DNA from: a virus
Direction: 5' to 3' (one strand)
Length of the DNA stretch: 16,094 bases
Virus genome (UHGV): UHGV-0121456
Shown here: positions 1 through 16,094 of the stretch, piece by piece
Position numbering within the stretch: the first letter of the stretch is position 1
Layout of the letters: the number at the start of each line of letters is the position of its first letter
Position numbers and translations under genes: made by a program
Notes under the pieces: model-generated
The model's database searches: none
The model's input: the letters and a program-made list of their open reading frames with translations, nothing else
What the model was told of the DNA's origin: nothing

Positions 1-298
1 CGCGCGTTGTTTCCGGTATATCGACTTTGATGTACGGGTTAATTTGTCTGGCGACCGTGGCAAGGTCTTTATTCAGGAGGGCTTTGCATTCTGCTTCGGT
101 ATACGTTTTACCGGGAATGATGTCTTTTCCGGTGTGTCCGTGACATACAGTCCATACACCAACGATATCTTTATATGGTATGTAGCTGACACCTTCCAGA
201 CCATCGTTACCACTTGGGCCAGTGATTAACACTGATGCTATAGCAATTGCTCCGCCACCAATAGCAGCAGCAACGGCTTTTCGTAATGATGGAGGCAT
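1..298 (-). CDS. R: SAR (signal-anchor-release) endolysin, phage 21 R-like lysozyme; 3' end truncated by the window edge
   Basis: Minus-strand translation from ATG at 298..296 gives [59 protein letters not shown]..., a Gly/Ala-rich SAR N-terminus followed by a lysozyme-like motif. Its start overlaps the holin stop (TAATG). Not in the ORF track because it has no stop inside the window. Confidence 0.85.
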
Positions 299-513
299 TA
301 TTCACCTCTCGCAGCCTTGCGCTTATCTTCTTTAATCTTGAAATAAAGGTTTGTCAGGTACGTCAGCAGGCCAAATACCAAGCTACCCAGCACACCTATT
401 GCTGCCCACTGTGAGGGCGTGACTTTATCGAGCAGCTGTAAAAACCAGTACCCGGCACTACCTGCTGAGGTGCCATAGGCGACACCCGTTGTTAACTTAT
501 CCATGGATTTCAT
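298..513 (-). CDS. S: Class II holin (pinholin, phage 21 S-like) with dual-start motif
   Basis: 71 aa [71 protein letters not shown]: two transmembrane segments and a charged C-terminus. Met1 and Met4 give the antiholin/holin dual start. GAGGTG Shine-Dalgarno upstream of the ATG at 513..511. Confidence 0.85.
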
Positions 514-625
514 AACCCCACCTCGCAGACAAAGCGGGTGTAAATTGAGGGAATACTACGAAACGTAACAGACTCGGAGTCAGTGAATAACTCAGGTATT
601 GGGTTATCAGCTAATATCGAGACTC

Positions 626-658
626 AAAAAATGGAAAAACCCGCTCGACGGCGGGTTT
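626..658 (-). terminator. Rho-independent terminator on the minus strand, tR'-like, upstream of the lysis cassette
   Basis: Perfect 8 bp stem 637-644/651-658 (aaacccgc/gcgggttt) with a 6 nt loop. On the minus-strand RNA it is followed by UUUUUCCAUUUUUU (complement of 626-636). Confidence 0.6.
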
Positions 659-696
659 AAGCTGTGTGACGAAGTAACCACTCTTAACACATTACA

Positions 697-724
697 TGAT
701 AAAATGCGGACCGCGTTAGTAATA
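697..724 (+). promoter_or_regulatory. Candidate promoter for the moron gene (extended -10 TGaTAAAAT at 697-705, or TTAGTA/TAATAT elements at 716-724)
   Basis: AT-rich region 30-55 bp upstream of the ATG at 751 with sigma70-like -10 elements. No strong -35. Read by eye only. Confidence 0.3.
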
Positions 725-750
725 TTTTTCTCATATATTGGGTTCACTAC

Positions 751-1497
751 ATGCGACATAATTTTTCTAAAGACACTATAAAAAAATTAGCAGAGCGGGC
801 AGCATTCATTTGTTCAAACCCTTCATGCCCTAGATTGACCATTGGCCCATCAATTGATGGCAATAAATCAATCAAGACAGGAGTTGCTGCTCACATATGT
901 GCAGCATCTCCTGATGGCCCACGCTATGACATGTCACAATCAGAAACAGAAAGGAAGTCAATTAACAATGGCATATGGCTGTGTGCTACTTGTTCTGTAT
1001 TAATAGATAAGAATCAGGGGCTAGACTATCCGGCACCTGTATTAAGAAAATGGAAAAAAGATCATGAAAGCCTTATAAGCTCCTGTCTTGAAGGTTCGAT
1101 TAATATTACCTTCGATGCTTTGAAATATATTCAACAGCATGATGAAAGAAATCTGGCAAAAAAGATTATAAATGAATTGGATGATAAAGGGGCTTTGTTC
1201 GTAGAATATCATCTTGAAAACCCCTGTTTTGTTGCCGAATCACTCAAAGAGTTAAGAACATGTTTGACCTCTTTGCTTTCTCAAATCCCAGATGAATCAC
1301 CTCTATTTATCGTTTGCAAGTCAATTCGAGAAGCATGCCGTTATTATATGAACAACACTTCTAAAGACGCAGGGATTAAAGAGTTAGAATTTTCGTTGGG
1401 AGCTGTCAGAAAAATCGTAGGTATCAACGTTAAAAGAATATCAGAAACCTACGGGGTTAAACCTAGCCCACAATTATCTACCATAATGCCAGATTAA
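751..1497 (+). CDS. Reverse-oriented moron: 248 aa protein with an N-terminal HNH-like (beta-beta-alpha-metal/zinc-ribbon) motif and an uncharacterised C-terminal domain
   Basis: ATG at 751. Motif C-x4-C ... AAHICAASPDGPRY ... NNGIWLCATCS (CxxC followed by Ser where His is expected). Lower GC than the flanks. Opposite strand to Q and the lysis genes. Followed by its own hairpin. Confidence 0.6.
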   Translation: MRHNFSKDTIKKLAERAAFICSNPSCPRLTIGPSIDGNKSIKTGVAAHICAASPDGPRYDMSQSETERKSINNGIWLCATCSVLIDKNQGLDYPAPVLRKWKKDHESLISSCLEGSINITFDALKYIQQHDERNLAKKIINELDDKGALFVEYHLENPCFVAESLKELRTCLTSLLSQIPDESPLFIVCKSIREACRYYMNNTSKDAGIKELEFSLGAVRKIVGINVKRISETYGVKPSPQLSTIMPD

Positions 1498-1506
1498 ATC
1501 TGTTAC

Positions 1507-1550
1507 GCAGCAACAAAGTTAAACTCTATGTTGCTGCCTTAATTTTATTA
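1507..1550 (+). terminator. Candidate intrinsic terminator for the moron transcript
   Basis: Perfect 9 bp stem gcagcaaca/tgttgctgc (1507-1515/1529-1537) with a 13 nt loop, followed by cttaattttatta. It starts 10 bp after the moron stop. Confidence 0.45.
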
Positions 1551-1910
1551 CTCCATTTCTAAACGAATATCCAGCATCGAGAGACAACCATCTATAAACC
1601 CTTCAGCCAACTGTATCTCTATACGTATCAATTTCTCATCTTTTTTGTATGCTTTTGCTATCTTCCTTTTCGAGATGCCATACAGGTAATGAGCCACAAT
1701 CAGAGAGTGCTCATACGGTTTTCTCTTCTTAAGAAGAGCAAGACAACCTTCAATAATTAATGCATCACTATCTGAACAAGCCTGACGTGTTTTGCTTGTA
1801 TAGGGAAGAAGCCCTTTAAACCCAGCAGCTATAGGAGAATAGTCTACTCCAGAACTATCACTCGCCGCCCATGCTCCCCAACGCTCCAGAACCATCTGAA
1901 TATCACGCAT
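1548..1910 (-). CDS. Q: Late-gene antiterminator Q (Q21/QuuD-like family)
   Basis: Translation MRDIQMVLERWGAWAASDSSGVDYSPIAAGFKGLL... matches my recollection of E. coli QuuD. Probable start is ATG at 1910..1908 with GGAG 7 nt upstream; the ORF-track start at 1913 is a TTG. It sits immediately upstream of the lysis region. Confidence 0.8.
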   Translation of the reverse strand: MRDIQMVLERWGAWAASDSSGVDYSPIAAGFKGLLPYTSKTRQACSDSDALIIEGCLALLKKRKPYEHSLIVAHYLYGISKRKIAKAYKKDEKLIRIEIQLAEGFIDGCLSMLDIRLEME

Positions 1911-1927
1911 CAACTTTCTCCACCAAA

Positions 1928-2923
1928 TCAGGCCAACACACCAATCGCCAGCGCGCGATCGATAAAACGAAATATCAGCTCCAGCTGAGAGCCATACTTC
2001 TCTTCAAATGCCACGGTATCCGCATGCAGCTCGTCGTGATGCTTTCTGCACAAAGGCAACACAAAGAGGTCATGCGCTTTTGTACCCATTCCACCCTGAC
2101 CGTGGCCTATCAGGTGGTGGGGATCATCAGCAGGCTTTCCACAACATGCACACGGCTGTGTCTTAACCCAGCGCGTGTACTTTTCATTAACCCAGCGGCG
2201 GCGTTTTGGGCGTAACATAAAAGACTCCGGCGACTCCGGATCCACTTTCAGCGCCAGCACCTTTTTCGCTTTATCCTGGATGATGCTGGTGGCAGGAACC
2301 GAAGGCACAAGGTCACTTTCCCGGGTGACAGACGGCACAACAGGCTTCGGTAATCTCAGTGCCTTACGGGCTGCACTTTCCGGTAAGGCATCCGCCAGAT
2401 CATTACGAATCAGCCACCAGCACAGTTCCGGCATTGTCACAACGTGACTGTCATCAAAACCGAGATCCCGACGCACAACAGACAACACCCAGCGGGCACA
2501 GTTATCCGTTGCCATTGATTCCAGCCGTTCCGTGAACTGATCGCGCAACTGGTTATCGCAATGCCAGCACAGACGGATTGCGCCCGGCGCGTGTCGCATT
2601 GTTGTCATGTTCTCGCTGTGCCAGTCGGAATGAGGCCACTGGCAGCCTTTTTCACGAAGTAACCAGCTTTCAAGACATTCCACGCCACCAGCACGACGAA
2701 TCACTGCCTCATTGCGGAACACTGCCCGAACGGCAGGATCATCCGCCAGCGGTTGTGATGCCGCCGGAACGGCACCACTGGCGAAAGATGAATAACGTTC
2801 CGGCTCAGGCTCCAGCAGGACACGCCCCTGCATAAACAGGGGCATCAGCTCTGAACCTGGTCTGAACAATACGATCCCCATACGCGGGGCAATTTCAGGG
2901 GTCAGTAGTGCTCTCACGGTCAC
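1928..2923 (-). CDS. DUF968-family protein (YdfU-like) with a C-terminal HNH-like Cys/His cluster
   Basis: 331 aa; C-terminal CACCGKPADDPHHLIGHGQGGMGTKAHDLFVLPLCRKHHDELH. Nin-region position between KilA-N and Q. The track start is GTG; the exact start is uncertain. Confidence 0.7.
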   Translation of the reverse strand: MTVRALLTPEIAPRMGIVLFRPGSELMPLFMQGRVLLEPEPERYSSFASGAVPAASQPLADDPAVRAVFRNEAVIRRAGGVECLESWLLREKGCQWPHSDWHSENMTTMRHAPGAIRLCWHCDNQLRDQFTERLESMATDNCARWVLSVVRRDLGFDDSHVVTMPELCWWLIRNDLADALPESAARKALRLPKPVVPSVTRESDLVPSVPATSIIQDKAKKVLALKVDPESPESFMLRPKRRRWVNEKYTRWVKTQPCACCGKPADDPHHLIGHGQGGMGTKAHDLFVLPLCRKHHDELHADTVAFEEKYGSQLELIFRFIDRALAIGVLA

Positions 2924-2924
2924 C

Positions 2925-3734
2925 TCAATGAACGGTATCGAGCAGCTTTAACAGCTCAGGGAATCGGGATTCGAAGAAATGCGGCTGCGTCTCGCGCGGA
3001 TTTGCGGGACTGGTGATGTTCTTGCCGAACATGCAGCCTTTCGCTGTCAGTGACCAGAATTTTTTGATGTTGTTAATCGCGGTACGGCTGTATCGTTCGC
3101 GCTGCTCGACGATCCCCAGCTTCACCATCTGGTGATATGCCTGATTAGCTGTCAGGCGGATACCATACTGCTTCAGCAGTGCACTCAGTGACAGCGTGGG
3201 GCGGCTTGAGCCATCAGGCGCGTCAGCAGGAGCATCAATGGCATAGCGCGGTGCCAGATTCGGTAAGCCAACAGCCTCCTGGAGTTTCTGACAGGCCCCA
3301 AGCACTGAAGAGTTAGACAGGTTTAACTCCCTGCGCATAAAGTCCAGCAGAATCACTCCAGCCTGCATCTTGTCAGCAGCCTGCCCGGATAATTTTTCCG
3401 GTGCGCTGGTTACCATATCGAAAGTACGGATCACCTTCAGATGGAATGACGGGCTGATCCACATTGCATAGGCATACACCAGTTCTTTGCAGACATACGT
3501 CCCCTGGTTATTTCCGCCATTAATGACGCTAACTGGTTGATTTTGTTCCAGAGGCGGAATTCCACCCTCGGTGAAAAGTTGTTCAATCAATTCACAGGTT
3601 TGCTTATTGGAGAGCCAGTATTTCGGGCGGTTTTTTTGTTCTCCCCCGGCTGCCCTGTGCAGATCGTTCAGGCTGTAACGCCCATAAGCATCACGACGAA
3701 CTTCAATACCATCAATAACCATCAGATTATTCAT
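2925..3734 (-). CDS. KilA-N domain protein (antirepressor-like)
   Basis: N-terminus MNNLMVIDGIEVRRDAYGRYSLNDLHRAAGGEQKNRPKYWLSNKQTCELIE fits the KilA-N DNA-binding domain. ATG at 3734 with a GGAGA Shine-Dalgarno. Confidence 0.7.
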   Translation of the reverse strand: MNNLMVIDGIEVRRDAYGRYSLNDLHRAAGGEQKNRPKYWLSNKQTCELIEQLFTEGGIPPLEQNQPVSVINGGNNQGTYVCKELVYAYAMWISPSFHLKVIRTFDMVTSAPEKLSGQAADKMQAGVILLDFMRRELNLSNSSVLGACQKLQEAVGLPNLAPRYAIDAPADAPDGSSRPTLSLSALLKQYGIRLTANQAYHQMVKLGIVEQRERYSRTAINNIKKFWSLTAKGCMFGKNITSPANPRETQPHFFESRFPELLKLLDTVH

Positions 3735-3753
3735 ACTTCGTTTCTCCTCTTAA

Positions 3754-4143
3754 TCAGGCGGCTGCACCCGCCGGTTTCTCGTACTTACTGATAGTGATCT
3801 CGACCTTCCCTTCCGGGATAACCGGTCCCCACTCCACCAGCATTCTTTTCACCTGACTGTCGTCTTCCCACACACCCGCGTGGGTCAGGGCGTCAAACAG
3901 CGCCTTGTTATAGTTGTCCAGATCGCGGATCCGGTTATCCGGAGGAAACAACACGATCTCCACTGAAGCAGGTGCCGACGTTGGTTTCGGCAGACGACGT
4001 AACTGCTCAACTATTGCTGCACACGCCGCGCTCTGGAATTTGCGCCCCGCCGCGCTTATCAGGCTCTTACCTGCAAACGCCCCTTTGTTGGGGTGTCGCC
4101 AGTACGAGTTCACGCTGGGCGGGAAAGGCAGGATCAGCTTCAT
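3754..4143 (-). CDS. rusA: RusA-family Holliday junction resolvase
   Basis: 129 aa with the RusA signature LPFPPSVNSYWR ... RIRDLDNYNKALFDALTHAGVWEDDSQV. ATGA overlap with the upstream gene. Confidence 0.85.
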   Translation of the reverse strand: MKLILPFPPSVNSYWRHPNKGAFAGKSLISAAGRKFQSAACAAIVEQLRRLPKPTSAPASVEIVLFPPDNRIRDLDNYNKALFDALTHAGVWEDDSQVKRMLVEWGPVIPEGKVEITISKYEKPAGAAA

Positions 4144-4466
4144 ACTTTCAGGCCCCTCTCATGTAACCAGTGGGCTGCACGCAGCCTGCCGTTTTCCTCA
4201 CCGGCAAGCAGTGCGCGGATAATCCCGACCGCCTCGCTGTCGTCGTCCTTCACCGCGGTATGAAGCGTTATCCCCCGGGCCACGCCACGCTTTATCGTGA
4301 TGACGCCTTTTTTCTCCAGTGCGCGAAGATGCTCTACCGCTGCATTCACTGAACGATATCCCAGCATGGTTGCCACCTCCTGATTGGTTGGCGGGAAGCC
4401 ACGTTCTTTCTGGTAAGAAATCAGCATATCCAGCACCTGCTGCTGGCATTGAGTTAACATCGTCAT
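4140..4466 (-). CDS. LexA-like N-terminal DNA-binding domain protein lacking the S24 peptidase domain
   Basis: 108 aa. LTQCQQQVLDMLISYQKERGFPPTNQEVATMLGYRSVNAAVEHLRALEKKGVITIKRGVARGITL resembles the LexA winged-helix domain. No Ser/Lys peptidase part. ATGA overlaps at both ends. Confidence 0.65.
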   Translation of the reverse strand: MTMLTQCQQQVLDMLISYQKERGFPPTNQEVATMLGYRSVNAAVEHLRALEKKGVITIKRGVARGITLHTAVKDDDSEAVGIIRALLAGEENGRLRAAHWLHERGLKV

Positions 4467-5116
4467 GCCGTCATCTCCCTGACCAGTTTTTCCGCCTGCT
4501 GGCGAACCTGCGCCAGAAAGGCCTCACCACATGCCTCAAGTTCATCGCGCCCGATGTAGCTGATTGCCGGTCCCTTCCAGGTCTTGTCGAAAACAGCAAT
4601 AGCACCAGCGAAGAAAGCGCCTGTCGGCACCTGCTTCTCATCCTTCGGGATAAACCAGGCAGGCAGTTCAAAACCAATACGCCCGCGAATAAAAGCAATA
4701 TGGTCTGCGTCTTCCGGCCACCATACTTCGCTGGTGGCAGCTTTGATCAGGAAAACATAGCGCCCGCCTTTATCACGCATGGCACTGGCATGCTTCATGA
4801 TGTAACGCATGCCGGTGATGTATTGCCCCTCATGCTGACTGGCGCGGCTGTATGGGGGATTACCAAAGGCAGCACCTTTAAGCTCCGCAAGACGTTCTGA
4901 CCAGTCATGCGCCAGCGCGTTGTCTTCCGCCGTGTAATACGCGGCACATTTGGCGTTATCACCGTCAGTGAACAGATCCAGAACAAACGGACCAAACAGG
5001 GTGTTAATTCCCCAGAAAATGTTATCTGGCGTGCGCCACTGATCGCCCACTTCCTTCAGTTCATGGGCTGGTTTGTTCCGCAGTTCCACCAGTGCCTGAC
5101 AATATTTATTACTCAT
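4463..5116 (-). CDS. Phage N6-adenine DNA methyltransferase (Dam-like, Phage_N6A_met type)
   Basis: FGNPPYS catalytic motif. Probable start is ATG at 5116..5114 (MSNKYCQ...) with GGGGG Shine-Dalgarno and TAATG overlap with the upstream gene; the ORF-track start at 5149 is an in-frame GTG inside the upstream gene. Confidence 0.8.
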   Translation of the reverse strand: MSNKYCQALVELRNKPAHELKEVGDQWRTPDNIFWGINTLFGPFVLDLFTDGDNAKCAAYYTAEDNALAHDWSERLAELKGAAFGNPPYSRASQHEGQYITGMRYIMKHASAMRDKGGRYVFLIKAATSEVWWPEDADHIAFIRGRIGFELPAWFIPKDEKQVPTGAFFAGAIAVFDKTWKGPAISYIGRDELEACGEAFLAQVRQQAEKLVREMTA

Positions 5117-5604
5117 TAAGCCCCCACGTAATTCCCTGACAGATACCACTCATCACTCGATACAGCGCGCTTGCTGCTTTTCCGTAAACACTGCTCACGA
5201 CGCGCCAGAAAATTGTTTCGTTCTGGCTGGGAATGGCTTTCACGGAATGCCGCCATCCACACCGTTGCAGCACGACGGTATAAGCCCCTGGACTCCAGTT
5301 CTTCAGCCTGGCGGGTCAGGCACAAAATCTCCCGCGGGTCGTTAGTGCCGACATAGAAATTGCGCACAGGTCTGGTTTCACGAACTGGTTGCGGTTCCGC
5401 CTCCTGCGCTCTCTCAGTCAGGCGCGGGAAATGTCTGCGTGTATCCCCTTCACAACGGTGAGCCACACGACCACTCTGACGTAACTTGCTTGCTGACTGC
5501 AGAACGCGCTGCCGTGAGTAACCAGCAAAAGCATCCGCAATGTCTCCGGAAGTACACCCCGGATGGGCTTCAATGTATTTCTGAACTTCATTCAAAAGAC
5601 TCAT
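5116..5604 (-). CDS. PerC/ANR-family regulator-like protein
   Basis: C-terminal LESRGLYRRAATVWMAAF resembles the PerC/ANR motif. Probable ATG at 5604..5602 with GGGGG Shine-Dalgarno, directly after the replication gene stop. Family assignment is from memory of the motif. Confidence 0.5.
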   Translation of the reverse strand: MSLLNEVQKYIEAHPGCTSGDIADAFAGYSRQRVLQSASKLRQSGRVAHRCEGDTRRHFPRLTERAQEAEPQPVRETRPVRNFYVGTNDPREILCLTRQAEELESRGLYRRAATVWMAAFRESHSQPERNNFLARREQCLRKSSKRAVSSDEWYLSGNYVGA

Positions 5605-5606
5605 GA

Positions 5607-6548
5607 TCACCCCCTGAATCCTGCCGGGATCTGGCTGTAGTCCACGTTGTCGTAACTGGCTTTGAAGTACGGGTCTTCGCGTTTTTCGGTGTACGTGCTG
5701 ACGGACGGCGATAAGCGCAGGGAAAGCTCATCCCATTTTTCCCGCAGCTTCGACGGGCTGAGCACGTTACGGCACCAGAACGGATCGCGGCTGACGCGGC
5801 TGTACATCTCGCAGATTTGTTTGTGAGTACGACCATCCTGCACACACATCAGGCGAATTTCGTTTGCCCAGGCTGTCCAGTTCGGTTCTTTGGGACGAAC
5901 CACCTCGCCGTCACATTCGGCGGCCTGCTCGTACAGGGCGATGATTTTTTTCCAGAGCCACTGTGCGCAGGTCAAATCATCCTGCGTTCCCCACTGGCGC
6001 TTTTTAGGGCTGAATACAACCGCATCAGGATGGCGAGTTAAAAAATCCTGTTCATCCGTCTGCGTGTCCGGTTGCGAAGCGTCCGGACGAGAAGGTTTTT
6101 TATCTGACGGATCATGTTTTGATTTTACTGACGGATCCCCGCCAGATTCTGACGGGTGAAAACCCGCTTTTTTGCCAGATTTCGACGCATCAAATTTTGA
6201 CGGGTCAGATTTTGATGCGTCAGATTTTGACGGGTCAGAATCTGACAGTTGAGAAAATGCCGCTGCCTGAAGCTTCGCAACGTTAAGCTGATAAACATTC
6301 GACGCATTGCGGTTACCCTGGCGACGCGCCTTACGCGTTAACCAGCCTTCTGCTTCCAGCCGTGCGATAGCCGTTCTGACGGTACTCATCCCCGCGCCAA
6401 TCTGACGGGCAATGGTTTCAATTGATGGCCAGCACACACCTTCGTCATTACTGAAATCAGCCAGGCGGGCCATAATTGCCACGCTGGATAATTTCATGCC
6501 TGACGCTGCGCAACCATCCCATACATAGCCGGTTAATTTAGTGCTCAT
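5607..6548 (-). CDS. Replication initiation protein (lambda O-like organiser): N-terminal helix-turn-helix, repeat-encoded linker, C-terminal domain
   Basis: N-terminus [70 protein letters not shown] is a winged-helix replication-initiator type. Internal SDPSKSDASKSDPSKFDASKSG repeats are encoded by DNA iterons. Position is cro-proximal. Confidence 0.7.
   Translation of the reverse strand: MSTKLTGYVWDGCAASGMKLSSVAIMARLADFSNDEGVCWPSIETIARQIGAGMSTVRTAIARLEAEGWLTRKARRQGNRNASNVYQLNVAKLQAAAFSQLSDSDPSKSDASKSDPSKFDASKSGKKAGFHPSESGGDPSVKSKHDPSDKKPSRPDASQPDTQTDEQDFLTRHPDAVVFSPKKRQWGTQDDLTCAQWLWKKIIALYEQAAECDGEVVRPKEPNWTAWANEIRLMCVQDGRTHKQICEMYSRVSRDPFWCRNVLSPSKLREKWDELSLRLSPSVSTYTEKREDPYFKASYDNVDYSQIPAGFRG
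6145..6253. repeat. Iterons (about 15 bp tandem repeats, ATTTTGACGGGTCAG-like): candidate replication origin inside the initiator gene
   Basis: Units at 6194-6208, 6209-6223 and 6224-6238, with degenerate copies at about 6145-6161, 6176-6193 and 6239-6253. A moderately AT-rich stretch lies at 6085-6125. Confidence 0.6.
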
Positions 6549-6717
6549 GACCGACCTCTATTTCCCTGAATTTACGACGAAACTGTTCGAGCGGGCTGAA
6601 GCACTCATGCTCATAGCCTTCACGGAGGTAGATAACCCGTTGTGTTTCCGGCTCCCAACGAATGACTCTGACGGGCACTCCGTAGTGATCTTTGAACCAG
6701 CGGTTAACTTGTCGCAA
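6538..6717 (-). CDS. Alternative-frame small ORF (59 aa, TTG start) or the true C-terminus of the preceding gene after a frameshift
   Basis: Frame ending at TAA 6540..6538 encodes [58 protein letters not shown]. It overlaps the replication-gene ATG (ATGAGCACTAA). AAGGAG at 6731..6726 lies 8 nt upstream of TTG at 6717..6715. Confidence 0.35.
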
Positions 6718-6896
6718 AGGACTGTCTCCTTCTGCCGGTTGAAATCACCCACAGCCCACTCAGCAAAGCTGTGGGTTACAATTTCCCTGTCACCTGGTAC
6801 ATTCACTGCATAGCAATACTCCACCTTCGCTTTTCCACCCGGTACAGGAAGCGCAATCAGTTGCGAGCGACGGTAGTGTGTTGTTAAACTGTTCAT
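6558..6896 (-). CDS. Hypothetical protein, frame-conflicted; the N-terminal half looks genuine, the C-terminal half looks like out-of-frame translation
   Basis: ATG at 6896..6894 is coupled (ATGA) to the upstream CII-like gene. The second half ([55 protein letters not shown]) is Ser-rich and low in complexity. Confidence 0.4.
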
Positions 6897-7456
6897 GCGT
6901 TAGTTTCTCCACAGTCACGACACGCCACGGCGCCCGGAGCTGCACACTCGCGGGCGTCACTACTTTCTGAAACGCAAAAGATTTTGTAGACCAGTGCTGC
7001 ATGCTCCTGCAGCTTCGAAATTGAGAGATACAGCTCGTCGTTAATTGCTGTCTTCTCATGCGGTTCCACTACACCGTCTTCGATTGCTGAACGAATCTGT
7101 TTTGAATAACTGCCGATCTGTTCAATGACTTCCAGCAGACGCTGGTTAATATCGGCGTTGTCCACATCCTCGACGTCAGGAAGAGACACAAAGACGCCAT
7201 TTGCAGACTGCGCCACAGCGTCAGCAATGAAGTGAGTTCCACCAGCACGTTGCAAAATCATTGCCCATCCCAGCGGGAAAATCTGATCGCCATCGGCACG
7301 AAGGCGGTTAAATAATGCGTTCTCTGTTACATCCAGCCAGTCAGCAGCTTCAGCGTAACCCCCCGGCAACGCTGCGATAGTTTTTCTGACAGCTTTCACG
7401 TACCACTCAGGCTGTTTTTCTATTTTCCAGTGATGCTTACCCACGGTTAGCCTCAT
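6893..7456 (-). CDS. CII-like or YdaT-like early regulatory protein (tentative)
   Basis: 187 aa immediately downstream of cro on the same strand, the position lambda cII occupies. Family assignment is tentative and from memory. Start is ATG at 7456, or GTG at 7444 with an AGG Shine-Dalgarno. Confidence 0.45.
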
Positions 7457-7487
7457 CGTTCTGTGGTTAAAAATTGAAAGTGTTCTG

Positions 7488-7688
7488 CTAATCTTTCGGA
7501 TAGATATCCGGTCTTAAGTCAGATTTCGTAATTGCACCTGACGTGCATTGCTCAAGTTTTTTAGCCAGCACAAAACTGGCTTTTTTATAGCCATTGAAAA
7601 CCAGCCGTAAGTAGCCAGGTGTTGAGCCAACTTTTCCGGCCAACTCGCCCTGCTGTTCTTTGGTTAAAGAGTCCCAATACGCTTTCAT
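7488..7688 (-). CDS. cro: Cro-like helix-turn-helix repressor
   Basis: 66 aa MKAYWDSLTKEQQGELAGKVGSTPGYLRLVFNGYKKASFVLAKKLEQCTSGAITKSDLRPDIYPKD. ATG at 7688..7686 with GGAGG 10 nt upstream. Divergent from cI. The longer track ORF 7488..7991 would run through the operator region. Confidence 0.75.
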   Translation of the reverse strand: MKAYWDSLTKEQQGELAGKVGSTPGYLRLVFNGYKKASFVLAKKLEQCTSGAITKSDLRPDIYPKD

Positions 7689-7778
7689 ACAATATGTACC
7701 TCCGGTGTACATATTACATGATTGAAATGAACCTTCAAGATACTTGTACCTTAACGGTACAAGGGTTTTAATTTCGTT
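7689..7778. promoter_or_regulatory. OR-like immunity region: two palindromic operators (7692-7714 ATATGTAC-N7-GTACATAT; 7743-7763 CTTGTACC-N5-GGTACAAG) overlapping divergent promoters
   Basis: Perfect 8 bp inverted repeats sharing TGTAC-N7-GTACA. Candidate pR on the minus strand: -35 TTGAAG (7738..7733), 16 nt spacer, -10 TAATAT (7716..7711). Candidate pRM on the plus strand: -10 TTTAAT (7767-7772) about 7 nt before the cI ATG, which would make cI mRNA leaderless. Confidence 0.55.
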
Positions 7779-8453
7779 ATGAAAACAATCCATGACATCC
7801 GGCGGTCTAACGCCAGAAAACTGAGAGATGGTGTTGGCGGGAATTCTTCCTTTGCCACTATGATTGATCGCGAGCCAACCCAGACCAGCAGGTTTATGGG
7901 AGATGGTGCTACTAAAAATATCGGTGACAGCATGGCACGACACATCGAAAAATGTTTCGACCTGCCTGTCGGATGGCTCGATCAAGAACACCAGACAACG
8001 AACATCACAAAAAAACCTGATGTTTCAATCACTAATAAACAAATCACATTAGTCCCTGTCATATCATGGGTACAGGCCGGAGCATGGAAAGAAGTTGGAT
8101 ATTCTGAGGTTGATTTGAGCACAGCAGAAACGTATCCCTGCCCTGTACCCTGTGGGGAAATGACTTATATCTTGCGGGTGATAGGTGATTCAATGATTGA
8201 TGAGTACCGCCCGGGAGACATGATTTTTGTCGATCCTGAAGTACCTGCCTGCCACGGTGACGACGTTATTGCATTGATGCACGATACAGGCGAAACCACC
8301 TTCAAAAGGTTGATAGAAGATGGGACACAGCGTTATCTCAAAGCGTTAAACCCAAACTGGCCTGAGCCTTACATTAAGATCAACGGTAATTGCTCTATAA
8401 TTGGTACAGTGATTTTCTCAGGAAAACCAAGAAGATACAAAATCAAAGCCTAA
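7779..8453 (+). CDS. cI: CI-type prophage repressor (helix-turn-helix plus S24 LexA-like autopeptidase domain)
   Basis: 224 aa. C-terminal GDSMIDEYRPGDMIFVD ... TFKRL holds the Ser/Lys dyad. Divergent from cro across the operator region. No strong Shine-Dalgarno. Confidence 0.85.
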   Translation: MKTIHDIRRSNARKLRDGVGGNSSFATMIDREPTQTSRFMGDGATKNIGDSMARHIEKCFDLPVGWLDQEHQTTNITKKPDVSITNKQITLVPVISWVQAGAWKEVGYSEVDLSTAETYPCPVPCGEMTYILRVIGDSMIDEYRPGDMIFVDPEVPACHGDDVIALMHDTGETTFKRLIEDGTQRYLKALNPNWPEPYIKINGNCSIIGTVIFSGKPRRYKIKA

Positions 8454-8465
8454 TCAATGTTTATG

Positions 8466-8488
8466 AACCTGCTTCGGCAGGTTTTTTT
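8466..8488 (+). terminator. Intrinsic terminator downstream of cI
   Basis: 7 bp stem aacctgc/gcaggtt (8466-8472/8477-8483) with loop ttcg, followed by a run of seven T ending at 8488. It lies 13 bp after the cI stop. Confidence 0.75.
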
Positions 8489-8492
8489 ATAC

Positions 8493-8536
8493 TTGACAAT
8501 GTACCTTTGAGATACATAATGTACCCAAGCGAAACA
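8493..8536 (+). promoter_or_regulatory. pL-like promoter with overlapping OL-like operator half-sites
   Basis: TTGACA (8493-8498), 16 nt spacer, CATAAT (8515-8520). TGTAC at 8500-8504 with ATACA at 8512-8516 (N7 spacing as in the OR operators), and a second TGTAC at 8520-8524. Confidence 0.5.
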
Positions 8537-8667
8537 ACGAACAGGCAGGACGCCCACGAAGTAGCCGCCTGAGGCATATGAAGTCCTAGATGATTCGTTA
8601 GCAACAAAAAAGCGCCCTAGTGCACGCTTCGCTCTTTAACAATCTGGATATCCACAACAGTAGCAAT

Positions 8668-9159
8668 CTACAGATTGCCGTTAAGTTTTCTGGACAACTC
8701 CTCAATGGATGGAGGCGATACATAATCTGGATTTTTATTCATCAGAAACTTATTTTCACAGTGGAGGCACCTGCTTTTATGAAAAAGCTCATCTTCGCTA
8801 ACCGGGAATGGTTGAAGTATCGATACTATCTTTTGTCCAAAACATTTTGGGCAAAGATGCATGGTTATGCTGCCACCGTTCACGATTACCTCCTTCGAGT
8901 ATACAAAAGTACCCGACTCAAGTTGGTTAAGGATATAGCCTTCCGTCTGAGCCTCAAAGTTTTCGAATTCTGCAATTTTAGCTTTGAGAGAAGCATTTAT
9001 TTCTTGATAAGAGCCCACCAGTTCAACGAGAGACACGCATTCGCGCTGAATAGACGCAAGCTTTGAGTTCAGCTCACCAATAGCCGCATTTACTTCAGCT
9101 TGAGTTTTTGCCTCGTTCATTAGTTTTGCAATCTGGGCTGTTTCACGAATAGCCGTCAT
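8668..9159 (-). CDS. Hypothetical coiled-coil protein with a C-terminal Cys4 zinc-ribbon-like motif (CPKC ... CLHC); candidate accessory gene next to cI
   Basis: About 163 aa from ATG at 9159..9157 (MTAIRETAQIAKLMNEAKTQAEVNAAIGELNSKLASIQ...); GTG at 9183 is an alternative start. The upstream part of the 259 aa track ORF looks like junk. AT-rich island on the strand opposite to cI. Confidence 0.55.
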   Translation of the reverse strand: MTAIRETAQIAKLMNEAKTQAEVNAAIGELNSKLASIQRECVSLVELVGSYQEINASLKAKIAEFENFEAQTEGYILNQLESGTFVYSKEVIVNGGSITMHLCPKCFGQKIVSILQPFPVSEDELFHKSRCLHCENKFLMNKNPDYVSPPSIEELSRKLNGNL

Positions 9160-9197
9160 TGCTGCCGTTAATTCAGCGATCACATTGAATACTCTTA

Positions 9198-9243
9198 TTG
9201 TTGTTGGGGATATCCAGATTAACCGAATCCTTGTTGTTGGGGA
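9198..9243. repeat. Two exact 13 bp direct repeats TTGTTGTTGGGGA (9198-9210 and 9231-9243) upstream of the zinc-ribbon gene
   Basis: Exact copies 33 bp apart, 40-85 bp upstream of the start codon at 9159 on the minus strand. Candidate regulator-binding sites. Confidence 0.5.
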
Positions 9244-9469
9244 ATAACCAGGTCCACCTCGCCTGATGTGGCTAAAAGCAGGCACATAACAGCTAAGTAT
9301 TTTCAACCAGAGAGAATCCTTAGCGTTGTGGTGAATGCGGCTCAGCGCACGCGGGTTAAGGTTGAGGCTGACAGTCGACCTTCTGTGGATACCCACCCGC
9401 CTGGTGTGCAACCTTCGCCAGGCACCGGGAGGCACCCGGCACCACAACTTTATGCTGTGTGTAGTCCTG

Positions 9470-9515
9470 GCGGTACCAGTTTGTACCCTTGCTTCCAGCT
9501 GGTACCGCTCTTTTT
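9470..9515 (+). terminator. Strong intrinsic terminator (tL-like) in the structured intergenic region
   Basis: 10 bp perfect stem gcggtaccag/ctggtaccgc (9470-9479/9499-9508) with a 19 nt loop, followed by tcTTTTTac. Confidence 0.55.
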
Positions 9516-9652
9516 ACAAAACAGAGAAGAGCATCACCGGACGACGGGCTCATAACCCAATCCATCCGGGCGGCTGCCACCGCAGGTGTTCTTCTCTGTT
9601 TTGTGGAGAAACCAACCGACCTTGCAGGGTCGATATGATGAGGAACAGCAAA

Positions 9653-10015
9653 ATGGCTAGCGAACGCAGTACTGATGTGCAGGCATTTATCGGGGAGCTG
9701 GACGGCGGCGTATTTGAAACCAAAATCGGCGCAGTTCTCAGTGAAGTCGCTTCCGGTGTGATGAACACGAAAACCAAAGGGAAGGTCTCACTCAACCTGG
9801 AAATCGAACCATTTGATGAGAACCGTGTGAAAATCAAACACAAACTCTCATATATTCGCCCGACTAACCGCGGGAAAATTTCCGAAGAAGACACCACCGA
9901 AACGCCGATGTATGTCAATCGCGGTGGTCGCCTGACTATTCTGCAGGAAGACCAGGGACAATTACTGACTCTTGCCGGTGAACCTGACGGAAAACTCCGC
10001 GCAGCAGGTCATTAA
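9653..10015 (+). CDS. yfdP: YfdP-like prophage protein (120 aa)
   Basis: ATG at 9653 with GAGGAA 7 nt upstream. The N-terminal extension in the track (from 9335) is Arg/Cys-rich junk. Symbol assigned from remembered size and synteny with the CPS-53/KplE1 yfdPQRST block, not from sequence recall. Confidence 0.55.
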   Translation: MASERSTDVQAFIGELDGGVFETKIGAVLSEVASGVMNTKTKGKVSLNLEIEPFDENRVKIKHKLSYIRPTNRGKISEEDTTETPMYVNRGGRLTILQEDQGQLLTLAGEPDGKLRAAGH

Positions 10016-10080
10016 TATCGTTTTTAATAAACTGATTATTTATCTCATCACTGAATATTTTTATATAGTGAGGATTTATT

Positions 10081-10905
10081 ATGTCTCAGAACTTAGACGC
10101 AACCGCAATTAATCAAATCCATGCCCTTATTTCTGCTCAGGGTGTTAATGAAATTATCAGTAAGATTGGTGCCGATGCTGTGGCATTGCCTGAGAATTTC
10201 CGCATTCATGATCTGGAAAAATTTAATTTAAATCGCTTCCGTTTCCGTGGCGCGCTTTCCACTGCCAGCATCGATGACTTTACCCGTTATTCTAAAGATC
10301 TTGCAGATGAAGGCACCCGCTGCTTTATCGATGCCGATAATATGCGAGCCGTCAGTGTGCTTAACCTGGGCACTATTGATGAACCTGGTCATGCAGATAA
10401 CACTGCCACTCTCAAACTGAAAAAGACAGCCCCGTTCTCTGCTCTGTTGTCTGTTAATGGCGAGCGTAACTCCCAGAAGTCACTGGCAGAATGGATTGAA
10501 GACTGGGCCGACTACCTTGTGGGCTTTGATGCTAATGGTGACGCCATTCAGGCAACAAAAGCAGCTGCGGCAGTCCGTAAAATCACAATTGAAGCAAACC
10601 AGACCGCTGATTTTGAAGACAATGACTTCAGCGGCAAACGCTCTCTGATGGAGTCTGTCGAAGCGAAGACCAAAGACATTATGCCAGTGGCATTTGAATT
10701 TAAATGCGTTCCGTTTGAAGGTCTGAAAGAACGTCCGTTTAAATTACGCCTCAGCATTATCACTGGCGATCGTCCTGTACTGGTTCTGCGCATTATTCAG
10801 CTGGAAGCGGTGCAGGAAGAAATGGCTAACGAATTTCGTGATCTGCTTGTTGAGAAATTCAAAGACAGCAAAGTAGAAACCTTTATTGGTACTTTCACCG
10901 CCTGA
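10081..10905 (+). CDS. yfdQ: YfdQ-like DUF2303-family protein (274 aa)
   Basis: ATG at 10081 with GAGGA upstream. Size and neighbours (120 aa, 274 aa, 178 aa HD protein, 120 aa) match my recollection of the K-12 CPS-53 yfdP-yfdS block. Confidence 0.7.
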
Positions 10906-10916
10906 TTTCATTACTG

Positions 10917-10940
10917 CAAATGCCCCTGCGGGGGCATTTA
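10917..10940 (+). terminator. Candidate intrinsic terminator after the yfdQ-like gene
   Basis: 9 bp GC-rich stem aaatgcccc/ggggcattt (10917-10925/10930-10938) with loop tgcg, followed by a short T/A tail. Confidence 0.4.
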
Positions 10941-11033
10941 TGGAAACGTAATTAACTCAATAATCGCCTGAAGGCGAGGGTTTTCTTTAACCAAAATTCA
11001 GCGCGGTGCAGCGCATATAACGTGGAGAACAAA

Positions 11034-11570
11034 ATGTCATTTATTAAAACTTTTTCCGGGAAGCATTTTTATTATGACAGGATAAATAAAGACAACATCG
11101 ATATTAACGATATCGCGGTTTCCCTTTCAAATATCTGTCGCTTTGCCGGTCATCTTTCACACTTCTACAGCGTCGCCCAACATGCGGTGCTTTGCAGCCA
11201 GCTGGTGCCGCAGGAATTTGCTTTTGAAGCGTTAATGCATGATGCAACAGAAGCGTATTGCCAGGACATCCCCGCGCCACTGAAACGCCTTCTTCCTGAC
11301 TATAAACGGATGGAAGAAAAAATAGACGCCGTAATCCGTGAGAAATACGGGTTACCCCCGGTTATGAGTACGCCCGTGAAATATGCCGATCTCATCATGC
11401 TGGCAACCGAACGCCGTGATCTCGGGCTTGATGATGGCTCTTTCTGGCCTGTACTGGAAGGCATCCCGGCAACAGAGATGTTCAACGTGATTCCACTGGC
11501 ACCTAGCCATGCCTACGGGATGTTTATGGAACGTTTTAACGAGTTATCGGAGTTACGCAAATGCGCATGA
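11034..11570 (+). CDS. yfdR: HD-domain phosphohydrolase (YfdR-like, 5'-deoxynucleotidase family), 178 aa
   Basis: HD motif region ...HAVLCSQLVPQEFAFEALMHDATEAYCQDIP... Probable start is ATG at 11034 with GGAG 6 nt upstream; the track start at 11022 is GTG. Confidence 0.75.
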   Translation: MSFIKTFSGKHFYYDRINKDNIDINDIAVSLSNICRFAGHLSHFYSVAQHAVLCSQLVPQEFAFEALMHDATEAYCQDIPAPLKRLLPDYKRMEEKIDAVIREKYGLPPVMSTPVKYADLIMLATERRDLGLDDGSFWPVLEGIPATEMFNVIPLAPSHAYGMFMERFNELSELRKCA

Positions 11571-11923
11571 ATGTTTTCGAAATGGAAGGGTTTCTTCGCG
11601 GGAAATGTGTACCGCGAGATCTGAAAGTGAACGAAACAAATGCTGAGTACCTGGTACGTAAATTCGACGCGCTTGAAGCTAAATGTGCGGCACTGGAAAA
11701 CAAAATAATACCAGTGTCAGCTGAACTGCCACCAGCAAATGAAAGTGTTCTGTTATTTGATGCTAACGGAGAAGGCTGGCTGATTGGCTGGCGTTCTCTC
11801 TGGTACACCTGGGGACAAAAAGAAACCGGAGAATGGCAGTGGACATTTCAGGTCGGGGACCTTGAAAACTTCAATATCACTCACTGGGCAGTAATGCCAA
11901 AAGCGCCGGAGGCTGGAGCATAA
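11561..11923 (+). CDS. yfdS: YfdS-like protein (120 aa) with a DUF551-like C-terminus
   Basis: ATG at 11561 with GGAG upstream; overlaps the yfdR-like stop. C-terminal ITHWAVMPKAPE motif. Confidence 0.6.
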   Translation: MRMNVFEMEGFLRGKCVPRDLKVNETNAEYLVRKFDALEAKCAALENKIIPVSAELPPANESVLLFDANGEGWLIGWRSLWYTWGQKETGEWQWTFQVGDLENFNITHWAVMPKAPEAGA

Positions 11924-12543
11924 TGACCACTTTCACCGATAAGGAACTGATTAAAGAAATCAAAGAACGAATCGGCAGCTTAGACGTGCGAGACAATGTT
12001 GAGCGCCGTGCTTATGAAATTGCTCTGGCATCACTGGAAGCAGAGCCGGTGGCGTGGCTTCATTCAGACAATGGCTTAGGTATTCCGGCAATAACCAGGA
12101 GCAAAAACATTGCTGACAGTTGGTTATCAAGGGGCTGGTATGTTCAGCCGCTATATATGGCTCAGCCAGTGTCGGTGGTGCCGGATGCTCTTCCGTCTTT
12201 AAATAATGGCATAGTCGGCTTTGATGAAGGCTGGAACGCCTGCCGCGCCGTCATGCTTCATGGTGCCGAACCTGTAAGCCAGACTTACAAGTTGAACAAG
12301 CTGTCGGGCAACTCTCCGGTAACTCCGGATGGTTGGATAAGCTGTAGTGAGCGAATGCCGAACGATAAACAGTATGTTTGGTGTTGGGGGAAGTCTTACG
12401 GCTGGACTGAGTGCGATACCTTCGAAGGGTATTACGATTGGTCGAGAAACAAATGGTGGGCAATTACTGACGATGGGGAAGAACCGGCATCGAAAGTAAC
12501 CCACTGGATGACGCTACCGGAGCCACCGCAGGAGGTGAAGTAA
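11923..12543 (+). CDS. DUF551 domain protein (YfdT-like region)
   Basis: 206 aa. C-terminus WISCSERMPNDKQYVWCW ... THWMTLPEPP is typical of DUF551. TAATG coupling with neighbours at both ends. Confidence 0.65.
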   Translation: MTTFTDKELIKEIKERIGSLDVRDNVERRAYEIALASLEAEPVAWLHSDNGLGIPAITRSKNIADSWLSRGWYVQPLYMAQPVSVVPDALPSLNNGIVGFDEGWNACRAVMLHGAEPVSQTYKLNKLSGNSPVTPDGWISCSERMPNDKQYVWCWGKSYGWTECDTFEGYYDWSRNKWWAITDDGEEPASKVTHWMTLPEPPQEVK

Positions 12544-12758
12544 TGAACAACTTAATGACAACTAAACAAGTCGCCGACTTCTGTGGCGTTTCAGTATCGA
12601 CCGTTCTTCGCTGGAACAGTGTAAACAGGAGAACTGGCCAGAAATACAGGCCAGACTTTCCAGATCCTGATATTAAATCCTGCCCAAATAAATGGGCATC
12701 ACGTAAGATTTACAAATTTGCCGGAGTTATTGAGGAATGTGAAGCAGCTCAGATATGA
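12543..12758 (+). CDS. Excisionase-like or AlpA-family helix-turn-helix DNA-binding protein (putative recombination directionality factor)
   Basis: 71 aa. MTTKQVADFCGVSVSTVLRW is a helix-turn-helix. GGAGG Shine-Dalgarno. Last gene of the early-left operon, near the integrase. Confidence 0.6.
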   Translation: MNNLMTTKQVADFCGVSVSTVLRWNSVNRRTGQKYRPDFPDPDIKSCPNKWASRKIYKFAGVIEECEAAQI

Positions 12759-12801
12759 GATGACACATCCTATAGCACATAGCCAAACATAGCAATCAGA
12801 C

Positions 12802-12826
12802 TGTCCGCTTTGTGTTGAAGCGGACA
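12802..12826 (+). other. Stem-loop downstream of the xis-like gene (8 bp stem tgtccgct/agcggaca); possible terminator or boundary of the cargo island
   Basis: Perfect 8 bp inverted repeat with a 9 nt loop and no clear U-tract. It marks the transition into the AT-rich cargo region. Confidence 0.3.
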
Positions 12827-12988
12827 TTGCCGCAGCGACTTGTCTTAGCCATAAATAACCAAAACGATGCGCTGTTCATATAAAGTTCTTTTAAACTTCA
12901 AATCAGTAATTTTTGTCTAAATCTTTTCAAACTCATAAAAACCAGTAAGATAAGAAATCACCTTTACCTGTTTTTATGAGAGGCATAA

Positions 12989-14215
12989 ATGATTGATAAT
13001 GAAGTTAAAATTTTTGCAAAAGAAAAAGAAAAAATGCTGTGCAACAAACTTTCTTTTTACAGGGAGCATGCTCAATCGAGTGAAGATACAAGAAAAAGAA
13101 ACGAATTTGAACGAGACTATGCGCGTATTCTTTATTCCTCTTCGTTCCGCCGGTTACAGGGGAAAATGCAGCTCTTTGAAGTCGATCCTCAAAAATTTAA
13201 CCGTAATAGACTGACTCATAGCCTAGAAGTTGCCCAGATAGCCCGAAGCATCGCATCCGAACTAGAACTTGAACATCCTGTTGTAGCAGAACTGGCTGCA
13301 CTTGCTCACGATATTGGCAACCCTCCGTTTGGTCATTCCGGTGAAAAAAAGCTAAACGATATTGCTAATGATTTCGGCGGCTACGAAGGCAATGCACAGG
13401 CACTTAGAATACTCAGAAGTCTCGAGATAAAGCATCCAAATTGCCCCGGTCTCAACCTTACCCACCGTGCCATTCTCTCCGTCGTTAAATATCCTTATAA
13501 AAAGGAAAACGGCAGAAAAAAATATCTTTATAATGATGACTATAAATACTACACAGAATTGGTAAATAGATATGAATTAGATTTGCAGACTGGCGAGAAG
13601 ACCATTGATGCACAGATAATGGATCTGTCAGACGAAATTGCATATGCCGCGCATGACCTTGAAGATGCACTAAGCCGTAGCATGGTCAGTATTGAAGATA
13701 TTTTTTATGAGTTTGGGATATCCAAGTACAAAGACTCAATTGATTTATTAAATACAATCATTGAAAAATCTAAATATACAGCTTCGAGAGCATCAAGACT
13801 CAATTCATCTGAAGAGTTCGCCATAATATTCAGAAAGGAATTGACATCCAATATTGTTAATGCGCTTGTTAATGATATTACTGTTATTCAAAGTGAAAAT
13901 GGATTCAAGCAACTTGGATTTAGCACTACAAAAAATCTGTCTGCAGGCCTTAAAGATATCGTATTTAAAGTCATCATGCGAAAAAGAGATATTAAAAGTT
14001 ATGAGCACAAAGGAAACATTATCATCGAAGATTTATTTAATTTTTATAATTATAGAGATAACATAGAATTCATATCCCCTCAACTGTATAGAACGCTCCC
14101 AAATAAAATAGAGCCTATTTATCAAGAACTTAAAAAACGTGCAATTGTCGACTACATCTCTGGAATGATGGATACATTTGCCATCCGCGAGTGGGAAACG
14201 CATCACAAAAAATAA
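12989..14215 (+). CDS. dGTPase-family HD-domain deoxynucleoside triphosphate triphosphohydrolase (Dgt-like); candidate nucleotide-depletion defence gene
   Basis: 408 aa. Motifs RLTHSLEVAQIARSIA, HDIGNPPFGHSGE, YEGNAQALRIL, DLSDEIAYAAHDLEDAL, VDYISGMMDTFAIREW match E. coli Dgt signatures. ATG at 12989 with GAGAGG Shine-Dalgarno. Sits in a strongly AT-rich island between the xis-like gene and the integrase. Confidence 0.85.
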   Translation: MIDNEVKIFAKEKEKMLCNKLSFYREHAQSSEDTRKRNEFERDYARILYSSSFRRLQGKMQLFEVDPQKFNRNRLTHSLEVAQIARSIASELELEHPVVAELAALAHDIGNPPFGHSGEKKLNDIANDFGGYEGNAQALRILRSLEIKHPNCPGLNLTHRAILSVVKYPYKKENGRKKYLYNDDYKYYTELVNRYELDLQTGEKTIDAQIMDLSDEIAYAAHDLEDALSRSMVSIEDIFYEFGISKYKDSIDLLNTIIEKSKYTASRASRLNSSEEFAIIFRKELTSNIVNALVNDITVIQSENGFKQLGFSTTKNLSAGLKDIVFKVIMRKRDIKSYEHKGNIIIEDLFNFYNYRDNIEFISPQLYRTLPNKIEPIYQELKKRAIVDYISGMMDTFAIREWETHHKK

Positions 14216-14261
14216 CCAAACTGGCGCACATCAACAACAGATTCAGTGCCACTCTTCCCAT

Positions 14262-14283
14262 GGGACAGAACAGTGATTCTGTC
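14262..14283 (+). other. Hairpin downstream of the dGTPase gene (8 bp stem ggacagaa/ttctgtcc, 6 nt loop); possible terminator
   Basis: Perfect inverted repeat 47 bp after the stop, preceded by the palindrome CCCATGGG. Weak U-tract. Confidence 0.3.
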
Positions 14284-14586
14284 CATTATCACCCGATTAT
14301 ACAGATAAGCCACATCTAGTAGTTCTGAGCTAGCATTTTCCACATTGATTACGCTTCCGTGCACATCGTTATTTTTAACCAAAAAGAAAGGACATATGCA
14401 AAAATAATATCAAGTAACGGAGTGTGTTAAATCGTAACCAATCATCTTTACTTTACATTTCGTAACTTAAACCGTACGTTTTCTAAACATTAAATATACA
14501 CTTTGCGCTGTAAGTTGTATCTCTCCGTTAAGCTCACTGCTCAACGCCAATAGTCATATTTTATTGCGTTCTGGCTGCGCAAATTG

Positions 14587-15810
14587 TCAACTGGAATCTG
14601 AACTAGGACAAGTAACGAGCGATTCAACCCTCTCCCACCATACCTGGTAGGCTTTACGCTGTTCTTCTAGATAATCGCTCTTGTCATAAACCTGCCATAC
14701 CCCTGGCAGCTTATGACCAAGCATAATTTCTGCAATATGAGGCGCAGTAAGATCAGAAAAGTTTGTTCGTGCTGTTCGCCTCAAATCATGAAGAGACCAA
14801 TGAGGGAATTGATACCCCAAACGTCGCCATGCGAACTGCATTAAATTGTAAGGCAGCGACTGCAATGATGTCCGACCAACTGGCTCCCTGCTTCCTTCCT
14901 TAGTAAAAAGCATATCGGAACCGTTGTTCATAGAGATAACGTATTTTATAAGCTCTTCAACCGGTTCAATAATGGGCCGCTTTAGTGGTTCGCCTGTTAT
15001 CTCCCCTGTCTTATGTCGTTCTGGCGGTACAGTCCATACCTTATTAATGAAATCAAAATCGTCCACCCTGGCGGTAATTAGCTCTGAACTACGGCAGCCA
15101 AAATGCAGCAATAGTTTAATGAAGGCCCGGTATTTAGGAACCATTCGAGAACCATCGATCGCAGCATAAAGGATTTTAATTTCATCATGTGTCAGAAACC
15201 GTTTCTTCTGACCTTTACGGATATCCATATCTTTACCCGTGATATCCGACAGCGGGCGAGTTTCAATGAGCTTTCTCTTATACGCCCAGACATGGGCCTG
15301 CTTTGCGTTAATTAGTAATCGGTCTGCTATTGCTGGAGCCTTAGTGCTAAGAGGCTCCAGGACTTCTAACCAATCATGCAATGTAGCTGCATCGTGAGGG
15401 ATATTCCCGATTTTAGAGAACAGGTGCAACTCAAACGAGCGGAGTATCTGTTCAGAACCCTTTTTATTTTTTACACAATATGCTTCATACCAGGCACGGA
15501 TCACAGACTCTACCGTCATGGCTTCAGTAGCTTTTCGTTTTTCAGCCTGCTTGACCAATCGTGGATTACGGTTTGACTCGAGTTCACCACGGAGACGGAT
15601 AACTTCTTCTCTGGCCTCTTTTAATCCAGTTGCCGGGTAAGTTCCGATATCAAGACGCTCACCTTTCCCTGCCCATTGATAACGATATTGGAACACTACG
15701 CGACCTTTCGGTGATACTCTGACAGACAGACCATCACGATCGGATTTAACCAAAACCTTATCACGTTCCTTTCCAACGACTGAACGCAACCACGCATCAG
15801 ACAGCGCCAT
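14587..15810 (-). CDS. int: Tyrosine-type site-specific integrase (P4-like, with N-terminal arm-binding DUF4102-like domain)
   Basis: 407 aa. N-terminus MALSDAWLRSVVGKERDKVLVKSDRDGLSVRVSPKG...YRYQWAGKGERLDIGTYP. C-terminal catalytic signatures HDLRRTART and a terminal Tyr region. AGGTGA Shine-Dalgarno before ATG at 15810. Confidence 0.9.
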   Translation of the reverse strand: MALSDAWLRSVVGKERDKVLVKSDRDGLSVRVSPKGRVVFQYRYQWAGKGERLDIGTYPATGLKEAREEVIRLRGELESNRNPRLVKQAEKRKATEAMTVESVIRAWYEAYCVKNKKGSEQILRSFELHLFSKIGNIPHDAATLHDWLEVLEPLSTKAPAIADRLLINAKQAHVWAYKRKLIETRPLSDITGKDMDIRKGQKKRFLTHDEIKILYAAIDGSRMVPKYRAFIKLLLHFGCRSSELITARVDDFDFINKVWTVPPERHKTGEITGEPLKRPIIEPVEELIKYVISMNNGSDMLFTKEGSREPVGRTSLQSLPYNLMQFAWRRLGYQFPHWSLHDLRRTARTNFSDLTAPHIAEIMLGHKLPGVWQVYDKSDYLEEQRKAYQVWWERVESLVTCPSSDSS

Positions 15811-15818
15811 TACTCACC

Positions 15819-15877
15819 TTGTACAAATCGCAAAACACCTCTGCTGCTTTGTACATTATGTACAAGCATATGTACAG
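15819..15877. promoter_or_regulatory. Cluster of four TGTACA hexamers upstream of int (15820-15825, 15850-15855, 15859-15864, 15871-15876), including the palindrome TTGTACAttaTGTACAA
   Basis: Same TGTAC core as the OR/OL operators. Lies in the int promoter and att-proximal arm region, which is AT-rich. Confidence 0.35.
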
Positions 15878-16094
15878 ATTTTTGATGAAAGCAACCTGAT
15901 CGATTTAAAGTTACATGAAAGAATCTTCAATTAAAAAGTCACACAAATATATGTATTTAAATGATTTATATGACCAAAACTCAATTAACTGAAAGGATTT
16001 TGAAAGAGTAAAAGAGCTTTAATTTGGGCTTAATTATTGGGGTGAGAAATAATGGCAAAAGTGCGGCGCTTCGCCACCTCTTGCAAATAAGGAG

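Follow-up and report, generated by a model that had tools for sequence, protein, structure and literature searches.

Classical morons of lambdoid phages include rexAB, sieB, bor, lom and stx. Prophage hotspots are the most productive places for new bacterial immune genes, and the P2 and P4 hotspots are prophage and satellite defence hotspots of this kind (Rousset et al. 2022, PMC9122126). Interchangeable cargo slots in prophages are, as an overall pattern, an already known phenomenon. Several of the genes that concern us here also have described relatives. Rip1 (ring interacting pore 1), which is known from HK446 and Pseudomonas prophages (PDB 9oox), forms a pore around the small-terminase or portal ring of an invading phage (PMC13434031). 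Anti-phage dGTPases deplete dGTP upon infection (Tal et al., bioRxiv 10.1101/2021.04.26.441389). Type VI Thoeris uses DUF6650 as its effector domain, and a single-gene system containing DUF6650 has been experimentally validated.

The window, meaning the whole stretch of 16,094 nucleotides that was analysed, is the int-to-Q early region of an E. coli cdtI/SfIV-like lambdoid prophage integrated beside yjjG. The integrase of this prophage was found in about 700 of 5426 complete E. coli genomes. The window contains three swap-in slots, each with one known or predicted anti-phage defence gene, and the content of these slots varies across related prophages. At each of the three sites, the gene is missing or replaced in close relatives while the flanks stay collinear; unrelated DNA is swapped in between conserved flanks in relatives that are otherwise 94-98% identical. 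The cargo is also rarer than its flanks. Among the 5426 genomes searched, slot 1 cargo was found in 25 compared to 414 with the Q gene, slot 2 cargo in 697 compared to 1324 with the window's cI, and slot 3 cargo in 44 compared to 700 with the window's int. Alleles with no cargo were found for slots 1 and 2. An earlier, sequence-only reading of this DNA had proposed that these sites hold independently acquired accessory genes and are places to seek defence functions, and had suggested looking for presence/absence polymorphism among related prophages. Such polymorphism was seen at all three sites and, with the rarity of the cargo and the gene families found, supports the central inference of that reading.

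The compositional argument behind it fared less evenly. The backbone had been described as about 50% GC or more. The GC content of the entire window is 46.8%, with 53.3% in the right arm (1914-7490), 47.8% in 9335-12758 and 45.5% in int, and the description fits the replication/nin region only. Of the three AT-rich islands that had been claimed, the first (751-1500) has 37.6% GC (binomial z = -5.3 compared to the rest of the window) and the third (12760-14580) has 37.1% GC (z = -9.4), below all non-overlapping windows of equal length. Both were recovered by Jensen-Shannon segmentation, with the threshold calibrated to about the 99th percentile of random sequence. The AT-rich segments found by this method were 672-1858 (37.6% GC), which takes in the core gene Q as well, 12670-14504 (36.7%) and 15848-16094 (31.6%), the last of which is the att end and was not mentioned in the sequence-only reading. 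The second island (8620-9200) did not hold up as AT-rich. Its GC content is 42.0% (z = -2.4), which falls at the 21st percentile among windows of the same length, and the segmentation of the window did not split it off from its surroundings. The adjacent cI has 44.9% GC, and the segment that is replaced relative to phage cdtI (8551-9467) has 46.0% GC, in line with the window mean.

Codon usage was also compared. The genes of islands 1 and 3 have a GC3 of 0.285 and 0.316 with 9.1% and 9.0% rare codons, respectively, and the island 2 gene has a GC3 of 0.392 with 4.8% rare codons; the backbone mean GC3 is 0.478 (sd 0.086). Since the core genes Q (0.316), int (0.379), xis (0.373) and cI (0.415, with 9.4% rare codons) are low too, AT-richness does not tell accessory from core genes here. 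One possible explanation is that low GC is simply what lambdoid regulatory and integration modules normally show, so that the islands would be part of the ancestral phage. The AT-rich and poorly codon-adapted core genes would fit this, as would the fusion of Q with island 1 in the segmentation, the failure to split off island 2, and the inheritance of the Q allele together with the cargo described below. This explanation is largely refuted by the replacement polymorphism, as the three segments are swapped for unrelated DNA in prophages that are otherwise nearly identical, and the rarity of the cargo and the empty alleles at slots 1 and 2 also argue against it. We consider it highly improbable. 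GC content by itself overlooks some cargo, namely that of slot 2 and the GC-normal Dsr1 (51% GC) found at slot 3 in relatives, and it falsely flags core Q and int.

Slot 1 (730-1542; 37.6% GC) is bounded by the stop codon of Q on one side and by a conserved anchor (627-729) on the other, and its DNA is replaced or missing in relatives, with homology breakpoints at 722-739 and 1543-1569 (loci L001 and L008-L011). All of the copies of this cassette in the 25 genomes that carry it show at least 99% identity, and they sit at differing chromosomal positions. The anchor is 83-92% identical among relatives with five different cargos and holds a late-strand intrinsic terminator (658-637, minus strand). 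Relatives that lack cargo have the anchor at a distance of about 20 bp from the stop codon of Q, with tRNA genes next and the holin after them. The standard lambdoid layout suggests that the anchor is probably the late promoter/qut/tR' region (pR'/tR'); a -35/-10 of pR' defined by eye within it was unconvincing. Slot 1 is distinct from the position of the stx type, which is found downstream of that terminator. A second slot, this one of the stx type, is present at 530-634, with the late terminator on one side and the holin on the other. The window has no cargo there, and relatives have either a DNA methyltransferase with a small ORF or tRNA genes. Neither Rfam, at gathering thresholds, nor a tRNA scan gave any match in the window. 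On the other side of slot 1, the antiterminator gene Q (1548-1913, minus strand; PF06530, Pfam 1.9e-52) is an AT-rich core gene with 41.5% GC and, according to the way of counting codons, a GC3 of 0.316-0.352. The Q allele is inherited along with the cargo of slot 1: in relatives whose cargo differs, Q shows 82-92% identity and the adjacent DUF968 gene 97-98%, and where the cargo is the same, Q shows 99.5%.

The slot 1 gene (751-1497, plus strand), which is convergent with Q, encodes a 248-aa protein, WP_001406331.1. It consists of a Cap5-type HNH nuclease domain (about residues 1-115), with the invariant H48, N73 and N88 and four cysteines, and a DUF6650-like four-helix bundle (about residues 121-248), which gave generic fold matches only. 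DefensePredictor lists this protein as a predicted defence gene, and a 60%-identical homologue occupies the same Q-adjacent slot in other prophages. A homologue from Hydrogenophaga adjoins an AbiV-like HEPN gene. This AbiV-like gene was all that PADLOC found around the distant homologues, where no PDC-M68B-like or TIR partner was seen. PDC-M68 itself was considered and rejected for the slot 1 gene, since the PDC-M68 A profile (253 positions) is matched only by residues 1-130 at profile positions 1-130, not over its full length, and the single-gene cassette has no B partner. No second gene and no TIR, cyclase, CD-NTase or SAVED was found within 730-1542, and the neighbouring Q and holin are not TIR proteins.

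The DUF6650 assignment of the slot 1 protein is weak in direct tests. A direct assignment with Pfam was rejected, as the protein itself gave no match and only 3 of 51 homologues gave weak ones. No member of the HNH-DUF6650 family reached the Pfam gathering score in a local scan with PF20355.3. The precomputed PF20355.5 tag is present on all 120 listed homologues, and the C-terminal domain alone matches stand-alone proteins; when 10 of these were sampled, 7 scored above the gathering threshold of PF20355. Comparison of the family by hhalign with a validated SMEK-DUF6650 protein, WP_087896215.1, showed no similarity; with one sequence as the template, this test is a weak one. The combination of HNH and DUF6650 is not mentioned in the Thoeris preprint, in which "HNH" does not occur, and that study left the toxic output of non-membrane DUF6650 effectors unexplained. 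It is possible, if doubtful, that the partnerless HNH-DUF6650 protein is an orphan effector sensing the signals of other immune systems, or else a sensor and effector in one that acts alone, with a helical domain that directly recognises a cue from the phage. If true, the HNH-DUF6650 reading would supply a concrete toxic output for DUF6650 effectors, and the partnerless gene lends itself well to testing how these effectors kill.

The core of the slot 2 cassette (8631-9291) is antisense in the pL operon; relative to cdtI, the replacement extends more widely, over 8551-9467. Upstream of the slot, the cI terminator (8465-8484, plus strand) is followed by a strong sigma-70-like promoter (8493-8520, plus strand; TTGACA-16-CATAAT, 11 of 12 matches), which is presumably pL. 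This promoter region (8465-8520) is kept upstream of slot 2 in all relatives and has operator-like TGTAC repeats by eye. The slot holds unrelated minus-strand genes in relatives (ECs1072 family, YmfI, and hypotheticals of 159 aa and 170 aa), and some relatives have 385 bp without a gene.

In the window, slot 2 carries a gene on the minus strand (8668-9183) that is annotated as hypothetical and encodes a 171-aa Rip1 homologue, WP_000559922.1. Its profile matched 9oox_L with an E-value of 3.3e-20, residues 5-152 aligning to 15-160 of 164, and BLASTP with the characterised Rip1 gave an E-value of 2e-11 at 27% identity. An N-terminal helical hairpin is followed by a C-terminal beta/zinc-ribbon domain with four cysteines, which agrees with the Rip1 architecture of an N-terminal amphipathic helical region and a C-terminal ring-contacting domain. 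Substitutions in this gene fall mostly at third codon positions. The coordinate 8620, given in the sequence-only reading for the left end of island 2, is exactly where a plus-strand ORF (8620-9066) starts, and the reading apparently took this ORF for the gene. The ORF has no Pfam or PHROGs match, is interrupted by stops in relatives and shows substitutions at codon position 1; we regard it as a shadow ORF, with the true gene on the minus strand. The cdtI gene orf40 was also considered as the island 2 gene and rejected. It maps to 9386-9841 of the window, antisense to yfdP, and is therefore a different gene. This gives a gene called hypothetical in about 700 genomes, O157:H7 among them, a reading as a Rip1 homologue.

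Slot 3 (12789-14562; 36.8% GC) runs from the end of xis to the stop codon of int, with breakpoints at 12733-12788 and 14558-14592 (loci L001 and L004-L007). The tyrosine integrase gene (14587-15810, minus strand) forms its right flank. The two flanks were joined directly in none of 718 genomes, and in this set the slot was never found empty. Convergent with int, the slot 3 gene (12989-14215, plus strand) encodes a 408-aa anti-phage-type dGTP triphosphohydrolase, WP_023154557.1. This protein matched the PADLOC dGTPase model (8.7e-105), TIGR01353 (313 bits, cutoff 152) and Pfam HD (8.6e-14) together with HD_assoc, and the metal ligands H77, H107, D108 and D215 are present. Its scores with the curated anti-phage dGTPase models of NCBI are below their cutoffs (NF041026, 275.6 vs. 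400; NF003701, 243 vs. 383). The closest PDB entry is 9vwa (E-value 1e-113). A further nucleotide-metabolism gene within the window is yfdR, which encodes a 5'-deoxynucleotidase.

Each island had also been credited with its own start signals and a terminator hairpin. The hairpins are there, 3' of all three cargo genes, and the promoter matches are weak or absent. The hairpin between the convergent slot 1 gene and Q (1507-1537) is likely the terminator of the cargo gene. On the plus strand it folds at -15.2 kcal/mol (z = -5.3) and is followed by CUUAAUUUUA, a partial U-tract; it folds on the minus strand too. The intrinsic terminator 3' of the Rip1-like gene (8630-8609, minus strand), a stem plus TTTTGTTGCT, lies in the flank common to the alternative cargos and is the only one of the three hairpins with a full U-tract. 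The hairpin downstream of the dGTPase gene (14263-14284, plus strand) lacks a U-tract; the folding energy of the 85-nt segment is -21.8 kcal/mol (z = -2.9). When the cargo genes were scanned for consensus promoters, no strong sites came up. Island 1 has a weak extended -10 match, TGATAAAAT, at about 697-705, and island 3 has a weak 4+4 match at 12924-12951. For the island 2 gene, the 216 nt upstream gave no match. Start signals belonging to the cargo genes themselves are weakly supported by these motif matches.

The slot 1 cargos were convergent with Q in all six sampled, the window's own included, and the principal slot 2 cargo gene was antisense to pL in all six sampled relatives. This orientation is consistent with insulation from lytic transcription. 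Another explanation for the cargo is that it serves the lytic cycle of the phage itself, with the HNH protein as a packaging or homing nuclease, the dGTPase remodelling the nucleotide pool and the Rip1-like protein acting as a lysis or exclusion accessory. We find this very unlikely, because the genes run against the flanking lytic operons, all three are dispensable in close relatives, and classic defence genes are allelic at the same slots. HNH proteins do help terminase in some phages, but the HNH domain seen here is of the Cap5 effector type and not the terminase-associated type. Likewise, the window has other nucleotide-metabolism genes, such as yfdR, that could accompany a dGTPase of lytic function, but dGTP depletion would hurt the phage's own replication. 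The contacts of Rip1-type proteins with packaging proteins (PMC13434031) also fit a lytic role.

Judged by profile matches and RefSeq names, the alternative cargo of relatives is for the most part known or candidate defence genes. At slot 3, relatives carry Borvo BovA (E-value 3.9e-241), AbiU (2.6e-111) and PDC-M01 A and B, as well as genes named by RefSeq as anti-phage dCTP deaminase and Dsr1. At slot 1, they carry a KAP NTPase matching PDC-S20 (2.1e-177), an SDH-family protease, DUF6731 and an OmpD porin. Non-defence cargo is found too, as the OmpD porin shows, and several alternative cargos have no defence-HMM match. Bor/Iss is carried in nearby slots of relatives. These observations could suggest that the window's cargo genes are host-fitness or virulence morons unconnected with phage defence, or decaying selfish genes without current function. 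This seems very unlikely since the three ORFs are intact, their catalytic and zinc-binding residues are conserved, the Rip1-like gene shows the third-position bias noted above, and every family assignment points to an anti-phage function.

We think it probable that the window holds three recombinational slots in conserved phage sequence, each with one self-contained gene that most likely shields the lysogen and prophage from other phages. The conserved flanks would be the sites of the homologous recombination that exchanges cargo. AT-rich gene pools would be the source of most, though not all, of this cargo, which would explain the compositional mosaic. The slot 1 HNH-DUF6650 protein would most likely be an abortive-infection nuclease, with the C-terminal domain gating or oligomerising the nuclease. 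By analogy with Rip1, the slot 2 homologue may assemble around the ring that the small terminase or portal of an incoming phage forms, and this assembly would lead to a membrane pore and to cell death ahead of phage maturation. The SAMHD1-like dGTPase of slot 3 would lower dGTP during infection. The limits of the slots, their polymorphism, the gene families and the coding strand are shown by the analysis itself. We infer that these genes are expressed from the repressed prophage, and their defence phenotypes and triggers are put forward in the same way. On a prophage backbone that is common in E. coli, three hotspots are now mapped to the base pair, with the Rip1 homologue and the partnerless HNH-DUF6650 gene as useful by-products.

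Like the P2 and P4 hotspots and the lambdoid morons, the slots of the window have conserved flanks around interchangeable, usually AT-rich cargo, which is often a single-gene defence system, and they lie beside int, beside the immunity region and near Q. They differ in that the backbone is a cdtI/SfIV-type lambdoid at yjjG and in that slot 3 is empty in 0 of 718 genomes. Slot 1 is not the stx position: it is flanked by the stop codon of Q and the presumed pR', and its cargo always points against Q. The slot 1 protein lacks the SAVED domain of Cap5, the CBASS HNH-SAVED effector, and its cassette lacks a CD-NTase. Unlike ThsG, the DUF6650 effector of type VI Thoeris, it has no adjacent TIR (ThsB) gene, and its direct Pfam score is below threshold. 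The slot 2 protein shares full-length homology with Rip1, as well as the helical hairpin and the four-cysteine beta domain, and like Rip1 of HK446 it is encoded by a prophage gene antisense inside the pL operon. It differs in length (171 aa compared to 164 aa), is 27% identical, has a putative trigger and pore activity, and sits directly after pL rather than after an N gene. The slot 3 dGTPase has the HD-domain fold and intact metal ligands of the anti-phage dGTPases (Tal et al., bioRxiv 10.1101/2021.04.26.441389) and SAMHD1-like dNTPases. Like the anti-phage dGTPases, it is encoded by a single gene on a mobile element and strongly matches the PADLOC dGTPase model; it belongs to a different clade from E. 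coli Dgt, and its closest solved structure is 9vwa.

Megablast searches of phage records and of 5426 complete E. coli genomes identified the window as the early region, in inverted orientation, of a cdtI / SfIV / PhiR29 / Stx2c-type lambdoid prophage. Copies with 99.9% identity were found in 4 genomes (e.g., strain 13P477T), with the integration site adjoining yjjG. The gene order, derived from ORFs, Pfam and PHROG scans, and RefSeq annotation, starts with a holin gene (298-513, minus strand), the slot 1 cargo gene (751-1497, plus), and Q (1548-1913, minus). These are followed on the minus strand by DUF968, KilA-N, RusA, a LexA-like gene, a Dam-like methylase, PerC/yfdN, an O-like replication gene, the cII-like ymfL, and cro (7488-7688). 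Next come cI (7779-8453, plus), the slot 2 cargo gene (8668-9183, minus), and a frameshifted pseudogene (~9328-9638), and then yfdP, yfdQ, yfdR, two DUF551-type genes, and xis (12543-12758), all on the plus strand. The slot 3 cargo gene (12989-14215, plus) and int (14587-15810, minus) complete the map.

Accessory genes acquired independently at three sites had been proposed, and a presence/absence check in relatives confirmed this, with replacement between conserved flanks. Alignment of the window with cdtI and ten other related loci shows that all three sites are cassettes. The homology breakpoints were 722-739 and 1543-1569 for slot 1, 8550-8647 and 9200-9468 for slot 2, and 12733-12788 and 14558-14592 for slot 3. 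The slot 1 cargo was present in 25 of the 5426 genomes at various chromosomal positions, every copy being at least 99% identical; Q was found in 414 of the 5426 and was at least 99% identical in just 28. The slot 2 cargo was found in 697 genomes compared to 1324 with the window's cI, and the slot 3 cargo in 44 compared to 700 with the window's int (of 5426 in each case).

Empty alleles were searched for with synthetic "empty-site" junction queries. Direct joining of xis and int within ~0.8 kb (12788/14563 junction query) was seen in none of the 718 genomes with slot 3 flanks and, therefore, this slot is always filled and its polymorphism is one of replacement. Empty alleles of slot 1 are real: its left anchor and the 3' end of Q occur in one piece in many genomes, as verified in the related locus L023. 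In cdtI and strain STLEFF_47, slot 2 has shrunk to 385 bases with no gene. Parts of the replication module (5132-5526, 5683-6592, and 6667-6859, corresponding to the 5' part of PerC/yfdN, the O-like gene, and ymfM) also have no cdtI homology though their flanks are conserved. The mosaicism thus goes further and is unrelated to AT content in these parts.

The GC content was 46.8% over the whole window. The sequence-only reading had put the backbone at about 50% GC or more, which held for the replication/nin arm (1914-7490, 53.3%) but not for the early-left arm (47.8%) or int (45.5%). It had also described three AT-rich islands (751-1500, 8620-9200, and 12760-14580), for which we measured 37.6%, 42.0%, and 37.1% GC, respectively. 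Among all same-length windows, island 3 was the extreme, island 1 was in the lowest 5-7%, and island 2 was merely at the 21st percentile. Jensen-Shannon segmentation, with a threshold calibrated on random sequence (~99th percentile), gave AT-rich segments at 672-1858, 12670-14504, and 15848-16094; island 2 did not form its own segment and stayed within a 46.5% domain (6957-12669). GC3 was 0.285 and 0.316 in the genes of islands 1 and 3, with ~9% rare codons each, while the island 2 gene (GC3 0.392, 4.8% rare codons) was inside the core-gene spread; the codon-adaptation weights were genome-wide E. coli K-12 frequencies and are trustworthy for ranking only. Percentiles, segmentation, and codons thus uphold islands 1 and 3, and island 2 is marginal. 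The list of islands was also incomplete, since the first AT-rich block takes in Q and the att end is AT-rich as well. AT-richness also extends to the core genes Q, int, xis, and cI, and the GC content of the window is lowest (31.6%) at the att end (15848-16094), at the junction with host yjjG. Cargo GC was 0.33-0.41 at slot 1, 0.39-0.54 at slot 2, and 0.34-0.36 at slot 3, apart from Dsr1 (0.51). Therefore, the cargo is usually but not always AT-rich.

The ~100-bp anchor, the left flank of slot 1 (627-729), is conserved regardless of which cargo is present and holds an intrinsic terminator (658-637) on the late-gene strand. In the cargo-free relative UTAK-3 (L023 1501-1620), ~20 bp separate the anchor from the Q stop codon, and four tRNA genes and then the holin come after the anchor, an order which we take to be the Q - pR'/tR' - tRNA layout of Stx phages. 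The anchor is probably pR'/qut/tR'. Since it abuts the Q stop in cargo-free relatives, we infer that the slot 1 cargo lies between Q and the site where Q acts and is not part of the late transcript. An extended -10 (TGATAAAAT, ~697-705) inside the anchor faces the cargo and could drive whatever cargo sits in the slot. Where relatives have a different cargo, the identity of Q was 82-92%, compared to 97-98% for the adjoining DUF968 gene; the GC3 of Q was ~0.32. Therefore, the Q allele and the cargo travel together, and the AT-rich block reaches ~1858. The Q-adjacent slot had been regarded as a classical moron position, but it is not the stx position; the stx-type slot corresponds to 530-634. This second slot, which separates the late terminator from the holin, is empty in the window; in relatives (L001, L005, L006, L008, and L009), it holds a 350-aa DNA methyltransferase and a small ORF, or tRNA-Arg/Ile genes.

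On the 3' side of cI, a terminator (8465-8484) is followed by a near-consensus promoter (8493-8520), and this flank is conserved in all relatives. We take the promoter to be pL. TGTAC inverted repeats were seen between cro and cI (7689-7778; ATATGTAC..GTACATAT and CTTGTACC..GGTACAAG), and similar half-sites flank the promoter (8490-8535). The two sets resemble oR and oL operators for the window's ymfK-type repressor.

The island 2 gene had apparently been assigned to the wrong strand. In relatives, the plus-strand ORF is interrupted, the phrog_1244 match is to the minus-strand product of 8668-9183, and substitutions cluster at third codon positions of this minus-strand frame (21 of 30 against a 93%-identical allele and 97 of 192 against a 75%-identical allele); these three results show that the minus-strand gene is the real one. 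RefSeq labels it hypothetical; it is a homologue of Rip1. Rip1 is both sensor and effector in one protein; its 12-mer encircles the small-terminase ring of an incoming phage (the portal in the Pseudomonas phages) and makes a membrane pore (reviewed in PMC13434031). The rip1 of HK446 is likewise antisense within the pL operon. The 93%-identical allele is in an O157:H7 Rac-like prophage (L012 2538-3053), between racR/DUF1391 and a truncated exonuclease. The gene is, thus, mobile among prophages whose immunity regions differ, and it also accompanies a different cI in L005 and L013. The adjacent 9328-9638 is GC-rich (52-57%), is a frameshifted hypothetical gene according to RefSeq, and gave no PHROG match. 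Since 9200-9467, the left part of the GC-rich stretch, is itself variable between relatives, slot 2 may consist of two adjacent variable segments.

The 408-aa slot 3 protein is a dGTP triphosphohydrolase, with Pfam HD and HD_assoc domains and a score over the TIGR01353 cutoff. It matched the PADLOC dGTPase model (8.7e-105), has the H77/H107-D108/D215 ligands, and is closest to the solved structure 9vwa (E 1e-113). It scored under the NCBI curated cutoff of both "anti-phage dGTPase" models. Defence via dGTP depletion has been described for its family (bioRxiv 10.1101/2021.04.26.441389).

The slot 1 protein combines an HNH domain with a DUF6650-like C-terminal domain (HNH-DUF6650). A precomputed PF20355.5 (DUF6650) tag was found on all 120 listed homologues, and a local PF20355.3 scan gave nothing above threshold. 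A search of 1.84 billion representative proteins with the C-terminal domain alone found 171 proteins, many of them stand-alone (150-170 aa); of 10 that were sampled, 7 passed the DUF6650 gathering score. The assignment is, therefore, transitive. In type VI Thoeris, where the signal is 2'cADPR, DUF6650 serves as the effector domain (ThsG, for which a hexamer is predicted). It is also found in DS-27, which consists of a single gene and was validated by DefensePredictor; the exact window protein is listed there as a "Predicted novel defense gene". Other prophages have a 60%-identical homologue in this slot. In Hydrogenophaga (L016 5001-8164), an AbiV-like HEPN gene and the gene of a DUF4062 protein stand in one run with a 53%-identical homologue, a defence-island-like setting outside prophages. 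No TIR or cyclase gene accompanies the window's HNH-DUF6650 protein, and this partnerless protein is the most interesting loose end of the window.

The slot contents in relatives (ALTERNATIVES) were as follows. At slot 3, PADLOC identified Borvo BovA (E 3.9e-241), AbiU (2.6e-111), and the candidate defence model PDC-M01 A+B; an HNH protein with a dsRNA-binding-like partner and a 515-aa unknown were also found, and RefSeq names an anti-phage dCTP deaminase and Dsr1. Slot 1 held a KAP NTPase matching PDC-S20 (2.1e-177), an SDH-family Clp-fold protease, DUF6731 and a small gene, or an OmpD porin, every one convergent with Q. Slot 2 held unrelated small genes (ECs1072 family, YmfI, and two other hypotheticals), with the principal gene on the minus strand in every relative examined. 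Prophage hotspots loaded with defence genes are a well-known phenomenon, and the window adds new members to it rather than a new kind.

Follow-up and report, generated by a model that had tools for sequence, protein, structure and literature searches.

In the viral genome UHGV-0121456, of which a stretch of 16,094 nucleotides was analysed (referred to as the window), a gene in the interval between the antiterminator gene Q and the lysis genes is read in the opposite direction to its neighbours. We asked whether this gene is cargo of the prophage, which domains its product contains and which function the protein may have. The features discussed below are listed in Table 1.

Table 1. Positions of genes, domains and regulatory elements of the cargo locus in the window.
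Feature	Position	Strand	Details
P21-type holin gene (essD-like), first lysis gene	298..513	-	PF04971 at 2e-35; divergent from cargo gene
Conserved 94-bp block, candidate pR'-tR' late promoter/terminator unit	629..722	-	common to prophages with different cargo
Intrinsic terminator, phage late strand	637..658	-	terminator scan; 8-bp stem, 5 GC pairs
Extended -10-like TGATAAAAT	697..705	+	by eye; 45 nt 5' of ATG
Variable cargo cassette	723..1556		flanked by conserved phage DNA; blastn against L116
Cargo gene HNH-DUF6650	751..1497	+	ORF list; ATG start, 248 aa, identical to WP_001406331.1
Cys4 HNH nuclease domain, Cap5/SPARHA/Shedu type	751..1095	+	residues 1-115
DUF6650 (PF20355), all-helical	1111..1494	+	residues 121-248; hhalign to stand-alone DUF6650
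Hairpin, candidate terminator of cargo gene	1507..1537	+	just 3' of stop codon
Antiterminator gene Q	1548..1913	-	PF06530 at 1.9e-52; convergent with cargo gene

A reverse-oriented cargo slot beside Q

An earlier note on this DNA, made from the sequence alone, had described the ORF as lying opposite to all its neighbours and as lower in GC than its flanks. Both observations were borne out. Q and the holin gene, followed by DUF968, KilA-N and RusA, lie on the minus strand, and the GC content is 0.35-0.40 over positions 751-1500 compared to 0.45-0.48 in the left and 0.50-0.58 in the right flank. The 3' half of Q is likewise GC-poor (0.37). The same prophage contains a dGTPase defence gene and encodes an N6-adenine methyltransferase of the Dam family.

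A blastn comparison with another prophage (L116) delimited the cassette, as similarity ends at window position 722 and restarts at 1557. The Q region of L116 is similar (about 89% at the nucleotide level across 500 bp covering Q and adjoining DUF968 sequence), and its slot is occupied by an SDH serine protease in place of HNH-DUF6650. Further occupants in other prophages are a 3-gene operon and blc, showing that different reverse-oriented cargo is found in this Q-proximal slot. In other prophages carrying the same HNH-DUF6650 cargo the holin is swapped for a lambda-family holin. The linkage to Q is retained by cargo alleles of 100, 97, 83, 60 and 56% identity; recurrence of homologues at Q-proximal loci, for which the earlier note had proposed a search, was seen, and it extends to alleles beside diverged Q genes.

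The conserved block to the left of the cassette is 91.5% identical to L116. A 59-bp segment of it is 90% identical between the prophages L005 and L116, and its core is invariant in five prophages carrying four different cargos. This block is probably the pR'-tR' unit, with pR' placed at 659-722 on the grounds of conservation. Its late-strand terminator folds with -12 kcal/mol and is followed by TTCCATTTTT. Since the cassette lies 5' of the block with this terminator, it is positioned between Q and the presumed pR'. This has consequences for the proposal that the locus corresponds to the Q-S site at which lambdoid phages carry Shiga toxin genes. The stx genes are located downstream of pR'/tR' and are Q-dependent. 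The proposal thus stood with respect to a cargo slot, but not with respect to a site of the Stx type, because the cassette is found 5' of the late-strand terminator block and antisense to phage transcription. With the lambdoid Q-to-lysis morons (stx, nmpC in DLP12, blc) the gene nevertheless shares its place as accessory cargo between Q and the lysis genes, its AT-richness and a terminator of its own.

The hairpin of this candidate terminator, also described in the earlier note, proved to be real. It has a perfect 9-bp stem (1507-1515 pairing with 1529-1537), a folding energy of -15.2 kcal/mol (z = -4.2 compared to shuffled sequences) and is followed by CUUAAUUUUAUUA, which provides a U-rich tail on the plus strand only. 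It was not flagged by the terminator scan because its loop exceeds 8 nt. Promoter-like elements of the gene's own, in contrast, could not be substantiated. A sigma-70 consensus scan of both strands of the Q-holin interval returned zero promoters; the sole promoter-like element 5' of the gene is TGATAAAAT, read by eye, absent from the consensus scan and kept only partly in other prophages. Of the traits that mark a moron, the locus shows a hairpin behind the gene, a low GC content and a cassette that varies among prophages; the promoter scan gave no support. Overall, these data support an autonomous, reverse-oriented cargo unit in the Q-to-lysis interval, which may be expressed in the lysogen.

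An HNH nuclease domain fused to DUF6650

The Cys4/His HNH-like motif previously recognised in the N-terminal half was confirmed. Comparison of 62 homologues belonging to several phyla showed no variation at its catalytic and zinc residues C21, C26, H48, N73, C78, C81, D86 and N88. Among solved structures the best sequence relative of the domain is the HNH-APAZ protein of SPARHA (PDB: 9om4; E 3e-13), and Pfam HNH_2 scored only 13 bits on the window protein. Matches in PADLOC and PDB end around residues 115-130. Judged from its sequence, the N-terminus appears to be a genuine HNH domain of the clade that serves as killing module in the defence effectors Cap5, SPARHA HNH-APAZ and Shedu.

The serine in place of the final histidine of the motif, to which the earlier note had drawn attention, is present as Ser82 directly behind CxxC, but it is not a peculiarity of this protein. 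S or A is found at this position throughout the HNH-DUF6650 family, and the equivalent residue is H in Cap5 (PDB: 7rwk) and SPARHA (PDB: 9om4) and G in a second Cap5 structure (PDB: 8ysq). As the position varies in the solved Cap5 and SPARHA HNH domains and is S/A family-wide, Ser82 provides no evidence of inactivation. Given S/A at the canonical last histidine, D86 and N88 could act as metal ligands. The AF2 monomer was modelled with the lowest confidence in the active-site loop, where pLDDT drops under 50 for residues 40-47 and 51-53.

The C-terminal part, in which the earlier note had found no recognisable motif, turned out to be DUF6650. An hhalign comparison of the family profile with stand-alone DUF6650 proteins gave a probability of 99.8% (E 5e-30, 128 columns). 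Sampled members of this stand-alone set score 38-59 bits on PF20355.3, above the gathering score, and all 120 homologues listed have a precomputed PF20355.5 assignment. In RefSeq the protein goes by the names 'hypothetical protein' and 'DUF6650 family protein', the latter given by PGAP. Local hmmscan with PF20355.3 and with NCBIfam revealed no DUF6650 match on the window protein itself; the assignment was reached only via homologues and profile-profile comparison. A word-index search with the C-terminal half detected 5 matches only, and exhaustive phmmer was needed, which yielded 171 representative clusters for DUF6650. A crude motif classification of the best 150 of these clusters counted 116 as short proteins consisting of DUF6650 alone, 17 as fusions with HNH and 3 as TM fusions.

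The residues that define stand-alone DUF6650 are mostly retained (E156, S164, R169, C196, R197, L216, G217, R220, G224, P247), whereas the 'RR' dyad of the stand-alone proteins (LEDRRAL) is changed to 'KG' in the HNH-fused clade. AF2 modelled most of the domain with pLDDT above 90, and structure comparison revealed no solved fold relative of the C-terminal domain. By its profile match and residue pattern, the C-terminal domain is a canonical DUF6650, probably a sensor or oligomerisation module. Its fusion to an HNH domain of the Cap5 type suggests that DUF6650 is a portable sensor/assembly domain and not the toxic part.

Family context and comparison with known systems

Homology searches revealed 335 full-length homologues with 41-95% identity in several phyla. 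Members of the family are carried on chromosomes and plasmids of bacteria from many phyla, where the flanking sequences are unrelated, and the full-length gene was found in none of 50,697 sequenced phage genomes. Across 27 loci there was no recurrent neighbour and no linked methylase or antitoxin. The sampled loci had no TIR within 6 kb of their HNH-DUF6650 genes. Three type VI TIRs used as tblastn queries gave no match in the window or in the loci retrieved for relatives. Homologues are often found amid defence genes. The copy on plasmid pKPN5 adjoins PifA; elsewhere, neighbours of homologues include SduA (Shedu), DrmC/D (DISARM), LmuA/C (Lamassu), RM genes and PD-T4-1. WP_001406331.1 belongs to the unvalidated predictions of DefensePredictor, where Table S10 classifies it as 'Predicted novel defense gene' (log-odds 8.58). 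As to homology, DefensePredictor remarks only on a partial resemblance to type II HNH restriction endonucleases (Science 2026, PMC13092281), which is limited to the HNH core and spans roughly 35% of the protein.

The closest parallel in domain order is Cap5 (CBASS HNH-SAVED; PDB: 7rwk, 8fm1/8fmf, 8ysq), which belongs to the same HNH clade and also has its HNH domain at the N-terminus and its sensor at the C-terminus. In Cap5, ligand-driven oligomerisation leads to non-specific DNA cleavage, and by analogy the same logic is presumed for the window protein. The sensor of Cap5, however, is SAVED, in place of a helical DUF6650 of about 130 aa, and C-x2-H-H or C-x2-H-G in Cap5 corresponds to C-x2-C-S/A in the HNH-DUF6650 family. 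Cap5 membership was rejected, since the protein has no SAVED domain and no CD-NTase operon or cyclase gene was found near HNH-DUF6650 genes. In SPARHA the related HNH domain is part of HNH-APAZ, which is partnered by a short Argonaute, senses through APAZ and guide RNA and has no DUF6650; this effector is switched on by filament formation or higher-order assembly (PMC12738770). The match to PDC-M68A in PADLOC is confined to profile positions 1-130 of 253, so that only the HNH half is in common. A conserved partner is likewise missing, and the gene was not assigned to PDC-M68, a candidate multi-gene system on which a literature search found nothing.

A precedent for a DUF6650 fusion that works without a TIR partner is DS-27 'SMEK', a validated single-protein defence gene of E. 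coli, with a C-terminal DUF6650-like region according to the authors' HHpred analysis (probability 0.88; DefensePredictor, PMC13092281). The N-terminal domain of DS-27 is SMEK where the window protein has HNH, and no similarity was detectable between the DS-27 protein and the window family.

A 2025 preprint described DUF6650 as the domain of ThsG. In type VI Thoeris, ThsG is the effector that responds to 2'cADPR, and the TIR protein ThsB is the other component. According to this preprint, ThsG effectors arrest growth on 2'cADPR, some are fused to transmembrane helices, and AF3 predicts homo-hexameric rings with basic inter-protomer pockets; how ThsG without transmembrane helices exerts its toxicity was left open. 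The conservation of R169, R197 and R220 in our sequences would be compatible with such pockets. ThsG resembles the window protein in that DUF6650 is C-terminal, small and all-helical with no solved fold relative, that both genes occur on mobile elements of E. coli (type VI Thoeris on P2-like elements) and that DUF6650 can join another module, which is transmembrane helices in ThsG and an HNH nuclease in the window protein. In the main text and the examined tables of the 2025 preprint we found no mention of an HNH-fused ThsG. Membership of the window gene in type VI Thoeris was rejected because ThsG has a ThsB/TIR partner and the window gene has none adjacent, its neighbours being Q and the holin gene. 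TIR genes were also not recognisable with Pfam and PADLOC beside canonical stand-alone DUF6650 genes in six sampled contexts, and the role of DUF6650 may be broader than Thoeris signalling.

Proposed function and alternative readings

We consider it somewhat more probable than not that the gene encodes a self-contained anti-phage nuclease, acting in abortive infection or superinfection exclusion and carried as exchangeable cargo of a lambdoid prophage. The abortive-infection or exclusion role suggested in the earlier note thus remains the best reading; it is favoured by the effector-type HNH domain, DUF6650, the defence neighbours elsewhere and the machine-learning prediction. On the other side stand the Ser or Ala at the canonical third HNH position, the poorly modelled active-site loop, 'KG' in place of the 'RR' dyad, the lack of a direct PF20355.3 match, the promoter scan, the divergence from validated ThsG and the missing TIR beside the sampled stand-alone DUF6650 genes. 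The gene would be expressed in the lysogen independently of late transcription, and DUF6650 would serve as sensor and assembly switch. Binding of an infection cue, possibly a 2'cADPR-like nucleotide or else another ligand or a phage product, would cause oligomers to form or rearrange so that the HNH domains become suitably placed for catalysis. These might then cut DNA indiscriminately, so that phage replication would stop and the cell be lost. Speculatively, the convergent orientation may allow early rightward read-through from Q to silence the gene during lytic growth of the prophage.

Rather unlikely, though the first of the alternatives, is an orphan effector of the Thoeris type acting in trans. 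It would sense 2'cADPR or a similar compound from a ThsB/TIR enzyme whose gene lies at another place in the cell or on a different mobile element, either adding a nuclease arm to an existing signalling system or 'eavesdropping' on it. This reading draws on the presence of DUF6650 in ThsG, on the retained Arg, Cys and Glu core of the domain and on the occurrence of type VI Thoeris on P2-like elements of E. coli; one genome carrying the cargo gene (NZ_CM141449.1) has both genes. This genome is, however, the only one with type VI Thoeris of the ACN001 type among 24 E. coli genomes carrying the gene; with about 0.19 expected by chance (P(>=1) about 0.17) there is no enrichment for this type. The sampled loci without a nearby TIR or a recurrent neighbour also speak against it, and validated ThsG is related only distantly. 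The validated E. coli ThsG sequence, recovered from IMG/VR through its TIR, gave no significant alignment with either the HNH-DUF6650 family (E 0.2) or canonical DUF6650 (E 0.027). Because it is too diverged to align, 2'cADPR specificity cannot be transferred to HNH-DUF6650.

It appears improbable that the protein is a toxin, or a nuclease resembling restriction enzymes, that serves some other purpose, for instance in prophage maintenance/addiction or as a solitary type II-like HNH restriction endonuclease with the Dam-family methyltransferase of the phage as its partner. The methyltransferase in the prophage and the DefensePredictor homology note are in line with it, but none of the 27 loci has a linked methylase or antitoxin, the similarity covers the HNH core only, and the fusion to DUF6650 suggests regulated rather than sequence-specific activity.

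Free-standing phage HNH genes are often homing endonucleases, and a selfish HNH enzyme targeting a Q-proximal site would explain, with no immune role, why alleles of 56-100% identity recur at the same site beside diverged Q genes. We regard this as very unlikely and rejected it, as the HNH domain belongs to the defence-effector and not to the phage homing clade (HNH_2 at 13 bits), the C-terminus is DUF6650 and not a DNA-binding module, unrelated cargo is found in the same slot, and the family is widespread in non-phage contexts with unrelated flanks and, as a full-length gene, absent from the sequenced phage genomes searched. Equally unlikely is a catalytically dead HNH-like zinc finger that would act by binding, as a nucleotide sponge or regulator (for example a 2'cADPR sponge blunting Thoeris, as phage sponges for TIR products are known in Tad1 and Tad2): the change of the canonical last histidine to Ser or Ala and the low model confidence around the active-site loop fit such a protein, but the last-histidine position also varies in solved structures, the invariance of H48, N73, D86, N88 and the four cysteines across phyla is hard to explain without catalysis, and a nuclease domain of 115 residues would be superfluous for a sponge.

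In lambdoid prophages of the e14/DLP12 kind, the analysis delimits a slot next to Q that holds cargo in reverse orientation; its other occupants, the SDH protease and the 3-gene operon, are unstudied candidates. Should the gene be inactive or non-defensive, the finding would shrink to an ordinary moron. The tie between DUF6650 and immunity dates only from late 2025, when the type VI Thoeris effector was described, and the HNH-DUF6650 fusion is found in many phyla, consistently without a TIR partner, and is carried in a prophage cargo slot. A rather bold and doubtful extension is that HNH-DUF6650 proteins are TIR-independent receptors and DUF6650 a general, ring-forming switch sensing small molecules, with a nucleotide signal not made by its own locus (a cADPR isomer from an unlinked TIR or a phage-generated metabolite). 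If this were true, it would bear on the toxicity of ThsG lacking transmembrane helices, with DUF6650 as the sensor and the fused module as the toxic part, and the gene would be a 'plug-in', a mobile element of immune signalling that supplies the nuclease arm. The fusion offers a tractable single-gene system for finding the ligand of DUF6650.

Domain composition of the cargo protein

The cargo gene encodes WP_001406331.1, which is listed in RefSeq as 'hypothetical protein' and in newer records as 'DUF6650 family protein'. Window 600-1600 matched E. coli 13P477T with 100% and 311-2000 with 99.5% identity, and ORFs further along the window agree with the annotation of that record. The full-length gene was found in only 24 of 5,426 complete E. 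coli genomes and in none of 50,697 sequenced phage genomes.

Residues 1-115 matched the PADLOC CBASS 'Effector endonuclease' and SAVED_HNH models (down to 4.8e-21), Shedu SduA, and the solved structures SPARHA HNH effector 9om4 (3e-13) and Cap5 8ysq, 7rwk and 8fm1. An alignment of 62 homologues from Proteobacteria, Bacteroidota, Cyanobacteria, Firmicutes and Acidobacteriota, with identities down to 41%, showed C21, C26, H48, N73, C78, C81, D86 and N88 to be invariant, in agreement with the HNH nuclease motif described in the earlier note; D86 or N88 may be a ligand of the catalytic metal. The serine reported there in place of the final histidine is present (Ser82, after the second CxxC), but its use as an activity marker did not hold: S or A is found at this position family-wide, and in the alignment 7rwk and 9om4 have H there and 8ysq has G, which makes position 82 unreliable as a marker. 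Membership in Cap5 was rejected, since the cargo protein has no SAVED domain, as was membership in PDC-M68, since the match to PDC-M68A (PADLOC) is half-length only and confined to the first 130 profile positions.

The HNH half alone (50-52% identity, residues 2-109) occurs with a different C-terminal domain in P2-like phage genes annotated 'lysogenic conversion protein', namely in Enterobacteria phage P2-EC46 (AJ512680.1:2584-2913) and Yersinia phage vB_YenM_31.17. These genes are further evidence for an HNH module shuffled between sensors on temperate phages.

The C-terminal sequence, in which no motif had been recognised, is solidly assigned to DUF6650 by sequence comparison. Profile-profile alignment of the HNH-fused family with 26 stand-alone proteins gave 99.8% and E 5e-30 over 128 columns, covering residues 121-248. 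When residues 110-248 served as query for an exhaustive phmmer search, 171 representative clusters were recovered, mainly stand-alone proteins of 120-200 aa; sampled members scored 38-59 bits on PF20355.3 (cut-off 27). A crude motif classification of the best 150 of these clusters assigned 17 to HNH fusions, 3 to TM fusions and 116 to short proteins. The DUF6650-defining residues are mostly kept (E156, S164, R169, C196, R197, L216, G217, R220, G224, P247), whereas the 'RR' of LEDRRAL is replaced by 'KG' in the HNH-fused clade. The structure of the domain was confidently predicted as all-helical, and no informative fold relative was detected among solved or viral structures.

Downstream of canonical stand-alone DUF6650 genes there is repeatedly a tyrosine recombinase gene whose start codon overlaps the DUF6650 stop codon (comparison loci L093:4001-5850 and L094:2959-4430), and the protein P0233 resembles an integrase that carries a DUF6650-like tail at its C-terminus. 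These cases suggest a tie of DUF6650 to small integrative elements, for which the Thoeris model offers no explanation. One stand-alone gene on a metagenomic contig (L091:4001-4486) sits inside a 2-oxoacid dehydrogenase operon, flanked by its E2 and E3 genes, an odd, non-defence-looking context.

The cargo slot beside Q

Coordinates of features in the window and of alternative slot occupants in comparison prophages (L116-L118)
Feature	Coordinates	Strand	Evidence or remark
P21-type holin	298-513	-	PF04971, 2e-35; opposite side of cargo gene from Q
Intrinsic terminator	658-637	-	terminator scan; sole strong one on phage late strand; inside 94-bp block
Cargo ORF	751-1497	+	ORF list; 248 aa
Hairpin	1507-1537	+	perfect 9-bp stem, -15.2 kcal/mol, z -4.2; U-rich tail on + strand only
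Antiterminator Q	1548-1913	-	PF06530, 1.9e-52
DUF968 protein	1928-2923	-	just upstream of Q
dGTPase-type defence gene	12989-14215	+	PADLOC PDLC02374, 349 bits; RefSeq 'dGTP triphosphohydrolase family protein'
Integrase	14587-15810	-	adjoins dGTPase-type gene
SDH-family Clp-fold serine protease	L116:1292-2287	reverse	alternative slot occupant
Three-gene operon	L117:322-2480	reverse	alternative slot occupant
blc	L118:1990-2514	reverse	alternative slot occupant

The ORF list and the minus strand of the neighbours, which on the Q side also include KilA-N and RusA genes, bore out a cargo ORF opposed to its surroundings. Its lower GC (0.35-0.40 versus 0.45-0.58 in the flanks, with the 3' half of Q AT-rich too) and its terminator hairpin were likewise as described. 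The promoter-like elements claimed for the unit were not recovered: a consensus scan for sigma-70 promoters gave no hit upstream of the ORF, where an extended -10 (TGATAAAAT, 697-705) was the sole promoter-like element visible by eye.

Homology to prophages with a similar Q and other content ends at window 722 and restarts at 1557, so the cassette spans 723-1556. The other cargos in this slot are always reverse-oriented. Two of them, the serine protease and the three-gene operon of hypothetical proteins, are uncharacterised and may represent additional prophage defence cargo; the third protein of the operon weakly matched PADLOC PDC-S54 (7e-6). The holin module left of the cassette varies, being lambda-type in other prophages.

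Prophages with four different cargos share the 94-bp block at 629-722 with about 90% conservation. An invariant palindrome, GCGGACCGC, lies within it (706-714 region), and the scan called 703-717 terminator-like on the plus strand. In this Q family the block probably represents the pR'-tR' unit and the Q-binding region, and we infer that the cargo lies between Q and pR'. The Stx-type site is downstream of tR'. The placement at a Q-S locus therefore stands in so far as the cargo sits between Q and the lysis genes, but the site differs from that of Stx.

Homologues recur at the Q locus of other prophages: cargo and Q stay linked with alleles of 100, 97, 83, 60 and 56% identity (E. coli, Buttiauxella, IMG/VR contigs), and the arrangement is kept in 9 of 17 full-length viral loci. 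In the 60% allele only 27 bp separate the stop codons of cargo and Q.

The C-terminus of the DUF968 protein is HNH-like as well, though unrelated to the HNH of the cargo protein (Pfam HNHc_6, 4.4e-6; a RecA-dependent nuclease weakly), so that the cargo locus is flanked by another putative nuclease, of the conserved phage backbone.

Neighbourhood and relation to Thoeris

When all ORFs within 4 kb in the loci of 27 full-length relatives were compared with one another by BLASTP, no neighbour turned up in more than two loci, and no Pfam family recurred in more than two of the 86 flanking ORFs. Flanking ORFs of relatives matched SduA, DrmC/DrmD, LmuA/LmuC, type I, II and IIG RM genes, PD-T4-1, PDC-S46 and PDC-S03. 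A 35%-identical HNH-DUF6650 homologue on the IncR plasmid pKPN5 of K. pneumoniae lies immediately downstream of pifC-pifA (L096:119-4774; PifA 868 bits) in what may be a small plasmid defence island; a 380-aa hypothetical protein follows it. The Sodalis copy adjoins an IS110 element and ArdC/CbtA mobile-element genes. Since the window prophage carries its dGTPase-type gene at the integrase-proximal end too, it has at least two cargo sites of defence-like genes.

A December 2025 preprint names TIR + DUF6650 operons type VI Thoeris. It describes TIRs that produce 2'cADPR upon infection, growth arrest of system-bearing cells by this isomer and not by others, and a DUF6650 effector, ThsG, for which the model is a hexameric tube with basic pockets. 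According to the preprint some ThsG carry transmembrane helices, and the toxicity of TM-less ThsG is left open; its main text and parts of its tables contain no HNH-fused ThsG. DefensePredictor (Science 2026) newly implicated DUF6650 in defence through DS-27, a validated single-gene system with a SMEK domain and a region found DUF6650-like by the authors' HHpred.

The validated E. coli ACN001 system was located in IMG/VR by means of its TIR sequence. Its TM-DUF6650 gene immediately precedes the TIR gene, and the system adjoins P2-like portal and terminase genes (L097:2225-3618). Of 5,426 complete E. coli genomes 42 have the system; its ThsG is only a 'hypothetical protein' in RefSeq and did not match PF20355.3. 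Alignments of this ThsG were not significant with the HNH-fused homologues (E 0.2) or canonical DUF6650 (E 0.027), with a motif register that looks right. DS-27 showed no similarity to the HNH-fused homologues, and none of six sampled canonical stand-alone contexts had a recognisable TIR neighbour. For these reasons the ligand 2'cADPR is not transferable from ThsG to the HNH-fused homologues. Three type VI TIR queries found nothing in the window or in the relatives' loci covered by that search, and membership of the cargo gene in type VI Thoeris was rejected for lack of a TIR.

Proposed mode of action

An effector-type HNH domain is fused to DUF6650 in a solo gene, which occupies an exchangeable prophage cargo slot and whose relatives frequently have defence neighbours elsewhere. 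By analogy, the protein would work most like a Cap5-style sensor-plus-HNH effector; the style is the same and the sensor differs. Cap5 is activated by ligand-induced tetramerisation. The SPARHA HNH is activated by filament formation (PMC12738770). Correspondingly, the lysogen would express the HNH-DUF6650 protein, DUF6650 would sense an infection cue and drive or rearrange oligomers, and the HNH domains activated in this way would cleave DNA non-specifically and abort the infection. The cue is possibly a cADPR-like nucleotide made in trans; co-occurrence does not support this, as the 24 E. coli carriers include just one genome with an ACN001-type system (about 0.19 expected by chance, by our own arithmetic). 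We speculate that early-operon read-through across Q, antisense to the cargo, could silence it during the prophage's own lytic growth.

The gene is already known as one flagged computationally by a published classifier: Table S10 of DefensePredictor lists WP_001406331.1 as 'Predicted novel defense gene' (log-odds 8.58), a computational prediction only, and the literature searched contained no experimental test of it. Overall, the observation of the earlier note was confirmed, and its interpretation as an abortive-infection or exclusion gene is supported in part. The cargo gene is a clean single-gene handle on DUF6650 function.

Follow-up and report, generated by a model that had tools for sequence, protein, structure and literature searches.

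The gene under study lies on the minus strand of a 16,094-nt stretch of the virus genome UHGV-0121456 (the whole stretch is referred to as the window below). It encodes a 108-aa protein that joins a LexA-type DNA-binding head to a short C-terminal tail. The gene, its parts and the neighbours that bear on its interpretation are as follows.

4140..4466, minus strand: gene for a protein with a LexA DNA-binding domain only, 108 codons plus TGA stop (ORF listing, Pfam, PHROG 362, RefSeq name)
4260..4466, minus strand: winged helix-turn-helix head, residues 1-69, homologous to LexA 1-69 (AlphaFold2, Foldseek match 3jso, phmmer match 1lea)
4311..4352, minus strand: recognition helix, residues 39-52 (SVNAAVEHLRALEK), with S39, N41, A42 and E45 kept and V at the position of E44 (alignment with E. 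coli LexA)
4143..4259, minus strand: linker and predicted two-helix C-terminal tail (H75-88, H91-103), residues 70-108, in the place of S24 (AlphaFold2, conservation)
4463..4466, minus strand: ATGA overlap of the Dam stop and the LexA-like start (sequence read)
4140..4143, minus strand: ATGA overlap of the LexA-like stop and the RusA start (sequence read)
4463..5116, minus strand: Dam, phage N6-adenine DNA methyltransferase, upstream neighbour (PF05869, E=1e-45; TIGR01712, E=1.7e-76)
3754..4143, minus strand: RusA Holliday-junction resolvase, downstream neighbour (PF05866, E=7e-15; synteny)
1548..1913, minus strand: Q antiterminator, end of the operon that holds the LexA-like gene (PF06530, E=1.9e-52)
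5607-6548, minus strand: replication initiator (gene order)
7779..8453, plus strand: cI-type (YmfK-like) repressor with S24 peptidase (PF00717, E=1.5e-26; RefSeq ‘ymfK, LexA family protein’)

On the minus strand, the genes follow each other in the order replication initiator, PerC/YfdN, Dam, LexA-like protein, RusA, KilA-N, DUF968 and Q. The limits given for Dam are those of the RefSeq CDS in an identical prophage; a longer, GTG-started ORF reaches position 5149. No promoter-like site was predicted on the minus strand from ~7450 to 3753, and no terminator-like site was predicted on this strand from 7577 to 2499, which fits a single long early operon ending at Q. The original prediction, made from the DNA letters alone, had placed the gene in a delayed-early operon, with ATGA overlaps on both sides, and had pointed to a separate cI that retains its S24 domain. 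The overlaps were confirmed by reading the sequence, and the repressor at 7779-8453 was confirmed by its Peptidase_S24 match. This divergently transcribed repressor is the cleavable switch whose loss turns the operon on. The prophage matched by the window in E. coli 13P477T sits between prfC and yjjG; its LexA-like gene is 100% identical and is annotated as ‘LexA family transcriptional regulator’.

Residues 1-65 of the product match the whole LexA_DNA_bind model (PF01726, E=4.5e-19, 68.4 bits at a cut-off of 23.7), and the Pfam scan of the 108-aa protein yielded no match to Peptidase_S24 (PF00717). The NCBIfam lexA equivalog, TIGR00498, was matched at positions 1-91 of 203 with a score of 69.5, below its cut-off of 110.95. 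What is absent is the S24 peptidase/dimerisation domain with Ser119/Lys156 that characterizes the equivalog, the phage protein stopping at residue 108. Conversely, residues 1-108 correspond to positions 1-106 of the 106 positions of PHROG 362 (E=3.1e-58). The names attached to the protein, ‘transcriptional repressor’ in PHROG 362 and ‘LexA family transcriptional regulator’ in RefSeq/GenBank, are annotation, and the function they state is a putative one. Among solved structures, the top match by sequence is the E. coli LexA DNA-binding domain, 1lea (phmmer, E=8e-16), with ~50% identity to residues 1-68. PADLOC returned no meaningful defence-system match for the protein.

The fold was modelled with AlphaFold2 using a 22-sequence alignment (pLDDT 84); the single-sequence run was poor (pLDDT 57). 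Across residues 1-70 of the model used, block-mean pLDDT is about 80-91. Three predicted helices (H6-22, H28-35 and H40-52) are followed by a beta-wing (E56-58 and E66-68) and by the two helices of the tail. The top Foldseek match of the predicted structure is the E. coli LexA-DNA complex 3jso, with an rmsd of 1.0 A over 68 residues at 50% identity. The original prediction had read the product as a LexA N-terminal winged helix devoid of S24 and therefore unable to cleave itself after RecA activation, and had named a different winged-helix family as the outcome that would speak against it. The PF01726 match, the partial match to TIGR00498, the model and its similarity to 3jso all bear this reading out, the top structural match being E. 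coli LexA itself.

The tail, which comprises ~35 residues, has no structural match in the PDB by Foldseek. It is nevertheless kept in relatives at 40-65% identity, with the consensus IRALLAGExxARxRAxxWL, in which A97 and L101 are invariant among the aligned relatives, and its conservation extends across relatives of 40-50% identity from differing prophage backgrounds. In the pairwise alignment, A88-G89 of the tail falls on the Ala84-Gly85 cleavage site of LexA. We rejected this dipeptide as a functional cleavage site, including one cleaved in trans: it is missing from most family members, and the segment around it is predicted to be helical. Since Ala-Gly is not conserved in the family, we consider A88-G89 a vestige. 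RecA-activated self-cleavage, which in LexA is stimulated by RecA*, is impossible for a protein that, like this one, has no S24 autopeptidase and hence no catalytic domain in cis.

Among the DNA contacts of LexA, model-based studies count S39, N41, A42, E44 and E45 (PMC3091678); according to a review that draws on the crystal complex, S39, N41, A42 and E45 make the main contacts with the SOS box (CTGT), and mutating them alters LexA specificity (PMC11442139). The stretch of the window protein that aligns with these residues of E. coli LexA is S39-V40-N41-A42-A43-V44-E45. The comparison of recognition helices proposed at the outset thus gave a divided answer: all four main base-contact residues are retained, but E44 is replaced by V. 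The wing (KGVITIKRGVARGITL) is LexA-like. Within the window clade, the string SVNAAVEH is uniform (82/82 loci), S39, N41, A42 and E45 being invariant there.

Beyond the window clade, S39 and N41 are invariant across the family, and A42 is almost invariant. At position 44, a non-acidic residue (V, A, F, T, L or Y) occurs in 10/10 tail-bearing phage sequences examined, against an acidic E in 15/21 full-length LexA relatives. Position 45 is E in ~64% of unique family sequences and A, L, S, D, G or I in the rest, and it shifts between close relatives: NAAAEH, NAAVEH and NAAVAH are found within one clade, and the dinI-linked subclade of the class B loci described below carries NAVALH at the helix positions. 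The variability of E45 among relatives argues against one fixed LexA-box specificity throughout the family. Such a pattern is expected if operators vary from phage to phage, not if all of them match the invariant SOS box of the host.

We searched the window for the SOS-box-like sites at which the protein had been predicted to act. The 16-kb window contains no exact CTGT-N8-ACAG sequence; nine sequences have one mismatch (5.4 expected), and at least as many were obtained in 26 of 200 shuffles. The window was also scored with a 20-mer matrix trained on 20 SOS boxes of E. coli; the best score was 11.1, compared with 13.2 for the weakest training box, and so no SOS box was called in the window. 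The gene thus lacks, in the window, the upstream box that SOS-type autoregulation would call for. Variants of the form CTNT-Nx-ANAG and perfect palindromes in the intergenic regions of the window were limited to probable cI/Cro operators (TGTAC..GTACA) and, as the other palindromes probably are, terminator-like hairpins. Binding to SOS boxes and the modulation of host SOS genes or of prophage induction kinetics, which the original prediction had put forward as possibilities, are still putative. At its far end, outside the window, the 13P477T copy of the prophage does carry a dinI-like gene, and two SOS boxes accompany this gene. In roughly half of the loci of the window clade, SOS boxes recur at two spots, one inside an mEp460-type cI gene and the other at the start (5′ end) of the gene for a late-region DNA methyltransferase; these modules are mosaic and unlinked to the LexA-like gene.

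A total of 218 related loci were gathered from IMG/VR single-protein scans and from assemblies, and 217 of them were analysed by script; since these loci are partly redundant, the counts given below do not represent independent events. One query, P0213, retrieved no related loci from viral contigs. Two arrangements were distinguished. In class A (186 loci, the window included), the gene lies inside the cI-controlled operon. The rusA gene directly adjoins it downstream in 184/186 loci, DUF968 lies downstream in 176/186 (207/217 across both classes), and an S24-type cI ORF is present in 170/186. In all 186 class A loci, the 800 nt upstream of the gene are free of SOS boxes. The upstream neighbour is variable, being Dam, a Dcm-like methylase, PerC or a replication gene.

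Class B consists of 31 loci of the P0138/P0213 clade, with 47-100% identity to P0138. Here, the gene sits behind a terminator and a σ70-like promoter (TTGCAx-17-AATAxT) that is overlapped by a near-consensus SOS box; an SOS box is found no more than 800 nt upstream in 28/31 loci. The order is SOS box, dinI, a small ORF (phrog_1813), the LexA-like gene, phrog_1212, rusA in some loci, DUF968 and Q. The LexA-like gene is co-transcribed with dinI (PF06183, E=1e-23) in 19/31 loci and with phrog_1813, which starts with GTG or TTG, in all 31; from its position, the latter may encode an antirepressor. DUF968 is likewise found in 31/31 loci, and rusA is found in 8 and undetectable in 23. In 7/31 loci, a second SOS box drives a UmuD-like gene (phrog_3469) located just upstream. 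An S24 repressor was detected in none of the 31 loci, and a short HTH-only repressor is present in 17. This layout is the architecture of the Gifsy-type LexA-controlled dinI-antirepressor operon.

Of 5426 complete E. coli genomes, 2233 (41%) contain the 327-bp gene at an identity of at least 90%, and it also occurs in 51 phage records, among them SfII, mEp460 and Stx2a/Stx2c phages; a protein search with the relative P0138 as a query adds family members in SfV and cdtI. In the window clade, 57 DNA alleles encode 14 protein variants, and dN/dS is 0.12 overall, with 0.08 in the head and 0.20 in the tail. A dN/dS value of 0.12 indicates purifying selection on a functional gene; with its occurrence in thousands of genomes, it sets the feature far above chance. 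An exhaustive profile search gave 4431 matches at E<1e-3, which include true LexA proteins and many short head-only proteins, and head-only LexA homologues are found in caudoviruses, tectiviruses and a mycobacteriophage (BFVD). What is well established is that the window codes for a conserved DNA-binding protein of the winged-helix type that derives from LexA, cannot be cleaved and appears only after the switch to lytic growth.

As to what this protein does, the best reading in our opinion, to which we assign a probability of about 40%, is that it is an uncleavable surrogate of LexA acting on SOS-type operators. The protein descends from a gammaproteobacterial LexA whose head was kept and whose self-cleaving, dimerising S24 domain was replaced by the two-helix tail; the wing, the tail or both may mediate dimerisation. 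Lacking a promoter of its own, the gene is translated as part of the early rightward operon, in which it stands between the replication genes and Q; it is expressed only once the cleavable cI has been destroyed or during infection, a time at which RecA* has depleted the host LexA. The surrogate would then occupy CTGT-type (SOS-box-like) operators and, as a repressor rather than an activator, silence LexA-controlled promoters anew during the period in which RecA* remains active. It might target host SOS genes, genes with SOS boxes in the same or co-resident prophages (dinI) and LexA-controlled antirepressors of competitors. In class B, the protein would provide negative feedback on the LexA-controlled operon for as long as RecA* persists.

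Several lines of evidence point in this direction. By sequence as well as by predicted fold, the nearest relative is the E. coli LexA DNA-binding domain; the main contact residues are retained in the window clade, and the wing is LexA-like. A stable head-only protein is a plausible repressor since the isolated LexA N-terminal domain is reported to retain some SOS-box binding and repression, for which reason cells clear it through ClpXP (PMC10584840). The timing is also suggestive, as in both class A and class B designs the protein appears just as LexA disappears. In class B, its company is that of SOS modulators (dinI, the UmuD-like gene and the SOS-box promoter), and the 13P477T copy of the prophage has its own dinI-like gene with two SOS boxes. 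The purifying selection on the gene is in line with such a role. On the other side, the window holds no SOS box, so that any target must lie elsewhere; the LexA dimerisation domain is absent; E44 is lost in every tail-bearing sequence examined, and E45 varies in the family. Moreover, the only characterised truncated phage LexA homologue, gp6, activates from a non-LexA site (PMC6182141), and no functional study of, or experimental data on, the protein or its enterobacterial subfamily were found in the searchable literature.

The main rival reading is a phage-specific transcription factor with a diverged operator of its own. By analogy with gp6, a captured LexA head may have been re-targeted to a phage site, so that it activates or represses genes of the phage (in the late region or in morons, for example) and does not act directly on the SOS regulon of the host. 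We consider this possible, if doubtful. The precedent is gp6, a 66-aa LexA head that activates the promoter P3 from a distinct site (PMC6182141) and is 35% identical to the window protein over 66 residues, and head-only homologues of LexA recur widely across unrelated groups of phages. Shifting specificities would also predict the loss of E44 and the variation at positions 44 and 45 among close relatives, which favours re-targeting for at least part of the family. However, the intergenic palindromes of the window offer no candidate operator besides the probable cI/Cro operators and hairpins, and the gene adjoins no promoter in class A loci. The window clade keeps all four main LexA base contacts, and the class B context indicates an SOS circuit.

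Improbable, in our view, is the alternative in which the protein assists RusA and DUF968/HNH, products of the adjacent recombination and nuclease genes, by binding DNA and might, for instance, direct or restrain junction resolution on replicating phage DNA instead of acting as a transcription factor. It draws on the overlap with rusA and on the nearly constant class A adjacency, which holds in relatives down to about 40-65% identity, as well as on the presence of DUF968 downstream in most loci of both classes. Yet the class B loci without detectable rusA keep the LexA-like gene, and synteny inside one phage lineage, on which this alternative is built, is weak evidence of function. Overlaps between start and stop codons are a common feature of nin-type regions in lambdoid phages, and we know of no link between LexA-type winged helices and resolvases. 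We give almost no credence to the idea of a decaying remnant of a captured lexA with no present function. The protein does resemble a truncated LexA, and A88-G89 does align with the Ala84-Gly85 site; but the dipeptide is not conserved, the tail is conserved among distant relatives in different prophage backgrounds, the ORF is intact in the 2233 E. coli genomes and the 57 alleles collapse to 14 protein variants. A pseudogene or dead remnant is ruled out by this conservation and by the dN/dS of 0.12.

If the surrogate reading is correct and the protein binds SOS boxes, a very common prophage gene, carried by 41% of complete E. coli genomes, Shigella serotype-converting phages and Stx2 phages, could override the host DNA-damage response at induction. 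Such an override could affect SOS mutagenesis, filamentation, release of colicins and toxins and cross-induction among prophages that share the host; under antibiotics, it might also alter the output of Shiga toxin. In its widest form, the proposal would be that roughly four of every ten complete E. coli genomes, those of Stx2-phage lysogens among them, carry a RecA-proof LexA surrogate that shuts off the host SOS regulon and LexA-controlled competitors after the prophage fires, and that the class B dinI-orfX-lexL arrangement is a negative-feedback timer on antirepressor expression; we think it rather unlikely that all of this holds. If it did, the competitors silenced would be antirepressors of other prophages, colicins, SOS-induced toxins or defence genes, and a previously unrecognised layer of SOS control would bear on antibiotic-induced mutagenesis, Shiga-toxin phage induction and prophage competition. 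The class B placement in a LexA-controlled dinI/antirepressor-type operon makes for a concrete, testable circuit. Should the protein have an operator of its own instead, it would be one more phage regulator and a matter of routine annotation.

The family as such is already catalogued (Pfam, PHROG 362 and NCBI names), and phage-encoded truncated LexA has a characterised precedent in gp6. The conserved tail, the nearly invariable place ahead of rusA/DUF968/Q, the loss of E44 throughout the family and the placement in a Gifsy-like SOS operon in class B appear to be undescribed in the literature searched. With residues 1-69 of E. coli LexA (1lea, 3jso), the phage protein shares the winged helix-turn-helix fold, the M-x-x-L-T start, S39, N41, A42 and E45 and the wing motif RGI. 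Unlike LexA, it lacks the S24 peptidase and dimerisation domain, and hence RecA*-stimulated self-cleavage, and has V for E44; a 35-residue two-helix tail stands in place of the hinge and catalytic domain. It is also prophage-encoded, in a phage early operon, with no SOS box upstream in the window.

The gp6 protein of the Bacillus phage GIL01 is a truncated LexA homologue of 66 aa that activates the late promoter P3 at a non-LexA site and is 44% identical to B. thuringiensis LexA (PMC6182141). Like the window protein, it is phage-encoded, is essentially a LexA DNA-binding domain without the cleavage domain and belongs to the early genes. In contrast to the window protein, it has no C-terminal tail, its activator role and its site are known, and its phage is a tectivirus rather than a lambdoid siphovirus. 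Since each protein is closer to the LexA of its own host (~50% identity to E. coli LexA in the case of the window protein), the two probably represent separate captures.

Gifsy prophages have a dinI-antirepressor-irsA operon that is under the control of LexA (Lemire et al. 2011; PMC3121763). Class B loci have in common with it the terminator, the SOS-box promoter, dinI, a small ORF with a non-ATG start and a third gene, followed by Q, as well as short repressors without S24. The third gene differs: it encodes a DUF1367 protein (an irsA homologue) in Gifsy-2 and the LexA head in class B. Gifsy irsA was considered as a LexA-like gene and rejected, the DUF1367 protein STM1020 of Gifsy-2 having no similarity to the LexA-like protein; GftA and phrog_1813 likewise have no detectable similarity. 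The window copy departs from the Gifsy arrangement in having a cleavable S24 cI and no SOS box.

The N-terminal fragment of cleaved LexA, LexA(1-84), reportedly bears a ClpX signal at its new VAA C-terminus. The free LexA N-terminal domain reportedly keeps some SOS-box binding and repression as long as ClpXP does not remove it (PMC10584840). LexA(1-84) is a transient degradation intermediate, whereas the phage protein is encoded as such, is conserved, extends past the cleavage position and ends in GLKV.

SOS-related genes were found next to the LexA-like gene in class B (the related loci in which it lies behind an SOS-box promoter) and, in E. coli 13P477T, at the far end of the same prophage as the window. 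These genes, with others in their neighbourhood, are as follows:

L036, 6837-7206: UmuD-like gene, phrog_3469, 109 aa (equivalents in L027, L033, L034, L037, L040 and L047)
L010, 3863-5232 (−): gene for a bacterial RNase A-like toxin, plus a second gene with no more than a faint match to CdiI_2 (immunity-like)
L220 (13P477T, beyond the window), 8367-8414: two tandem SOS boxes over the promoter of a dinI-like gene
L220 (beyond the window), 9048-10652: TIR-domain anti-phage reverse transcriptase, adjoining the dinI-like gene

The near-perfect SOS box at the UmuD-like gene belongs to phrog_3469 itself and the SOS-box dinI operon lies directly downstream, the two forming a small phage-borne cluster of SOS-related genes. 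The toxin gene of the class B prophage L010 and the second gene listed with it are inserted in the opposite orientation, just upstream of the SOS-box promoter behind which the LexA-like gene lies.

Near-consensus SOS boxes are also present at two kinds of site that recur in the window clade:

L013 (mEp460), 31970-31989 and 41021-41040: SOS boxes
L007, 836-855: SOS box
L012, 8739-8758: SOS box

One kind of site is within the coding sequence of S24-type cI genes (ca. 18 of the 82 clade loci), the other in a late-region DNA methyltransferase gene, at its 5′ end (ca. 27 of 82).

The window itself carries candidate defence genes, repeats and palindromes:

751-1497 (+): 248-aa ORF, match to candidate defence protein PDC-M68A (E=7.5e-27)
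6176-6239: tandem repeat, 15-bp unit × 4.3, CAGATTTTGACGGGT, within the replication-initiator gene (5607-6548)
7693-7713 and 7743-7763: TGTAC..GTACA palindromes, cI/cro intergenic region
12989-14215 (+): HD-domain protein, 408 aa, match (E=9e-105) to the PADLOC model for dGTPase anti-phage defence
15849-15876: TGTACA palindromes immediately upstream of the integrase gene

The HD-domain protein is annotated in RefSeq as a member of the dGTP triphosphohydrolase family; its gene, placed as a moron, adjoins the integrase gene (14587-15810). The 248-aa ORF, which is also matched by HNH-endonuclease effector models, is flanked by Q and the lysis genes and lies on the opposite strand; judging by these matches, it is probably a further defence moron.

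The 15-bp repeats encode the repetitive stretch DPSKSDASKS of the replication initiator and are probably origin iterons. The palindromes between cI and cro are probable operators, as predicted from sequence, and those upstream of the integrase gene resemble them.

Two further arrangements of the LexA head were seen among related proteins. Dam (PF05869) and LexA_DNA_bind are joined in predicted proteins P0019, P0092, P0098 and P0120; a frameshift or a miscall where the two genes meet in the ATGA overlap is the most likely origin. Other proteins, P0132, P0133, P0144, P0147 and P0148 among them, contain a tandem pair of LexA_DNA_bind domains and lack the C-terminal region of full-length LexA (as judged without regard to S24 content). 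These tandem proteins resemble pseudo-dimers of the LexA head within a single chain, and this suggests that, for head-only proteins, reading a palindrome takes two heads.

Follow-up and report, generated by a model that had tools for sequence, protein, structure and literature searches.

ymfM and a nested DUF4222 gene: two probably independently initiated genes overlapping out of frame in e14/SfII-like prophages

Between the CII-like gene ymfL and the O-like replication gene of an e14/SfII-like lambdoid prophage, a short interval is probably occupied by two genes, each with its own initiation site and overlapping in different frames, and not by one broken gene. In this reading, which is drawn from sequence comparison, translation of ymfM would start at an ATG coupled to the ymfL stop, and translation of a 59-codon gene of the DUF4222 family would start at its own AAGGAG and TTG inside ymfM. 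The window analysed is a stretch of 16,094 nucleotides (virus genome UHGV-0121456), and all positions refer to it.

Results

The gene order on the minus strand is ymfL, ymfM, the DUF4222 gene and the O-like replication gene (Table 1), the product of the last being labelled replication protein O or primosomal protein in phage records. PGAP names the first of these genes 'protein YmfL' and places its start 12 nt further in. As an earlier note on this DNA had described, the TGA stop of ymfL (6895-6893) and the ATG of ymfM (6896-6894) overlap as ATGA (6896-6893), and a second frame runs over the start of the replication gene: the TAA of the DUF4222 gene (6540-6538) sits within ATGAGCACTAA, where the replication gene begins (ATG 6548-6546), 5 nt downstream of that ATG. 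The DUF4222 frame is offset from that of ymfM by +2, equivalent to -1 (6896-6717 = 179), and ymfM shares its frame with the replication gene (6896-6548 = 348), with TAG and 9 nt between the two. At ymfL/ymfM, ymfM/replication gene and DUF4222/replication gene, stop and start overlap or are at most ~10 nt apart, as in translationally coupled operons, and the layout of the ymfM/replication gene junction, in which the stop lies 9 nt (in rare cases 3 or 6) ahead of the ATG, recurs before at least five different replication-gene N-termini. The same DNA is present in 2647 of 5426 complete E. coli genomes, and the two-frame layout is common to E. coli, Shigella, Klebsiella, Enterobacter, Citrobacter, Kosakonia, Pantoea and Kluyvera.

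Table 1. Features of the ymfL to replication-gene interval, in window coordinates
Feature	Position	Strand	Evidence or remarks
ymfL, CII/CP76-like regulator	6893..7456	-	Pfam Phage_CP76 E 1.6e-13; NCBIfam phage_reg_YmfL E 9.8e-50
ymfM ORF, 112 codons + TAG (6560-6558)	6558..6896	-	phrog_1170 full-length match E 2.9e-70; 97% identity to K-12 b1148
Conserved N-terminal domain of YmfM, codons 1-53, with EWAVGDF motif at its end	6738..6896	-	Singly coding
AAGGAG Shine-Dalgarno of nested gene	6726..6731	-	8-nt spacer to TTG; read as part of Q-K-E in ymfM
Nested DUF4222 gene (RgdR-like), 59 codons, TTG start 6717-6715	6538..6717	-	Pfam PF13973; PGAP CDS
Dual-coding overlap, 160 nt	6558..6717	-	YmfM tail aa 60-112 = +1 frame of DUF4222
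Junction TAG-AGG-TCG-GTC-ATG	6546..6560	-	ymfM stop, overlapping GAGG Shine-Dalgarno 6558-6555, 6-nt spacer, replication-gene ATG
O-like replication initiator, HTH_36 N-terminal domain	5607..6548	-	Pfam HTH_36 E 4.3e-11; internal 15-nt iterons 6176-6250

The product of the nested gene, a relative of the prophage regulator RgdR, is a small beta-barrel protein of the Tudor/SH3-like type. Its 59 residues match Pfam DUF4222 (PF13973) with an E value of 8.6e-19 and 67.3 bits (gathering cut-off 27), over profile positions 3-52 of 53 and protein residues 2-53, and its predicted structure has an AF2 pLDDT of 83.5. Because this match comes together with the presence of the DNA in so many E. coli genomes, the frame is not a chance one. 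The RefSeq PGAP CDS WP_001250269.1 corresponds exactly to the nested gene, and full-length tblastn matches were found in 111 phage records. Relatives mostly start the gene with ATG; ATG or GTG with an own Shine-Dalgarno motif was seen, and GGAGG- or GAAGG-type motifs occupy the place of AAGGAG in relatives with ATG starts. One of the possibilities raised in the earlier note, a small nested gene whose TTG start at 6717 follows an AAGGAG, is thus upheld by the PGAP annotation, by the ATG found in most relatives and by a bias towards synonymous change.

That bias is seen in the overlap, where codon-position diversity in the DUF4222 frame is 0.032/0.019/0.136. Among E. coli-like sequences, 13 of the 14 variable overlap sites are synonymous DUF4222 third positions, and all 13 of these polymorphisms alter the YmfM tail. 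Amino-acid divergence of DUF4222 is 0.20 against a fourfold-site divergence of 0.58, the latter compared with 0.51-0.62 in flanking genes; with no lowered synonymous rate in DUF4222 within the overlap, no amino-acid constraint on the YmfM tail was detected. Between the window and K-12 the DUF4222 protein is identical, and YmfM differs at three tail residues and at none in aa 1-60. The tail is Ser-rich, as had been noticed earlier (12 Ser in the last 53 residues), and is predicted to be disordered (pLDDT < 50 over aa 68-112). Judged by these patterns of variation, the overlap evolves under strong purifying selection for the DUF4222 protein, and no selection on the amino acids of the tail was detected. 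The earlier note had named a 112-aa frame conserved throughout, beside an unconserved alternative frame, as the result that would speak against its reading; the opposite is seen in the 3' half.

The ymfM frame is nonetheless kept open. Across DUF4222 codons 1-52 the +1 frame is without stops in all 53 distinct sequences in which the DUF4222 gene adjoins ymfM, a set with 22 cluster representatives that differ from one another at more than 12% of nucleotides, which nevertheless forms a fairly tight clade (at least 64% amino-acid identity) of non-independent sequences. Stops number 2-10 in the +2 frame, and the expected probability that the +1 frame is open, calculated from the codon usage of neighbouring genes, is 0.02-0.15 (mean 0.07). 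Most DUF4222 genes that are separated from ymfM by rha, or are unlinked to it, carry internal +1 stops, 3 of 16 being open by chance. At Val, Leu and Ile codons before an A-initial codon (columns 4, 18 and 28), the 12 third-base changes inferred by parsimony over the 160-nt tree are all to T or C, whereas elsewhere 55% of the fourfold-site changes exchange a purine for a pyrimidine or the reverse; our own arithmetic on these counts gives 0.449^12, or about 7e-5. GTG and GTA are found only where the following codon begins with C. A within-gene synonymous shuffle gives a P(open) of 0.07-0.7 per sequence and preserves the codon composition that avoidance itself would shape; neighbour-gene codon usage and risk-site parsimony counts were used instead as tests of stop avoidance. 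E. coli and Klebsiella differ by a 3-nt indel ahead of the DUF4222 start that leaves the ymfM frame intact, and this frame is also fully open in a divergent second lineage from Buttiauxella (L047). Going by these comparisons, the ymfM frame is kept stop-free to 9 nt before the replication-gene ATG, in that gene's frame. Long read-through is not obligatory, since in Tatumella (L055) YmfM-N adjoins DUF4222 and stops after a short overlap.

It could be argued that, of the two overlapping genes, ymfM matters only for its N-terminal domain and that the tail is accidental read-through, the frame being open through shared ancestry and codon habits. Such an account fits a tail whose amino acids evolve at the DUF4222 synonymous rate and whose structure is predicted to be disordered, the natural short forms of YmfM-N (59-67 aa), the range of the shuffle result and the control DUF4222 genes that are open by chance. 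We consider it unlikely, as all 53 sequences are open despite ~58% fourfold-site divergence, none of the 12 third-base changes at always-at-risk codons is to a purine although purines are freely used in safe context, and the Buttiauxella lineage is open as well.

The folded, conserved part of YmfM is predicted to be its N-terminal ~52-66 residues, with an AF2 pLDDT of 70-83 over about aa 10-66 and a codon-position diversity in the ymfM frame of 0.052/0.056/0.121 across the domain. The earlier impression that the first ~57 codons look protein-like agrees with this conserved domain. A 63-aa family, phrog_20047, matches it, and it occurs as a stand-alone gene of 59-65 aa in phiNP, yong2, PSTRCR_117lys and other loci; in distant phages the stand-alone gene is always ATGA-coupled to the CII-like gene. 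Clusters of the 112-aa YmfM dominate in the protein database (one cluster alone has n=1295), and a phmmer search of YmfM-N against 1.84 billion representatives returned 56 proteins. Long multi-repeat matches in that search were rejected: those scanned bear Listeria-Bacteroides repeats or DUF7507, and we judge the matches to be summed weak beta-hairpin similarity, not homology.

RefSeq annotation amounts to the view that only the DUF4222 gene is real and the ymfM ORF spurious: PGAP leaves the stretch from ymfL to the DUF4222 gene without a CDS, and Pfam and NCBIfam have no YmfM family. Against this stand the codon periodicity and synonymous-biased polymorphism of the N-terminal domain in the ymfM frame, its retention as a separate ATGA-coupled gene in distant phages, its own PHROG families and its moderately confident fold prediction, which together make a spurious ymfM very improbable.

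The -1 difference between the frames, and a DUF4222 frame that is open from 6744, would also suit a programmed -1 ribosomal frameshift by which some of the translating ribosomes pass from YmfM-N into DUF4222. Genes of this kind, such as dnaX and the lambda G/GT tail chaperone, have a common 5' part and two frames that are offset by -1, and shifting might in principle be promoted by an AAGGAG within the gene, as happens in dnaX or prfB. We rejected this mechanism and give it only a very slight chance: there is no X_XXY_YYZ slippery heptamer in the entire ymfM frame (weak relaxed motifs only), the fold of 6520-6780 is not better than shuffles (z = -0.36), and, in a further difference from G/GT and dnaX, there is no conserved fusion and the downstream frame comes with a start codon and Shine-Dalgarno motif of its own, ATG or GTG serving as the start of the nested ORF in relatives.

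Finally, an ancestral ~119 aa gene broken by a 1-nt indel or sequencing error into a pseudogene or artefact, which the earlier note had entertained with a shift near 6715-6745, is hardly credible and was rejected. In its favour are rare in-frame fusion proteins in public data (102-152 aa; P0030, P0052, P0059, P0065 and P0090), but these make up five YmfM-N::DUF4222 clusters of 1-14 members, with junctions all different, against thousands of 112-aa and 59-aa forms. The two-frame layout also recurs from E. coli and Shigella to Kluyvera, the DUF4222 start is preceded by an in-frame stop at a distance of 10 codons, and the halves exist as separate genes in other phages.

Discussion

Related phages suggest how two separately initiated genes may have come to overlap. 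DUF4222 is often parted from ymfM by the rha gene, and the order CII, YmfM-N, Rha, DUF4222 and replication gene is joined in such phages by 4-nt stop/start overlaps. In Citrobacter phiNP, Hafnia yong2 and loci L041-L049 the two are distinct genes, with ~700-850 nt between YmfM-N and DUF4222, and Providencia PSTRCR_117lys carries YmfM-N only. At loci without rha, ymfM would read on through the +1 frame of DUF4222 and gain a Ser/Thr-rich tail that is predicted to be disordered. As for why this frame stays open, the geometry of the junction tentatively suggests that it brings ribosomes translating ymfM to the replication-gene start by termination-reinitiation, beside those that end DUF4222. Or, perhaps, the length of the tail itself matters.

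Out-of-frame overlapping, or overprinted, gene pairs are not unprecedented in phages, lambda Rz/Rz1 being one such pair. As in pairs of the Rz/Rz1 type, a gene here lies wholly or largely inside another frame, and one frame is strongly constrained while the other is compositionally biased. The present case differs in that overprinting is confined to the C-terminal tail of the outer gene, with no amino-acid constraint beyond openness, and in that both ORFs end within ~10 nt of the start of the next gene.

A regulatory relative of the nested gene has been described. RgdR (ECs1581), a prophage-encoded DUF4222 protein, regulates type III secretion and motility in EHEC O157:H7, and its RGD motif (aa 20-22) was reported to be important for T3SS activation (Flockhart et al., 2012, PMC3378721). 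It contains the same Pfam domain (E 2.1e-23, 82 bits on PF13973), is 41% identical to the window protein over 49 aa in BLASTP, and is likewise encoded directly upstream of, and overlapping, the replication gene of its element, a primase. Unlike the window protein, RgdR (99 aa) is extended at both termini and resides on a P4-like element. The RGD motif was not found in the window protein, where V-N-R (aa 4-6) lies opposite RgdR aa 20-22 in an alignment whose first pair is residue 24 of RgdR and residue 8 of the window protein, and which was extended backwards by hand. No ORF overlapping RgdR out of frame was found in the annotated Sakai record.

The ymfM gene (b1148) of K-12 e14 was reported to be SfiC, an SOS-inducible inhibitor of FtsZ-ring formation, with expression of the cloned ORF reportedly leading to filamentation via FtsZ-ring loss (Ansari et al., 2020, bioRxiv 10.1101/2020.11.19.390815). 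The K-12 protein is identical to that of the window at 109 of 112 residues, and its gene has the same neighbours, with ymfK, ymfT and ymfL upstream and an O-like gene downstream. The SfiC paper handles the ymfM ORF as a single gene, whereas we find two overlapping ORFs. From the coordinates, the cloned ORF would also hold the nested Shine-Dalgarno motif, the TTG and 53 of the 59 DUF4222 codons, including the matched domain (residues 2-53), and the delta-ymfM deletion presumably removes the same DUF4222 stretch. Since the clone and, presumably, the deletion affect both ORFs, filamentation could come from YmfM or from DUF4222. A role for DUF4222 is conceivable because every construct described contains both ORFs and every deletion takes out both, and because DUF4222 is the sole product of the 3' half under amino-acid-level selection; we nonetheless think it rather unlikely that SfiC filamentation stems wholly or partly from the nested, RgdR-like protein. 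The ymfM literature that we found reports transcript induction, with no protein or initiation-site data.

The two-gene reading accounts for an annotation conflict that touches about half of complete E. coli genomes, in which K-12 databases and the SfiC paper have ymfM only and RefSeq has DUF4222 only; some phage records have neither gene, or an antisense shadow ORF. It also means that the experiments that identified ymfM with the long-sought division inhibitor SfiC did not separate two overlapping products, one of which is in a family with a member, RgdR, of regulatory activity. More broadly, the locus would be a clean natural case of overprinting, in which the new frame is apparently selected only for openness and ends exactly at the next ribosome-binding site. 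This geometry makes the hypothesis of translational coupling directly testable by silent point mutations.

Genomic setting

The window contains the region for immunity and replication of an e14/SfII/SfIV-like lambdoid prophage, whose minus strand reads ymfK (cI-like), ymfT (cro-like), ymfL, ymfM, a 59-codon open reading frame (ORF) and an O-like replication gene. A 551-nt stretch around the ymfM/59-codon overlap is 100% identical in E. coli 13P477T, is matched in 2647 of 5426 complete E. coli genomes, and is also carried by Shigella phages SfII and SfIV. The earlier note had described an ATGA overlap between ymfL and a small gene (ymfM) with a Ser-rich second half, and a second frame stopping at ATGAGCACTAA, inside the replication-gene start. 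These features are present in the sequence (12 Ser in 53 residues), as is a TTG at 6717 with AAGGAG 8 nt upstream. Of the two explanations then offered, a nested gene stands and a frameshift does not: the finding is an out-of-frame overlap of two genuine small genes, both already annotated, in different databases, and never together.

Genes at the overlap (window positions)
Feature	Position	Strand
ymfL, CII/CP76-like	7456-6893	-
ymfM ORF, 112 codons	6896-6558	-
Nested 59-codon ORF (DUF4222)	6717-6538	-
O-like replication gene	6548-5607	-

Within the replication gene, four to five tandem 15-nt units (CAGATTTTGACGGGT-like) at 6176-6250, and also at 6128-6157, encode a repeated SKSD/PSK peptide and look like origin iterons inside an initiator gene, as in lambda. 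In the K-12 e14 locus (L002 1959-3326), the replication gene after DUF4222 is cut short after 216 nt, next to a terminase fragment; this decayed prophage still keeps the ymfM/DUF4222 junction with the replication-gene start.

Two genuine small genes

The second frame represents a genuine gene. Its product matches Pfam DUF4222 (E 8.6e-19), the NCBI pipeline annotates precisely this CDS (WP_001250269.1) in the window-identical strain and in K-12, calling no ymfM CDS in either, and tblastn found matches in 111 phage records, every one with at least 80% query coverage; the proposed nested gene is thereby borne out. In Klebsiella phages the protein is 88% identical despite DNA only 77% identical, and 53 distinct sequences start with ATG (26), TTG (24) or GTG (3).

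At 6715-6733 (minus strand), the minimum-energy fold pairs AAGGA of the nested Shine-Dalgarno with UCCUU just before and overlapping the TTG; ribosomes translating ymfM could open this small hairpin. Relatives with ATG starts show no evident counterpart of the pairing, and the fold of the region as a whole lacks significance (z = -0.36). A 90-aa antisense ORF at 6541-6813 (plus strand), codon-for-codon in phase with DUF4222, is a typical shadow ORF. The annotation of Klebsiella phage ST101-KPC2phi6.3 (L003 1335-1622, minus strand) lists this antisense ORF as CDS QBQ71618.1 and leaves out both ymfM and DUF4222. In Hafnia phage yong2 (L005 2992-3679) an annotated 'Ash family protein' CDS begins at 2996, in the +1 frame within the DUF4222 gene (2992-3177); the annotation probably places its start too early and overlooks the DUF4222 gene. 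Database proteins P0093/P0055 include an 86-aa stop-loss DUF4222 variant continuing over the replication gene's N-terminus, and an apparent deletion variant in which the YmfM N-terminal domain is fused to the tail of an alternative-frame ORF of window 5588-5845.

The first half of the ymfM frame is a real gene too. Its ~52 N-terminal residues, up to EWAVGDF, are found on their own in distant phages, as a separate gene always coupled to the stop of the CII-like gene (65 aa in Citrobacter phiNP, 59 aa in Hafnia yong2). In these two phages a rha/antirepressor gene of ~700-830 nt separates it from the DUF4222 gene, and in Providencia PSTRCR_117lys a 63-aa form is followed directly by the replication gene, without DUF4222. 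PHROGs holds separate families for the short (63-aa) and long (112-aa) forms. Diversity in this domain is periodic in the ymfM frame (0.052/0.056/0.121 by codon position), and 12 of 19 variable sites among E. coli-like sequences are silent third positions. AlphaFold gives three strands and two helices over ~aa 10-66 (pLDDT 70-83) and predicts disorder over aa 68-112; a structural-neighbour search with the model found none. The family is small, with 56 representative clusters among 1.84 billion proteins. Residues 19-50 matched very long repeat proteins weakly and many times over (P0212, P0229, P0233 and P0246 among them). Four such proteins were scanned, yielding Listeria-Bacteroides repeats (P0212), DUF7507 (P0230 and P0244) or neither (P0233), and we judged the matches to be summed beta-hairpin similarity instead of homology.

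A frame kept open without detectable constraint on its residues

Over the 160-nt overlap, diversity follows the codon positions of DUF4222 (0.032/0.019/0.136). E. coli-like sequences vary at 14 sites, of which 13 are DUF4222 third positions, all silent there and each the second position of a codon in the YmfM tail (aa 60-112). Between the window and K-12, the DUF4222 protein and YmfM aa 1-60 are identical and three tail residues differ. Among distant relatives, fourfold-site divergence is 0.58 in the overlap, 0.57 in ymfL, 0.51 in the YmfM N-domain and 0.62 in the replication gene, and DUF4222 is the best conserved of the four proteins (amino-acid divergence 0.20 versus 0.42-0.63). The tail's amino-acid sequence is thus under no detectable constraint.

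We divided 135 collected loci by whether the upstream ORF reads into DUF4222. Where it does (the adjacent type), all 53 distinct sequences, up to 49% apart in nucleotides, lack a stop in the +1 (ymfM) frame over DUF4222 codons 1-52, and the +2 frame holds 2-10 stops; controls, with DUF4222 separated from ymfM or without it, have internal +1 stops in 13 of 16. When synonymous codons were resampled with the codon usage of neighbouring replication genes, the expected probability of an open frame was 0.02-0.15 (mean 0.07) for each of 22 representatives >12% apart, and 22 of 22 are open. Val, Leu and Ile codons before an A-initial codon (columns 4, 18 and 28) are only NTT or NTC, with all 12 inferred third-base changes from pyrimidine to pyrimidine; elsewhere, purine/pyrimidine switches make up 54 of 98 fourfold-site changes, giving a probability of 0.449^12, about 7e-5. 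GTG, CTG and ATA are freely used when the next codon begins with C or T, and column 16 shows GTA or GTG only in sequences with a neighbouring C. Stop avoidance is codon-specific. E. coli and Klebsiella differ by a 3-nt indel shortly before the nested start, which leaves the ymfM frame intact, and the divergent Buttiauxella lineage is also fully open; as a caveat, the short YmfM of Tatumella terminates not far into DUF4222. The tail frame therefore seems to be kept open though its residues are not detectably constrained, with the caveat that the sequences behind these statistics are related to one another.

What the open frame may serve

In adjacent-type loci the ymfM frame ends at a TAG or TAA that is formed from an NTA codon of DUF4222 and overlapped by an AGG/GAGG motif. 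This stop precedes the replication gene's ATG by 9 nt (rarely 3 or 6) and is in frame with it. In the window, only TAG-AGG-TCG-GTC lies between ymfM and the replication gene. The layout recurs before at least five replication-gene N-termini that are unrelated to one another. In most loci DUF4222 itself stops 5 nt past that ATG; in the separated type, with rha between, DUF4222 overlaps the replication-gene start by 4 nt (ATGA or GTGA). We tentatively suggest that, where rha is absent, ymfM translation would be carried through to the replication gene's start, and that selection would act against early stops, since these would uncouple that gene. Such a coupling role is possible at best, and the tail length itself may instead have a role. 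A frameshift joining the two frames is rejected: in-frame fusions are rare (five clusters of 1-14 members, mostly from raw-read assemblies, all with different junctions) and the 112-aa form is the commonest (one cluster has 1295 members), the ymfM frame has no canonical slippery heptamer, the RNA of the region folds no better than shuffles, and a TGA closes the DUF4222 frame ten codons upstream of its start.

Implications for RgdR and SfiC

Among DUF4222 family members, the only studied one that we found is RgdR (ECs1581), a prophage-encoded protein of 99 aa that regulates type III secretion and motility (PMC3378721). It is 41% identical to the nested protein over the domain, and its gene likewise directly precedes, with an overlap, the replication gene of its element. 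The RGD motif of RgdR is not conserved in the nested protein. In E. coli O157 Sakai Sp7 (L136 3720-4019), rgdR overlaps the start of a P4-alpha-like primase gene by 4 nt, so in lambdoid and P4-like elements alike DUF4222 genes stand immediately upstream of a replication gene, which hints at a function connected with that gene's expression.

The work identifying ymfM as SfiC cloned 'the open reading frame' of ymfM in pBAD24 and also used a ymfM deletion (Ansari et al., 2020; bioRxiv 10.1101/2020.11.19.390815). By coordinates, that ORF would include the nested Shine-Dalgarno, the TTG, 53 of 59 DUF4222 codons and the whole matched Pfam domain; the original library fragment held the entire nested gene. 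The accessible text of the paper nowhere mentions DUF4222 or a nested or overlapping ORF. Because the cloned ORF carries most of the nested gene, attributing filamentation to the 112-aa product does not separate out the nested product; it seems unlikely that DUF4222 is responsible, wholly or in part. Two points are of moderate interest: dual coding in which a frame is selected only to stay open, and the resulting ambiguity over SfiC.

Follow-up and report, generated by a model that had tools for sequence, protein, structure and literature searches.

A probable replication origin within the linker-coding part of a chimeric O-like initiator gene of an SfIV/SfII-like lambdoid prophage

The early region and the initiator gene

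The window analyzed here (the whole stretch of 16,094 nucleotides) comes from a lambdoid prophage of the SfIV/SfII type and covers its early region. Identity to Shigella phage SfIV is 99% over the window; the part from 5400 to 6900 shares 99.4% DNA identity with SfIV and 98 to 99% with SfII and many Escherichia coli prophages. On the minus strand, in the direction of transcription, lie a cro-like gene (7488 to 7691), a cII-like gene (6893 to 7456), a DUF4222-like open reading frame (6558 to 6896), the initiator gene (5607 to 6548) and a YfdN/PerC-like gene (5116 to 5610; Pfam PerC, E 7.5e-10; PHROG 1324), with a cI-type repressor gene (7779 to 8453) on the strand opposite to the initiator. The initiator would be made from the early rightward operon formed by the first four of these genes, whose order is observed. 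A 4-nt overlap with the initiator stop codon places the YfdN/PerC-like gene where P lies in lambda; members of the same family also follow the initiator in many related loci. Beyond it, the minus strand carries, in this order, genes for a Dam methylase, a LexA-like protein, RusA, a KilA-N protein, a DUF968 protein and the Q antiterminator.

The initiator gene encodes 313 amino acids and is the counterpart of SfIV gp41 (DNA 99.4% identical); the protein matches PHROG 391, “replication initiation O-like,” at E 1e-135. With its repeats intact (see below), the 313-amino-acid form heads the largest cluster of its kind, with more than 5,400 member sequences, and repeat-deleted forms are rare (1 to 6 members each). 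The 341-nt region around the repeats is found in 2,059 of 5,426 complete E. coli genomes, in which the gene is annotated merely as encoding a “helix-turn-helix domain-containing protein,” and the names given in phage records (“primosomal protein,” “replication protein O”) are inconsistent. With the origin and the iteron consensus defined, such prophages could be annotated better and, since variants that have lost the iterons occur, intact prophages could more easily be told from defective ones.

A chimeric O-like protein

The AlphaFold model of the initiator has two folded parts, a winged helix (residues 1 to 98) and a helical domain (residues 165 to 282), and two parts with a pLDDT of <50 that are predicted to be a disordered linker (residues 102 to 164) and a disordered tail (residues 283 to 313). 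The predicted linker is exactly the part encoded by the repeats. The N-terminal winged-helix DNA-binding domain (6255 to 6548, minus strand; amino acids 1 to 98), which is the presumed reader of the iterons, holds the only Pfam match of the protein (HTH_36, E 4e-11, amino acids 23 to 70), and its best Foldseek matches in the PDB are winged helices of the MarR/ArsR type. When the whole model was compared with the PDB, Foldseek recognized the winged helix and nothing for the C-terminal domain, and a sequence search of solved structures gave weak MarR-type matches to the N-terminal domain only. Pfam found no Phage_rep_O domain (PF04492) in the initiator, whereas lambda O matches this family at E 5.7e-36. 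The C-terminal domain (5694 to 6053, minus strand; amino acids 166 to 285) is nevertheless a homolog of the lambda O C-terminal domain, with an hhalign probability of 99.6%, an E value of 6.7e-24 and 38% identity over 124 columns (alignment A1 against lambda O). Judged by these comparisons, the initiator is a chimeric O-like protein, in which a C-terminal domain of the lambda O type is joined to a different, winged-helix N-terminal domain.

Other identities found no support. For a DnaD-like helicase loader or replisome organizer, neither DnaD_N nor DnaB_2 rose above the Pfam threshold (DnaD_N scored 19.4 bits against a cutoff of 27), and for DnaT (“primosomal protein I” is the name that some records give to the initiator gene), the DNA-binding domain PF17948 had no match. 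A relationship between the C-terminal domain and that of DnaT was not supported either, as hhalign aligned only the tails of the two proteins (the last 33 columns, probability 27%).

Four tandem and three dispersed 15-bp repeats

Tandem Repeats Finder reports an array at 6176 to 6239 with a period of 15, 4.3 copies, 81% matches and a score of 86, and it reports the same array with a period of 30 and a score of 100. The array corresponds to four tandem 15-bp iterons, R1 to R4 (6180 to 6239), which have the form TCTGACNNNTCAAAA on the minus strand and encode SDxSK. Read on that strand, R1 (6239 to 6225) and R3 (6209 to 6195) are both TCTGACCCGTCAAAA, R2 (6224 to 6210) is TCTGACGCATCAAAA and R4 (6194 to 6180) is TTTGATGCGTCGAAA. 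Their consensus is T-Y-T-G-A-C-N-C-N-T-C-A-R-A-A, with an inner dyad TGA-N4-TCA, and together they encode SDPSK SDASK SDPSK FDASK. Outside the array, a degenerate copy (6240 to 6254; TCTCAACTGTCAGAT on the minus strand) has one mismatch to the motif on the plus strand, and there are three dispersed copies, R5 (6147 to 6161; TTTCACCCGTCAGAA), which lies within the block of frozen silent sites described below, R6 (6126 to 6140; GGGGATCCGTCAGTA), which has an invariant GATC inside (at 6134), and R7 (6102 to 6116; CATGATCCGTCAGAT), which has a second conserved GATC (at 6110), 24 bp from that of R6. The four tandem and three dispersed copies span initiator codons 104 to 148.

Tandem 15-bp units with degenerate copies inside the initiator gene had been reported in a preliminary description of this DNA, and they are borne out by the four tandem, three dispersed and one degenerate copies listed here; the repetitive linker peptide that the repeats encode, SDPSKSDASKSDPSKFDASKSG, agrees exactly with the translation given at the time. 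The range then assigned to the repeats, 6061 to 6253, needs to be narrowed at one end: 6093 to 6254 looks functional, but 6061 to 6092 has no special conservation. The repeats are genuine and nonrandom. With up to one mismatch allowed, the motif TYTGAYNNNTCRRAA is found 12 times in the 16-kb window, where 1.68 matches would be expected; this number was not attained in any of 200 shuffles, and 10 of the 12 matches fall within 6147 to 6255. No other multicopy direct-repeat family was found anywhere in the 16-kb window.

Conservation of the DNA rather than the peptide

Repeats of this kind could be ordinary coding repeats, that is, a disordered, low-complexity Ser/Asp/Lys linker that has grown by replication slippage and has no role in cis. 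The period is a multiple of three, the number of copies in homologs varies in steps of 5 amino acids, the linker is indeed predicted to be disordered, and slippage together with gene conversion is able to homogenize codons within a single array. We looked at codon choice across arrays, using 314 repeat units from 61 distinct linkers in many genera, and found that the same codons recur despite amino acid change. At unit position 1, TCT makes up 84% of the Ser codons, against a background of 9% in the same genes, and at unit position 4, TCA makes up 85%, against 18%; GAC accounts for 82% of the Asp codons in the units (background, 49%), and AAA accounts for 99.5% of the Lys codons (background, 60%). 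The unit is thus fixed as TCT GAC NNN TCA AAA, with only the central codon free to vary. Where the Ser at position 1 is swapped for Phe, Pro or Tyr, the nucleotide motif is preserved; the change from Ser to Phe, for example, retains T-T.

Frozen silent sites also extend beyond the tandem array. Related loci (80 in all) were taken from bacterial genomes, and third-position entropy at conserved residues was calculated from 47 nonredundant genes (<90% identical to each other). Beside the array lies a nonrepeated 60-bp block (6105 to 6164) that is kept as DNA across genera, with the consensus GGT TTT GAC CCG TCA GAA TCT GGN GGG GAT CCG TCA GTA AAT TCA AAA CAA GAT CCA TCA. The mean third-position entropy is 0.34 bits in this block, which is nearly invariant, and 1.47 bits in the N-terminal domain, which is saturated (Mann-Whitney P = 1.8e-7; the compared sequences are kin, so that these statistics describe nonindependent samples, and the contrast is drawn within the same 47 genes). 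Pairwise nucleotide identity is 85% in the block and 71% in the N-terminal domain. Individual codons are invariant (TCA in 47 of 47 genes and GTA in 46 of 46, for example), and the codons of R6, GAT CCG TCA GTA, are used in 46 to 47 of the 47 nonredundant relatives. Because silent sites are frozen in the block but saturated in the N-terminal domain of the same genes, the DNA itself is under selection, and the pattern is the signature of a cis-acting DNA element. The SDxSK peptide repeat would then be a by-product of an iteron period that happens to be 15 bp, or five codons.

Silent sites can be frozen for reasons other than protein binding, and we considered an antisense gene, an RNA element and a boundary sequence that promotes exchange of N- and C-terminal modules. 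One antisense frame runs through the array and the block without a stop in 42 of 62 relatives; in the other 20, however, it is interrupted, and an open frame is expected because the repeat units are palindromic and free of stop codons, so that an overlapping antisense gene was rejected. An antisense promoter arising from the TTGAC repeated on the plus strand was likewise rejected, since a sigma-70 scan of 5500 to 7000 gave no promoter-like site, a result that also counts against this group of explanations. The same strand has a hairpin followed by a T-run at 6153 to 6175, which could be counted in favor of an RNA element; in an Rfam scan of 5400 to 6900, though, the sole match was to a microRNA family, whose score of 30.7 bits is far below the threshold of 97; this match arises because the repeats are palindromic. 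The boundary explanation has in its favor that the 60-bp block sits exactly at the point where C-terminal domains are swapped, and its conservation could come partly from recombination at this junction rather than from origin function. What a boundary sequence leaves unexplained is the presence of tandem, dyad-symmetric units and the change of repeat with the N-terminal domain. We regard this whole group of explanations as very unlikely.

Repeats are inherited with the N-terminal domain

Comparison among relatives showed that the initiators are mosaics. The N-terminal domain and repeats (residues 1 to ~161 to 180) are common to 52 loci with a different C-terminal domain, so that the same domain and repeats occur joined to either a lambda-O-like or a Phg_2220_C-type C-terminal domain. 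The lambda-O-like C-terminal domain, in turn, is also found joined to unrelated N-terminal domains, and in these genes different repeats occupy the corresponding place, the period being 23 bp in loci L016 and L067, 22 bp in L069 and 21/24 bp in L068. The 22- and 23-bp periods are not multiples of three, and therefore no peptide repeat is possible there. Finally, a subtype of the N-terminal domain that is 55% identical to the one described here goes with a modified 15-bp unit, RTTGA(C/G)4YYAA. The iteron sequence thus goes with its apparent cognate N-terminal DNA-binding domain.

That the repeats might prove to be ordinary coding repeats had been named in the preliminary description as the finding that would overturn an origin; this possibility is contradicted by the silent-site data, in the array and in the nonrepeated block, and by the 22- to 23-bp repeats at the same place in sister initiators, and we consider it extremely improbable.

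A probable origin at 6093 to 6254

Along the transcript, the iterons are followed by an A+T-rich patch (6093 to 6128; 69% A+T), a candidate DNA-unwinding element; in lambda and P22, the A+T-rich part of the origin is placed likewise (PMC7466680). Its G+C content is 30.6%, compared with 53% for the gene. The A+T-richer stretch noted previously at 6085 to 6125 is real, with 36.6% G+C, but modest: 6093 to 6128 is the least stable 30- to 40-bp duplex window of the gene and ranks in about the top 6% of the whole window.

Taking these features together, we propose that 6093 to 6254, inside the part of the gene that encodes the disordered linker, is most probably the vegetative replication origin of this SfIV/SfII-like prophage. 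Origin activity is what we infer from the sequence, and binding of the initiator, unwinding and firing are predicted. A lambda-like origin within the initiator's own gene had been suggested before, and it gains support from the constraint on the DNA, the pairing of repeats with the N-terminal domain, the 22- to 23-bp sister repeats, the lambda-O-type C-terminal domain and the order of the elements. In the proposed mechanism, the N-terminal winged helix would bind the four tandem and three dispersed 15-bp iterons, which is suggested by the constraint at the DNA level and the coinheritance of domain and repeats; the resulting nucleoprotein complex would, by analogy with the lambda O-some, destabilize the neighboring A+T-rich patch of 36 bp; the host DnaB helicase would be brought in, without a phage P protein, by the lambda-O-type C-terminal domain and the tail; and bidirectional (theta) replication would follow. 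We found no paper that maps this origin, and no origin is discussed in the SfIV genome paper.

Several observations count against an origin. The A+T-rich patch is short, only moderately unstable and much weaker than that of lambda. There are no DnaA boxes (TTWTNCACA) near the initiator gene, their number in the window is at chance level, and this absence also counts against it. The half-sites TGA and TCA are 7 to 8 bp apart in units spaced at 15 bp, which would be tight for a dimeric winged helix and likewise counts against the proposal.

The weakness of the A+T-rich patch also lends something to a different explanation, in which the repeats are initiator-binding sites that serve another purpose (autoregulation of the early operon, handcuffing to limit copy number or the exclusion of related phages) and the true origin lies elsewhere. 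Plasmid iterons double as control elements, and cloned lambda origin fragments are reported to exclude related phages (PMC3349717). No further iteron-like cluster was found in the interval from the Q gene to the integrase gene, however, and the arrangement and polarity copy those of the mapped or annotated lambda and P22 origins; control and origin functions are, moreover, not mutually exclusive. A separate origin, which had been raised as a second way in which the origin assignment could fail, thus has no alternative repeat cluster in the window to represent it, and we think it unlikely that the repeats are control sites with the origin elsewhere. If the origin is as proposed, its definition could guide studies of incompatibility and exclusion in serotype-converting Shigella phages.

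Comparison with known origins

Lambda and P22 are the textbook cases of an origin placed within the initiator gene; the proposed origin extends this design to another DNA-binding domain and another iteron. As in lambda, where ori lies in gene O, the proposed origin falls in the middle of the initiator gene, where the linker is encoded, the gene belongs to an early rightward operon behind cro-like and cII-like genes, there is dyad symmetry inside the iterons, the C-terminal domains are homologous (38% identity, E 6.7e-24), and iterons are followed by an A+T-rich patch along the transcript (see also PMC7466680). The comparison with lambdoid origins that had been called for thus gives the same order, iterons and then A+T-rich DNA, as in both lambda and P22, and the start of the origin near codon 100 to 118 also agrees with the annotated origins of these phages. 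The differences from lambda are equally clear. The N-terminal domain is an HTH_36 winged helix here and Phage_rep_O in lambda O; the iterons are spaced at 15 bp rather than ~20 to 24 bp, are unrelated in sequence and include three extra dispersed copies; and the protein ends in SQIPAGFRG rather than NTDWIYGVDL. Lambda has four iterons and the loader P, whereas the A+T-rich patch here is weaker and there is no P gene.

In P22, a rep_origin is annotated inside the initiator gene, gene 18, from about codon 118, and it too consists of four short repeats, visible as the peptide repeat FGKTFTRSVKLTFTKSVKT, followed by an A+T-rich run. Unlike the initiator described here, P22 gp18 has a lambda-O-like N terminus (both start with the motif VAxLDDGYxRxxNxLLEA), and its C-terminal part has no resemblance to the C-terminal domain here that is visible on inspection of the sequences. 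P22 also differs in its tail, which is unrelated, and in having its own helicase (the DnaB-like gp12) encoded after the initiator.

Variation in the number of repeats has a parallel in the Stx phages 933W and P27, whose origins have six iterons; there, close relatives have different numbers of iterons, with initiators that are longer or shorter accordingly, and synonymous mutations in the iterons proved their function (PMC7466680). The initiators compared here likewise vary in iteron number, and in length with it, but the Stx phages have true lambda-type O proteins and iterons, and P is present.

A further comparison is with iteron plasmids, from which the locus differs in that their origin is outside the rep gene and here it is inside the initiator gene. 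The initiators of these plasmids bind direct repeats beside an A+T-rich region through winged helices and recruit the host helicase themselves; pSC101 RepA, R6K pi and RK2 TrfA all use host DnaB-DnaC without a loader of their own. Plasmid Rep proteins have two winged helices, and DnaA boxes are usual in their origins, whereas here Pfam matches a single winged helix only and DnaA boxes are absent. A plasmid collection yielded no clean natural minireplicon of exactly this type, most matches being prophages in large or misassigned records.

The helicase loader and a DnaT-like tail

Searches with Pfam and tblastn found neither a primase gene nor a homolog of lambda P, DnaC or DnaB in the 16-kb window, and no helicase, loader (P or DnaC) or primase is annotated in the genome of the isolated phage SfIV, so that the search for a loader beyond the window that had been advised ended, in this 99%-identical genome, with none. 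The lack of a P-like or DnaC-like loader, as reported in the preliminary description, is therefore real in the window, but its characterization as atypical does not hold. We surveyed the DNA downstream of the initiator by tblastn, independently of open reading frames, in the 80 related genome loci and in five further records from annotated collections, and found that the loader-less state is common in this group of initiators. Where the initiator has a lambda-O-like tail (..TDWIYGVDL or ..HWNSPEAWENTL), a lambda P homolog follows it in 8 of 8 loci. Where it has the tail ..IPxGFRG (FRG tail), which occurs in 51 loci on either type of C-terminal domain, neither P nor a DnaB homolog ever follows, and a DnaC homolog is directly downstream in L068 only, leaving 50 of the 51 loci without a phage loader. 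No DnaB homolog was found in any surveyed locus. Across the 80 loci, it is the type of tail, and not that of the C-terminal domain, that tracks the neighboring loader gene. Modules of the initiator-only kind are reportedly described in the review of phage replication modules by Weigel and Seitz.

The initiator described here is one of those with an FRG tail. Its last nine codons (5610 to 5636, minus strand) encode SQIPAGFRG-COOH, in which eight of nine residues are identical to the C terminus of E. coli DnaT, and the peptide is at the extreme C terminus in both proteins (DnaT, ...VSEPDSQIPPGFRG-COOH; initiator, ...VDYSQIPAGFRG-COOH; relatives of the initiator, ...ISEPDTEIPPGFRG-COOH). DnaT orthologs, even distant ones, also have a strongly conserved ..IPxGFRG tail. 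Apart from this peptide, DnaT differs in that its globular domains have no detectable relation to those of the initiator (hhalign aligned the tails only) and in that it works with PriA and PriB at abandoned forks, whereas the initiator is predicted to act at a duplex origin. A pairing of the FRG tail with a phage DnaB-type helicase, as in P22, was rejected, given that the tail of P22 gp18 is unrelated and that no locus has a DnaB homolog.

From the covariation with gene neighborhood and the likeness to DnaT, we propose that the tail takes the place of P by way of host DnaC or DnaB-DnaC. Direct recruitment of host DnaB-DnaC through the DnaT-type tail would, judging from the neighboring genes, be the most likely route of helicase loading; the more specific idea that ..SQIPAGFRG-COOH is a portable docking peptide shared with host DnaT, recruiting DnaC or the DnaB-DnaC complex, is put forward tentatively, as a possibility to which we give somewhat less than an even chance. 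In the literature on DnaT, the structure of residues 154 to 179 is given as unknown (PMC4132743), and a 2026 structural paper states that recruitment of DnaB-DnaC by DnaT or the preprimosome “remains unknown” (PMC13377028). If the suggestion is right, a docking tail would explain how “initiator-only” lambdoid replication modules load helicase and would single out the region of DnaT responsible for the handover to DnaB-DnaC. We see the more interesting lead from this locus in its DnaT-like tail, which is worth following up.

The distribution of the tail bears on this suggestion. It ends three kinds of initiator C-terminal domain (lambda-O-like, Phg_2220_C and DnaT-CTD-like), and other phage initiator-like proteins carry the whole DnaT C-terminal domain (PF17948) together with the FRG tail. 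In the host operon, dnaT is directly upstream of dnaC, and this order is mirrored in L068 and in L085, a 16-kb plasmid record among the five further records, in both of which an FRG-tailed initiator is directly followed by a dnaC homolog.

Initiator tails and the genes that follow them

The minus-strand initiator gene ends in the C-terminal tail SQIPAGFRG-COOH (5610-5636), in which eight of nine residues are the same as at the C terminus of Escherichia coli DnaT. This FRG tail is kept in DnaT orthologs, and we found it on three types of initiator C-terminal domain. A search with DnaT also brought up five proteins (P0306, P0331, P0288, P0337, and P0342) that carry the full DnaT C-terminal domain together with the FRG tail and are otherwise phage initiator-like, being 280 to 400 amino acids long with repetitive linkers (e.g., NVTRNVT and GVTQRNA). 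The name "primosomal protein I" given to this gene family in some phage records probably stems from proteins of this kind.

Comparison of the related loci showed that the last 10 to 15 residues of the initiator track the identity of the next gene (L008 to L013, L056, L058, and L070 versus L002 to L079). Lambda P lies beside lambda-O-like tails at all eight such loci, whereas FRG-tailed initiators either lack a helicase loader or have a dnaC homolog directly downstream (L068, 3894-4613; L085, 2644-3390). No recognizable loader adjoins initiators with the third tail type (..RWNxIWK..) either. At many loci, the loader-less initiator is followed by a gene of the YfdN/PerC-like family, as in the window, where such a gene (PHROG 1324; 5116-5610, minus strand) overlaps the initiator stop codon by 4 nt, at exactly the place where P overlaps O in lambda.

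L085 is a circular E. coli "plasmid" record of 15,977 bp (NZ_CP148542.1) that holds nothing beyond a lambdoid early and lysis region, with genes for a repressor, Cro, the FRG-tailed O-like initiator, the DnaC-like protein, Q, and lysis proteins. The record represents a lambda-dv-like replicon or else an artifact of assembly.

The iteron region and its surroundings

GATC sites lie at 6110 and 6134, within two of the dispersed iteron copies. These two copies use GAT, which creates GATC, in 41 to 47 of 47 relatives, and the tandem copies use GAC. The window also carries a Dam gene (4463-5149, minus strand), and in a scan of 119 ORFs lying downstream of the 51 FRG-tailed initiators, 43 encoded a DNA methyltransferase (Dam, D12, C5, or MT-A70). 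The sites and the methyltransferase genes may reflect a methylation-sensitive origin, or the enzymes may simply serve antirestriction.

Initiator variants of 303, 318, and 323 amino acids differ in length by whole 5-amino-acid units. The entire tandem array is missing from three rare E. coli variants (P0015, P0017, and P0019; 287, 282, and 274 amino acids), apparently through recombination between repeat copies, and these probably represent defective prophages without an origin.

On the antisense (plus) strand, the spacer separating tandem from dispersed iterons holds a hairpin resembling a terminator, with CGGGTGAAAACCCG and then CTTTTTTGCC (6153-6175). A 408-amino-acid HD plus HD_assoc (dGTPase-like) gene (12989-14215, plus strand), not seen in the SfIV annotation, separates the early-left genes from the integrase and may be a cargo or defense gene.

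Region 5990-6330 was found in 2,059 of 5,426 complete E. coli genomes, and RefSeq labels the initiator gene only "helix-turn-helix domain-containing protein."

Follow-up and report, generated by a model that had tools for sequence, protein, structure and literature searches.

Identity and distribution of the immunity region

The DNA analysed here (UHGV virus genome UHGV-0121456; 16,094 nucleotides, hereafter the window) carries a divergent pair of repressor genes with repeated palindromes at positions 7689-8536, which raises the question of what kind of switch the region encodes, which sites its repressor recognises and how far its wiring follows that of lambda. Sequence comparison identified the stretch as the on/off control region of a lambdoid prophage with immunity of the e14/SfV type. 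Over the 100 bp upstream of cI, the window was 100% identical to the ymfK-ymfT region of the e14 element of E. coli K-12, and the same held for the cI-cro spacer and the CI protein. Cro was one residue apart from K-12 YmfT, and the OL region differed from that of e14 by two substitutions, both within the weak site OL2. CI was also 100% identical to the CI of phage SfIV. The immunity region as a whole showed 98-98.7% identity to phages PhiR29/PhiR49, SfIV and SfV and approximately 96% identity to the cdtI phage, Ayreon and Stx2c-converting phages. The match to SfV stopped about 90 bp past OL2, and the sequences diverged beyond that point. A reading made from the letters of the window without database searches (the sequence-only reading) had recognised an immunity region here and described its features correctly; the identity with the e14/SfV type had escaped it.

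The 1.08-kb region was found in 1324 of the 5426 complete E. coli genomes searched. The immunity specificity of a very common family of E. coli and Shigella prophages depends on it; this family, carried by roughly one in four complete E. coli genomes, includes e14, SfV/SfIV and the Stx2c and cdt-I converting phages. The region governs mutual exclusion among these phages and decides the timing of SOS-induced release, of toxin genes or of the division inhibitor YmfM. The region is itself already known, as the operator stretch has been annotated in SfV since 2002 and the leaderless cI transcript was mapped in 2014. The SfV GenBank record gives a "putative operator region" at 26377..26445, which corresponds to 7694-7762 of the window, exactly both OR palindromes. 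What is new here is the five-site operator map, the 6-bp half-site, the pairing of recognition helix and operator over several gammaproteobacterial families, and the departures from lambda geometry. YmfK appears in the literature only as the e14 "SOS-sensitive repressor", and no footprint, EMSA or ChIP data for the YmfK/SfV CI operators turned up in the literature that could be searched, to which the genome papers of SfV and e14 did not belong. A literature match on 'defective prophage repressor' concerned RacR of Rac rather than the YmfK/SfV operators and was set aside. The genes, promoters and terminator of the region were as follows.

7488..7688, minus strand: cro, encoding a lytic repressor of the YmfT type (66 amino acids; ATG at 7688..7686)
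7711..7738, minus strand: predicted promoter pR, -35 TTGAAG (7738..7733), 16-nt spacer, -10 TAATAT (7716..7711)
7744..7779, plus strand: promoter pRM, -35 TTGTAC (7744-7749), 17-nt spacer, -10 TTTAAT (7767-7772), start A7779
7779..8453, plus strand: cI repressor gene (224 amino acids; product identical to YmfK and SfIV CI)
8465..8491, plus strand: intrinsic terminator of cI, an eight-pair stem followed by a T run
8493..8520, plus strand: pL-like promoter, TTGACA, 16-nt spacer, CATAAT, matching the consensus at 11 of 12 positions

Strong predicted operators at the three promoters

The cro-cI spacer was 90 bp long and contained two perfect 8-bp inverted repeats, as the sequence-only reading had reported. 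The cro-proximal repeat consisted of the arms ATATGTAC (7692-7699) and GTACATAT (7707-7714) around the core TGTACCTCCGGTGTACA (7695-7711). The second consisted of the arms CTTGTACC (7743-7750) and GGTACAAG (7756-7763) with a 5-nt centre, and its core was TGTACCTTAACGGTACA (7745-7761). The motif TGTAC-N7-GTACA matched exactly at these two cores, compared to 0.01 matches expected in 16 kb, and none of 200 shuffles reached two exact matches. With up to one mismatch allowed, three matches were obtained in 16 kb against 0.26 expected, the third lying at 8500-8516. All three fell in promoter regions, and no further match at this threshold could be found anywhere in the 16-kb window.

The cro-proximal site (OR1) extended over the final base of the pR -10, over the predicted start of pR (near 7703-7706, minus strand) and over the cro Shine-Dalgarno sequence, a GGAGG on the minus strand (7703..7699) that lay entirely inside the operator. 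The second site (OR3) covered the pRM -35, TTGTAC, together with part of the spacer, and its centre was at -26. Both overlaps had been predicted from the letters alone, as had the return of the half-site at the pL-like promoter, where the site at 8500-8516 (OL1, one mismatch) was present within the pL spacer, between TTGACA (8493-8498) and CATAAT (8515-8520). The coordinates given in that reading were correct, since the two OR sites, the pL site and the half-site at 8520-8524 were all located at those positions. Dyad-symmetric sites are accordingly repeated over pR, pRM and pL, as in the lambda switch.

A separate cluster of TGTACA repeats was observed at 15820-15876, beside the integrase gene. 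It could be rejected as a CI-related element, as it lacked the N7 geometry and travelled with the integrase rather than with the immunity region.

Consensus of the predicted operators and weak sites

A symmetric position weight matrix (PWM) was trained only on the strong sites of relatives. It revealed a conserved half-site of 6 bp, TGTACC, giving the fuller consensus TGTACC-N5-GGTACA. The window was scanned with this matrix, and the proposed sites were the following, with mismatches counted against the fuller consensus.

7695..7711: predicted operator OR1, TGTACCTCCGGTGTACA, exact match to TGTAC-N7-GTACA, one mismatch to the fuller consensus, 23.8 bits
7728..7744: weak candidate operator OR2, TGAACCTTCAAGATACT, three mismatches, rank 5, 11.5 bits
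7745..7761: predicted operator OR3, TGTACCTTAACGGTACA, no mismatch, 22.5 bits
8500..8516: predicted operator OL1, TGTACCTTTGAGATACA, one mismatch, 25.9 bits, the top score in the window
8520..8536: weak predicted operator OL2, TGTACCCAAGCGAAACA, two mismatches, rank 4, 11.9 bits

These five sites occupied ranks 1-5 of the whole window, and the next best score was 7.2 bits. In shuffled windows, the median of the maximum score was 6.1 bits and its 95th percentile was 11.3 bits, so that OR2 stood at about the 95th percentile of shuffled maxima. A half-site at 8144-8160, inside cI, scored 7.2 bits and was rejected as being at the level of noise.

OL2 was the direct-repeat partner of OL1 (the copy at 8518-8536), at a spacing of 20 bp. 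Its first base was the final T of the pL -10, and it spanned the predicted start (about 8527, plus strand), the same relation that OR1 has to the pR -10. The site was among the top five in 15 of 29 loci, and the layout TGTACC-N5-G(A/G)AACA was seen in many relatives. The half-site at 8520-8524 had been noticed in the sequence-only reading, which missed the full weak site at 8520-8536 that completes OL.

The OR2 candidate overlapped the pR -35 and abutted OR3; the centres of OR1, OR2 and OR3 lay at -76, -43 and -26 relative to the cI transcript start. Taken alone, this site was not significant, because nine three-mismatch matches were seen in the window compared to about four expected. It may also be argued that OR holds two operators only and that 7728-7744 is conserved through the pR -35 and the neighbouring promoter bases. 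The three mismatches agree with such a reading, and the best-conserved part of the element was CAAG, the complement of CTTG in the pR -35. Furthermore, the right half of OR2 was degenerate in several lineages (loci L019, L021, L023-L026 and L030), so the conservation could stem from the pR -35 alone. However, the conserved ATGAACC falls within the spacer of pR, a part of promoters that is not usually conserved. Close relatives carried TGAACC..CAAGGTACT at this position. In Erwinia persicina, Proteus, Salinicola, Halomonas and the Pseudomonas phage the ATGAACC was a canonical ATGTACC, with its TGTACC left half, and Rosenbergiella showed a perfect palindrome, AGTTCCTTCAAGGAACT, in this register. 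Among 30 unique loci, 19 had the site within the five best of the entire locus, and it was displaced by 1 bp in the Halomonas/Pseudomonas clade. On this comparison the stretch 7728-7744 is somewhat more likely than not to be a real third operator, and a two-operator OR is a reading of some weight that we do not favour. The description of OR in the sequence-only reading was right for the two strong sites and overlooked this degenerate third one. A TTGAA-N7-TTCAA dyad at about 7723-7739 was considered as well and was better explained by the register-shifted OR2 candidate together with the pR -35.

Promoters, the leaderless cI transcript and the pL leader

The pRM -10 ended 6 nt ahead of the cI ATG (7779), close to the distance of about 7 nt noted earlier. 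Most relatives had a TNTAAT-like hexamer at a distance of 6-7 nt from the ATG, and two had it at 8-9 nt; the intervening bases varied, and no Shine-Dalgarno sequence could be detected at a functional distance from the cI starts in the stacked upstream sequences of relatives. Romero et al. 2014 (PMC4681348) listed e14 ymfK among only five leaderless mRNAs of E. coli K-12, and the dRNA-seq data in Table S3 of that study put the ymfK transcription start at the A of its start codon, which leaves a 0-nt leader. As the upstream sequence of the window is identical to that of K-12 e14, the leaderless cI mRNA, which the sequence-only reading had called probable, has already been demonstrated experimentally.

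The pR hexamers were read by hand, as a simple promoter scanner did not list pR, and both hexamers were kept in the stacked relatives. Entries for ymfT/ymfJ were absent from the supplement of the K-12 transcription start study (PMC4681348), which agrees weakly with repression in the lysogen. The pL-like promoter is annotated as a promoter in the phage Ayreon record and lies directly 3' of the cI terminator. This terminator is annotated in both the SfV and Ayreon records, and a GC-rich hairpin with a T run followed cI in most Enterobacterales relatives.

A conserved leader of about 70 nt with a covarying hairpin was observed directly after pL (about 8527-8600). The same leader was common to many temperate phages of other immunity types, in which it is unannotated. 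Comparison with HK022 putL by blast or covariance model gave no detectable similarity, and a scan of the window at Rfam gathering thresholds returned no matches. The leader may act in cis as an RNA element of a kind so far undescribed, perhaps an antiterminator resembling put.

The CI and Cro proteins

Domain analysis of CI revealed a Peptidase_S24 domain at residues 93-212 (Pfam, 1.5e-26), while no Pfam HTH model matched its N-terminal domain. An AlphaFold model built with 22 homologues (mean pLDDT 79) showed four N-terminal helices. In this model, the helices at residues 22-28 and 33-40 form a helix-turn-helix, with residues 33-40 (PTQTSRFM) as the predicted recognition helix. Ala100-Gly101, Ser138 and Lys176, the predicted cleavage site and Ser/Lys dyad, fell in conserved alignment columns. 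Both the whole protein and its C-terminal domain matched the lambda repressor structures 3bdn and 2ho0. CI is therefore predicted to have the architecture of a lambda-type repressor, a helix-turn-helix joined to an S24 self-cleavage domain.

Cro matched the Pfam models YdaS_toxin and HTH_3 weakly, in both cases under the curated cut-offs, and the RefSeq name for its E. coli copies is YdaS family helix-turn-helix protein. The two genes were divergent around the 90-bp spacer, cro on the minus and cI on the plus strand, as in a lambda-type switch, and the next minus-strand gene beyond cro was a CP76-type cII-like gene.

Conservation of the sites and their pairing with the recognition helix

A graded series of CI homologues, with identities between 90% and about 40%, came from a protein search, and 80 loci were obtained by scanning GTDB genomes. 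OR1 and OR3 occurred at fixed offsets in every locus in which CI was 100% to about 43% identical. Measured from the cI ATG, OR1 lay at -84/-85 in nearly all relatives, with -87/-88 in a few cases, and OR3 lay at -34/-35 in most, with -37/-38 in a few cases. The genera concerned include Escherichia, Klebsiella, Pantoea, Rahnella, Erwinia, Serratia, Proteus, Rosenbergiella, Salinicola and Halomonas, among others. The 29 unique OR sequences could be aligned without gaps across the 50-bp OR1-OR3 spacing, and their half-sites were constant while their centres were variable. Conserved half-sites with freely varying centres argue for a protein-binding site rather than an RNA hairpin. At the other end of cI, pL with OL1 in its spacer was present in all Enterobacterales relatives, again with a freely variable OL1 centre, and many of them showed the full OL layout cTTGACAaTGTACC-N5-GGTACATAATGTACC-N5-G(A/G)AACA. 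Across the whole 5.6-kb loci of relatives, almost no additional site was seen at one mismatch or fewer.

The sequence-only reading had proposed a search for the palindromes paired with the CI recognition helix, and the wider comparison bore out such a pairing, as the palindromes stood at fixed offsets wherever that helix was kept and were absent where it differed. When CI carried the helix-3 motif (S/T)QxSR, a site was found in the 250 bp upstream in 31 of 31 loci, and when CI had another helix 3, in 0 of 49 loci, with the caveat that these 49 belong to organisms whose base composition differs. The OR sites were likewise absent from mEp506/BP-4795-type and Ralstonia phages, which have only the N-terminal domain in common with CI and carry other helix-3 sequences. 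The repressor of Pseudomonas phage vB_Pae_CF3a (263 amino acids) shared 59% identity with CI over residues 1-71 only, and the whole OR layout was kept in this phage. A Vibrio phage that shared only the CI N-terminal domain retained the pRM-proximal site. At the level of sequence, the pairing of helix and operator is thus conserved across Enterobacterales, Halomonadaceae, and Pseudomonas and Vibrio phages.

A homologous Cro was present in all relatives, so that the CI N-terminal domain, OR and Cro have been inherited together as a module. Since wherever a relative keeps the sites its Cro is conserved as well, co-occurrence cannot separate CI from Cro, and the sites could in principle be recognised mainly by Cro (YmfT) or another factor, with CI binding elsewhere. 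Against this, the sites track the helix-3 motif of CI, and the layout is kept in the Pseudomonas phage whose repressor has only the N-terminal domain in common with CI. Sites also occur on pL, far from cro, as expected for a lysogenic repressor. Moreover, CI and Cro have operators in common in lambda, 434 and P22, as is textbook knowledge. Recognition mainly by Cro or another factor is thus very unlikely. A reading of the palindromes as hairpins in RNA or DNA, such as an intrinsic terminator formed by 7743-7763 and its T-rich tail, can practically be discounted: a terminator scan does list 7743-7763 followed by GGTTTTAATT, but the arms keep their sequence across relatives with no covariation in the form of compensating pair changes, the centre varies freely, the T-rich tail is not conserved, no plus-strand gene ends upstream, the same sequence recurs within the spacer of pL, in which no evident function for a hairpin can be seen, and the K-12 cI transcript begins downstream of this repeat.

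Proposed mechanism

With a probability of about 0.88, the region is a lambdoid immunity switch of the e14/SfV type in which CI acts on TGTACC-N5-GGTACA sites. According to this reading, a CI dimer would bind physically by inserting helix 3 (residues 33-40, PTQTSRFM) into the 17-bp dyad sites. In the lysogen, CI on OR1, presumably together with OR2, and on OL1/OL2 would turn off pR and pL. From pRM, a leaderless cI mRNA beginning on the A of the ATG would be produced, and occupancy of OR3 may limit the synthesis of CI itself. CI bound at OR2 (-43) would occupy the position from which lambda CI activates pRM. Upon SOS induction, activated RecA is predicted to stimulate self-cleavage of CI at Ala100-Gly101 by the Ser138/Lys176 dyad, which would free pR and pL and induce the prophage. 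Cro (YmfT) may then bind the same sites, with preferences of its own, and shut pRM.

The order in which the sites fill may differ from that of lambda, as the spacings differ and the best site lies on pRM. Maintenance other than that of lambda is possible because the only perfect site sits on pRM, the weak OR2 is 17 bp from OR3 and 33 bp from OR1, and OL is about 800 bp away. Lysogeny could be maintained by tight negative autoregulation, or by CI bridging OR1 and OR3, 50 bp apart, rather than by the OR1-OR2 cooperativity and activation of the lambda type. Two bolder readings, namely that the switch is wired unlike that of lambda and that the pL leader is an undescribed cis-acting RNA, were weighed under one joint estimate and are improbable on it.

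Comparison with known systems

The region resembles lambda in its divergent cI and cro genes, its 17-bp dyad operators, the site over pRM, and an OL at pL after cI. It also shares the leaderless cI mRNA and, as predicted here, a CI with an S24 self-cleavage domain. The candidate OR2, a weak site at about -43 from pRM, has its counterpart in the lambda OR2 at about -42. Unlike in lambda, the best palindrome is the pRM-proximal site, and the half-site sequence is unrelated. The centre-to-centre spacings within OR are 33 and 17 bp here compared to 24 and 23 bp in lambda, and OL, again unlike that of lambda, consists of two sites and is a mere 800 bp or so away from OR. An N gene has not been reported in the SfV/SfIV/SfII phage group (PMC3851460). 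The biology itself is textbook; beside the operator consensus and the five-site map, the analysis adds testable differences from lambda.

A more distant relation was found in the Rep protein of Salmonella phage SPC32H (PDB 5d50), whose N-terminal DNA-binding domain is homologous to that of CI (38% identity over 73 residues, rmsd 2.0 Å). The helix 3 of Rep has a sequence unlike that of CI, and its C-terminal part is a tetramerisation domain targeted by the antirepressor Ant, whereas CI has an S24 peptidase in its place.

The nearest systems are e14 and the SfV group. With the cryptic prophage e14 (ymfK/cohE - ymfT/croE), the window shares OR, CI and the leaderless cI mRNA. It is unlike e14 in the flanks, where the integrase and the replication module are different, and in that pL is followed by a reverse-oriented gene and then by yfdP/yfdQ-like genes. 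With SfV and SfIV, and also with the cdtI phage, the Stx2c phages, Ayreon and PhiR29/PhiR49, the window has an immunity region that is 96-98.7% identical.

A conserved leader downstream of pL

A conserved sequence was located directly 3' of OL2, the weak candidate operator at the predicted pL-like promoter (pL), and was followed by two further elements:

8527–8600, plus strand: conserved pL leader
8609–8630: hairpin resembling an intrinsic terminator, for a reverse-oriented gene (8668–9447, minus strand)
8630–8642, plus strand: CGCTCTTTAACAA, directly after the hairpin

The leader consisted of AACAGGCAGGACGCCCACGAAGTAGCCGCC, a stem of 5 bp with a 12-nt loop, and GATGATTCG, in that order, and compensatory double changes were observed at three pairs of the stem. 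An Rfam scan of the window returned no match to the leader. The gene at 8668–9447 points toward pL, and the hairpin reads, from its sequence, as the intrinsic terminator of this gene. CGCTCTTTAACAA agrees with the rrn/nut boxA consensus and is considered a candidate boxA.

TGTAC-containing sites and other features of the window

Three features were distinguished elsewhere in the window:

8144–8160: lone TGTACC half-site TGTACCCTGTGGGGAAA within the coding region of the repressor gene cI
12989–14215, plus strand: gene in the interval from the early-left genes to the integrase, with a 408-aa product that carries HD and HD_assoc domains
15820–15876: cluster of four TGTACA hexamers (15820, 15850, 15859, and 15871), just upstream of the integrase start codon

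The half-site within cI is probably a chance occurrence, since its score with the operator weight matrix (7.2 bits) was at the level of shuffled sequences. A role of the TGTACA cluster related to the repressor CI is unlikely: the hexamer spacing was incompatible with CI operator geometry, the stretch showed 100% identity in Stx1a-converting phages, in whose sampled records the predicted recognition helix (helix 3) of cI was unrelated, and the cluster was not found in the examined stretches of e14 and PhiR29, both of which have the immunity region of the window. The integrase gene starts at 15810 on the minus strand and its product has an arm-DNA-binding domain; the hexamers are probably arm-type or int-promoter sites unconnected with CI. 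Based on its domains, the 408-aa protein is a dGTPase-like phosphohydrolase, and its gene may represent a cargo or defence gene.

Distribution of the pL leader and comparison with known systems

The leader was found in e14, SfV, SfIV, and many relatives. It was contained, without annotation, in 51 phage records, including other immunity types (SfII, ZF40, YeP1, phiNP, SPN3UB, SEN34, mEp237, and mEp460). A covariance model of the leader revealed a single copy per locus, with no second copy anywhere in the window, and no match in a 7-kb stretch of the HK022 early region; BLAST likewise revealed no similarity of the leader to the HK022 putL region. The N gene has been reported absent from lambdoid phages of the SfV/SfIV/SfII group (PMC3851460), and in these phages the pL leader may act in cis as a leader RNA, perhaps a put-like one.

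Follow-up and report, generated by a model that had tools for sequence, protein, structure and literature searches.

In lambda, RexAB are two proteins co-transcribed with cI, their genes lying on the same strand as cI in the interval up to pL, and sieB lies beyond pL on the opposite strand. Rip1, or 'ring interacting pore 1', was reportedly described by Patel et al. (2026, Nature 651:1060). It is a prophage-encoded, pore-forming anti-phage protein that acts by abortive infection (review PMC13434031; meeting report PMC12908700), and it has been listed as a sensor of the small terminase (PMC13601566). Other members of the family are reported to be harmless alone and to be switched on by ring-shaped oligomers (small terminase or portal) of the infecting phage; a pore of about 12 subunits then forms and the bacterial population is protected (PMC13434031, PMC12908700, PMC13601566). 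PDB entry 9oox is the Rip1 of phage HK446 bound to the T6 small terminase, and Pseudomonas homologues of Rip1 include JBD30 gp30. The antisense RNA sas represses translation of SieB (Ranade and Poteete 1993, as summarised in PMC12197685 and PMC7067206), the sequence of P22 sas has been published, and sas reads are found only in infected cells (PMC13397905, Table 2). Comparison with these systems suggests that the locus described here is probably a Rip1-family, single-protein abortive-infection defence of its prophage, expressed in the lysogen and curbed by antisense transcription.

The window, that is, the whole stretch of 16,094 nucleotides that was analysed (UHGV virus genome UHGV-0121456), is the early region of a lambdoid prophage, and the carrier prophage is of the SfV/SfIV/CPS-53 type. 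A cI homologue (Peptidase_S24) at 7779-8453 (+) is followed by a terminator-like hairpin at 8465-8484 (+), the position equivalent to that of a terminator annotated in SfV, and then by a pL-like early promoter at 8493-8520 (+), TTGACA-16-CATAAT, which has 11 of 12 consensus matches and carries the operator-like repeats AATGTACC at 8498 and 8518. Beyond this promoter an open reading frame is listed at 8668-9447 (-), and its translation includes the 163 amino acid product, with its CPKC and CLHC pairs, named in the original prediction. Since cI, its terminator and the pL-like promoter are all on the plus strand and 5' of the minus-strand ORF, the gene is convergent with pL-type transcription, and transcripts from the pL-like promoter would be antisense to it; the predicted position and convergence were thus both borne out. 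An intrinsic-terminator-like hairpin with a T-run at 8609-8630 (-) is placed to end the rip1-like transcript before pL and cI, and homologous loci have it conserved behind their cargo as GTTAAAGAGCGAAGCGT..GGGCGCTTTTT. Antisense placement inside a lytic operon was found in all eight of the contexts compared, namely the window, HK446, HK620, JBD30 and Citrobacter, Cronobacter, Arsenophonus and Salmonella prophages. The position of the gene had also been compared with that of rexAB in lambda and of superinfection-exclusion genes in other phages, and this parallel holds with sieB, which is beyond pL and on the opposite strand, as the lambda analogue in place of rexAB. In the Rfam search, an STnc100-like RNA was the only notable match in the region, and it lies outside the rip1-like locus.

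Alignment with 25 homologues places the start of the coding sequence at a GTG at 9183, not at the ATG at 9159, so that the gene occupies 8668-9183 (-) and encodes 171 amino acids; the stop (TAG, 8670-8668) is as predicted, and the start at 9159 with a product of 163 amino acids is not. The peptide MIAELTAA, encoded by the eight codons upstream of the ATG, is conserved at the protein level and is present in 24 of the 25 aligned homologues, and the Ile2 codon varies synonymously among them (ATC, ATA or ATT). Most homologues in the databases are 170-175 amino acids long. A Shine-Dalgarno-like AAGAG, read from the sequence, lies at 9192-9196 (-), 8 nt upstream of the GTG, and in the leader alignment its position is kept as (A/G)AGAG or ATGAG. 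The ATG at 9159 now encodes Met9, which is nearly invariant within the subfamily in the 25-homologue alignment, lacks a clear Shine-Dalgarno sequence, and has no aligned methionine in the HK446 or JBD30 proteins. The gene had been described as AT-rich; its GC content is indeed lower (0.424, against 0.449 for cI and 0.468 for the window), but only slightly so.

Remote-homology searches and structure prediction assigned the protein, previously without a family, to Rip1, and we regard the ORF at 8668-9183 (-) as encoding a distant relative of Rip1 on the basis of these comparisons. Using phmmer against the PDB, the sole match was chain 9oox_L, 'ring interacting pore 1' (E value 5.3e-7), and a profile of the 25 homologues matched 9oox with an E value of 3.6e-17, profile positions 6-152 aligning with chain residues 16-160 (145 of 164). 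The AlphaFold2 model (mean pLDDT 87.8) has helices at residues 2-24 and 28-79, followed by a beta-rich C-terminal domain of six strands bearing the two CxxC pairs, C111/C114 and C139/C142. The helical N-terminal half and the zinc-ribbon-like C-terminus had both been anticipated. When this model was used to search the PDB with Foldseek, only 9oox_L and 9oox_M were significant (probability 1.00), with TM scores of 0.41-0.55 normalized by query and 0.53-0.71 by target, and the next match had an E value of 0.07. By tblastn the protein matched those of JBD30, DMS3 and MP38 (2e-11 to 1e-10), D3112 orf25 (5e-9) and HK620 HkaP (3e-13). All of the proteins just named belong to phrog_1244, the E values being 2.4e-58 for the window protein, 2.2e-53 for HK446 Rip1, 7.9e-51 for HK620 HkaP and 2.7e-61 for JBD30 gp30. 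The four cysteines, V94-Y95 and I122-L123 are invariant among the window protein, HK446 Rip1, HkaP, JBD30 gp30 and four others, and the motifs VY and ILQ are shared, besides the cysteines, by the window, HK446, HK620 and JBD30 proteins. At an E value of 1e-3 or below the family comprises 2346 clusters at 50% identity, and the homologues examined are all prophage-borne; as in the window, the gene stands singly.

The window protein is only 24-30% identical to the characterised Rip1 proteins, so that its trigger specificity, and even pore formation, could differ from what has been described. A reading in which exclusion does not involve a pore would make the zinc ribbon a nucleic acid-binding element and the coiled coil part of a regulator or an inhibitor of DNA packaging, with the likeness to Rip1 reflecting merely a shared scaffold. 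Besides the low identity, the C-terminus has weak matches to zinc-ribbon models (RNA polymerase subunit P and ECs_2282 CxxC, E values 0.02-0.13), and the N-terminus, which is amphipathic, has a hydrophobic moment of 0.40-0.44 for residues 7-30 that is moderate and not extreme by this crude measure. No transmembrane stretch was found in the rip1-like protein, by the equally crude measure of a run of at least 10 apolar or small residues. The Pfam, NCBIfam and PADLOC (2023) collections contained no model for the family and gave only coiled-coil and zinc-ribbon noise with E values above 0.003. Yet the homology is full length and includes the N-terminal helices, the PHROG and the size are the same, 9oox is the one specific structural match and the only significant one in the PDB, and the experimentally studied members have the same invariant residues in the alignment. 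We therefore consider a non-pore function quite unlikely. The Rip1 assignment agrees with the proposal of a superinfection-exclusion-type gene, since the predicted product is a full-length homologue of a prophage-encoded abortive-infection pore.

The region upstream of the gene is, by alignment, homologous to the sieB promoter of P22 and lambda. The leader of the HK446 rip1 gene is 87% identical to the region upstream of lambda and P22 sieB. In the RefSeq record of P22, positions 29690-29720 are annotated as the sieB promoter and 29727 as the RNA start. The window leader aligns with those of P22, lambda and HK446 over the -10, the +1 region and an upstream hairpin element, with 44 columns invariant across seven leaders, those of P22 and lambda among them. 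The predicted -10, TAATCT at 9216-9221 (-), is aligned to TAAACT in P22 and TAAAAT in HK446; TAATCT is found in all 15 type-2 leaders, and HK446 and HK620 have TAAAAT. The predicted -35 region, TATTCCCC at 9239-9246 (-), is a poor match to TTGACA and is placed by its alignment to TGTACC at the 5' end of the P22 promoter. Alignment to the mapped sieB RNA start of P22 places transcription initiation at about 9211-9209, giving a predicted 5' UTR of about 27 nt (9184-9211, minus strand). A scan with the sigma-70 consensus found no minus-strand promoter, so the promoter is assigned by homology only. The most conserved element of the leader, GCCTG-N13-CAGGC (GCCTGNCTTTTNNCCACNTCAGGC) at 9261-9283 (+), is the counterpart of the P22 sas 3' hairpin, presumably the sas terminator. 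It is nearly invariant across 17-18 leaders, including those of P22, lambda and HK446, and across eight enterobacterial genera. A CRP site or a pseudoknot within this element was considered by eye and dropped for want of support.

The strand opposite the leader corresponds, again by alignment, to the P22 sas antisense RNA. When the P22 sieB leader is reverse-complemented, its first 126 nt match the published sas sequence of P22, and the plus strand of the window (9179-9300) is identical to P22 sas at 86 of 135 alignment columns (64%), being nearly identical in the 3' hairpin. The sas-homologous region, whose ends are estimated by homology, is at 9179-9295 (+) and is complementary to the rip1-like mRNA over its start codon, Shine-Dalgarno sequence and 5' UTR, continuing through the promoter. 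A sieB-homologous promoter with a sas counterpart would couple expression to the lysogenic state through convergence with pL, as had been suggested for this gene. The putative sas-like RNA of the window folded no better than shuffled sequence (z = +0.57), RNAalifold on 18 antisense-oriented leaders gave -5.5 kcal/mol with one compensatory pair and no convincing consensus structure or formal covariation, and RNAalifold on 15 hairpin segments returned nothing useful. Calling the strand from G-U pairs was rejected, since the ungapped pair counts are equal on both strands (157 and 159) and are thus uninformative. No clear internal sas promoter was seen in P22 and the candidates elsewhere are weak and inconsistent, that of the window being the weak TTCACG-19-GTTAAT. 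Rfam contains no sas family.

Two exact copies of a 13-mer had been noted upstream of the gene, and the 16-kb window indeed contains exact copies of TTGTTGTTGGGGA at 9198-9210 and 9231-9243 and nowhere else. In a Markov-1 control, any exact 13-mer was repeated within 60 bp in 28 of 2000 random windows. The proximal copy at 9198-9210 (+), which reads TCCCCAACAACAA on the gene strand, corresponds to the first nucleotides of the predicted mRNA, and P22, lambda and HK446 have ACCCCTACAG at this position. The distal copy at 9231-9243 (+) overlaps the predicted -35 region and the spacer and may form a hairpin, GUUGUU-GGGG-AAUAAC, in a single-sequence fold. Each copy has a GGGG motif on the antisense strand; when P22, HK446 and the distal copy of the window were folded as single sequences, this motif was located within or beside a hairpin loop. 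Conservation of the 13-mer extends beyond the present locus, to more than 100 contigs in which it precedes either the same cargo gene or unrelated ones.

The geometry of the copies would also suit operators for a DNA-binding regulator of host or phage, in which case the 13-mers would not be parts of an antisense RNA system and the conserved upstream element would be a protein-binding site as well. The copies are 33 bp apart, about three helical turns, and are positioned at -35 and +1 as is typical of repressors; they vary in concert from one leader type to another (two of CCCCAACAAC, two of CCCCTACAG, or CCCCAATCACC paired with CCCCATTCACC); a third, inverted copy is located beyond the stop codon; and the RNA alignments gave no formal covariation. 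Nevertheless, in P22 this stretch is transcribed as sas, which is read only in infected cells, and the 13-mer is unlike the TGTACC-type cI operators of the phage. The leader is, moreover, common to unrelated cargo in unrelated prophage backgrounds (SfV-like, Rac-like and P22-like), and hence no linked regulator gene travels with it. These data make the operator explanation unlikely, and we favor the two 13-mers as putative parts of the leader itself, the distal overlapping the -35 and the proximal forming the mRNA 5' end.

The ORF is bracketed by a 19-nt inverted repeat with a left arm at 8641-8659 and a right arm at 9202-9220, which are complementary at 18 of 19 positions; the right arm overlaps the proximal 13-mer and the -10 region. 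In degenerate form, this inverted repeat is present around every type of cargo in the slot. If transcription starts where P22 predicts, the two arms could pair the 5' and 3' UTRs only in part, and such pairing is not claimed because the arms decay independently in other loci. It might be argued that cassette exchange left behind both the direct repeats and the inverted repeat around the ORF, as recombination junctions or target-site duplications of a mobile gene cassette with no regulatory role. In favor of this, the points at which homology to SfIV and Kati ends, 8647 and 9200, fall within or beside the arms, forms of AATCTGGATATCC...GGATATCCAGATT flank the cargo in all four length classes checked, and the two arms if joined would give a perfect palindrome. 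The corresponding empty site, in which the arms would be halves of an 18-bp palindrome into which cargo was inserted, is AATCTGGATATCCAGATT; it had no matches in the viral contig collection or in the 153 loci searched, and the idea was not supported. Furthermore, the P22, lambda and HK446 leaders keep two direct repeats without a flanking inverted repeat, and the repeat positions coincide with mapped promoter landmarks. Repeats that are scars alone are therefore very unlikely.

For the defence proposed here, the following sequence of events can be outlined. In the lysogen, with the opposite-strand pL repressed by cI, the gene would be transcribed from a weak sieB-type promoter (-10 TAATCT, 9221-9216) starting near 9210, as its homology to the mapped P22 promoter suggests, and the Rip1-like protein would accumulate as a harmless soluble species, as reported for the Pseudomonas and HK446 Rip1 proteins. 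Late in infection by a heterologous phage, ring oligomers of the small terminase or portal would be bound by the four-cysteine C-terminal beta domain. If the reported behavior of Rip1 applies, the bound ring would then template a ring of Rip1, the N-terminal amphipathic helices would form a pore in the inner membrane, and the cell would die before progeny mature. By analogy with P22 sieB and sas, entry of the resident prophage into lytic growth would send pL transcription antisense through the rip1-like gene, and a sas-like RNA (plus strand, about 9179-9295) would cover the Shine-Dalgarno sequence and start codon; together these would curb new Rip1 synthesis and spare the prophage. The lambdoid-phage Rip1 genes, including the structurally characterised HK446 gene, are located behind a sieB promoter and opposite sas, and this placement suggests how a prophage could escape killing by its own Rip1. 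It also ties the 2026 discovery of Rip1 to a regulatory circuit of 1993.

Copies of the gene with at least 90% DNA identity were found in 650 of 5,426 complete E. coli genomes, and the annotation was 'hypothetical protein' in all eight records listed. The Rip1 assignment would therefore add a common defence to the E. coli prophage repertoire, and it provides a divergent Rip1 branch for work on the encoding of trigger specificity (small terminase or portal). The same leader was found before at least five unrelated cargoes: sieB, rip1, the phrog_5286 proteins, which are the commonest cargo in the slot, a secreted phrog_7681 protein, and an operon starting with a peptide of 25-28 amino acids. In every case the start codon is approximately 28-32 nt after the -10. 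It is tempting to speculate, though we hold this only tentatively and below even chance, that the sieB promoter and sas leader form a portable expression cassette suited to any cargo, by which a dangerous abortive-infection gene would be expressed in the lysogen and silenced by antisense RNA during lytic growth of a phage with the same leader. If so, the leader could serve as bait for prophage defence genes not yet described, phrog_5286 would represent an uncharacterised defence family, and the antisense RNA would have, in its duplicated GGGG motifs, a two-site device for recognizing the mRNA 5' end. The shared leader may in any event aid the discovery of further defence genes.

Among described systems, the closest are the Rip1 proteins of HK446 and JBD30 (gp30), which share with the window protein phrog_1244, a length of about 165-171 amino acids, N-terminal amphipathic helices with a C-terminal beta domain and four invariant cysteines, and a prophage-borne single gene lying antisense in a lytic operon. 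The HK446 gene is, in addition, also behind a sieB/sas-type leader. The window protein differs from them in belonging to a distinct enterobacterial subfamily with a GTG start and the N-terminus MIAELSAAM, at the 24-30% identity given above. The genes differ in position as well, that of the window coming directly after cI and pL with no N between, that of HK446 after N, and the Pseudomonas gene between terminase genes. The window leader, unlike that of HK446, is of the second type, with CCCCAACAAC and not CCCCTACAG repeats and with flanking inverted repeats. HK620 HkaP, annotated as a 'putative superinfection exclusion protein' seemingly from its position only, is likewise a phrog_1244 protein (tblastn E value 3e-13) in the slot opposite pL behind a leader of this kind, but it is about 30% identical to the window protein and its leader is of the P22 type.

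The regulatory region, in turn, resembles SieB/Esc/sas of P22 and lambda, with a homologous promoter and leader beyond pL, convergent transcription, and a complementary strand that is a sas counterpart over the ribosome-binding site and start codon. The predicted role, abortive exclusion of other phages by the lysogen, would also be the same. The proteins themselves are unrelated (hhalign probability 0.15%; phrog_1301 for SieB against phrog_1244; no membrane-spanning segment in the window protein), and no internal Esc-type antidote is evident in the window gene, the only candidate start being the in-frame Met9. Like RexAB, the locus would provide the lysogen, from within the immunity region, with an abortive-infection function whose outcome is the loss of membrane integrity. 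It differs from RexAB in that there is no homology and no PADLOC or Pfam match, and in consisting of one gene that lies past the pL-like promoter, runs on the opposite strand and has its own predicted promoter.

The window covers the early region of a lambdoid prophage, one of the SfV/SfIV/CPS-53 type; its gene order was read from Pfam and PHROG matches. A Q antiterminator gene (1548-1913, minus strand) comes first, followed by DUF968/HNH, KilA-N, RusA, Dam and PerC-like genes, an O-like replication gene, a CII-like gene (6893-7456, minus strand) and cro (7488-7688, minus strand), and then by cI (7779-8453, plus strand), the rip1-like gene (8668-9183, minus strand), a yfdP-like gene (9653-10015, plus strand) and yfdQ/DUF2303 (10081-10905, plus strand). 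On the plus strand a terminator hairpin (8465-8484) lies directly 3' of cI, with a pL-like promoter beyond it (8493-8520; TTGACA-16-CATAAT, 11 of 12 matches). Operator-like TGTACC/GGTACA repeats flank this promoter (8498-8516 and 8518-8536) and also fill the cI-cro intergenic region (7690-7770); presumably these are the OL and OR operators of this immunity type. Escherichia phage PhiR49_1 is 98% identical to the window over 8450-9660.

The minus-strand ORF described in the original prediction was present on ORF listing and translation, and its ATG start was replaced by the GTG at 9183, giving a protein of 171 aa. The start was moved because the eight residues ahead of the ATG, a stretch carried by 24 of 25 aligned homologues, are conserved as protein with synonymous variation, and because database homologues are mostly 170-175 aa long. 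The gene had also been called AT-rich; its GC content is indeed below that of the window, but only slightly (42.4% vs 46.8%). The former start, an in-frame ATG at codon 9 (9159-9157, minus strand), is nearly invariant within the subfamily; Met9 is not conserved in HK446 and JBD30 Rip1, and no clear Shine-Dalgarno sequence was seen for it. Since a start inside P22 sieB yields the antidote Esc (PMC12197685, PMC7067206), a second, Met9-started isoform is conceivable by analogy.

Searches of Pfam, NCBIfam and PADLOC gave no family match for the protein, and PHROGs placed it in phrog_1244, labelled 'unknown function'. The decisive step for the Rip1 assignment was a PDB sequence search, in which the sole match was 9oox, phage HK446 Rip1 ('ring interacting pore 1') bound to the T6 small terminase (single-sequence E=5.3e-7). 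With a 25-homologue profile the match to 9oox reached E=3.6e-17 and covered essentially the full length of each protein. The AlphaFold2 model (pLDDT 87.8) has two long N-terminal helices and then a beta-rich C-terminal domain, and its only significant Foldseek matches in the PDB were 9oox_L and 9oox_M (probability 1.00, target TM up to 0.71). Remote homology and structure, the two routes suggested in the original prediction for this family-less protein, both returned Rip1. Matches by tblastn were to proteins of JBD30, DMS3 and MP38 (E=2e-11 to 1e-10), D3112 orf25 (E=5e-9), HK620 HkaP (E=3e-13) and HK446 gp37 (E=4e-4); phrog_1244 also takes in the JBD30, HK620 and HK446 proteins, the three that were scanned. 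The alignment with these phage proteins shows no variation at the four cysteines, a VY pair and an ILQ motif, and the N-terminus is amphipathic, without a membrane-spanning stretch. SieB was considered as a relative and proved unrelated. On sequence grounds the protein belongs to the Rip1 family, described in 2026, as a new and divergent member. The family is a large one: its profile matched 2346 clusters (50% identity), almost all of 145-175 aa.

What Rip1 does is outlined in a 2026 review (PMC13434031) reporting the source paper (Patel et al. 2026, Nature 651:1060), with further support in PMC12908700 and PMC13601566. As related there, a protein of a Pseudomonas prophage, whose gene lies between those for the small and the large terminase, stops superinfecting phages and is not toxic by itself. 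In Pseudomonas phages escapers map to the portal, in E. coli phages to the small terminase. Cryo-EM shows an 11-mer small-terminase ring surrounded by 12 Rip1 subunits with a pore through the assembly, Rip1 complexes release liposome dye, and homologues are widespread among proteobacterial prophages (PMC13434031).

Homology of SfIV and phage Kati to the window ends at 8647 and 9200. The minus-strand gene that they carry in between is a different one, SfIV_36; the flanks on the terminator and promoter sides, both repeat copies included, are common to all three. The repeat is the predicted 13-mer TTGTTGTTGGGGA, with exactly two copies in the window (9198-9210 and 9231-9243); an exact repeat of that length at close spacing occurs in 1.4% of random windows. 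A search of related genomes, also suggested in the original prediction, found a 28-mer spanning the repeats in at least 120 viral contigs. In 108 of these the cargo ORF was readable; its start codon lay about 28-32 nt after TAATCTGG in every case, and it encoded phrog_5286 proteins in 73 contigs, Rip1-like proteins in 34 (15 distinct sequences) and a secreted phrog_7681 protein in one. The phrog_5286 proteins, the commonest cargo, are 144-151 aa long (for example SfIV_36, at 1917-2351 of locus L002, and 1053-1487 of locus L004) and matched nothing in Pfam, PADLOC or the PDB; under a sieB/sas-type leader, they are a candidate uncharacterised defence gene. In five further loci, inspected separately (L059, L068, L070, L074 and L083), the leader precedes a 25-28-aa ORF (MS.DYEERHMPPFKRPEPPPKPDD) with a second ORF a few nt later, possibly a leader peptide or a small toxin operon.

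The leader also stays with rip1-like genes in prophages of quite different background and is conserved in eight enterobacterial genera. Conservation is strongest in GCCTG-N13-CAGGC(N3)GTGG, after which come the two repeats, at -60 and -27 relative to the start codon. Both copies change together, being CCCCAACAAC in the window and CCCCTACAG in HK446 and HK620; Cronobacter has CCCCAATCACC with CCCCATTCACC. On either side of the rip1-like ORF lies one arm of a 19-nt inverted repeat (8641-8659 and 9202-9220; 18 of 19 complementary), and versions of this repeat (AATCTGGATATCC... / ...GGATATCCAGATT) bracket all four cargo length classes examined with the enterobacterial leader type (loci L002, L029, L073, L128, L131, L136, L138-L150 and the window), whereas the P22, lambda and HK446 leaders are without it. 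Insertion of cargo into an empty palindromic site, with the inverted repeat as its mark, found no support, as a search of the viral contigs and of 153 loci gave no unoccupied site; partial pairing of the 5' end of the rip1-like mRNA with its own 3' UTR is possible but unsupported.

Conservation of the leader and repeats is explained by homology to the region just upstream of sieB, to which the HK446 leader is 87% identical by BLAST in lambda and P22, and within which the P22 RefSeq record annotates the sieB promoter and RNA start site. Alignment with P22 predicts, on the minus strand, a -10 of TAATCT (9221-9216) and a transcription start at about 9211-9209, with the distal repeat over the -35 region and the proximal repeat as the first dozen nt of the mRNA. 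The predicted -35 is poor, and a promoter scan detected no consensus promoter for the gene. The P22 antisense RNA sas, whose sequence is printed in a 2026 paper (PMC13397905), pairs with sieB mRNA and switches its translation (PMC12197685, PMC7067206). Of its 127 nt, the first 126 match the reverse complement of the P22 leader exactly; sas begins at sieB codon 2, spans the 5' UTR, promoter and both repeats, and ends past the conserved hairpin. Ranade and Poteete (1993) are said to have described sas as made by the infecting phage, letting P22 escape its own SieB. The plus strand of the window from 9179 to about 9295 is homologous to sas, with 64% identity overall and a nearly identical 3' hairpin (9261-9283), and is complementary to the Shine-Dalgarno sequence and GTG of the rip1-like mRNA. 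The fold of this sas-like RNA was not unusually stable, and no RNA covariation could be demonstrated in the leader. Sequence analysis establishes the homology to a sieB-type promoter, the homology to the sas region and the convergence with pL; together with Rip1 family membership, these indicate, as far as sequence can tell, that the original reading of a lysogeny-coupled exclusion gene was right.

We propose that the rip1-like gene would be expressed in the lysogen from a weak promoter, and that an invading phage's small terminase or portal, both ring-shaped, would activate its product to form a pore, causing abortive infection. During the prophage's own lytic cycle, pL read-through and the sas-like RNA, either from its own promoter or processed from the pL transcript, would reduce synthesis of the protein. 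What may be new is the link of Rip1 genes to the sieB/sas regulatory leader, and the presence of several unrelated cargo genes under it. It is a tentative and somewhat doubtful extension that the leader is a portable cassette that turns its cargo on in the lysogen and off through antisense RNA, and that it could serve as bait in the search for new defence genes.

Elsewhere in the window, an AT-rich gene (12989-14215, plus strand; 36.8% GC) between an excisionase-like gene and the integrase encodes 408 aa with HD and HD_assoc domains and matches the PADLOC dGTPase anti-phage defence model (E=8.7e-105), so that the prophage carries a second defence gene. The integrase (14587-15810, minus strand), with an Arm-DNA-bind_3 domain, differs in strand and position from that of PhiR49_1, which lies on the plus strand directly after the early-left genes (the last being yfdT-like), so that the window diverges from its closest phage relative around the dGTPase gene. 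An AT-rich 248-aa ORF (751-1497, plus strand; 37.6% GC) on the other strand from the Q antiterminator gene had no Pfam match; over the first 130 aa it matches PDC-M68A, a PADLOC candidate (E=7.5e-27), as well as effector models of the HNH endonuclease type, and it is possibly a third defence gene, likewise antisense to its neighbours. Between the rip1 module and yfdP, in the pL direction, 9295-9517 (plus strand) resembles the gammaproteobacterial sRNA STnc100 of Rfam (46.5 bits, E=1.5e-8, just missing the gathering score of 47) and ends in a terminator-like hairpin with a T-run (9470-9508); it may represent an sRNA or else the terminator of the pL operon. A 25-nt inverted repeat (9516-9540 and 9580-9604, 84% complementary, 39 nt apart) lies just upstream of the yfdP-like gene.

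The context of Rip1-family genes is conserved, being always antisense to a lytic operon in the loci compared. HK446 Rip1 lies just after N and opposite to pL, and HK620 hkaP, annotated 'putative superinfection exclusion protein', occupies the same slot. Homologues lie between cI and xis/int in Citrobacter, between the repressor and kilR of a Rac-like prophage in Cronobacter, between lysis and terminase genes in Arsenophonus, and between cro and replication genes in Salmonella. In all six of these loci, as in the window and at JBD30 gp30, the Rip1-family gene alone opposes the strand of its neighbours, and in JBD30 gp30 sits exactly between gp29 ('DNA binding protein') and gp31, the large terminase gene.

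Follow-up and report, generated by a model that had tools for sequence, protein, structure and literature searches.

A probable RNA-rich leader of the early-left operon in an N-less lambdoid prophage carries a variant of the STnc100/PasD RNA family

The stretch of DNA analysed here, referred to below as the window, comprises 16,094 nucleotides of the virus genome UHGV-0121456, and the tract at its positions 9160-9652, rich in RNA elements, probably forms the leader of the pL (early-left) operon in a lambdoid prophage that lacks N and falls in the e14/SfV/ST64B/mEp460 group. Save for the start of a neighbouring gene the tract is non-coding; it holds a member of the STnc100/PasD family as judged by both sequence and structure, its helices are conserved and covary, and its position and orientation are fixed. 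The early-left STnc100-type RNA is a second, leader-embedded lineage of that family. Along the + strand the modules appear to follow one another as the upstream region of a divergent moron, the STnc100/PasD variant, a three-way-junction hairpin, and a small hairpin with the yfdP ribosome-binding site. In the variant itself, hairpin P0 would precede a core of five helices, closed by GUUGUGGUG/CACCACAAC, to which the conserved linker and the intrinsic terminator are joined. The features are as follows:

8493-8520, + strand: pL-like promoter, TTGACA-16-CATAAT, an 11/12 match in a promoter scan
8537-8598, + strand: promoter-proximal conserved RNA motif, delineated by covariation among 103 unique variants
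9184-9282, - strand: probable moron upstream region (5' UTR or promoter), a conserved separate module
9283-9324, + strand: 5' motif CACAUAACAG and hairpin P0 (9292-9324), from folding and covariation
9325-9448, + strand: STnc100-type core, from the Rfam match, the MFE structure and covariation
9449-9469, + strand: conserved linker UUUAUGCUGUGUGUAGUCCUG, kept beside different cores and terminators
9470-9515, + strand: intrinsic terminator hp1, with a 10-12 bp stem, a loop of 15-19 nt and UCUUUUU
9516-9604, + strand: three-way junction hp2, from 30 unique variants and covariation
9605-9652, + strand: tail GGAGAAAC, hairpin hp3 and Shine-Dalgarno sequence, read from the sequences

The first-pass annotation of this DNA had described the region as GC-rich and highly structured, and both properties were borne out: the GC content is 54-57% at 9200-9650 compared with 39-49% in the flanking DNA, and over 9160-9660 the folding z-score is -5.8 for the + strand and -2.5 for the - strand. 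The same annotation considered all of 9160-9652 intergenic. This holds for the greater part, which is non-coding, but not for 9160-9183, where a genuine gene on the minus strand (8668-9183; phrog_1244, E 9e-60) has its 5' end. Among 5426 complete E. coli genomes, at least 80% of the tract is present in 1844 and parts of it in 3096.

The adjoining stretch at ~9184-9282 appears to belong to the moron at 8668-9183 and not to the RNA elements. It is conserved as a module of its own (query 1-108 in homology searches) and contains the direct repeat TTGTTGTTGGGGA at 9196-9210 and 9232-9246. A similar repeat, CTGTTGGGGA, occurs twice in the pL leader of HK639, beside the apparent start of an unannotated minus-strand ORF. 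The CCACCUCGCCUGAUGUGGCUAAAAGCAGGC box (~9254-9290) resembles a minus-strand moron promoter in e14-type relatives; in the window its -10 element is not retained, and LLS carries the box but no moron. At the other end of the leader, hp3 occupies 9617-9632 with the loop UUGCAG, and across relatives its stem differs while the loop stays U(U/G)GCA(G/A). It is followed by the Shine-Dalgarno sequence GAGGA at 9640-9644 and the yfdP ATG at 9653 (PGAP, phrog_204).

The family assignment is based on a covariance match to Rfam STnc100 (RF02076) at 9295-9517, which scores 46.5 bits (E 1.9e-8) and spans model positions 1-206 of 206. The curated gathering score of RF02076 is 47 bits, so the window's copy is 0.5 bit short of it. 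Rfam run at gathering thresholds over the whole window returned no matches, and the STnc100 match surfaced only with E-value thresholds applied to a short stretch. It is because the score lies just under the cut-off that the early-left subtype has been missed by Rfam-based annotation. The homologues in phiES15 and ST64B score 40.6 and 35.1 bits against the same model. An sRNA gene had been among the alternatives put forward in the first-pass annotation, and with a full-length STnc100 match at 9295-9517 this suggestion was right in kind. The remaining Rfam matches were rejected: DicF, with 15.7 bits (E 3.2), and the miRNA and snoRNA models were all at chance level.

The anatomy of the core agrees with that of the family. 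Helix P1 pairs GUUGUGGUG (9325-9333) with CACCACAAC (9440-9448) and is followed by AAU, as in the STnc100 pattern N(4-5)GGUG ... CACCN(4-5), then AAU. Helix P2 (9337-9341/9347-9352; GCGGC-UCAGC-GC(A)CGC) has a bulged A and the pentaloop UCAGC, a UNNGC pentaloop as in STnc100. After a variable segment come P4 (9399-9406/9416-9423) and P5 (CCGGG-AGGCA-CCCGG, 9425-9439), and P1, P2, P4 and P5 are all reproduced in the MFE structure. The invariant 3' block of STnc100, CACCGGGAGGCACCCGGCACC, which comprises P5 and its AGGCA loop, is unchanged at 9423-9443; in LLS the P5 stem is altered to GGUGG/CCACC and the loop retained. An intrinsic terminator closes the RNA at its 3' end (9470-9515), again as in STnc100.

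Structural conservation among relatives, whose absence would have told against the first-pass reading, was found: P1, P2 and hp2 are kept with compensatory changes. P1 and P2 covary among 74 representatives. At flank position -1/+1 of P1 the pair is UA in 48, CG in 19 and UG in 5, and the P1 flanks are 76.5% paired against 20-42% in slid controls (shuffle z ~9). In P2 the canonical CCCCC-UAUGC-GG(A)GGG is swapped for GCGGC/GC(A)CGC, and there are many further compensatory forms. On the 5' side, the P0 segment (9283-9324) folds with -18.2 kcal/mol (z = -4.85). The 5' motif CACAUAACAG has two alternative partners, GUUGUG (9325-9330) or the linker (9453-9461), and its pairing covaries, being CAAUGA/UCAUUG in one relative (L184) and CAAUGG/CCAUUG in another (L219). 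Pairing of 9283-9291 with the linker is present in the MFE structure. The linker at 9449-9469 could be a seed, or it could supply the 3' strand of an outer helix that closes the structure; the predicted pairing suggests that it may be structural. When duplexes were predicted between the linker and every translation-initiation region of the window, the best energy was -22.2, no better than with shuffled seeds (-22.6 +/- 2.4).

As the first-pass annotation had stated, the tract has no convincing ORF: all six frames are open in places, and the longest frame shifts between relatives. The region might still be thought to encode a small YmfH-like protein, frameshifted in the window's copy, since the homologous stretch of K-12 e14 is annotated as ymfH, PGAP places a frameshifted pseudogene CDS at 9328-9638, and the small PHROG phrog_33599 matches residues 60-96 of e14 YmfH. 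However, no frame is conserved among the window, e14, ST64B, LLS, phiES15 and Kp4866-6, substitutions between relatives are compensatory in helices, and no Pfam match was obtained. The e14 ORF owes its existence solely to a 1-nt deletion in the otherwise invariant P5, which reads CCGGGGGCACCCGA instead of CCGGGAGGCACCCGG. A protein-coding function is therefore already largely refuted and deserves next to no credence; the K-12 e14 "ymfH" and the frameshifted pseudogene of PGAP are translations of this RNA. As regards expression, the e14 'ymfH' region falls with e14 genes into the YmfT iModulon, and it has been counted as a member of an intE-xisE-ymfH operon (PMC12133099). The e14 'ymfH' has also been reported as a trigger of the retron-Sen2 RcaT (bioRxiv 10.1101/2020.06.22.160242). 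Mis-annotation of the tract extends to thousands of E. coli genomes, in which K-12 'YmfH' or a 'frameshifted hypothetical protein' stands where there is actually an RNA.

The terminator hp1 pairs GCGGUACCAG (9470-9479) perfectly with CUGGUACCGC (9499-9508), followed by UCUUUUU at 9509-9515. The 10 bp stem reported in the first-pass annotation at 9470-9515 is accordingly present with every pair perfect, and with 7 G-C pairs out of 10 ahead of the U-run it has the make-up of an intrinsic (Rho-independent) terminator. Folded alone it has -21.3 kcal/mol (z = -5.2 compared with shuffles). Its loop of 15-19 nt exceeds the typical size, which is why the built-in terminator scan (loop limit 8) did not list it; a wider home-made scan picks it up. 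Such a long loop may weaken the terminator. In relatives the letters of the stem differ, while a stem and a U-run, usually CCUUUUUAC, are retained. In family terms hp1 is the terminator of the STnc100/PasD-family RNA at ~9283-9515, and its anatomy also agrees with the earlier suggestion of a terminator of the tL type that separates pL from the early-left genes.

By position the early-left RNA differs from the canonical subtype, which sits between Q and holin. The window's subtype was found in 52 copies, and all 42 with recognisable neighbours are co-oriented between cI (median -1409) and yfdP (+323). They thus lie between a cI-like repressor and the first early-left gene, in the orientation of pL. 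A consensus scan detected a promoter-like site adjoining P1 in 0 of 26 distinct early-left copies, compared with 27 of 93 canonical ones, in which the -10 element ends ~8 nt before GGUGAAU. In several relatives the STnc100-type unit directly follows another terminator, leaving no space for a promoter. The window's element is consequently not a stand-alone gene with a sigma-70 promoter at P1 in the late (Q to lysis) region. It is filed as an STnc100 variant because that criterion of promoter and position describes the known members and not the RNA fold. The hexamer CATAAC (9285-9290) was considered as a -10 element and rejected, as its bases belong to the conserved RNA motif that pairs with GUUGUG and no conserved -35 was found. 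A weak or non-sigma-70 promoter may be present within 9184-9290.

These observations bear on whether the RNA is an independent, Hfq-dependent, trans-acting sRNA gene, expressed in the lysogen from its own promoter and using the linker at 9449-9469 as a seed. STnc100 and PasD have been described as related, Hfq-associated prophage sRNAs with seeds and RIL-seq targets (bioRxiv 10.64898/2026.05.13.724894), and in EHEC copies of STnc100 are transcribed, one of them Northern-verified (PMC5331693); the published expression and Hfq data on STnc100 concern canonical copies. Canonical members come with promoters of their own, the linker is kept where the adjoining cores and terminators differ, and the unit ends in a terminator with a U-tail, all of which would suit an independent gene. 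Against it stand the missing sigma-70-like site beside P1 and the absence of promoter space noted above, the predicted pairing of the linker, and the lack of any target in the window above the shuffled background. We regard an independent gene as possible but unlikely.

The preferred reading is that of a pL-driven leader. The pL-like promoter at 8493 is overlapped by an operator-like half-palindrome, the arrangement of promoter plus leader recurs in many relatives, and pL is presumed to be the source of the downstream + strand RNA. When the repressor is lost, transcription from pL would enter the leader, and RNA polymerase that is not resistant to termination would stop at 9509-9515 and release the structured STnc100-type RNA, which would presumably behave like other family members. 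Termination-resistant polymerase would read through to yfdP-yfdQ-yfdR, with the RNA at 8537-8598 as the likely agent of resistance, possibly in the manner of HK022 put. In read-through transcripts the 20-bp stem of hp2 would belong to the 5' UTR of yfdP and might plausibly be an RNase III site or act on stability, which is the weakest step of the scheme. Within this scheme we infer the 5' end, the termination efficiency and the read-through of the STnc100-type RNA. Counting against a pL-driven model, the transcript would cross ~500 nt antisense to the real gene at 8668-9183.

A core placed so close to a terminator could also act as a ligand- or protein-sensing aptamer controlling it, i.e. as a riboswitch-type attenuator. 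The domain is a complex, highly conserved multi-helix structure with invariant junction nucleotides immediately 5' of the terminator, and the 5' strand of P1 can alternatively pair with the 5' motif, a pairing that is conserved and covaries. On the other hand, neither the sequence of the terminator nor the length of the linker changes in step with the core, cores of class I and class II replace one another before the same terminator, and the compared sequences showed no conserved anti-terminator pairing of the core with the terminator's 5' arm. Canonical members are also stand-alone with nothing downstream to control. An attenuator is very improbable, and a structured RNA released by termination within the pL leader is retained as the preferred reading.

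The RNA motif at 8537-8598 has two stems, the outer one at 8537-8541/8594-8598 and the other within a stem-loop that also covaries, together with the invariant stretch AGGCAGGACGCCCACGAAGUAGC. Nearly all of its 103 unique variants lie just 3' of recognisable sigma-70-type promoters. Paired cells amount to 96.7% versus 23-45% in slid controls, and there are 95 double-sided changes versus 33.8 +/- 4.9 in shuffles; the motif has no Rfam match. Under strict criteria at least one co-oriented intrinsic terminator is found within 1.5 kb downstream of the leader motif at 41 of 94 loci, which is supportive and not decisive. By its promoter-proximal position upstream of terminators, as in put, the motif is a candidate put-like processive antiterminator, and a better one than hp2.

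It was stem 2, here hp2, that had earlier been likened to the HK022 put sites, and this likeness did not gain support. That hp2, or hp1 and hp2 together, should be a put-like cis antiterminator or processing RNA would fit a conserved covarying RNA in the early-left leader of N-less phages, and antitermination through RNA is likewise suspected for this phage group in the LLS genome paper (PMC12315714). However, hp2 starts ~990 nt after the pL start site, directly 3' of hp1 and about 1 kb away from pL, and it is unable to suppress hp1 because it is always located after that terminator. Similarity to put was limited to chance matches of 9-14 nt to the HK022 immunity region, with none to HK022 putL, and the annotated putL-like RNA of HK639 is unrelated. 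With a far better candidate in put position at 8537-8598, a put-like role of stem 2 is highly improbable. The earlier statement that no N-like ORF is evident stands: between pL and yfdP just one ORF runs on the + strand (8620-9066); it matched no family and is antisense to a real gene. Of the features of lambda-type nut/N antitermination, a boxA-like CGCUCUUUAACAA was seen at 8630-8642, with a hairpin at 8663-8678, but no N-like ORF. In the literature no description of put-like RNAs in SfV or ST64B was found. How phages of the SfV/ST64B/e14/mEp460/LLS type, which have no N, pass the several terminators of their early-left operon is a question that this locus makes testable: for work in vitro it supplies a covarying RNA close to the promoter, a defined terminator 1 kb further on and a gene that can act as reporter.

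The hairpin hp2 has 15 Watson-Crick pairs (9516-9530 with 9590-9604), and its outer stem extends by 5 pairs including G-U to 20 bp (9516-9535/9585-9604). The 13 perfect pairs extendable with G-U that had been noted earlier lie inside this run. It folds with -46.2 kcal/mol (z = -6.4) and encloses arm A (9537-9569) and the variable arm B (9570-9583). All 30 unique variants are directly 3' of a terminator U-tract; they were recovered by searching the arm motif, and the conservation figures cover those variants. Among them the cells are 94.9% paired versus 42-52% in slid controls, with 12 double-sided changes versus 4.1 +/- 1.7 in shuffles, and the G-U pairs are possible only in a + strand RNA. 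The most conserved block of these motif-recovered variants is GACGGGCUCAU(A/U)ACCCAAUCC.

Within arm A, GGGCUCAUAACCC (9546-9558) is identical to the anticodon stem-loop of tRNA-fMet, matching positions 29-41 at 13 of 13 bases, including the three G-C pairs that mark the initiator tRNA. The wide occurrence of hp2 homologues in phages and this copy of the initiator anticodon arm were overlooked in the first-pass annotation. Other relatives have T-arm-like hairpins in the equivalent module, and the pL leader of HK639 has a stretch resembling the 3' half of a tRNA.

Conceivably, hp2 could be a functional mimic of the initiator-tRNA anticodon arm, either a decoy for tRNA-fMet-cleaving toxins (VapC/MvpT) or a P-site, IF3 or MetRS ligand that tunes early-left translation. 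The 13/13 match in the most conserved part of hp2 and the tRNA-like elements of relatives and HK639 would agree with this, as would the cleavage of tRNA-fMet by the VapC of Salmonella and Shigella, which host ST64B and SfV (PMC7180214). What speaks for mimicry is, however, resemblance in sequence. The stem below the three G-C pairs is mismatched to the tRNA, position 37 is U in ST64B and Klebsiella, and the loop is mutated in e14; ARAGORN found 0 tRNA or tRNA-like genes, the anticodon stem-loop being the only part copied. We consider functional mimicry rather improbable. A long shot, too, is the broader idea that early-left leaders of N-less lambdoid phages are cassettes of tRNA-mimicking modules, linked to the proposal of the 8537-8598 motif as a new sequence class of processive antiterminators of put type that work without protein. 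If the mimicry were true, the start of translation would early in infection be protected or steered by an RNA of the phage, and a functional copy of the tRNA-fMet anticodon arm would amount to a phage-host interaction of a new kind; the literature yielded no account of an anticodon-arm decoy in phages.

HK022 put, the putL-like RNA of HK639 and the elements of the window all belong to early operons of N-less lambdoid phages. Similarly to HK022 putL and putR and the HK639 RNA, the motif at 8537-8598 lies just after pL, is ~60-70 nt long and has two stems. Unlike put, neither hp1, hp2 nor this motif has any sequence similarity to it, hp2 is far from the promoter and after a terminator, and the leader motif is present in a single copy with no second copy resembling putR. 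RNase III hairpins occur in early leaders of phages, such as the lambda N leader and the T7 R sites, and hp2 shares with them a long double-stranded stem (about two turns), located after the upstream RNA and before the first gene's ribosome-binding site. It differs from simple processing signals in being a three-way junction with conserved arm sequences, which such a signal would not need. The thrS operator is a mimic of the tRNA-Thr anticodon arm in an mRNA leader. On sequence grounds hp2 may be likened to it as a leader hairpin reproducing a tRNA anticodon stem-loop, with the difference that the apparent model is initiator tRNA-fMet and the downstream gene is the phage yfdP.

With STnc100 and PasD the window's RNA has in common the core fold, the UNNGC pentaloop and bulge, CACCGGGAGGCACCCGGCACC, the linker and the terminator, and also its location on a prophage, co-oriented with an antiterminated operon. 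In contrast to canonical STnc100, which is placed between Q and the lysis genes, it is situated in the pL leader and lacks a promoter at P1; it also carries the extra 5' hairpin P0 and the CACAACAG motif, and its P2 is GCGGC/GCCGC in place of CCCCC/GGGGG. A second lineage of STnc100/PasD widens the question of what role the conserved multi-helix scaffold plays. DicF, from the dicB operon of the Qin prophage, and StxS, from the pR'-tR' transcript of Stx phages, are sRNAs that originate within, or by early termination of, a regulated prophage operon. Neither has a sequence relationship to the RNA of the window, but according to our proposal this RNA would, like DicF and StxS, arise inside an operon controlled by a repressor or an antiterminator and not from a dedicated gene.

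A prophage integrated beside yjjG in E. coli 13P477T matches the window at 100% identity, and the genes of the window are arranged as in lambdoid phages of the e14/SfV/ST64B type. The tract 9160-9652 lies among the following features.

Features of the early-left part of the window
7779-8453, +, LexA-like repressor gene ymfK, divergent from the cro-like ymfT
8493-8520, strong promoter (pL-like) with an operator-like half-site
8668-9183, -, minus-strand gene (moron), phrog_1244 (E 9e-60)
from 9653, yfdP, followed by yfdQ, yfdR and more genes as far as the integrase

The divergent repressor genes have a palindrome between them, CTTGTACC-TTAAC-GGTACAAG (7743-7763), and the pL-like promoter is overlapped by a half-matching ATGTACC..GATACAT (8503-8521); these are likely YmfK repressor operators. 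Past the early-left genes and a gap, and before the integrase, there is a dGTP triphosphohydrolase-family gene (12989-14215, +) that may be a moron for anti-phage defence.

The GC-rich tract with two structured stems, as the first-pass annotation described it, was recovered in coordinates, folding and composition. The GC content is 54-57% compared to 39-49% in the surroundings, and the 500-nt tract folds with z = -5.8 on the + strand and -2.5 on the - strand relative to shuffles. In stem 1, 9470-9479 and 9499-9508 form ten perfect pairs, with UCUUUUU immediately after them (-21.3 kcal/mol, z = -5.2 against shuffles). Stem 2, referred to as hp2, has 15 Watson-Crick pairs (9516-9530 with 9590-9604), or 20 including the G-U extension (-46.2 kcal/mol, z = -6.4 against shuffles).

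Together with its upstream RNA, stem 1 belongs to the known STnc100/PasD family as a new variant embedded in a leader. At curated thresholds Rfam gave no match anywhere in the window; in a permissive search 9295-9517 aligned to the whole STnc100 model (RF02076) with 46.5 bits (E 1.9e-8), half a bit below the curated cut-off of 47 bits. The terminator hairpin of the model corresponds to stem 1. STnc100 is a multi-copy prophage sRNA, transcribed in EHEC and verified for one copy by Northern blot (PMC5331693), and shared ancestry with PasD has recently been proposed (bioRxiv 10.64898/2026.05.13.724894). An sRNA gene or a terminator had been offered for this place; an sRNA-type element, as judged from the RF02076 match, and a terminator both lie between pL and the early-left genes.

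To gather relatives, IMG/VR and one genome per species were scanned for exact motifs. Among these relatives, the flanks of the core-closing helix P1 (...GGUG/CACC...) covary, with UA 48, CG 19 and UG 5 at position -1/+1 and GC 56 and AU 9 at position -2/+2. Overall, 76.5% of the P1 flank cells are paired, compared to 20-42% when the partner is slid, and the pairing count is 283 versus 222 +/- 6.5 in shuffles. In P2 the sequence is exchanged (CCCCC/GGGGG, GCGGC/GCCGC, CCAGC/GCUGG, CCUUUC/GAAAGG and others), but the 5-bp stem, the UNNGC pentaloop and a single bulged base are retained. The window carries the covarying P1 flanks, the P2 features and the invariant CACCGGGAGGCACCCGGCACC, and its minimum-energy fold recovers P1, P2, P4 and P5. 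Another RNA, isrK (RF01394), is present in Salmonella phage ST64B (L003, 21-97, -), where it scores 64.3 bits, above the cut-off, inside the sb41 (transcriptional regulator) gene.

The early-left copies form a distinct STnc100 subtype. Neighbours were judged by tblastn with the window's own proteins at 240 loci, and the subtype of the window was defined by P2 = GCGGC (52 copies, 42 with recognisable neighbours). All 42 are co-oriented and lie after a cI-like repressor (median -1409 nt) and ahead of yfdP (+323), yfdQ and yfdR, whereas canonical copies (n=96) follow Q, DUF968 or RusA and precede the holin. A TTGAC.-17-TA...T promoter, with the -10 ending ~8 nt before GGUGAAU, was detected in 27/93 canonical copies and in none of the 26 distinct early-left ones. 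Early-left copies have a further hairpin, P0, at the 5' side. The motif ahead of it, CACA(A/U)AACAG, pairs with GUUGUG, also the P1 5' strand; this pairing covaries in relatives (CAAUGA/UCAUUG, CAAUGG/CCAUUG). In the 234-nt fold of the window the 5' motif is instead paired with the conserved linker UGCUGUGUG (9449-9469), and the role of the linker may thus be structural and not that of a seed. A second type of core, here named class II (GCGCAGGCUGAUGCGC...GCCGGAGAUCAGCACCGG), substitutes for the class I core before the same terminator in mEp460, cdtI and Stx2c phages. Tandem arrays of two or three different STnc100-type elements, spaced by ~200-270 nt, were also seen (related loci L127, L125, L174, L220, L192, L169 and others), some of them mixing class I and class II cores.

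In agreement with the earlier remark that no convincing ORF is present, the tract is not protein-coding. All six frames have open stretches, which of them is longest differs among the window, e14, ST64B, LLS, phiES15 and a Klebsiella phage, and no family matches the in-frame extension upstream of yfdP. In K-12 e14 the 'ymfH' ORF (L002, 2576-2887) exists because the P5 hairpin, invariant elsewhere, has lost 1 nt. What is translated in both 'ymfH' and the PGAP 'frameshifted hypothetical protein' (9328-9638) is the STnc100-type RNA together with the terminator and hp2. The evidence for expression is indirect and comes from the e14 copy only: the YmfT iModulon groups 'ymfH' with e14 genes, and it is taken to belong to an intE-xisE-ymfH operon (PMC12133099). 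Over-expression of 'ymfH' was reported to trigger the retron-Sen2 toxin (bioRxiv 10.1101/2020.06.22.160242), which may be an RNA effect, since the 'ymfH' region is non-coding RNA.

Stem 2 is a real, conserved RNA domain. Its 30 distinct variants, recovered through the arm motif from SfV-, ST64B-, Klebsiella- and LLS-type phages among others, each start directly after a terminator U-tract (...CCCUUUUUAC); next come GUGUAUGGAGAAAC and a small hairpin whose loop is U(U/G)GCA(G/A). RNAalifold and pair counting give an outer stem of 20 bp, in which four positions are doubly changed, together with arm A and an arm B that varies. Paired cells amount to 94.9% (42-52% slid), and double-sided changes to 12 against 4.1 +/- 1.7 in shuffles, 0/500 of which were as high. 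Invariant U-G and G-U pairs assign the structure to the + strand RNA. The arm A motif recurs inside P0 in another early-left lineage (L015 type), which makes hp2 homologous to a P0 module; the hp2 tail UUGUGGAGAA is similar to the P1 5' strand UUGUGGUGAA.

The most conserved block of hp2 is GACGGGCUCAU(A/U)ACCCAAUCC. The centre of this block, GGGCUCAUAACCC (9546-9558), has the same sequence as E. coli initiator tRNA-fMet at positions 29-41, spanning the three G-C pairs and the CUCAUAA loop, and hp2 carries a striking copy of the initiator-tRNA anticodon arm. The tRNA sequence was confirmed in E. coli genomes (100% match, median four tRNA-Met places per genome), and ARAGORN found no tRNA gene. 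P0 modules of related early-left leaders (L223, L229, L231, L029) contain T-arm-like hairpins (GUCCG-UUCAAUU-CGGAC, CUGG-UUCGAUU-CCAG), and the HK639 pL leader (L344, about 5700-5770) has a stretch resembling a tRNA 3' half that ends in CCACCA. Such leaders seem to imitate parts of tRNAs repeatedly.

The tract is modular, with BLAST coverage classes breaking at about 9254 and about 9468 (3096/5426 E. coli genomes; 74 phage records). Its first 100 nt (9184-9291) travel as a separate module, presumably the upstream region of the moron gene 8668-9183. The direct repeat TTGTTGTTGGGGA (9196-9210 and 9232-9246), which in the minus-strand reading is just upstream of this gene, is possibly an operator or an element of the 5' UTR. 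A similar repeat, CTGTTGGGGA, occurs twice in the HK639 pL leader beside a putative unannotated minus-strand ORF start.

As noted previously, no N-like ORF was found in the window; the sole + strand ORF after pL is antisense to the real gene 8668-9183 and has no family match. The put analogy, which had been drawn for stem 2, was misplaced and fits another element nearer pL, a single-copy 62-nt leader motif (8537-8598, +) that begins ten nt after the predicted pL start site. Two strongly covarying helices frame the invariant AGGCAGGACGCCCACGAAGUAGC, a conserved GGCAUAYGAA loop and GAUGA, and AGGCAGGACGCCCACGAAGUAGC and GAUGA are long invariant single-stranded stretches. The 103 distinct variants are nearly all directly 3' of recognisable sigma-70-type promoters in diverse temperate phages. 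Paired cells reach 96.7% (23-45% slid), double-sided changes 95 versus 33.8 +/- 4.9, and the covariation score 0.58 versus 0.14. The motif had no Rfam match and no resemblance to HK022 putL or the annotated HK639 putL-like RNA. Further downstream, CGCTCTTTAACAA (8630-8642, +) matches the boxA consensus and is followed by a 6-bp hairpin, GCAATC-TACA-GATTGC (8663-8678, +); the stretch doubles as terminator of the minus-strand gene and could be a nut-like site or a coincidence.

Under strict criteria, a co-oriented intrinsic terminator lies within 1.5 kb downstream at 41/94 leader-motif loci, and ST64B, SfV and the window have at least one or two. Owing to its promoter-proximal, covarying put-like form, the downstream terminators and the absence of N, the leader motif is a candidate for a new put-type antiterminator, which would render pL transcription termination-resistant. 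Termination, read-through, processing and any trans action are what we infer for this locus. In position, size and two-stem form the motif is similar to put, the antitermination RNA of HK022, and the authors of the LLS genome paper, who remarked on the absence of N, independently suspected a put-like mechanism (PMC12315714).

What the first reader, a model, noticed from the sequence alone, without database searches (positions are those of the whole stretch)
12759..14586. AT-rich single-gene cargo between the xis-like gene and int encodes a dGTPase-family triphosphohydrolase
ORF 12989-14215 has the hallmark Dgt motifs (HDIGNPPFGH, EGNAQ, DYISGMMD) but is shorter than housekeeping Dgt (about 505 aa). 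It sits alone in a roughly 1.8 kb island that is markedly more AT-rich than the prophage backbone, flanked by hairpins at 12802-12826 and 14262-14283. dGTP-depleting dGTPases are a described anti-phage defence class, and the position next to the integrase is a classic cargo hotspot. The same prophage also encodes an HD-domain nucleotidase (YfdR-like, 11034-11570), so two nucleotide-pool enzymes are co-resident.
Basis: partly seen in the sequence, partly recalled or inferred. Interest (0 to 1): 0.7.

Follow-up and report, generated by a model that had tools for sequence, protein, structure and literature searches.

The report
Prophage-carried anti-phage dGTPase cassette

Summary
ORF 12989-14215 (+, 408 aa) is an intact HD/HD_assoc dGTP triphosphohydrolase in the most AT-rich stretch of the window (36.8% vs 48.0% GC), between xis (12543-12758) and int (14587-15810).

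It is not housekeeping Dgt: 24% identity, and dgt is core in 5425/5426 complete E. coli genomes while this gene is in 42. It is not the Tal et al. Sp-dGTPase clade either: 31.6% identity to the validated E. coli G177-type enzyme, and NF041026 scores 275.6 against a cutoff of 400.

Its closest characterised relative is Vdg, the octameric, dAMP-activated Vibrio cholerae anti-phage dGTPase (PDB 9VWA; 51-54% identity end to end). All 11 catalytic and dGTP-pocket residues and 7 of 8 dAMP-site residues are identical.

The xis-int slot is a defence hotspot. Sister prophages at the same yjjG/prfC site carry Borvo BovA, Dsr1, an HNH endonuclease or unknown genes there.

The gene travels as a ~1.6 kb cassette (12877-14490). 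This cassette also lies beside Shango and Avs3 in other species, and the gene is on Klebsiella plasmids.

Verdict: new member of a known kind. It belongs to a tail-less Enterobacterales subclade with a shifted allosteric arginine.

The parts
12543..12758 (+). xis-like excisionase (71 aa), the last backbone gene before the variable slot
   Evidence: phrog_1553 excisionase at 122.5 bits. Weak HTH_17/MerR hits. Annotated as excisionase in phages cdtI and 2H10.
12802..12826 (+). Backbone hairpin (9-bp stem) just downstream of xis, marking the left edge of the variable slot
   Evidence: Perfect inverted repeat. MFE -16.6 kcal/mol, z -2.1. Retained in sister phages carrying other cargo, with changes in both arms read by eye as compensatory, and homology ends right after it.
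12877..14490 (+). Mobile dGTPase cassette: 112 nt of upstream DNA, the ORF and about 275 nt of downstream non-coding DNA
   Evidence: 82-84% nucleotide identity, with the same left border, to Enterobacter hormaechei (L016/L017/L023) and Providencia heimbachae (L024, to 14317) in unrelated genomic contexts.
12924..12951 (+). Candidate own promoter (TTTTCA, 16 nt, TAAGAT). Inferred, and weak.
   Evidence: Read from the sequence. It matches 8 of 12 consensus positions, so it falls below the scan threshold. It is conserved in the Enterobacter cassette upstream region.
12932..12980 (+). 17-nt inverted repeat that overlaps the candidate -10 and ends where the GAGG Shine-Dalgarno (12980-12983) begins
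   Evidence: 88% complementary. RNA fold -13.4 kcal/mol, z -2.8. The 3' arm is NOT conserved in L016, so its function is doubtful.
12989..14215 (+). Stand-alone dGTPase (408 aa), Vdg class, tail-less Enterobacterales subclade. Identical to WP_023154557.1.
   Evidence: Family hits. 9VWA at 383 bits over the full length. Residue map. dN/dS 0.14-0.17. AF2 model pLDDT 89.5 with the dGTPase fold.
14263..14284 (+). Cassette hairpin GGACAGAA-cagtga-TTCTGTCC, 48 nt after the stop codon. Candidate 3' stabiliser or terminator.
   Evidence: -13.2 kcal/mol, 0/200 shuffles. It is 100% conserved in L016, L023 and L024 while the surrounding downstream DNA is about 71% identical and carries indels. There is no T-run, so it is not a canonical terminator.
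14555..14586 (.). Right edge of the variable slot, where backbone homology resumes just before the int stop codon
   Evidence: blastn against L002, L003 and L004 resumes at 14555, 14563 and 14580.
14587..15810 (-). Tyrosine integrase (407 aa), convergent with xis and the dGTPase
   Evidence: Arm-DNA-bind_3, Phage_int_M and Phage_integrase domains. PGAP annotation.
16040..16053 (.). Approximate position of the 14-bp attachment-site duplication (prophage end). yjjG lies beyond the window.
   Evidence: Coordinate transfer from the 'duplication due to insertion' feature of LC727889. Host genes yjjG, rimI and holD follow in L001.

Best explanation
The ORF is a stand-alone anti-phage dGTP triphosphohydrolase of the Vdg class. 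A temperate lambdoid phage carries it as a self-contained 'moron' cassette in the excisionase-integrase cargo slot.

Proposed mechanism: the gene is expressed in the lysogen from the cassette's own upstream region (inferred). The enzyme forms dimers that probably assemble into a higher oligomer; Vdg forms octamers (inferred). When another phage infects, the enzyme hydrolyses dGTP to deoxyguanosine plus triphosphate. Activity is boosted by a nucleotide bound at the dimer-interface allosteric site; in Vdg this is dAMP, which I suggest could come from DNA breakdown during infection (inferred). Loss of dGTP stalls replication of the invading phage, which protects the lysogen population and therefore the resident prophage.

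Shown here: family membership, conservation of every catalytic and substrate residue, purifying selection, hotspot location, cassette mobility and defence-island association.

Inferred by homology: dGTP hydrolysis, oligomeric state, the allosteric ligand, expression in the lysogen, and protection.
For: Family and fold:
- HD + HD_assoc domains; TIGR01353 scores 313 bits against a cutoff of 152; PADLOC dGTPase scores 349 bits.
- The best solved relative is Vdg (9VWA/9VWC/9VWG): 383 bits, residues 1-405 aligned to 1-390, 51-54% identity.
- Vdg has in vitro dGTPase activity. In E. coli it protects against T2, T4, T5, T6, T7 and phiX174, and H114A abolishes protection (PMC13519002).
- The AF2 model (pLDDT 89.5) matches the dGTPase fold, including Sp-dGTPase 9p8w.

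Residue conservation:
- The catalytic dyad (H116, E119) and all nine dGTP-pocket residues are identical to Vdg, and invariant in 113 clade members.
- 7 of 8 dAMP-site residues are identical.
- 9 of 14 aligned octamer-interface residues are identical and three more are conservative changes.
- dN/dS is 0.14-0.17.

Accessory and mobile:
- Present in 42/5426 complete E. coli genomes, against 5425/5426 for dgt.
- GC is 36.8% against 48.0% for the rest of the window.
- The same slot in sister prophages holds BovA (801 bits), Dsr1, an 868-aa HNH endonuclease and unknown genes.
- The same cassette sits between Shango SngABC and a Mokosh-like helicase in Enterobacter, and next to Avs3 in Providencia.
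- Homologues lie next to a NACHT protein, near Thoeris, and in a CP4-like island.
- The gene's 85%-identical variant is on 79 plasmids, almost all Klebsiella and mostly conjugative.
Against: - No experiment has been done on this protein or on any member of its 60-85% identity subclade.
- Vdg's defence was shown by heterologous plasmid expression, which may overstate what native expression achieves.
- The protein fails the curated NCBIfam antiphage_dGTPase cutoff (275.6 < 400). It is only 31.6% identical to the G177-type enzyme validated by Tal et al. In that study, homologues below 45% identity to Sp-dGTPase were rarely next to defence genes.
- The subclade lacks the Vdg C-terminal tail (Y400/K402 contacts), and the tail's partner residues D346 and E342 are not conserved. 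The quintuple mutant that included these tail residues abolished Vdg defence, so octamer formation is uncertain here.
- Vdg R31 is replaced by Asp33.
- No consensus sigma-70 promoter or intrinsic terminator was detected on the + strand.
- How the prophage would avoid starving its own replication on induction is unexplained.
Confidence: 0.8

Rival explanations
1. The enzyme serves the phage's own life cycle rather than defending the host. Read-through from the early-left operon (yfdP to xis, same strand) would express it during induction. It would then remodel the dNTP pool, slow host chromosome replication or interfere with host defences.
For: The gene is on the same strand as xis and directly downstream of it, and no canonical terminator separates them. 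In the sampled sister prophages, all but one of the alternative cargo types lie on the int strand; the Stx2c 517-aa ORF is the exception. Distant dGTPase homologues (about 30% identity) occur in lytic phages. The backbone also encodes the HD protein YfdR, which is reported to affect DnaA and replication (PMC4776307).
Against: The same cassette, with the same upstream border, sits in non-phage defence islands beside Shango and Avs3, and the gene is on conjugative plasmids. A phage-cycle role makes no sense in those contexts. A conserved backbone hairpin lies between xis and the cassette. Depleting dGTP would harm the phage's own DNA synthesis. The slot otherwise holds recognised defence genes.
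Confidence: 0.08
2. It is a second housekeeping-type dNTP-pool enzyme that controls mutation rate or sanitises the pool, with no role in phage defence.
For: It belongs to the same superfamily as Dgt (TIGR01353). PGAP names it only 'deoxyguanosinetriphosphate triphosphohydrolase family protein'. Tal et al. considered distant homologues to be possibly housekeeping.
Against: It is 24% identical to Dgt, and NF003429 scores 162 against a cutoff of 405. dgt is already present in 5425/5426 genomes, while this gene is in 42, always inside one prophage slot. It is AT-rich, horizontally mobile and associated with defence islands. It is closest to an enzyme with a demonstrated anti-phage phenotype.
Confidence: 0.04
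3. It is the effector half of a two-component, signal-regulated system such as Clover (CloA dGTPase plus CloB nucleotidyltransferase). The partner would be lost or encoded elsewhere, leaving the gene inactive, toxic or differently regulated.
For: CloA also has the dGTPase fold (9p8u and 9p8t among the top Foldseek hits) and appears to be octameric (8 chains per entry; an AF2 octamer was the starting model). CloA alone is toxic and needs CloB (PMC12265719). About 275 nt of conserved non-coding DNA follows the ORF.
Against: Identity to CloA is only 23-25% (108 bits). No second conserved ORF exists in the cassette in any of the three contexts examined. Vdg, the close relative, works alone. The gene is intact and under purifying selection.
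Confidence: 0.03

Closest known systems
Vdg (DGT1B_VIBCH), the octameric anti-phage dGTPase of Vibrio cholerae O1 (PDB 9VWA/9VWC/9VWG; Shi et al., Nat Commun 2026, PMC13519002)
   Same: Same length class (408 vs 402 aa) and a stand-alone single-domain architecture. Identity is 51-54% over the whole protein. The catalytic dyad, all nine dGTP-pocket residues and 7 of 8 dAMP-site residues are identical, as is the core of the dimer-dimer interface (E236, S270, E271, R322, K323, Y344, Y374, E386).
   Different: The whole Enterobacterales subclade (40 sequences) lacks the Vdg C-terminal tail with Y400 and K402, and has lost conservation of the tail's partners D346 and E342. The dAMP-phosphate/gatekeeper residue R31 is acidic or Asn here, with an invariant Arg two positions downstream (R35): a charge swap. 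None of the four 16-mer contact residues is conserved. The gene is carried on a prophage, plasmids and defence islands; the genomic context of Vdg was not examined.
Sp-dGTPase clade (Shewanella putrefaciens CN-32, E. coli G177 and others; Tal et al. 2022; NCBIfam NF041026; PDB 9P8W)
   Same: Same fold and the same proposed mechanism: dGTP depletion on infection by a stand-alone defence gene. It matches the same PADLOC 'dGTPase' model.
   Different: Those proteins are 443-485 aa. Identity to the G177-type enzyme is 31.6%. NF041026 scores 275.6 against a cutoff of 400. The trigger for that clade was linked to T7 gp5.7/gp0.7, that is, host RNA polymerase shut-off. Nothing is known about the trigger here.
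E. coli housekeeping Dgt (505 aa; PDB 4X9E, 6OIV)
   Same: HD-domain dGTP triphosphohydrolase superfamily with shared active-site motifs.
   Different: 24% identity and about 100 aa longer. It is a core gene in 5425/5426 genomes, hexameric, with an ssDNA effector site and T7 Gp1.2 as its inhibitor (stated in PMC13519002). The window gene is accessory and mobile.
Prophage defence hotspots (P2/P4 hotspots, Rousset et al. 2022, PMC9122126)
   Same: Conserved flanks with interchangeable AT-rich cargo that includes recognised defence systems (here BovA, Dsr1, HNH endonuclease and the dGTPase).
   Different: The phage family is different (lambdoid, prfC/yjjG-integrating, including Stx1a, Stx2c and cdt converting phages), and so is the slot (between convergent xis and int). 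I found no paper describing this particular slot.

Membership tests
dGTP triphosphohydrolase subfamily (TIGR01353; Pfam HD + HD_assoc) | HD metal-binding domain plus the C-terminal HD_assoc domain, scoring above the curated cutoffs | tested here: met
   HD 52.3 bits (cutoff 22); HD_assoc 49.8 (22.2); TIGR01353 313.2 (152.35).
Vdg-class octameric anti-phage dGTPase (Shi et al. 2026) | Full-length sequence relationship to Vdg | tested here: met
   383 bits, E 1e-113, residues 1-405 aligned to 1-390, 51-54% identity.
Vdg-class octameric anti-phage dGTPase (Shi et al. 2026) | Catalytic dyad H114/E117 and dGTP pocket (Q59, L60, N133, K165, Y166, K176, Y214, D218, E330) | tested here: met
   All 11 residues are identical in the window protein and invariant in 113 clade members.
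Vdg-class octameric anti-phage dGTPase (Shi et al. 2026) | dAMP allosteric site (R31, R35, R40, R44, Y47, Q81, K146, V286) | tested here: inconclusive
   7 of 8 are identical. R31 becomes D33, while an invariant subclade Arg sits at position 35, where Vdg-like sequences are acidic. Ligand identity cannot be tested here.
Vdg-class octameric anti-phage dGTPase (Shi et al. 2026) | Dimer-to-octamer interface residues | tested here: inconclusive
   9 of 14 aligned positions are identical, plus H->Y, K->R and Y->F. The C-tail contacts Y400/K402 are absent, and their partners D346 and E342 are not conserved in the subclade.
Vdg-class octameric anti-phage dGTPase (Shi et al. 2026) | Octameric assembly, dGTP hydrolysis and phage protection | not testable with these tools
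   Only a monomer model could be made. This needs SEC-MALS or cryo-EM, enzyme assays and plaque assays.
Sp-dGTPase clade (Tal et al. 2022; NCBIfam NF041026 antiphage_dGTPase) | Score above the curated NF041026 cutoff; at least 45% identity to Sp-dGTPase | tested here: not met
   275.6 bits against a cutoff of 400. Identity to the validated G177-type member is 31.6%; the 45.7% figure applies only to the 129-aa N-terminal fragment of Sp-dGTPase that was available.
Housekeeping Dgt (NF003429 / PRK04926) | Equivalog score; core chromosomal gene | tested here: not met
   162 bits against a cutoff of 405. 24% identity. Present in 42 genomes against 5425 of 5426 for dgt.
Clover (CloA dGTPase + CloB NTase) | An adjacent partner nucleotidyltransferase gene | tested here: not met
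   No second conserved ORF in the cassette or slot. 23-25% identity to CloA.
Prophage defence hotspot (moron slot) | Conserved flanks with interchangeable cargo that includes recognised defence genes | tested here: met
   Flank homology of 94-96% ends at 12769-12814 and resumes at 14555-14580. Alternative cargo: BovA (801 bits), Dsr1, an HNH endonuclease, and unknown genes.

The most novel reading that the evidence does not exclude
The Enterobacterales 'tail-less' subclade may be a mechanistically distinct variant of the Vdg class. It has lost the C-terminal tail and the tail's partner residues, and it has a charge-swapped allosteric loop (Arg moved from Vdg position 31 to window position 35). 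It could therefore have a different oligomeric state and/or a different activating nucleotide. Vdg R31 is described as the residue that excludes dADP and dATP, so those ligands are candidates. A related possibility is that prophages carrying the gene avoid self-starvation on induction through a backbone function. One candidate is the YfdR-like dNMP phosphatase on the early-left operon, which could lower the dAMP activator. That would be a built-in self-immunity or anti-defence mechanism against nucleotide-sensing dGTPases.
Probability: 0.12. Interest if true: 0.6.

Novelty: new member of a known kind. Interest (0 to 1): 0.3.

Why it matters
dGTP-depleting enzymes are the bacterial counterpart of human SAMHD1. 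This example shows a Vdg-class dGTPase moving as a compact 1.6 kb cassette, with the gene also on large conjugative Klebsiella plasmids.

- It is found in temperate phages, including Stx2c-converting phages of STEC (O157:H7 and O111:H8 strains are among the carriers).
- It is found in chromosomal defence islands in other species.
- It could therefore influence which phages, therapeutic ones included, can infect these pathogens.

The practical gain is the hotspot itself. The xis-int slot of prfC/yjjG-integrating lambdoid prophages alternates between recognised defence genes and several genes of unknown function: a 517-aa ORF in Stx phages, a 239-aa protein, and a pair of small proteins. That makes those unknowns good candidates for new defence systems.

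The finding also raises a testable question: how does a prophage that encodes a dGTP-depleting enzyme replicate after induction?

Tried and rejected
1. Promoter and terminator scan of 12400-14700. No + strand sigma-70 site and no intrinsic terminator were found. Expression signals therefore remain inferred; the only candidate is an 8/12 match (TTTTCA, 16 nt, TAAGAT) conserved in the Enterobacter cassette.
2. The 17-nt inverted repeat at 12932-12980, considered as a regulatory operator or riboregulator. It folds well (z -2.8), but its 3' arm is not conserved in the 83%-identical cassette. I do not count it as a functional part.
3. A hidden gene or RNA in the conserved downstream 275 nt. No conserved ORF was found, and indels break every frame. 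There were no Rfam or tRNA hits anywhere in the window. Only the hairpin stands out.
4. A functional pairing with YfdR. Rejected as specific, because yfdR is present in all sampled sister prophages that retain this region, whatever their cargo.
5. Tal et al. Table S2, to see whether this clade was listed and scored for defence neighbourhood. The stored copy is cut at about 40% identity, so it gave no information.
6. Foldseek against the PDB, to recover Vdg by fold. That library ends in April 2026 and lacks 9VWA, so it only confirmed the general dGTPase fold.
7. The genome-contig scan with a single protein returned only two loci. That was enough to define the cassette borders but not for a covariation test of the hairpin.
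8. The Stx2c-slot 517-aa ORF and the 2H10 239-aa protein have no Pfam or PADLOC hits. They match only PHROGs of unknown function.
Full report
**Observation**

The window is a lambdoid E. coli prophage end. It is 100% identical over 12400-16094 to strain 13P477T and 12 other listed complete genomes, and it is integrated next to yjjG, the 'prfC' site of the STEC literature.

ORF 12989-14215 (+) encodes 408 aa containing AHDIGNPPFGH, YEGNAQ and DYISGMMD. It lies between an excisionase (12543-12758; phrog_1553, 122 bits) and a convergent tyrosine integrase (14587-15810).

The slot is 36.8% GC against 48.0% for the rest of the window, and it is the lowest-GC stretch of its size in the whole window.

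Both hairpins exist: 12802-12826 with a 9-bp stem, and 14263-14284 with an 8-bp stem. Neither is a canonical terminator.

**What the protein is**

Pfam finds HD plus HD_assoc. NCBIfam TIGR01353 (dGTP_triPase) scores 313 bits against a cutoff of 152. The PADLOC defence model 'dGTPase' scores 349 bits (E 9e-105).

| Comparator | Result |
|---|---|
| Housekeeping Dgt (505 aa) | 24% identity; NF003429 scores 162 against a cutoff of 405 |
| Sp-dGTPase clade (Tal et al.), G177-type member | 31.6% identity; NF041026 scores 275.6 against a cutoff of 400 |
| Vdg (PDB 9VWA/9VWC/9VWG, 402 aa) | 383 bits end to end; 51-54% identity |

Vdg is the V. cholerae O1 protein DGT1B_VIBCH. Shi et al. (Nat Commun 2026, PMC13519002) showed the following:

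- It is a square octamer made of four dimers.
- It hydrolyses dGTP and is allosterically enhanced by dAMP.
- It protects E. coli against T2, T4, T5, T6, T7 and phiX174.
- Protection depends on the catalytic residue H114 and on the octamer interface.

An AlphaFold2 model of the window protein is confident (pLDDT 89.5, pTM 0.90). It matches dGTPase structures throughout, including Sp-dGTPase 9p8w, CloA and VC1979. 9VWA post-dates that fold library.

**Residue-level test**

I mapped the experimentally probed Vdg residues onto the window protein and onto 113 clade members.

- The catalytic dyad (H116, E119) and all nine dGTP-pocket residues are identical and invariant.
- Seven of eight dAMP-site residues are identical.
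- The Enterobacterales subclade holds 40 sequences at 58% identity or more to the window protein. It includes Providencia, Serratia, Cronobacter, Pantoea, Proteus, Edwardsiella, Klebsiella, Morganella and Xenorhabdus.

This subclade differs systematically from the Vdg-like group (73 sequences) in two ways.

1. Vdg R31, which contacts the dAMP phosphate and is described as excluding dADP and dATP, is Arg in 66/73 Vdg-like sequences and in 0/40 subclade members. The subclade instead has an invariant Arg two positions downstream, where Vdg-like proteins are acidic. This is a charge swap.
2. The subclade ends about three residues after the last helix (...EWETHHKK). It lacks the tail that carries Vdg Y400 and K402, and the residues that tail contacts (D346, E342) are no longer conserved.

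The rest of the dimer-dimer interface is invariant (E236, S270, E271, R322, K323, Y344, Y374, E386). dGTP hydrolysis is therefore well supported by homology. Octamer formation and the identity of the allosteric ligand remain open.

The gene is under purifying selection, with dN/dS of 0.14-0.17 against the Enterobacter and Providencia copies.

**Context: a defence hotspot**

Related phages share the flanks at 94-96% identity but not the slot. Homology ends at 12769-12814 and resumes at 14555-14580.

At the same yjjG site in the same phage family, the slot holds:

| Cargo | Where |
|---|---|
| Borvo CHAT protein BovA (801 bits) | phage cdtI; FDAARGOS_1267 |
| Dsr1 | isolate F138 |
| 868-aa HNH endonuclease | FDAARGOS_433 |
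| 239-aa protein of unknown function | phage 2H10, ES1, WP4-S17 |
| two small hypothetical proteins | strain 95-3192 |
| 517-aa unknown ORF | Stx2c and, by equal slot length, probably Stx1a converting phages |

About 420 complete genomes carry this DUF551-xis module. Only 42 carry the dGTPase, always at this site, and two strains have a 1-bp deletion that splits the gene. By contrast dgt is in 5425/5426 genomes.

Among sequenced phages, only Stx2c_EH0430 and Stx2c_EH0474 carry the gene (99.3% aa identity). EH0430 is mosaic relative to the window: it shares the int-dGTPase-xis end at 99% identity but has different Q/lysis and immunity regions.

**The mobile unit**

The Enterobacter hormaechei and Providencia heimbachae copies share DNA with the window from exactly 12877 (112 nt upstream of the ATG). 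Homology runs to 14490 in Enterobacter and 14317 in Providencia, at 82-84% identity.

- In Enterobacter the cassette lies between Shango SngA, SngB and SngC (330, 618 and 923 bits) and a Mokosh-like helicase.
- In Providencia it lies next to Avs3a/b in an island that also encodes an integrase.
- More distant homologues sit next to a 2092-aa NACHT protein in Klebsiella, near ThsA/ThsB, and in a CP4-like island in E. coli.
- The gene's 85%-identical variant is on 79 plasmids, almost all Klebsiella and mostly conjugative.

The cassette's flanks evolve almost neutrally (76% identity upstream, 71% downstream, with indels). The hairpin at 14263-14284 is nevertheless identical in all three copies, so it is probably a functional 3' element. 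No ORF is conserved there.

The left hairpin (12802-12826) is a backbone feature. Sister phages with other cargo keep it, with changes in both arms that read as compensatory.

**Mechanism**

The most likely reading is a stand-alone, constitutively present defence dGTPase that depletes dGTP when another phage infects. This protects the lysogen and therefore the prophage. Confidence is about 0.8.

The activation step is inferred from Vdg. The subclade's shifted arginine means the ligand could differ. Other defence dGTPases use other cues: T7 gp5.7/gp0.7-linked shut-off of host transcription for Sp-dGTPase, and dTTP with the inhibitor p3diT for Clover CloA.

Clover membership is excluded, because there is no partner gene.

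Rival readings fit the cassette's presence outside phages, its accessory distribution and its neighbours poorly. These rivals are a phage-cycle function through xis read-through, a housekeeping role, or an orphan effector.

**YfdR**

yfdR is a backbone gene in all sampled sister prophages that retain this region. It matches YfbR-type models only weakly. It is reported to have low nucleotide affinities and to bind DnaA (PMC4776307). A link to dAMP-dependent activation is speculation, and I list it only under the novel case.

**Novelty and score**

Standard tools (PADLOC) already call this gene a defence dGTPase. Its clade now has a characterised, structure-solved representative, and prophage defence hotspots are an established concept (PMC9122126).

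It is therefore a new member of a known kind, in a subclade with modest but systematic differences from Vdg. I found no paper describing this particular lambdoid xis-int slot. The slot is the more useful by-product, because it nominates several unknown cargo genes as defence candidates. Interest is 0.3.

Noticed in passing
window 751-1497 (+); AT-rich block about 514-1547: A 248-aa 'hypothetical protein' (WP_001406331.1; 37.6% GC) sits on the opposite strand between the Q antiterminator (1548-1913) and the lysis genes. That is the position where Stx phages are known, from the literature, to carry stx. Its N-terminal ~115 aa match the HNH nuclease domain of CBASS Cap5-type effectors and the PADLOC candidate PDC-M68A (93 bits; PDB 8ysq and 7rwk). 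The C-terminal half is unassigned. It is likely a second defence cargo in a second hotspot.
   Followed up: partly
L002 2065-3618 (+); L004 2121-2840 (-); L008 5684-6166 and 6208-6660 (-): Genes of unknown function occupy the same xis-int slot in sister phages: a 517-aa ORF in Stx2c converting phages (phrog_13820), a 239-aa protein (phrog_8440), and a pair of about 150-160-aa proteins. None has a Pfam or PADLOC hit where tested. Because they alternate with BovA, Dsr1 and the dGTPase, they are candidates for new defence genes.
   Followed up: partly
window residues D33/R35 and the C-terminus of the 12989-14215 product; clade alignment: The Enterobacterales subclade shows a charge swap in the allosteric loop (Vdg R31 becomes acidic, and a new invariant Arg appears two positions later). 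It has also lost the Vdg C-terminal tail, together with conservation of the tail's contact residues D346 and E342.
   Followed up: yes
NZ_CP169013.1 (UTAK-22) and NZ_CP169008.1 (UTAK-13), hits H154/H155: In two veal isolates the dGTPase region is 1740 rather than 1741 bp, and the gene is annotated as two pieces ('hypothetical protein | HD domain-containing protein'). This is apparently a frameshifted copy, that is, occasional loss of function.
   Followed up: no
plasmid hits H196-H210 (e.g. MG288679.1, NC_021199.1): The 85%-identical variant of the dGTPase is on 79 plasmids, almost all large Klebsiella pneumoniae plasmids. Across all 117 plasmid hits, 75 are predicted conjugative. Where named, the gene is annotated simply as dgt or dNTP triphosphohydrolase.
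   Followed up: no
window 8454-9652 (ORF 8668-9183 on the - strand; frameshifted ORF about 9328-9638): Between the LexA-family repressor gene (ymfK-like, 7779-8453) and yfdP, this prophage has about 530 bp more than its sister prophages. The extra DNA includes a 171-aa gene (phrog_1244, unknown function; no PADLOC hit) and a frameshifted ORF. This may be another variable moron position.
   Followed up: partly
window 12932-12980: A 17-nt inverted repeat overlaps the candidate -10 and ends where the Shine-Dalgarno sequence of the dGTPase begins. It folds well as RNA (z -2.8), but it is specific to the E. coli copy: the 3' arm is not conserved in the Enterobacter cassette.
   Followed up: yes
L025 (LC727889) against the window: The Stx2c-converting phage that carries the same dGTPase is mosaic relative to this prophage. 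The int-dGTPase-xis end is 99% identical, but window regions 1-1931, 4467-5112, 5683-9467 and 11665-12244 have no match. The cassette therefore travels with the integration module across different lambdoid backbones.
   Followed up: yes

Follow-up and report, generated by a model that had tools for sequence, protein, structure and literature searches.

Repeated TGTACA Hexamers Upstream of the Integrase Gene in a cdtI-Type Escherichia coli Prophage Are Probable Arm-Type Sites for the Integrase

The integrase gene (int) in the stretch of DNA that was analyzed in this work (referred to here as the window; 16,094 nucleotides from the virus genome UHGV-0121456) is preceded by four copies of the hexamer TGTACA. 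These hexamers are very probably (at a probability of about 0.82) the cores of arm-type sites for the N-terminal domain of the adjacent integrase (Int), and in attP, the phage attachment site, they would make up the P' arm, the one next to int. The predicted consensus for the sites is TTGTACATAWT for the local copies and YGTACATA for the integrase family as a whole. The initial annotation of this region had offered two readings of the repeats, viz. operators for CI or Cro, and arm-type or recombination directionality factor (RDF) sites; the arm-type version of the second is the one favored by the presence of the repeats on both attachment arms and on the phage side of the junction, by the arm-binding domain of Int, and by the conservation of the repeats with Int.

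Sequence comparisons show that the window comes from a lambdoid prophage of E. coli, of the cdtI/Stx2c/Stx1a phage type, and represents its int end. Its int region is 96–98% identical to those of Stx2c and Stx1a phages, for which the integration site is prfC (PMC10132054), and the inducible phage cdtI has essentially the same att arms and beginning of int. In strain 13P477T the prophage sits between yjjG and prfC. Insertion occurs in the 5' end of prfC, where ...FAIISHP is encoded, and both this prophage and phage cdtI supply a replacement 5' end for this gene. The conjugative element SXT, in the work of Hochhut and Waldor from 1999, reportedly also supplies a new prfC 5' end, together with a promoter. 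The phage arm is carried by 700 of 5426 complete E. coli genomes, and the remainder match the window only from position 16040 on, within prfC. The same base is the exact start of a 14-bp duplication annotated in LC727889, and because the start of the empty-site match coincides with the start of this duplication, the att core (overlap) was placed as indicated in Table 1. The comparison with empty sites that had been proposed in the initial annotation thus puts the junction at 16040 in prophage-free E. coli genomes, and the description of the repeats as att-proximal holds, there being 164 bp between the outermost hexamer and the core, with the repeats on the phage side of the latter. The possibility that the repeats are part of the host flank beyond the core was also considered, and they were found to lie 164–220 bp inside the phage.

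The four hexamers upstream of int (sites e–h in Table 1) are all within 66 bp of its start codon and one pair of them is palindromic, as had been described earlier. Sites f and g together make up TTGTACATTATGTACAA (positions 15849–15865), which is a perfect 17-bp palindrome. Sites e and f are the first and second members of a tandem pair with a spacing of 12 bp; site e is invariant in the related elements from Trabulsiella and Pantoea, and site f includes a −10-like CATAAT. Site g is present in E. coli, Trabulsiella and Pantoea, and in Xenorhabdus an inverted copy is found between two forward sites, whereas the more distant relatives are without it. Site h abuts the Shine–Dalgarno sequence of int. 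Taken by itself the cluster is only moderately unusual (p of about 0.03): TGTACA is observed 6 times in the 16-kb window vs. 3.1 times expected, and in 10 of 300 first-order Markov simulations of the window some hexamer occurred four times without overlap in a span of 62 bp. The repeats are nonetheless considered to be non-random, because four more copies of them are present on the second att arm and because the columns of the sites are invariant across relatives. One further four-copy hexamer cluster is present in the window (6204–6246), and it resembles the iterons of replication origins. Two other regulatory readings of the TGTACA repeats, as LexA boxes or as CII sites (TTGC-N6-TTGC), were rejected on sequence; the sole real LexA box is upstream of a dinI-like gene on the other arm.

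The second att arm contains four more TGTACA hexamers within 115 bp, at a distance of 68–180 bp from the core. These sites (a–d) were seen in strain 13P477T, which carries the same prophage, in Stx2c_EH0430, and, in contiguous form, in the circular genome of the inducible phage cdtI, from which the coordinates for attP in Table 1 are derived. Seven of the eight sites are flanked by T on both sides, giving TTGTACAT, and the flanks set the orientation of each site. The tandem pairs c/d and e/f have in common a 22-nt module, TGTACATATGMTTGTACATAAT, with the 12-bp spacing, and on the second arm this module lies 16–40 nt upstream of the start codon of the phage-supplied prfC'. The order and spacing of these elements in attP is as follows: site d, 20 nt, the prfC' start codon, 45 nt, the 14-bp core, 164 bp, and then sites e, f, g and h, the ribosome-binding site and int. 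When a matrix based upon the eight sites was applied to the whole prophage and its flanks (about 64 kb), scores of at least 13 were confined to the two arms, and the CI operators did not score. The core, ATTATTTCTCACCC, is without GTACA, and the repeats are unrelated to its sequence. A search for the IHF consensus WATCAANNNNTTR with at most one mismatch gave one weak match in the window, at 15958, and none in the cdtI attP.

Table 1. Positions of the features in the window, their counterparts in the attP of phage cdtI (L256 coordinates, int-sense orientation), and the motif upstream of int in relatives of the integrase. Sites a–h are the predicted arm-type sites; the distances given with a minus sign are from the int ATG.
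Feature	Position in window	Strand	Position in cdtI attP	Details
Site a			1292 (reverse)	
Site b			1361 (reverse)	
Site c			1389 (forward)	
Site d			1401 (forward)	
Phage prfC' ATG			1427	
att core (overlap)	16040..16053		1475-1488	GGGTGAGAAATAAT = ATTATTTCTCACCC in prfC sense; prophage/host prfC junction; 14 bp
Host prfC original 5' end, displaced	16040..16094	-		…PYLQEVAKRRTFAIISHP, then NN-stop in phage DNA; points toward int
TGAAAG repeats (YCTTTCA int-sense)	15886, 15916, 15990, 16001 (region 15886..16006)	+		Between TGTACA cluster and core
Site e	15870..15877	-	1653 (forward)	CTGTACAT on int-sense strand; hexamer 15871-15876; -66; matrix score 16.1
Site f	15858..15865	-	1665 (forward)	TTGTACAT, extended TTGTACATAAT; hexamer 15859-15864; -54; matrix score 20.9, highest of the eight
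Site g	15849..15856	+	1674 (reverse)	TTGTACAT on + strand, inverted relative to e and f; hexamer 15850-15855; matrix score 18.8
Site h	15819..15826	+	1704 (reverse)	TTGTACAA on + strand, inverted; hexamer 15820-15825; -15; matrix score 15.1
int ribosome-binding site	15813..15819	-		AGGTGAG, by direct sequence reading; AGGTG kept in relatives
int	14587..15810	-	1719 (ATG)	Tyrosine integrase; ATG 15810-15808; transcribed away from att core
Small HTH protein	12543..12758	+		71 aa; probable excisionase/RDF; convergent with int
OR operator	7695-7711			Perfect 17-bp dyad
OR operator	7745-7761			Perfect 17-bp dyad
OL operator	8500-8516			Imperfect, 1 mismatch to TGTAC-N7-GTACA
OL operator	8520-8536			Imperfect, 2 mismatches to TGTAC-N7-GTACA
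Xenorhabdus				Int 65% identical; prfC; sites at -81, -67, -55, -15
Serratia				Int 61% identical; prfC; sites at -70, -58, -19
Pseudomonas				Int 52% identical; prfC; GTGTACATAG and GCGTACATAA at -70/-58; inverted GCGTACATAA at -23
Acidovorax				Int 51% identical; prfC; CGTACATA at -71, -59; inverted copy at -21
Metagenomic phage L105				Int 51% identical; prfC; sites at -80, -68; inverted copy at -30
Shewanella				Int 50% identical; prfC; sites at -70, -58, -43, -19
L107				Int 46% identical; sites at -45, -33, one at -277
L189				Int 44% identical; lepA-like gene; sites at -73, -61, -18
Moraxella Mcat15-type phages				Int 41% identical; TGTGTACATAAT pairs at -37/-25 and -270/-258 (about 230 bp apart)

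The integrase encoded next to these sites possesses the kind of domain by which they could be recognized. Int contains the Pfam domains Arm-DNA-bind_3 (PF13356/DUF4102; 2e-16, residues 3–90), Phage_int_M and Phage_integrase, and its residues 1–80 are matched by the arm-binding domain whose structure was determined for a CP4-like integrase (3JTZ/3RMP; E value, 1.5e-6). The prfC-targeting "SXT cluster" of the IntSXT subgroup groups the integrases of the cdt1-phage and SXT (PMC8138268). [quoted passage not shown]

Evidence that the repeats belong with this integrase comes from their conservation in its relatives. In an alignment of the E. coli, Trabulsiella and Pantoea arms, all 32 of the 32 columns within the sites are invariant, in comparison to 74 of the 207 other columns of the arm (Fisher p = 2e-13). 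The Int proteins of Trabulsiella and Pantoea stewartii are 84 and 83% identical to that in the window, respectively, both elements are inserted in prfC, and elsewhere their arm is only about 36% invariant. The motif is kept beside relatives of Int of 41–84% identity in at least 12 lineages, a number of which are listed in Table 1; these include metagenomic phages in which Int is 44–51% identical. The relatives from Serratia, Pseudomonas, Acidovorax and Shewanella contain a forward pair at about −70/−58 that matches sites e and f, an inverted copy similar to site h is found at −15 to −30 in Xenorhabdus, Serratia, Pseudomonas, Acidovorax and L105, and a copy near −19 is present in Shewanella and L189. 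The matches obtained in scans of IMG/VR were mostly E. coli copies or prophage predictions that end exactly at the int start; those with a usable upstream region were L101, L105, L107, L189 and L239, and in L178 it consists of 27 nt only, with one TGTACA at −22. As judged from these comparisons, the conserved unit is a directional YGTACATA with the 12-bp tandem spacing, rather than the TGTACA palindrome, and such a unit would fit a monomeric arm-binding domain and not a dimeric repressor. Salmonella phage SW-37 (Int 46% identical) has TGTCCA repeats in place of TGTACA, and a beta-strand segment of its N-domain also differs (LWVRISKKG..FF vs. LSVRVSPKG..FQ). Covariation of this kind between the N-domain and the motif is suggestive only, with very few independent changes behind it. 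Other small variants of the motif were observed in L239 and L010.

The arrangement of sites in attP can be compared with those in several known systems, and it corresponds by sequence to a P4-type layout combined with an integrase of the SXT cluster. Phage P4 resembles the window in having a DUF4102/Arm-DNA-bind_3 N-domain in its Int and in the transcription of int away from the core. In the attP annotated in the P4 record, a tandem pair of 12-mers lies upstream of the core, a further pair comes just ahead of int, and the beginning of int is overlapped by an inverted copy. The two attP regions are thus alike in that each arm has a tandem pair with a 12-bp spacing, the pairs being in the same orientation, and in that an inverted copy is located where int begins. 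The differences are that P4 Int is only about 25% identical, its repeat is (A/T)TGGGGGCATA vs. TTGTACATAAT here, its target is a tRNA-Leu gene instead of prfC, and it has two plus two plus inverted copies in contrast to four sites per arm in the present case. The attP of lambda (P1, P2, P'1–P'3) is likewise that of a heterobivalent integrase, with short directional repeats on both arms that are unrelated to the core, part of which are arranged in tandem roughly one turn of the helix apart; the lambda arm motif is C/AAGTCACTAT. However, in lambda int is transcribed toward attP, it is controlled from PI/CII and PL/N and by sib retroregulation, and the arm sites do not lie before the gene. Phage cdtI has essentially the attP described here, with the same eight sites. 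The SXT/R391 integrative conjugative elements (ICEs) share with the window the target at the 5' end of prfC and the convergent orientation of int and xis (PMC4344509), but SXT is a conjugative element in which int is expressed from the promoter Ps003 upon activation by SetCD (PMC4344509), whereas here a lambdoid phage with CI/Cro immunity is involved. Lastly, the KplE1 (CPS-53)/HK620/Sf6 group resembles the window in being lambdoid/P22-like prophages with early genes of the yfdQ/yfdR type, and in the KplE1 module also int is uncoupled from the RDF gene and faces att, with arm-type sites between the core and the start codon; this gene arrangement is the one described by Panis et al. as the KplE1 paradigm. 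It differs in its integrase lineage, its target (argW) and its motifs, and the KplE1 promoter and its overlap with the site P'1 have been mapped experimentally, whereas here the scan of the int arm identified none.

Among the alternatives to Int arm-type sites, the one that survives best, although we consider it unlikely, is that the TGTACA repeats are sites for the RDF and that the arm sites of Int are elsewhere, e.g., at the TGAAAG repeats. The candidate for the RDF is the 71-aa HTH protein, which shows weak matches to HTH_17, Xis_Gifsy_1 and "excise," and whose RefSeq label in phages cdtI and 2H10 is excisionase. In E. coli phages its gene is found wherever this int is (the protein is 100 and 98% identical in the phages L004 and L005, and SfV is without it), RDF sites are likewise short repeats within att arms, and in KplE1 the sites for TorI lie between the core and intS, where they overlap the intS promoter (PMC2951348). 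Against this, the motif is kept at 41% Int identity in the Moraxella phages, where, as in SW-37, no homolog of the HTH protein was detectable by tblastn (E ≤ 1e-3), and four sites per arm in the arm-repeat layout of P4 constitute an Int arm-site pattern. The persistence of the motif, on both arms, beyond the detectable range of the HTH protein has to be read together with the facts that short RDFs diverge fast and that the KplE1 TorI sites are near intS. RDF sites usually cluster on one arm beside the core, and the TGAAAG family, which is found on the int arm only and closer to the core than TGTACA, fits an RDF or accessory role better in its distribution. Copies 1–3 of this family are conserved islands in Trabulsiella and Pantoea. 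By analogy and from their distribution, the TGAAAG repeats may be where the excisionase or some other accessory factor binds, and they are a better candidate for such sites than TGTACA.

That the repeats are auxiliary operators by which CI or Cro, i.e., the immunity repressor, directly shuts off int appears very improbable. The initial annotation had stated that the core of the repeats is the same as that of the OR/OL half-sites. This is correct insofar as TGTAC is common to both, the operator consensus being TGTACC-N5-GGTACA; however, the literal TGTACA is present in one operator half only (7706–7711). The hexamer starts within the operators are 11 bp apart, whereas the spacings near int are 30, 9, and 12 bp, so that the operator spacing is absent from every pair, and no match to TGTAC-N7-GTACA with at most one mismatch was found near int. 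The pair e/f corresponds to TGTAC-N8-GTACA, one base over the operator length, and an operator-like string with two mismatches spans the int start (15809–15825), but matches at this level are expected 4.5 times per window by chance and neither Trabulsiella nor Pantoea has retained the string in operator form. What is conserved in Pseudomonas and Acidovorax is CGTACATA, a unit that is directional and not palindromic. The mosaic nature of these phages separates the two proteins. Stx2c_EH0430 (Int 98.5% and CI 35% identical) and Stx1a_JNE122398 (Int 96.6%, CI 32%) are both without operators of this type, and both have kept the four repeats near int along with an unrelated CI. SfV, on the other hand, has a near-identical CI (99.6%), an identical Cro (100%) and the operators, together with a different integrase that shows no match to this Int; it has no TGTACA cluster near int or attP and contains only three TGTACA in 37 kb. 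The claim that CI or Cro represses int through the repeats is therefore not supported, given the spacings and the fact that the repeats follow Int and not CI, and the likeness of the repeats to the CI operator half-site appears from these sequences to be coincidental. Because the repeats follow Int, and neither CI nor the excisionase candidate, across the mosaics and relatives, they are assigned to Int. The earlier suggestion that either reading would tie the control of recombination to immunity does not follow if the sites are arm-type.

It is just as hard to credit that the repeats serve chiefly as promoter elements or as sites for host factors, without taking part in recombination, or that the cluster is due to chance: CATAAT is present in sites d and f, the same 22-nt module lies close upstream of the start codon of the phage prfC', where some promoter must exist, and the cluster has by itself a p value that is not extreme, but the consensus scan revealed no promoter on the prfC'/int-sense strand of either arm, the pair in Moraxella and L107 is 18–20 nt from the ATG and hence too near for a normal leader, a host-specific regulator is hard to reconcile with the retention of the motif, along with the integrase, in hosts as far apart as Acidovorax, Moraxella and E. 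coli, and chance is excluded by the second arm and the footprint.

A scan for sigma-70 promoters and terminators found nothing in the int arm (15500–16094), and on the other arm promoter matches were obtained on the opposite strand only. One terminator-like hairpin was observed on the prfC'/int-sense strand of that arm (L003, 1353–1374), upstream of site a. By eye, all of the −35/−10 pairings around TTGCTT, TTGTAC and CATAAT are wrongly spaced or not conserved, and the only promoter-like feature is the −10-like CATAAT inside site f, with site h abutting the ribosome-binding site. The predicted RNA fold of the int leader and arm has a z-score of −3.7 with a terminator-like hairpin absent, and its low energy probably reflects the inverted repeats. 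The entire 229-bp region upstream of int corresponds to the P' arm, and transcription of int could enter from further upstream, from the host prfC promoter in a lysogen or from a P-arm promoter in attP. For IntS of KplE1, experiments have demonstrated negative autoregulation by way of arm sites overlapping the promoter of its gene, and the arrangement in KplE1 leads to such regulation by both IntS and TorI (PMC2951348). In P4, where int is subject to autoregulation involving Int and Vis, the integrase bound at its arm repeats represses int, according to the account of Piazzolla (2006) that is given in PMC2951348. By analogy with these two integrases, occupancy of sites e–h by Int is expected to lower int expression, because transcription of int leads away from the core, with sites e–h at −66 to −8 relative to the ATG of the gene.

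With the repeats taken as arm-type sites, Int monomers occupying them would make the connection to the core sites in prfC, and an intasome for integration would thereby be built; the same sites, together with the small HTH excisionase, would serve in excision; this mechanism is inferred from the integrases of lambda, P4 and KplE1. It is possible, but rather doubtful, that besides being a scaffold for the intasome the arm sites act as a two-way transcriptional gate on int and the reconstituted prfC. Integration would amount to a swap of promoters: in a lysogen, the host prfC promoter and the 21-codon remnant of prfC would then read into int through sites e–h, and the reconstituted prfC would be driven from the phage P arm, with sites c and d just ahead of the new start codon. 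Int bound to the shared 22-nt module would restrain its own synthesis against the housekeeping read-through and tune the level of release factor 3. If such a gate were to exist, a host translation factor would be coupled to the recombination state of the prophage.

Arm-type sites beside a P4-like integrase are what a specialist would expect, and the tempting link between immunity and recombination is removed by this assignment. A literature search revealed no paper in which the arm sites of this integrase or its cluster have been mapped, and the results described here provide a testable attP map for the prfC-targeting integrases of the cdtI, Stx1a, and Stx2c phages. The sequence comparisons also suggest that the wider family of SXT-cluster integrases has one arm-site code, consisting of a directional YGTACATA in tandem pairs 12 bp apart, and this code could help in delimiting the att sites and ends of such elements in genomes and in engineering these integrases.

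Integration of the prophage replaces the prfC promoter together with the first 21 codons of the gene (16040-16094 in the window; 17147-17260 in L174, the far prophage end in strain 13P477T; 1380-1500 in L256, the attP region of phage cdtI), and the new prfC start (MTSLLAAEVAKRRTFAIISHP…) is provided by the P arm of the phage, the attP arm at the far prophage end. The displaced host promoter and a remnant ORF (…ISHPNN-stop) face int, which lies 229 bp downstream, and no terminator was found in this interval between the remnant and int. In the excised phage, a putative promoter in the P arm would read across the core into int. A similar exchange of the prfC 5' end is reportedly made by SXT.

A second repeat family, TGAAAG, is present on the int arm, and it is absent from the other att arm. 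The first three of its copies (YCTTTCA on the int-sense strand) form conserved islands in the relatives from Trabulsiella and Pantoea, and the excisionase is possibly the protein that binds them. The coordinates of these and other features are summarized in the table.

Repeats and genes in the prophage and related sequences
Feature	Position	Strand	Description
CI/Cro operators, OR	7695-7711, 7745-7761		17-bp dyads, TGTACC-N5-GGTACA
CI/Cro operators, OL	8500-8516, 8520-8536		17-bp dyads, TGTACC-N5-GGTACA
GTCAGA/TCTGAC, four copies	6190-6250		inside ORF 5607-6548 (-); 15-bp period
dGTP triphosphohydrolase-family gene	12989-14215		HD plus HD_assoc domains
TGAAAG repeats	15886, 15916, 15990, 16001	+	between TGTACA cluster and att core
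Perfect LexA box, CTGT-N8-ACAG	L174 about 17365-17383; L256 about 1250-1268		upstream of dinI-like gene

The TGTACC-N5-GGTACA dyads are the true CI/Cro operators, the OR pair being located between cro (start about 7688, -) and cI (7779, +) and the OL pair downstream of cI, and the immunity region is of the SfV type. Besides the TGTACA cluster, the sole cluster of four hexamers within 62 bp in the window is that of GTCAGA/TCTGAC, which reads TTTTGACGGGTCAGA TTTTGATGCGTCAGA TTTTGACGGGTCAGA ATCTGAC and looks like a set of origin iterons within a replication-initiator gene.

The dGTP triphosphohydrolase-family gene is found between the excisionase-like gene and int. As an unrelated 2.1-kb ORF occupies its place in phage cdtI, this is a variable cargo position, and the gene that it holds here is possibly an anti-phage gene. 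At the other end, the dinI-like gene with its LexA box is divergent from the P arm, and a defence gene for a TIR-domain reverse transcriptase adjoins them in strain 13P477T.

In Salmonella phage SW-37 (L012, 1690-1990), whose integrase is 46% identical, six TGTCCA/TGGACA repeats replace TGTACA at equivalent positions, and this variant is accompanied by an altered beta-strand in the arm-binding N-terminal domain of Int; this is possibly a natural one-base specificity switch. In a metagenomic relative with 44% Int identity (IMG/VR 3300046525_000097; 1-333), the insertion site is …NIRNFSIIAHI, within the 5' end of a lepA-like GTPase gene. This region is the paralogous counterpart of …RRTFAIISHP, the target in prfC, and the core of this relative, ATTATTGCTCACAT, resembles the prfC-type core ATTATTTCTCACCC. 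This integrase family seems to be directed at conserved G1-motif codons in genes for translational GTPases.
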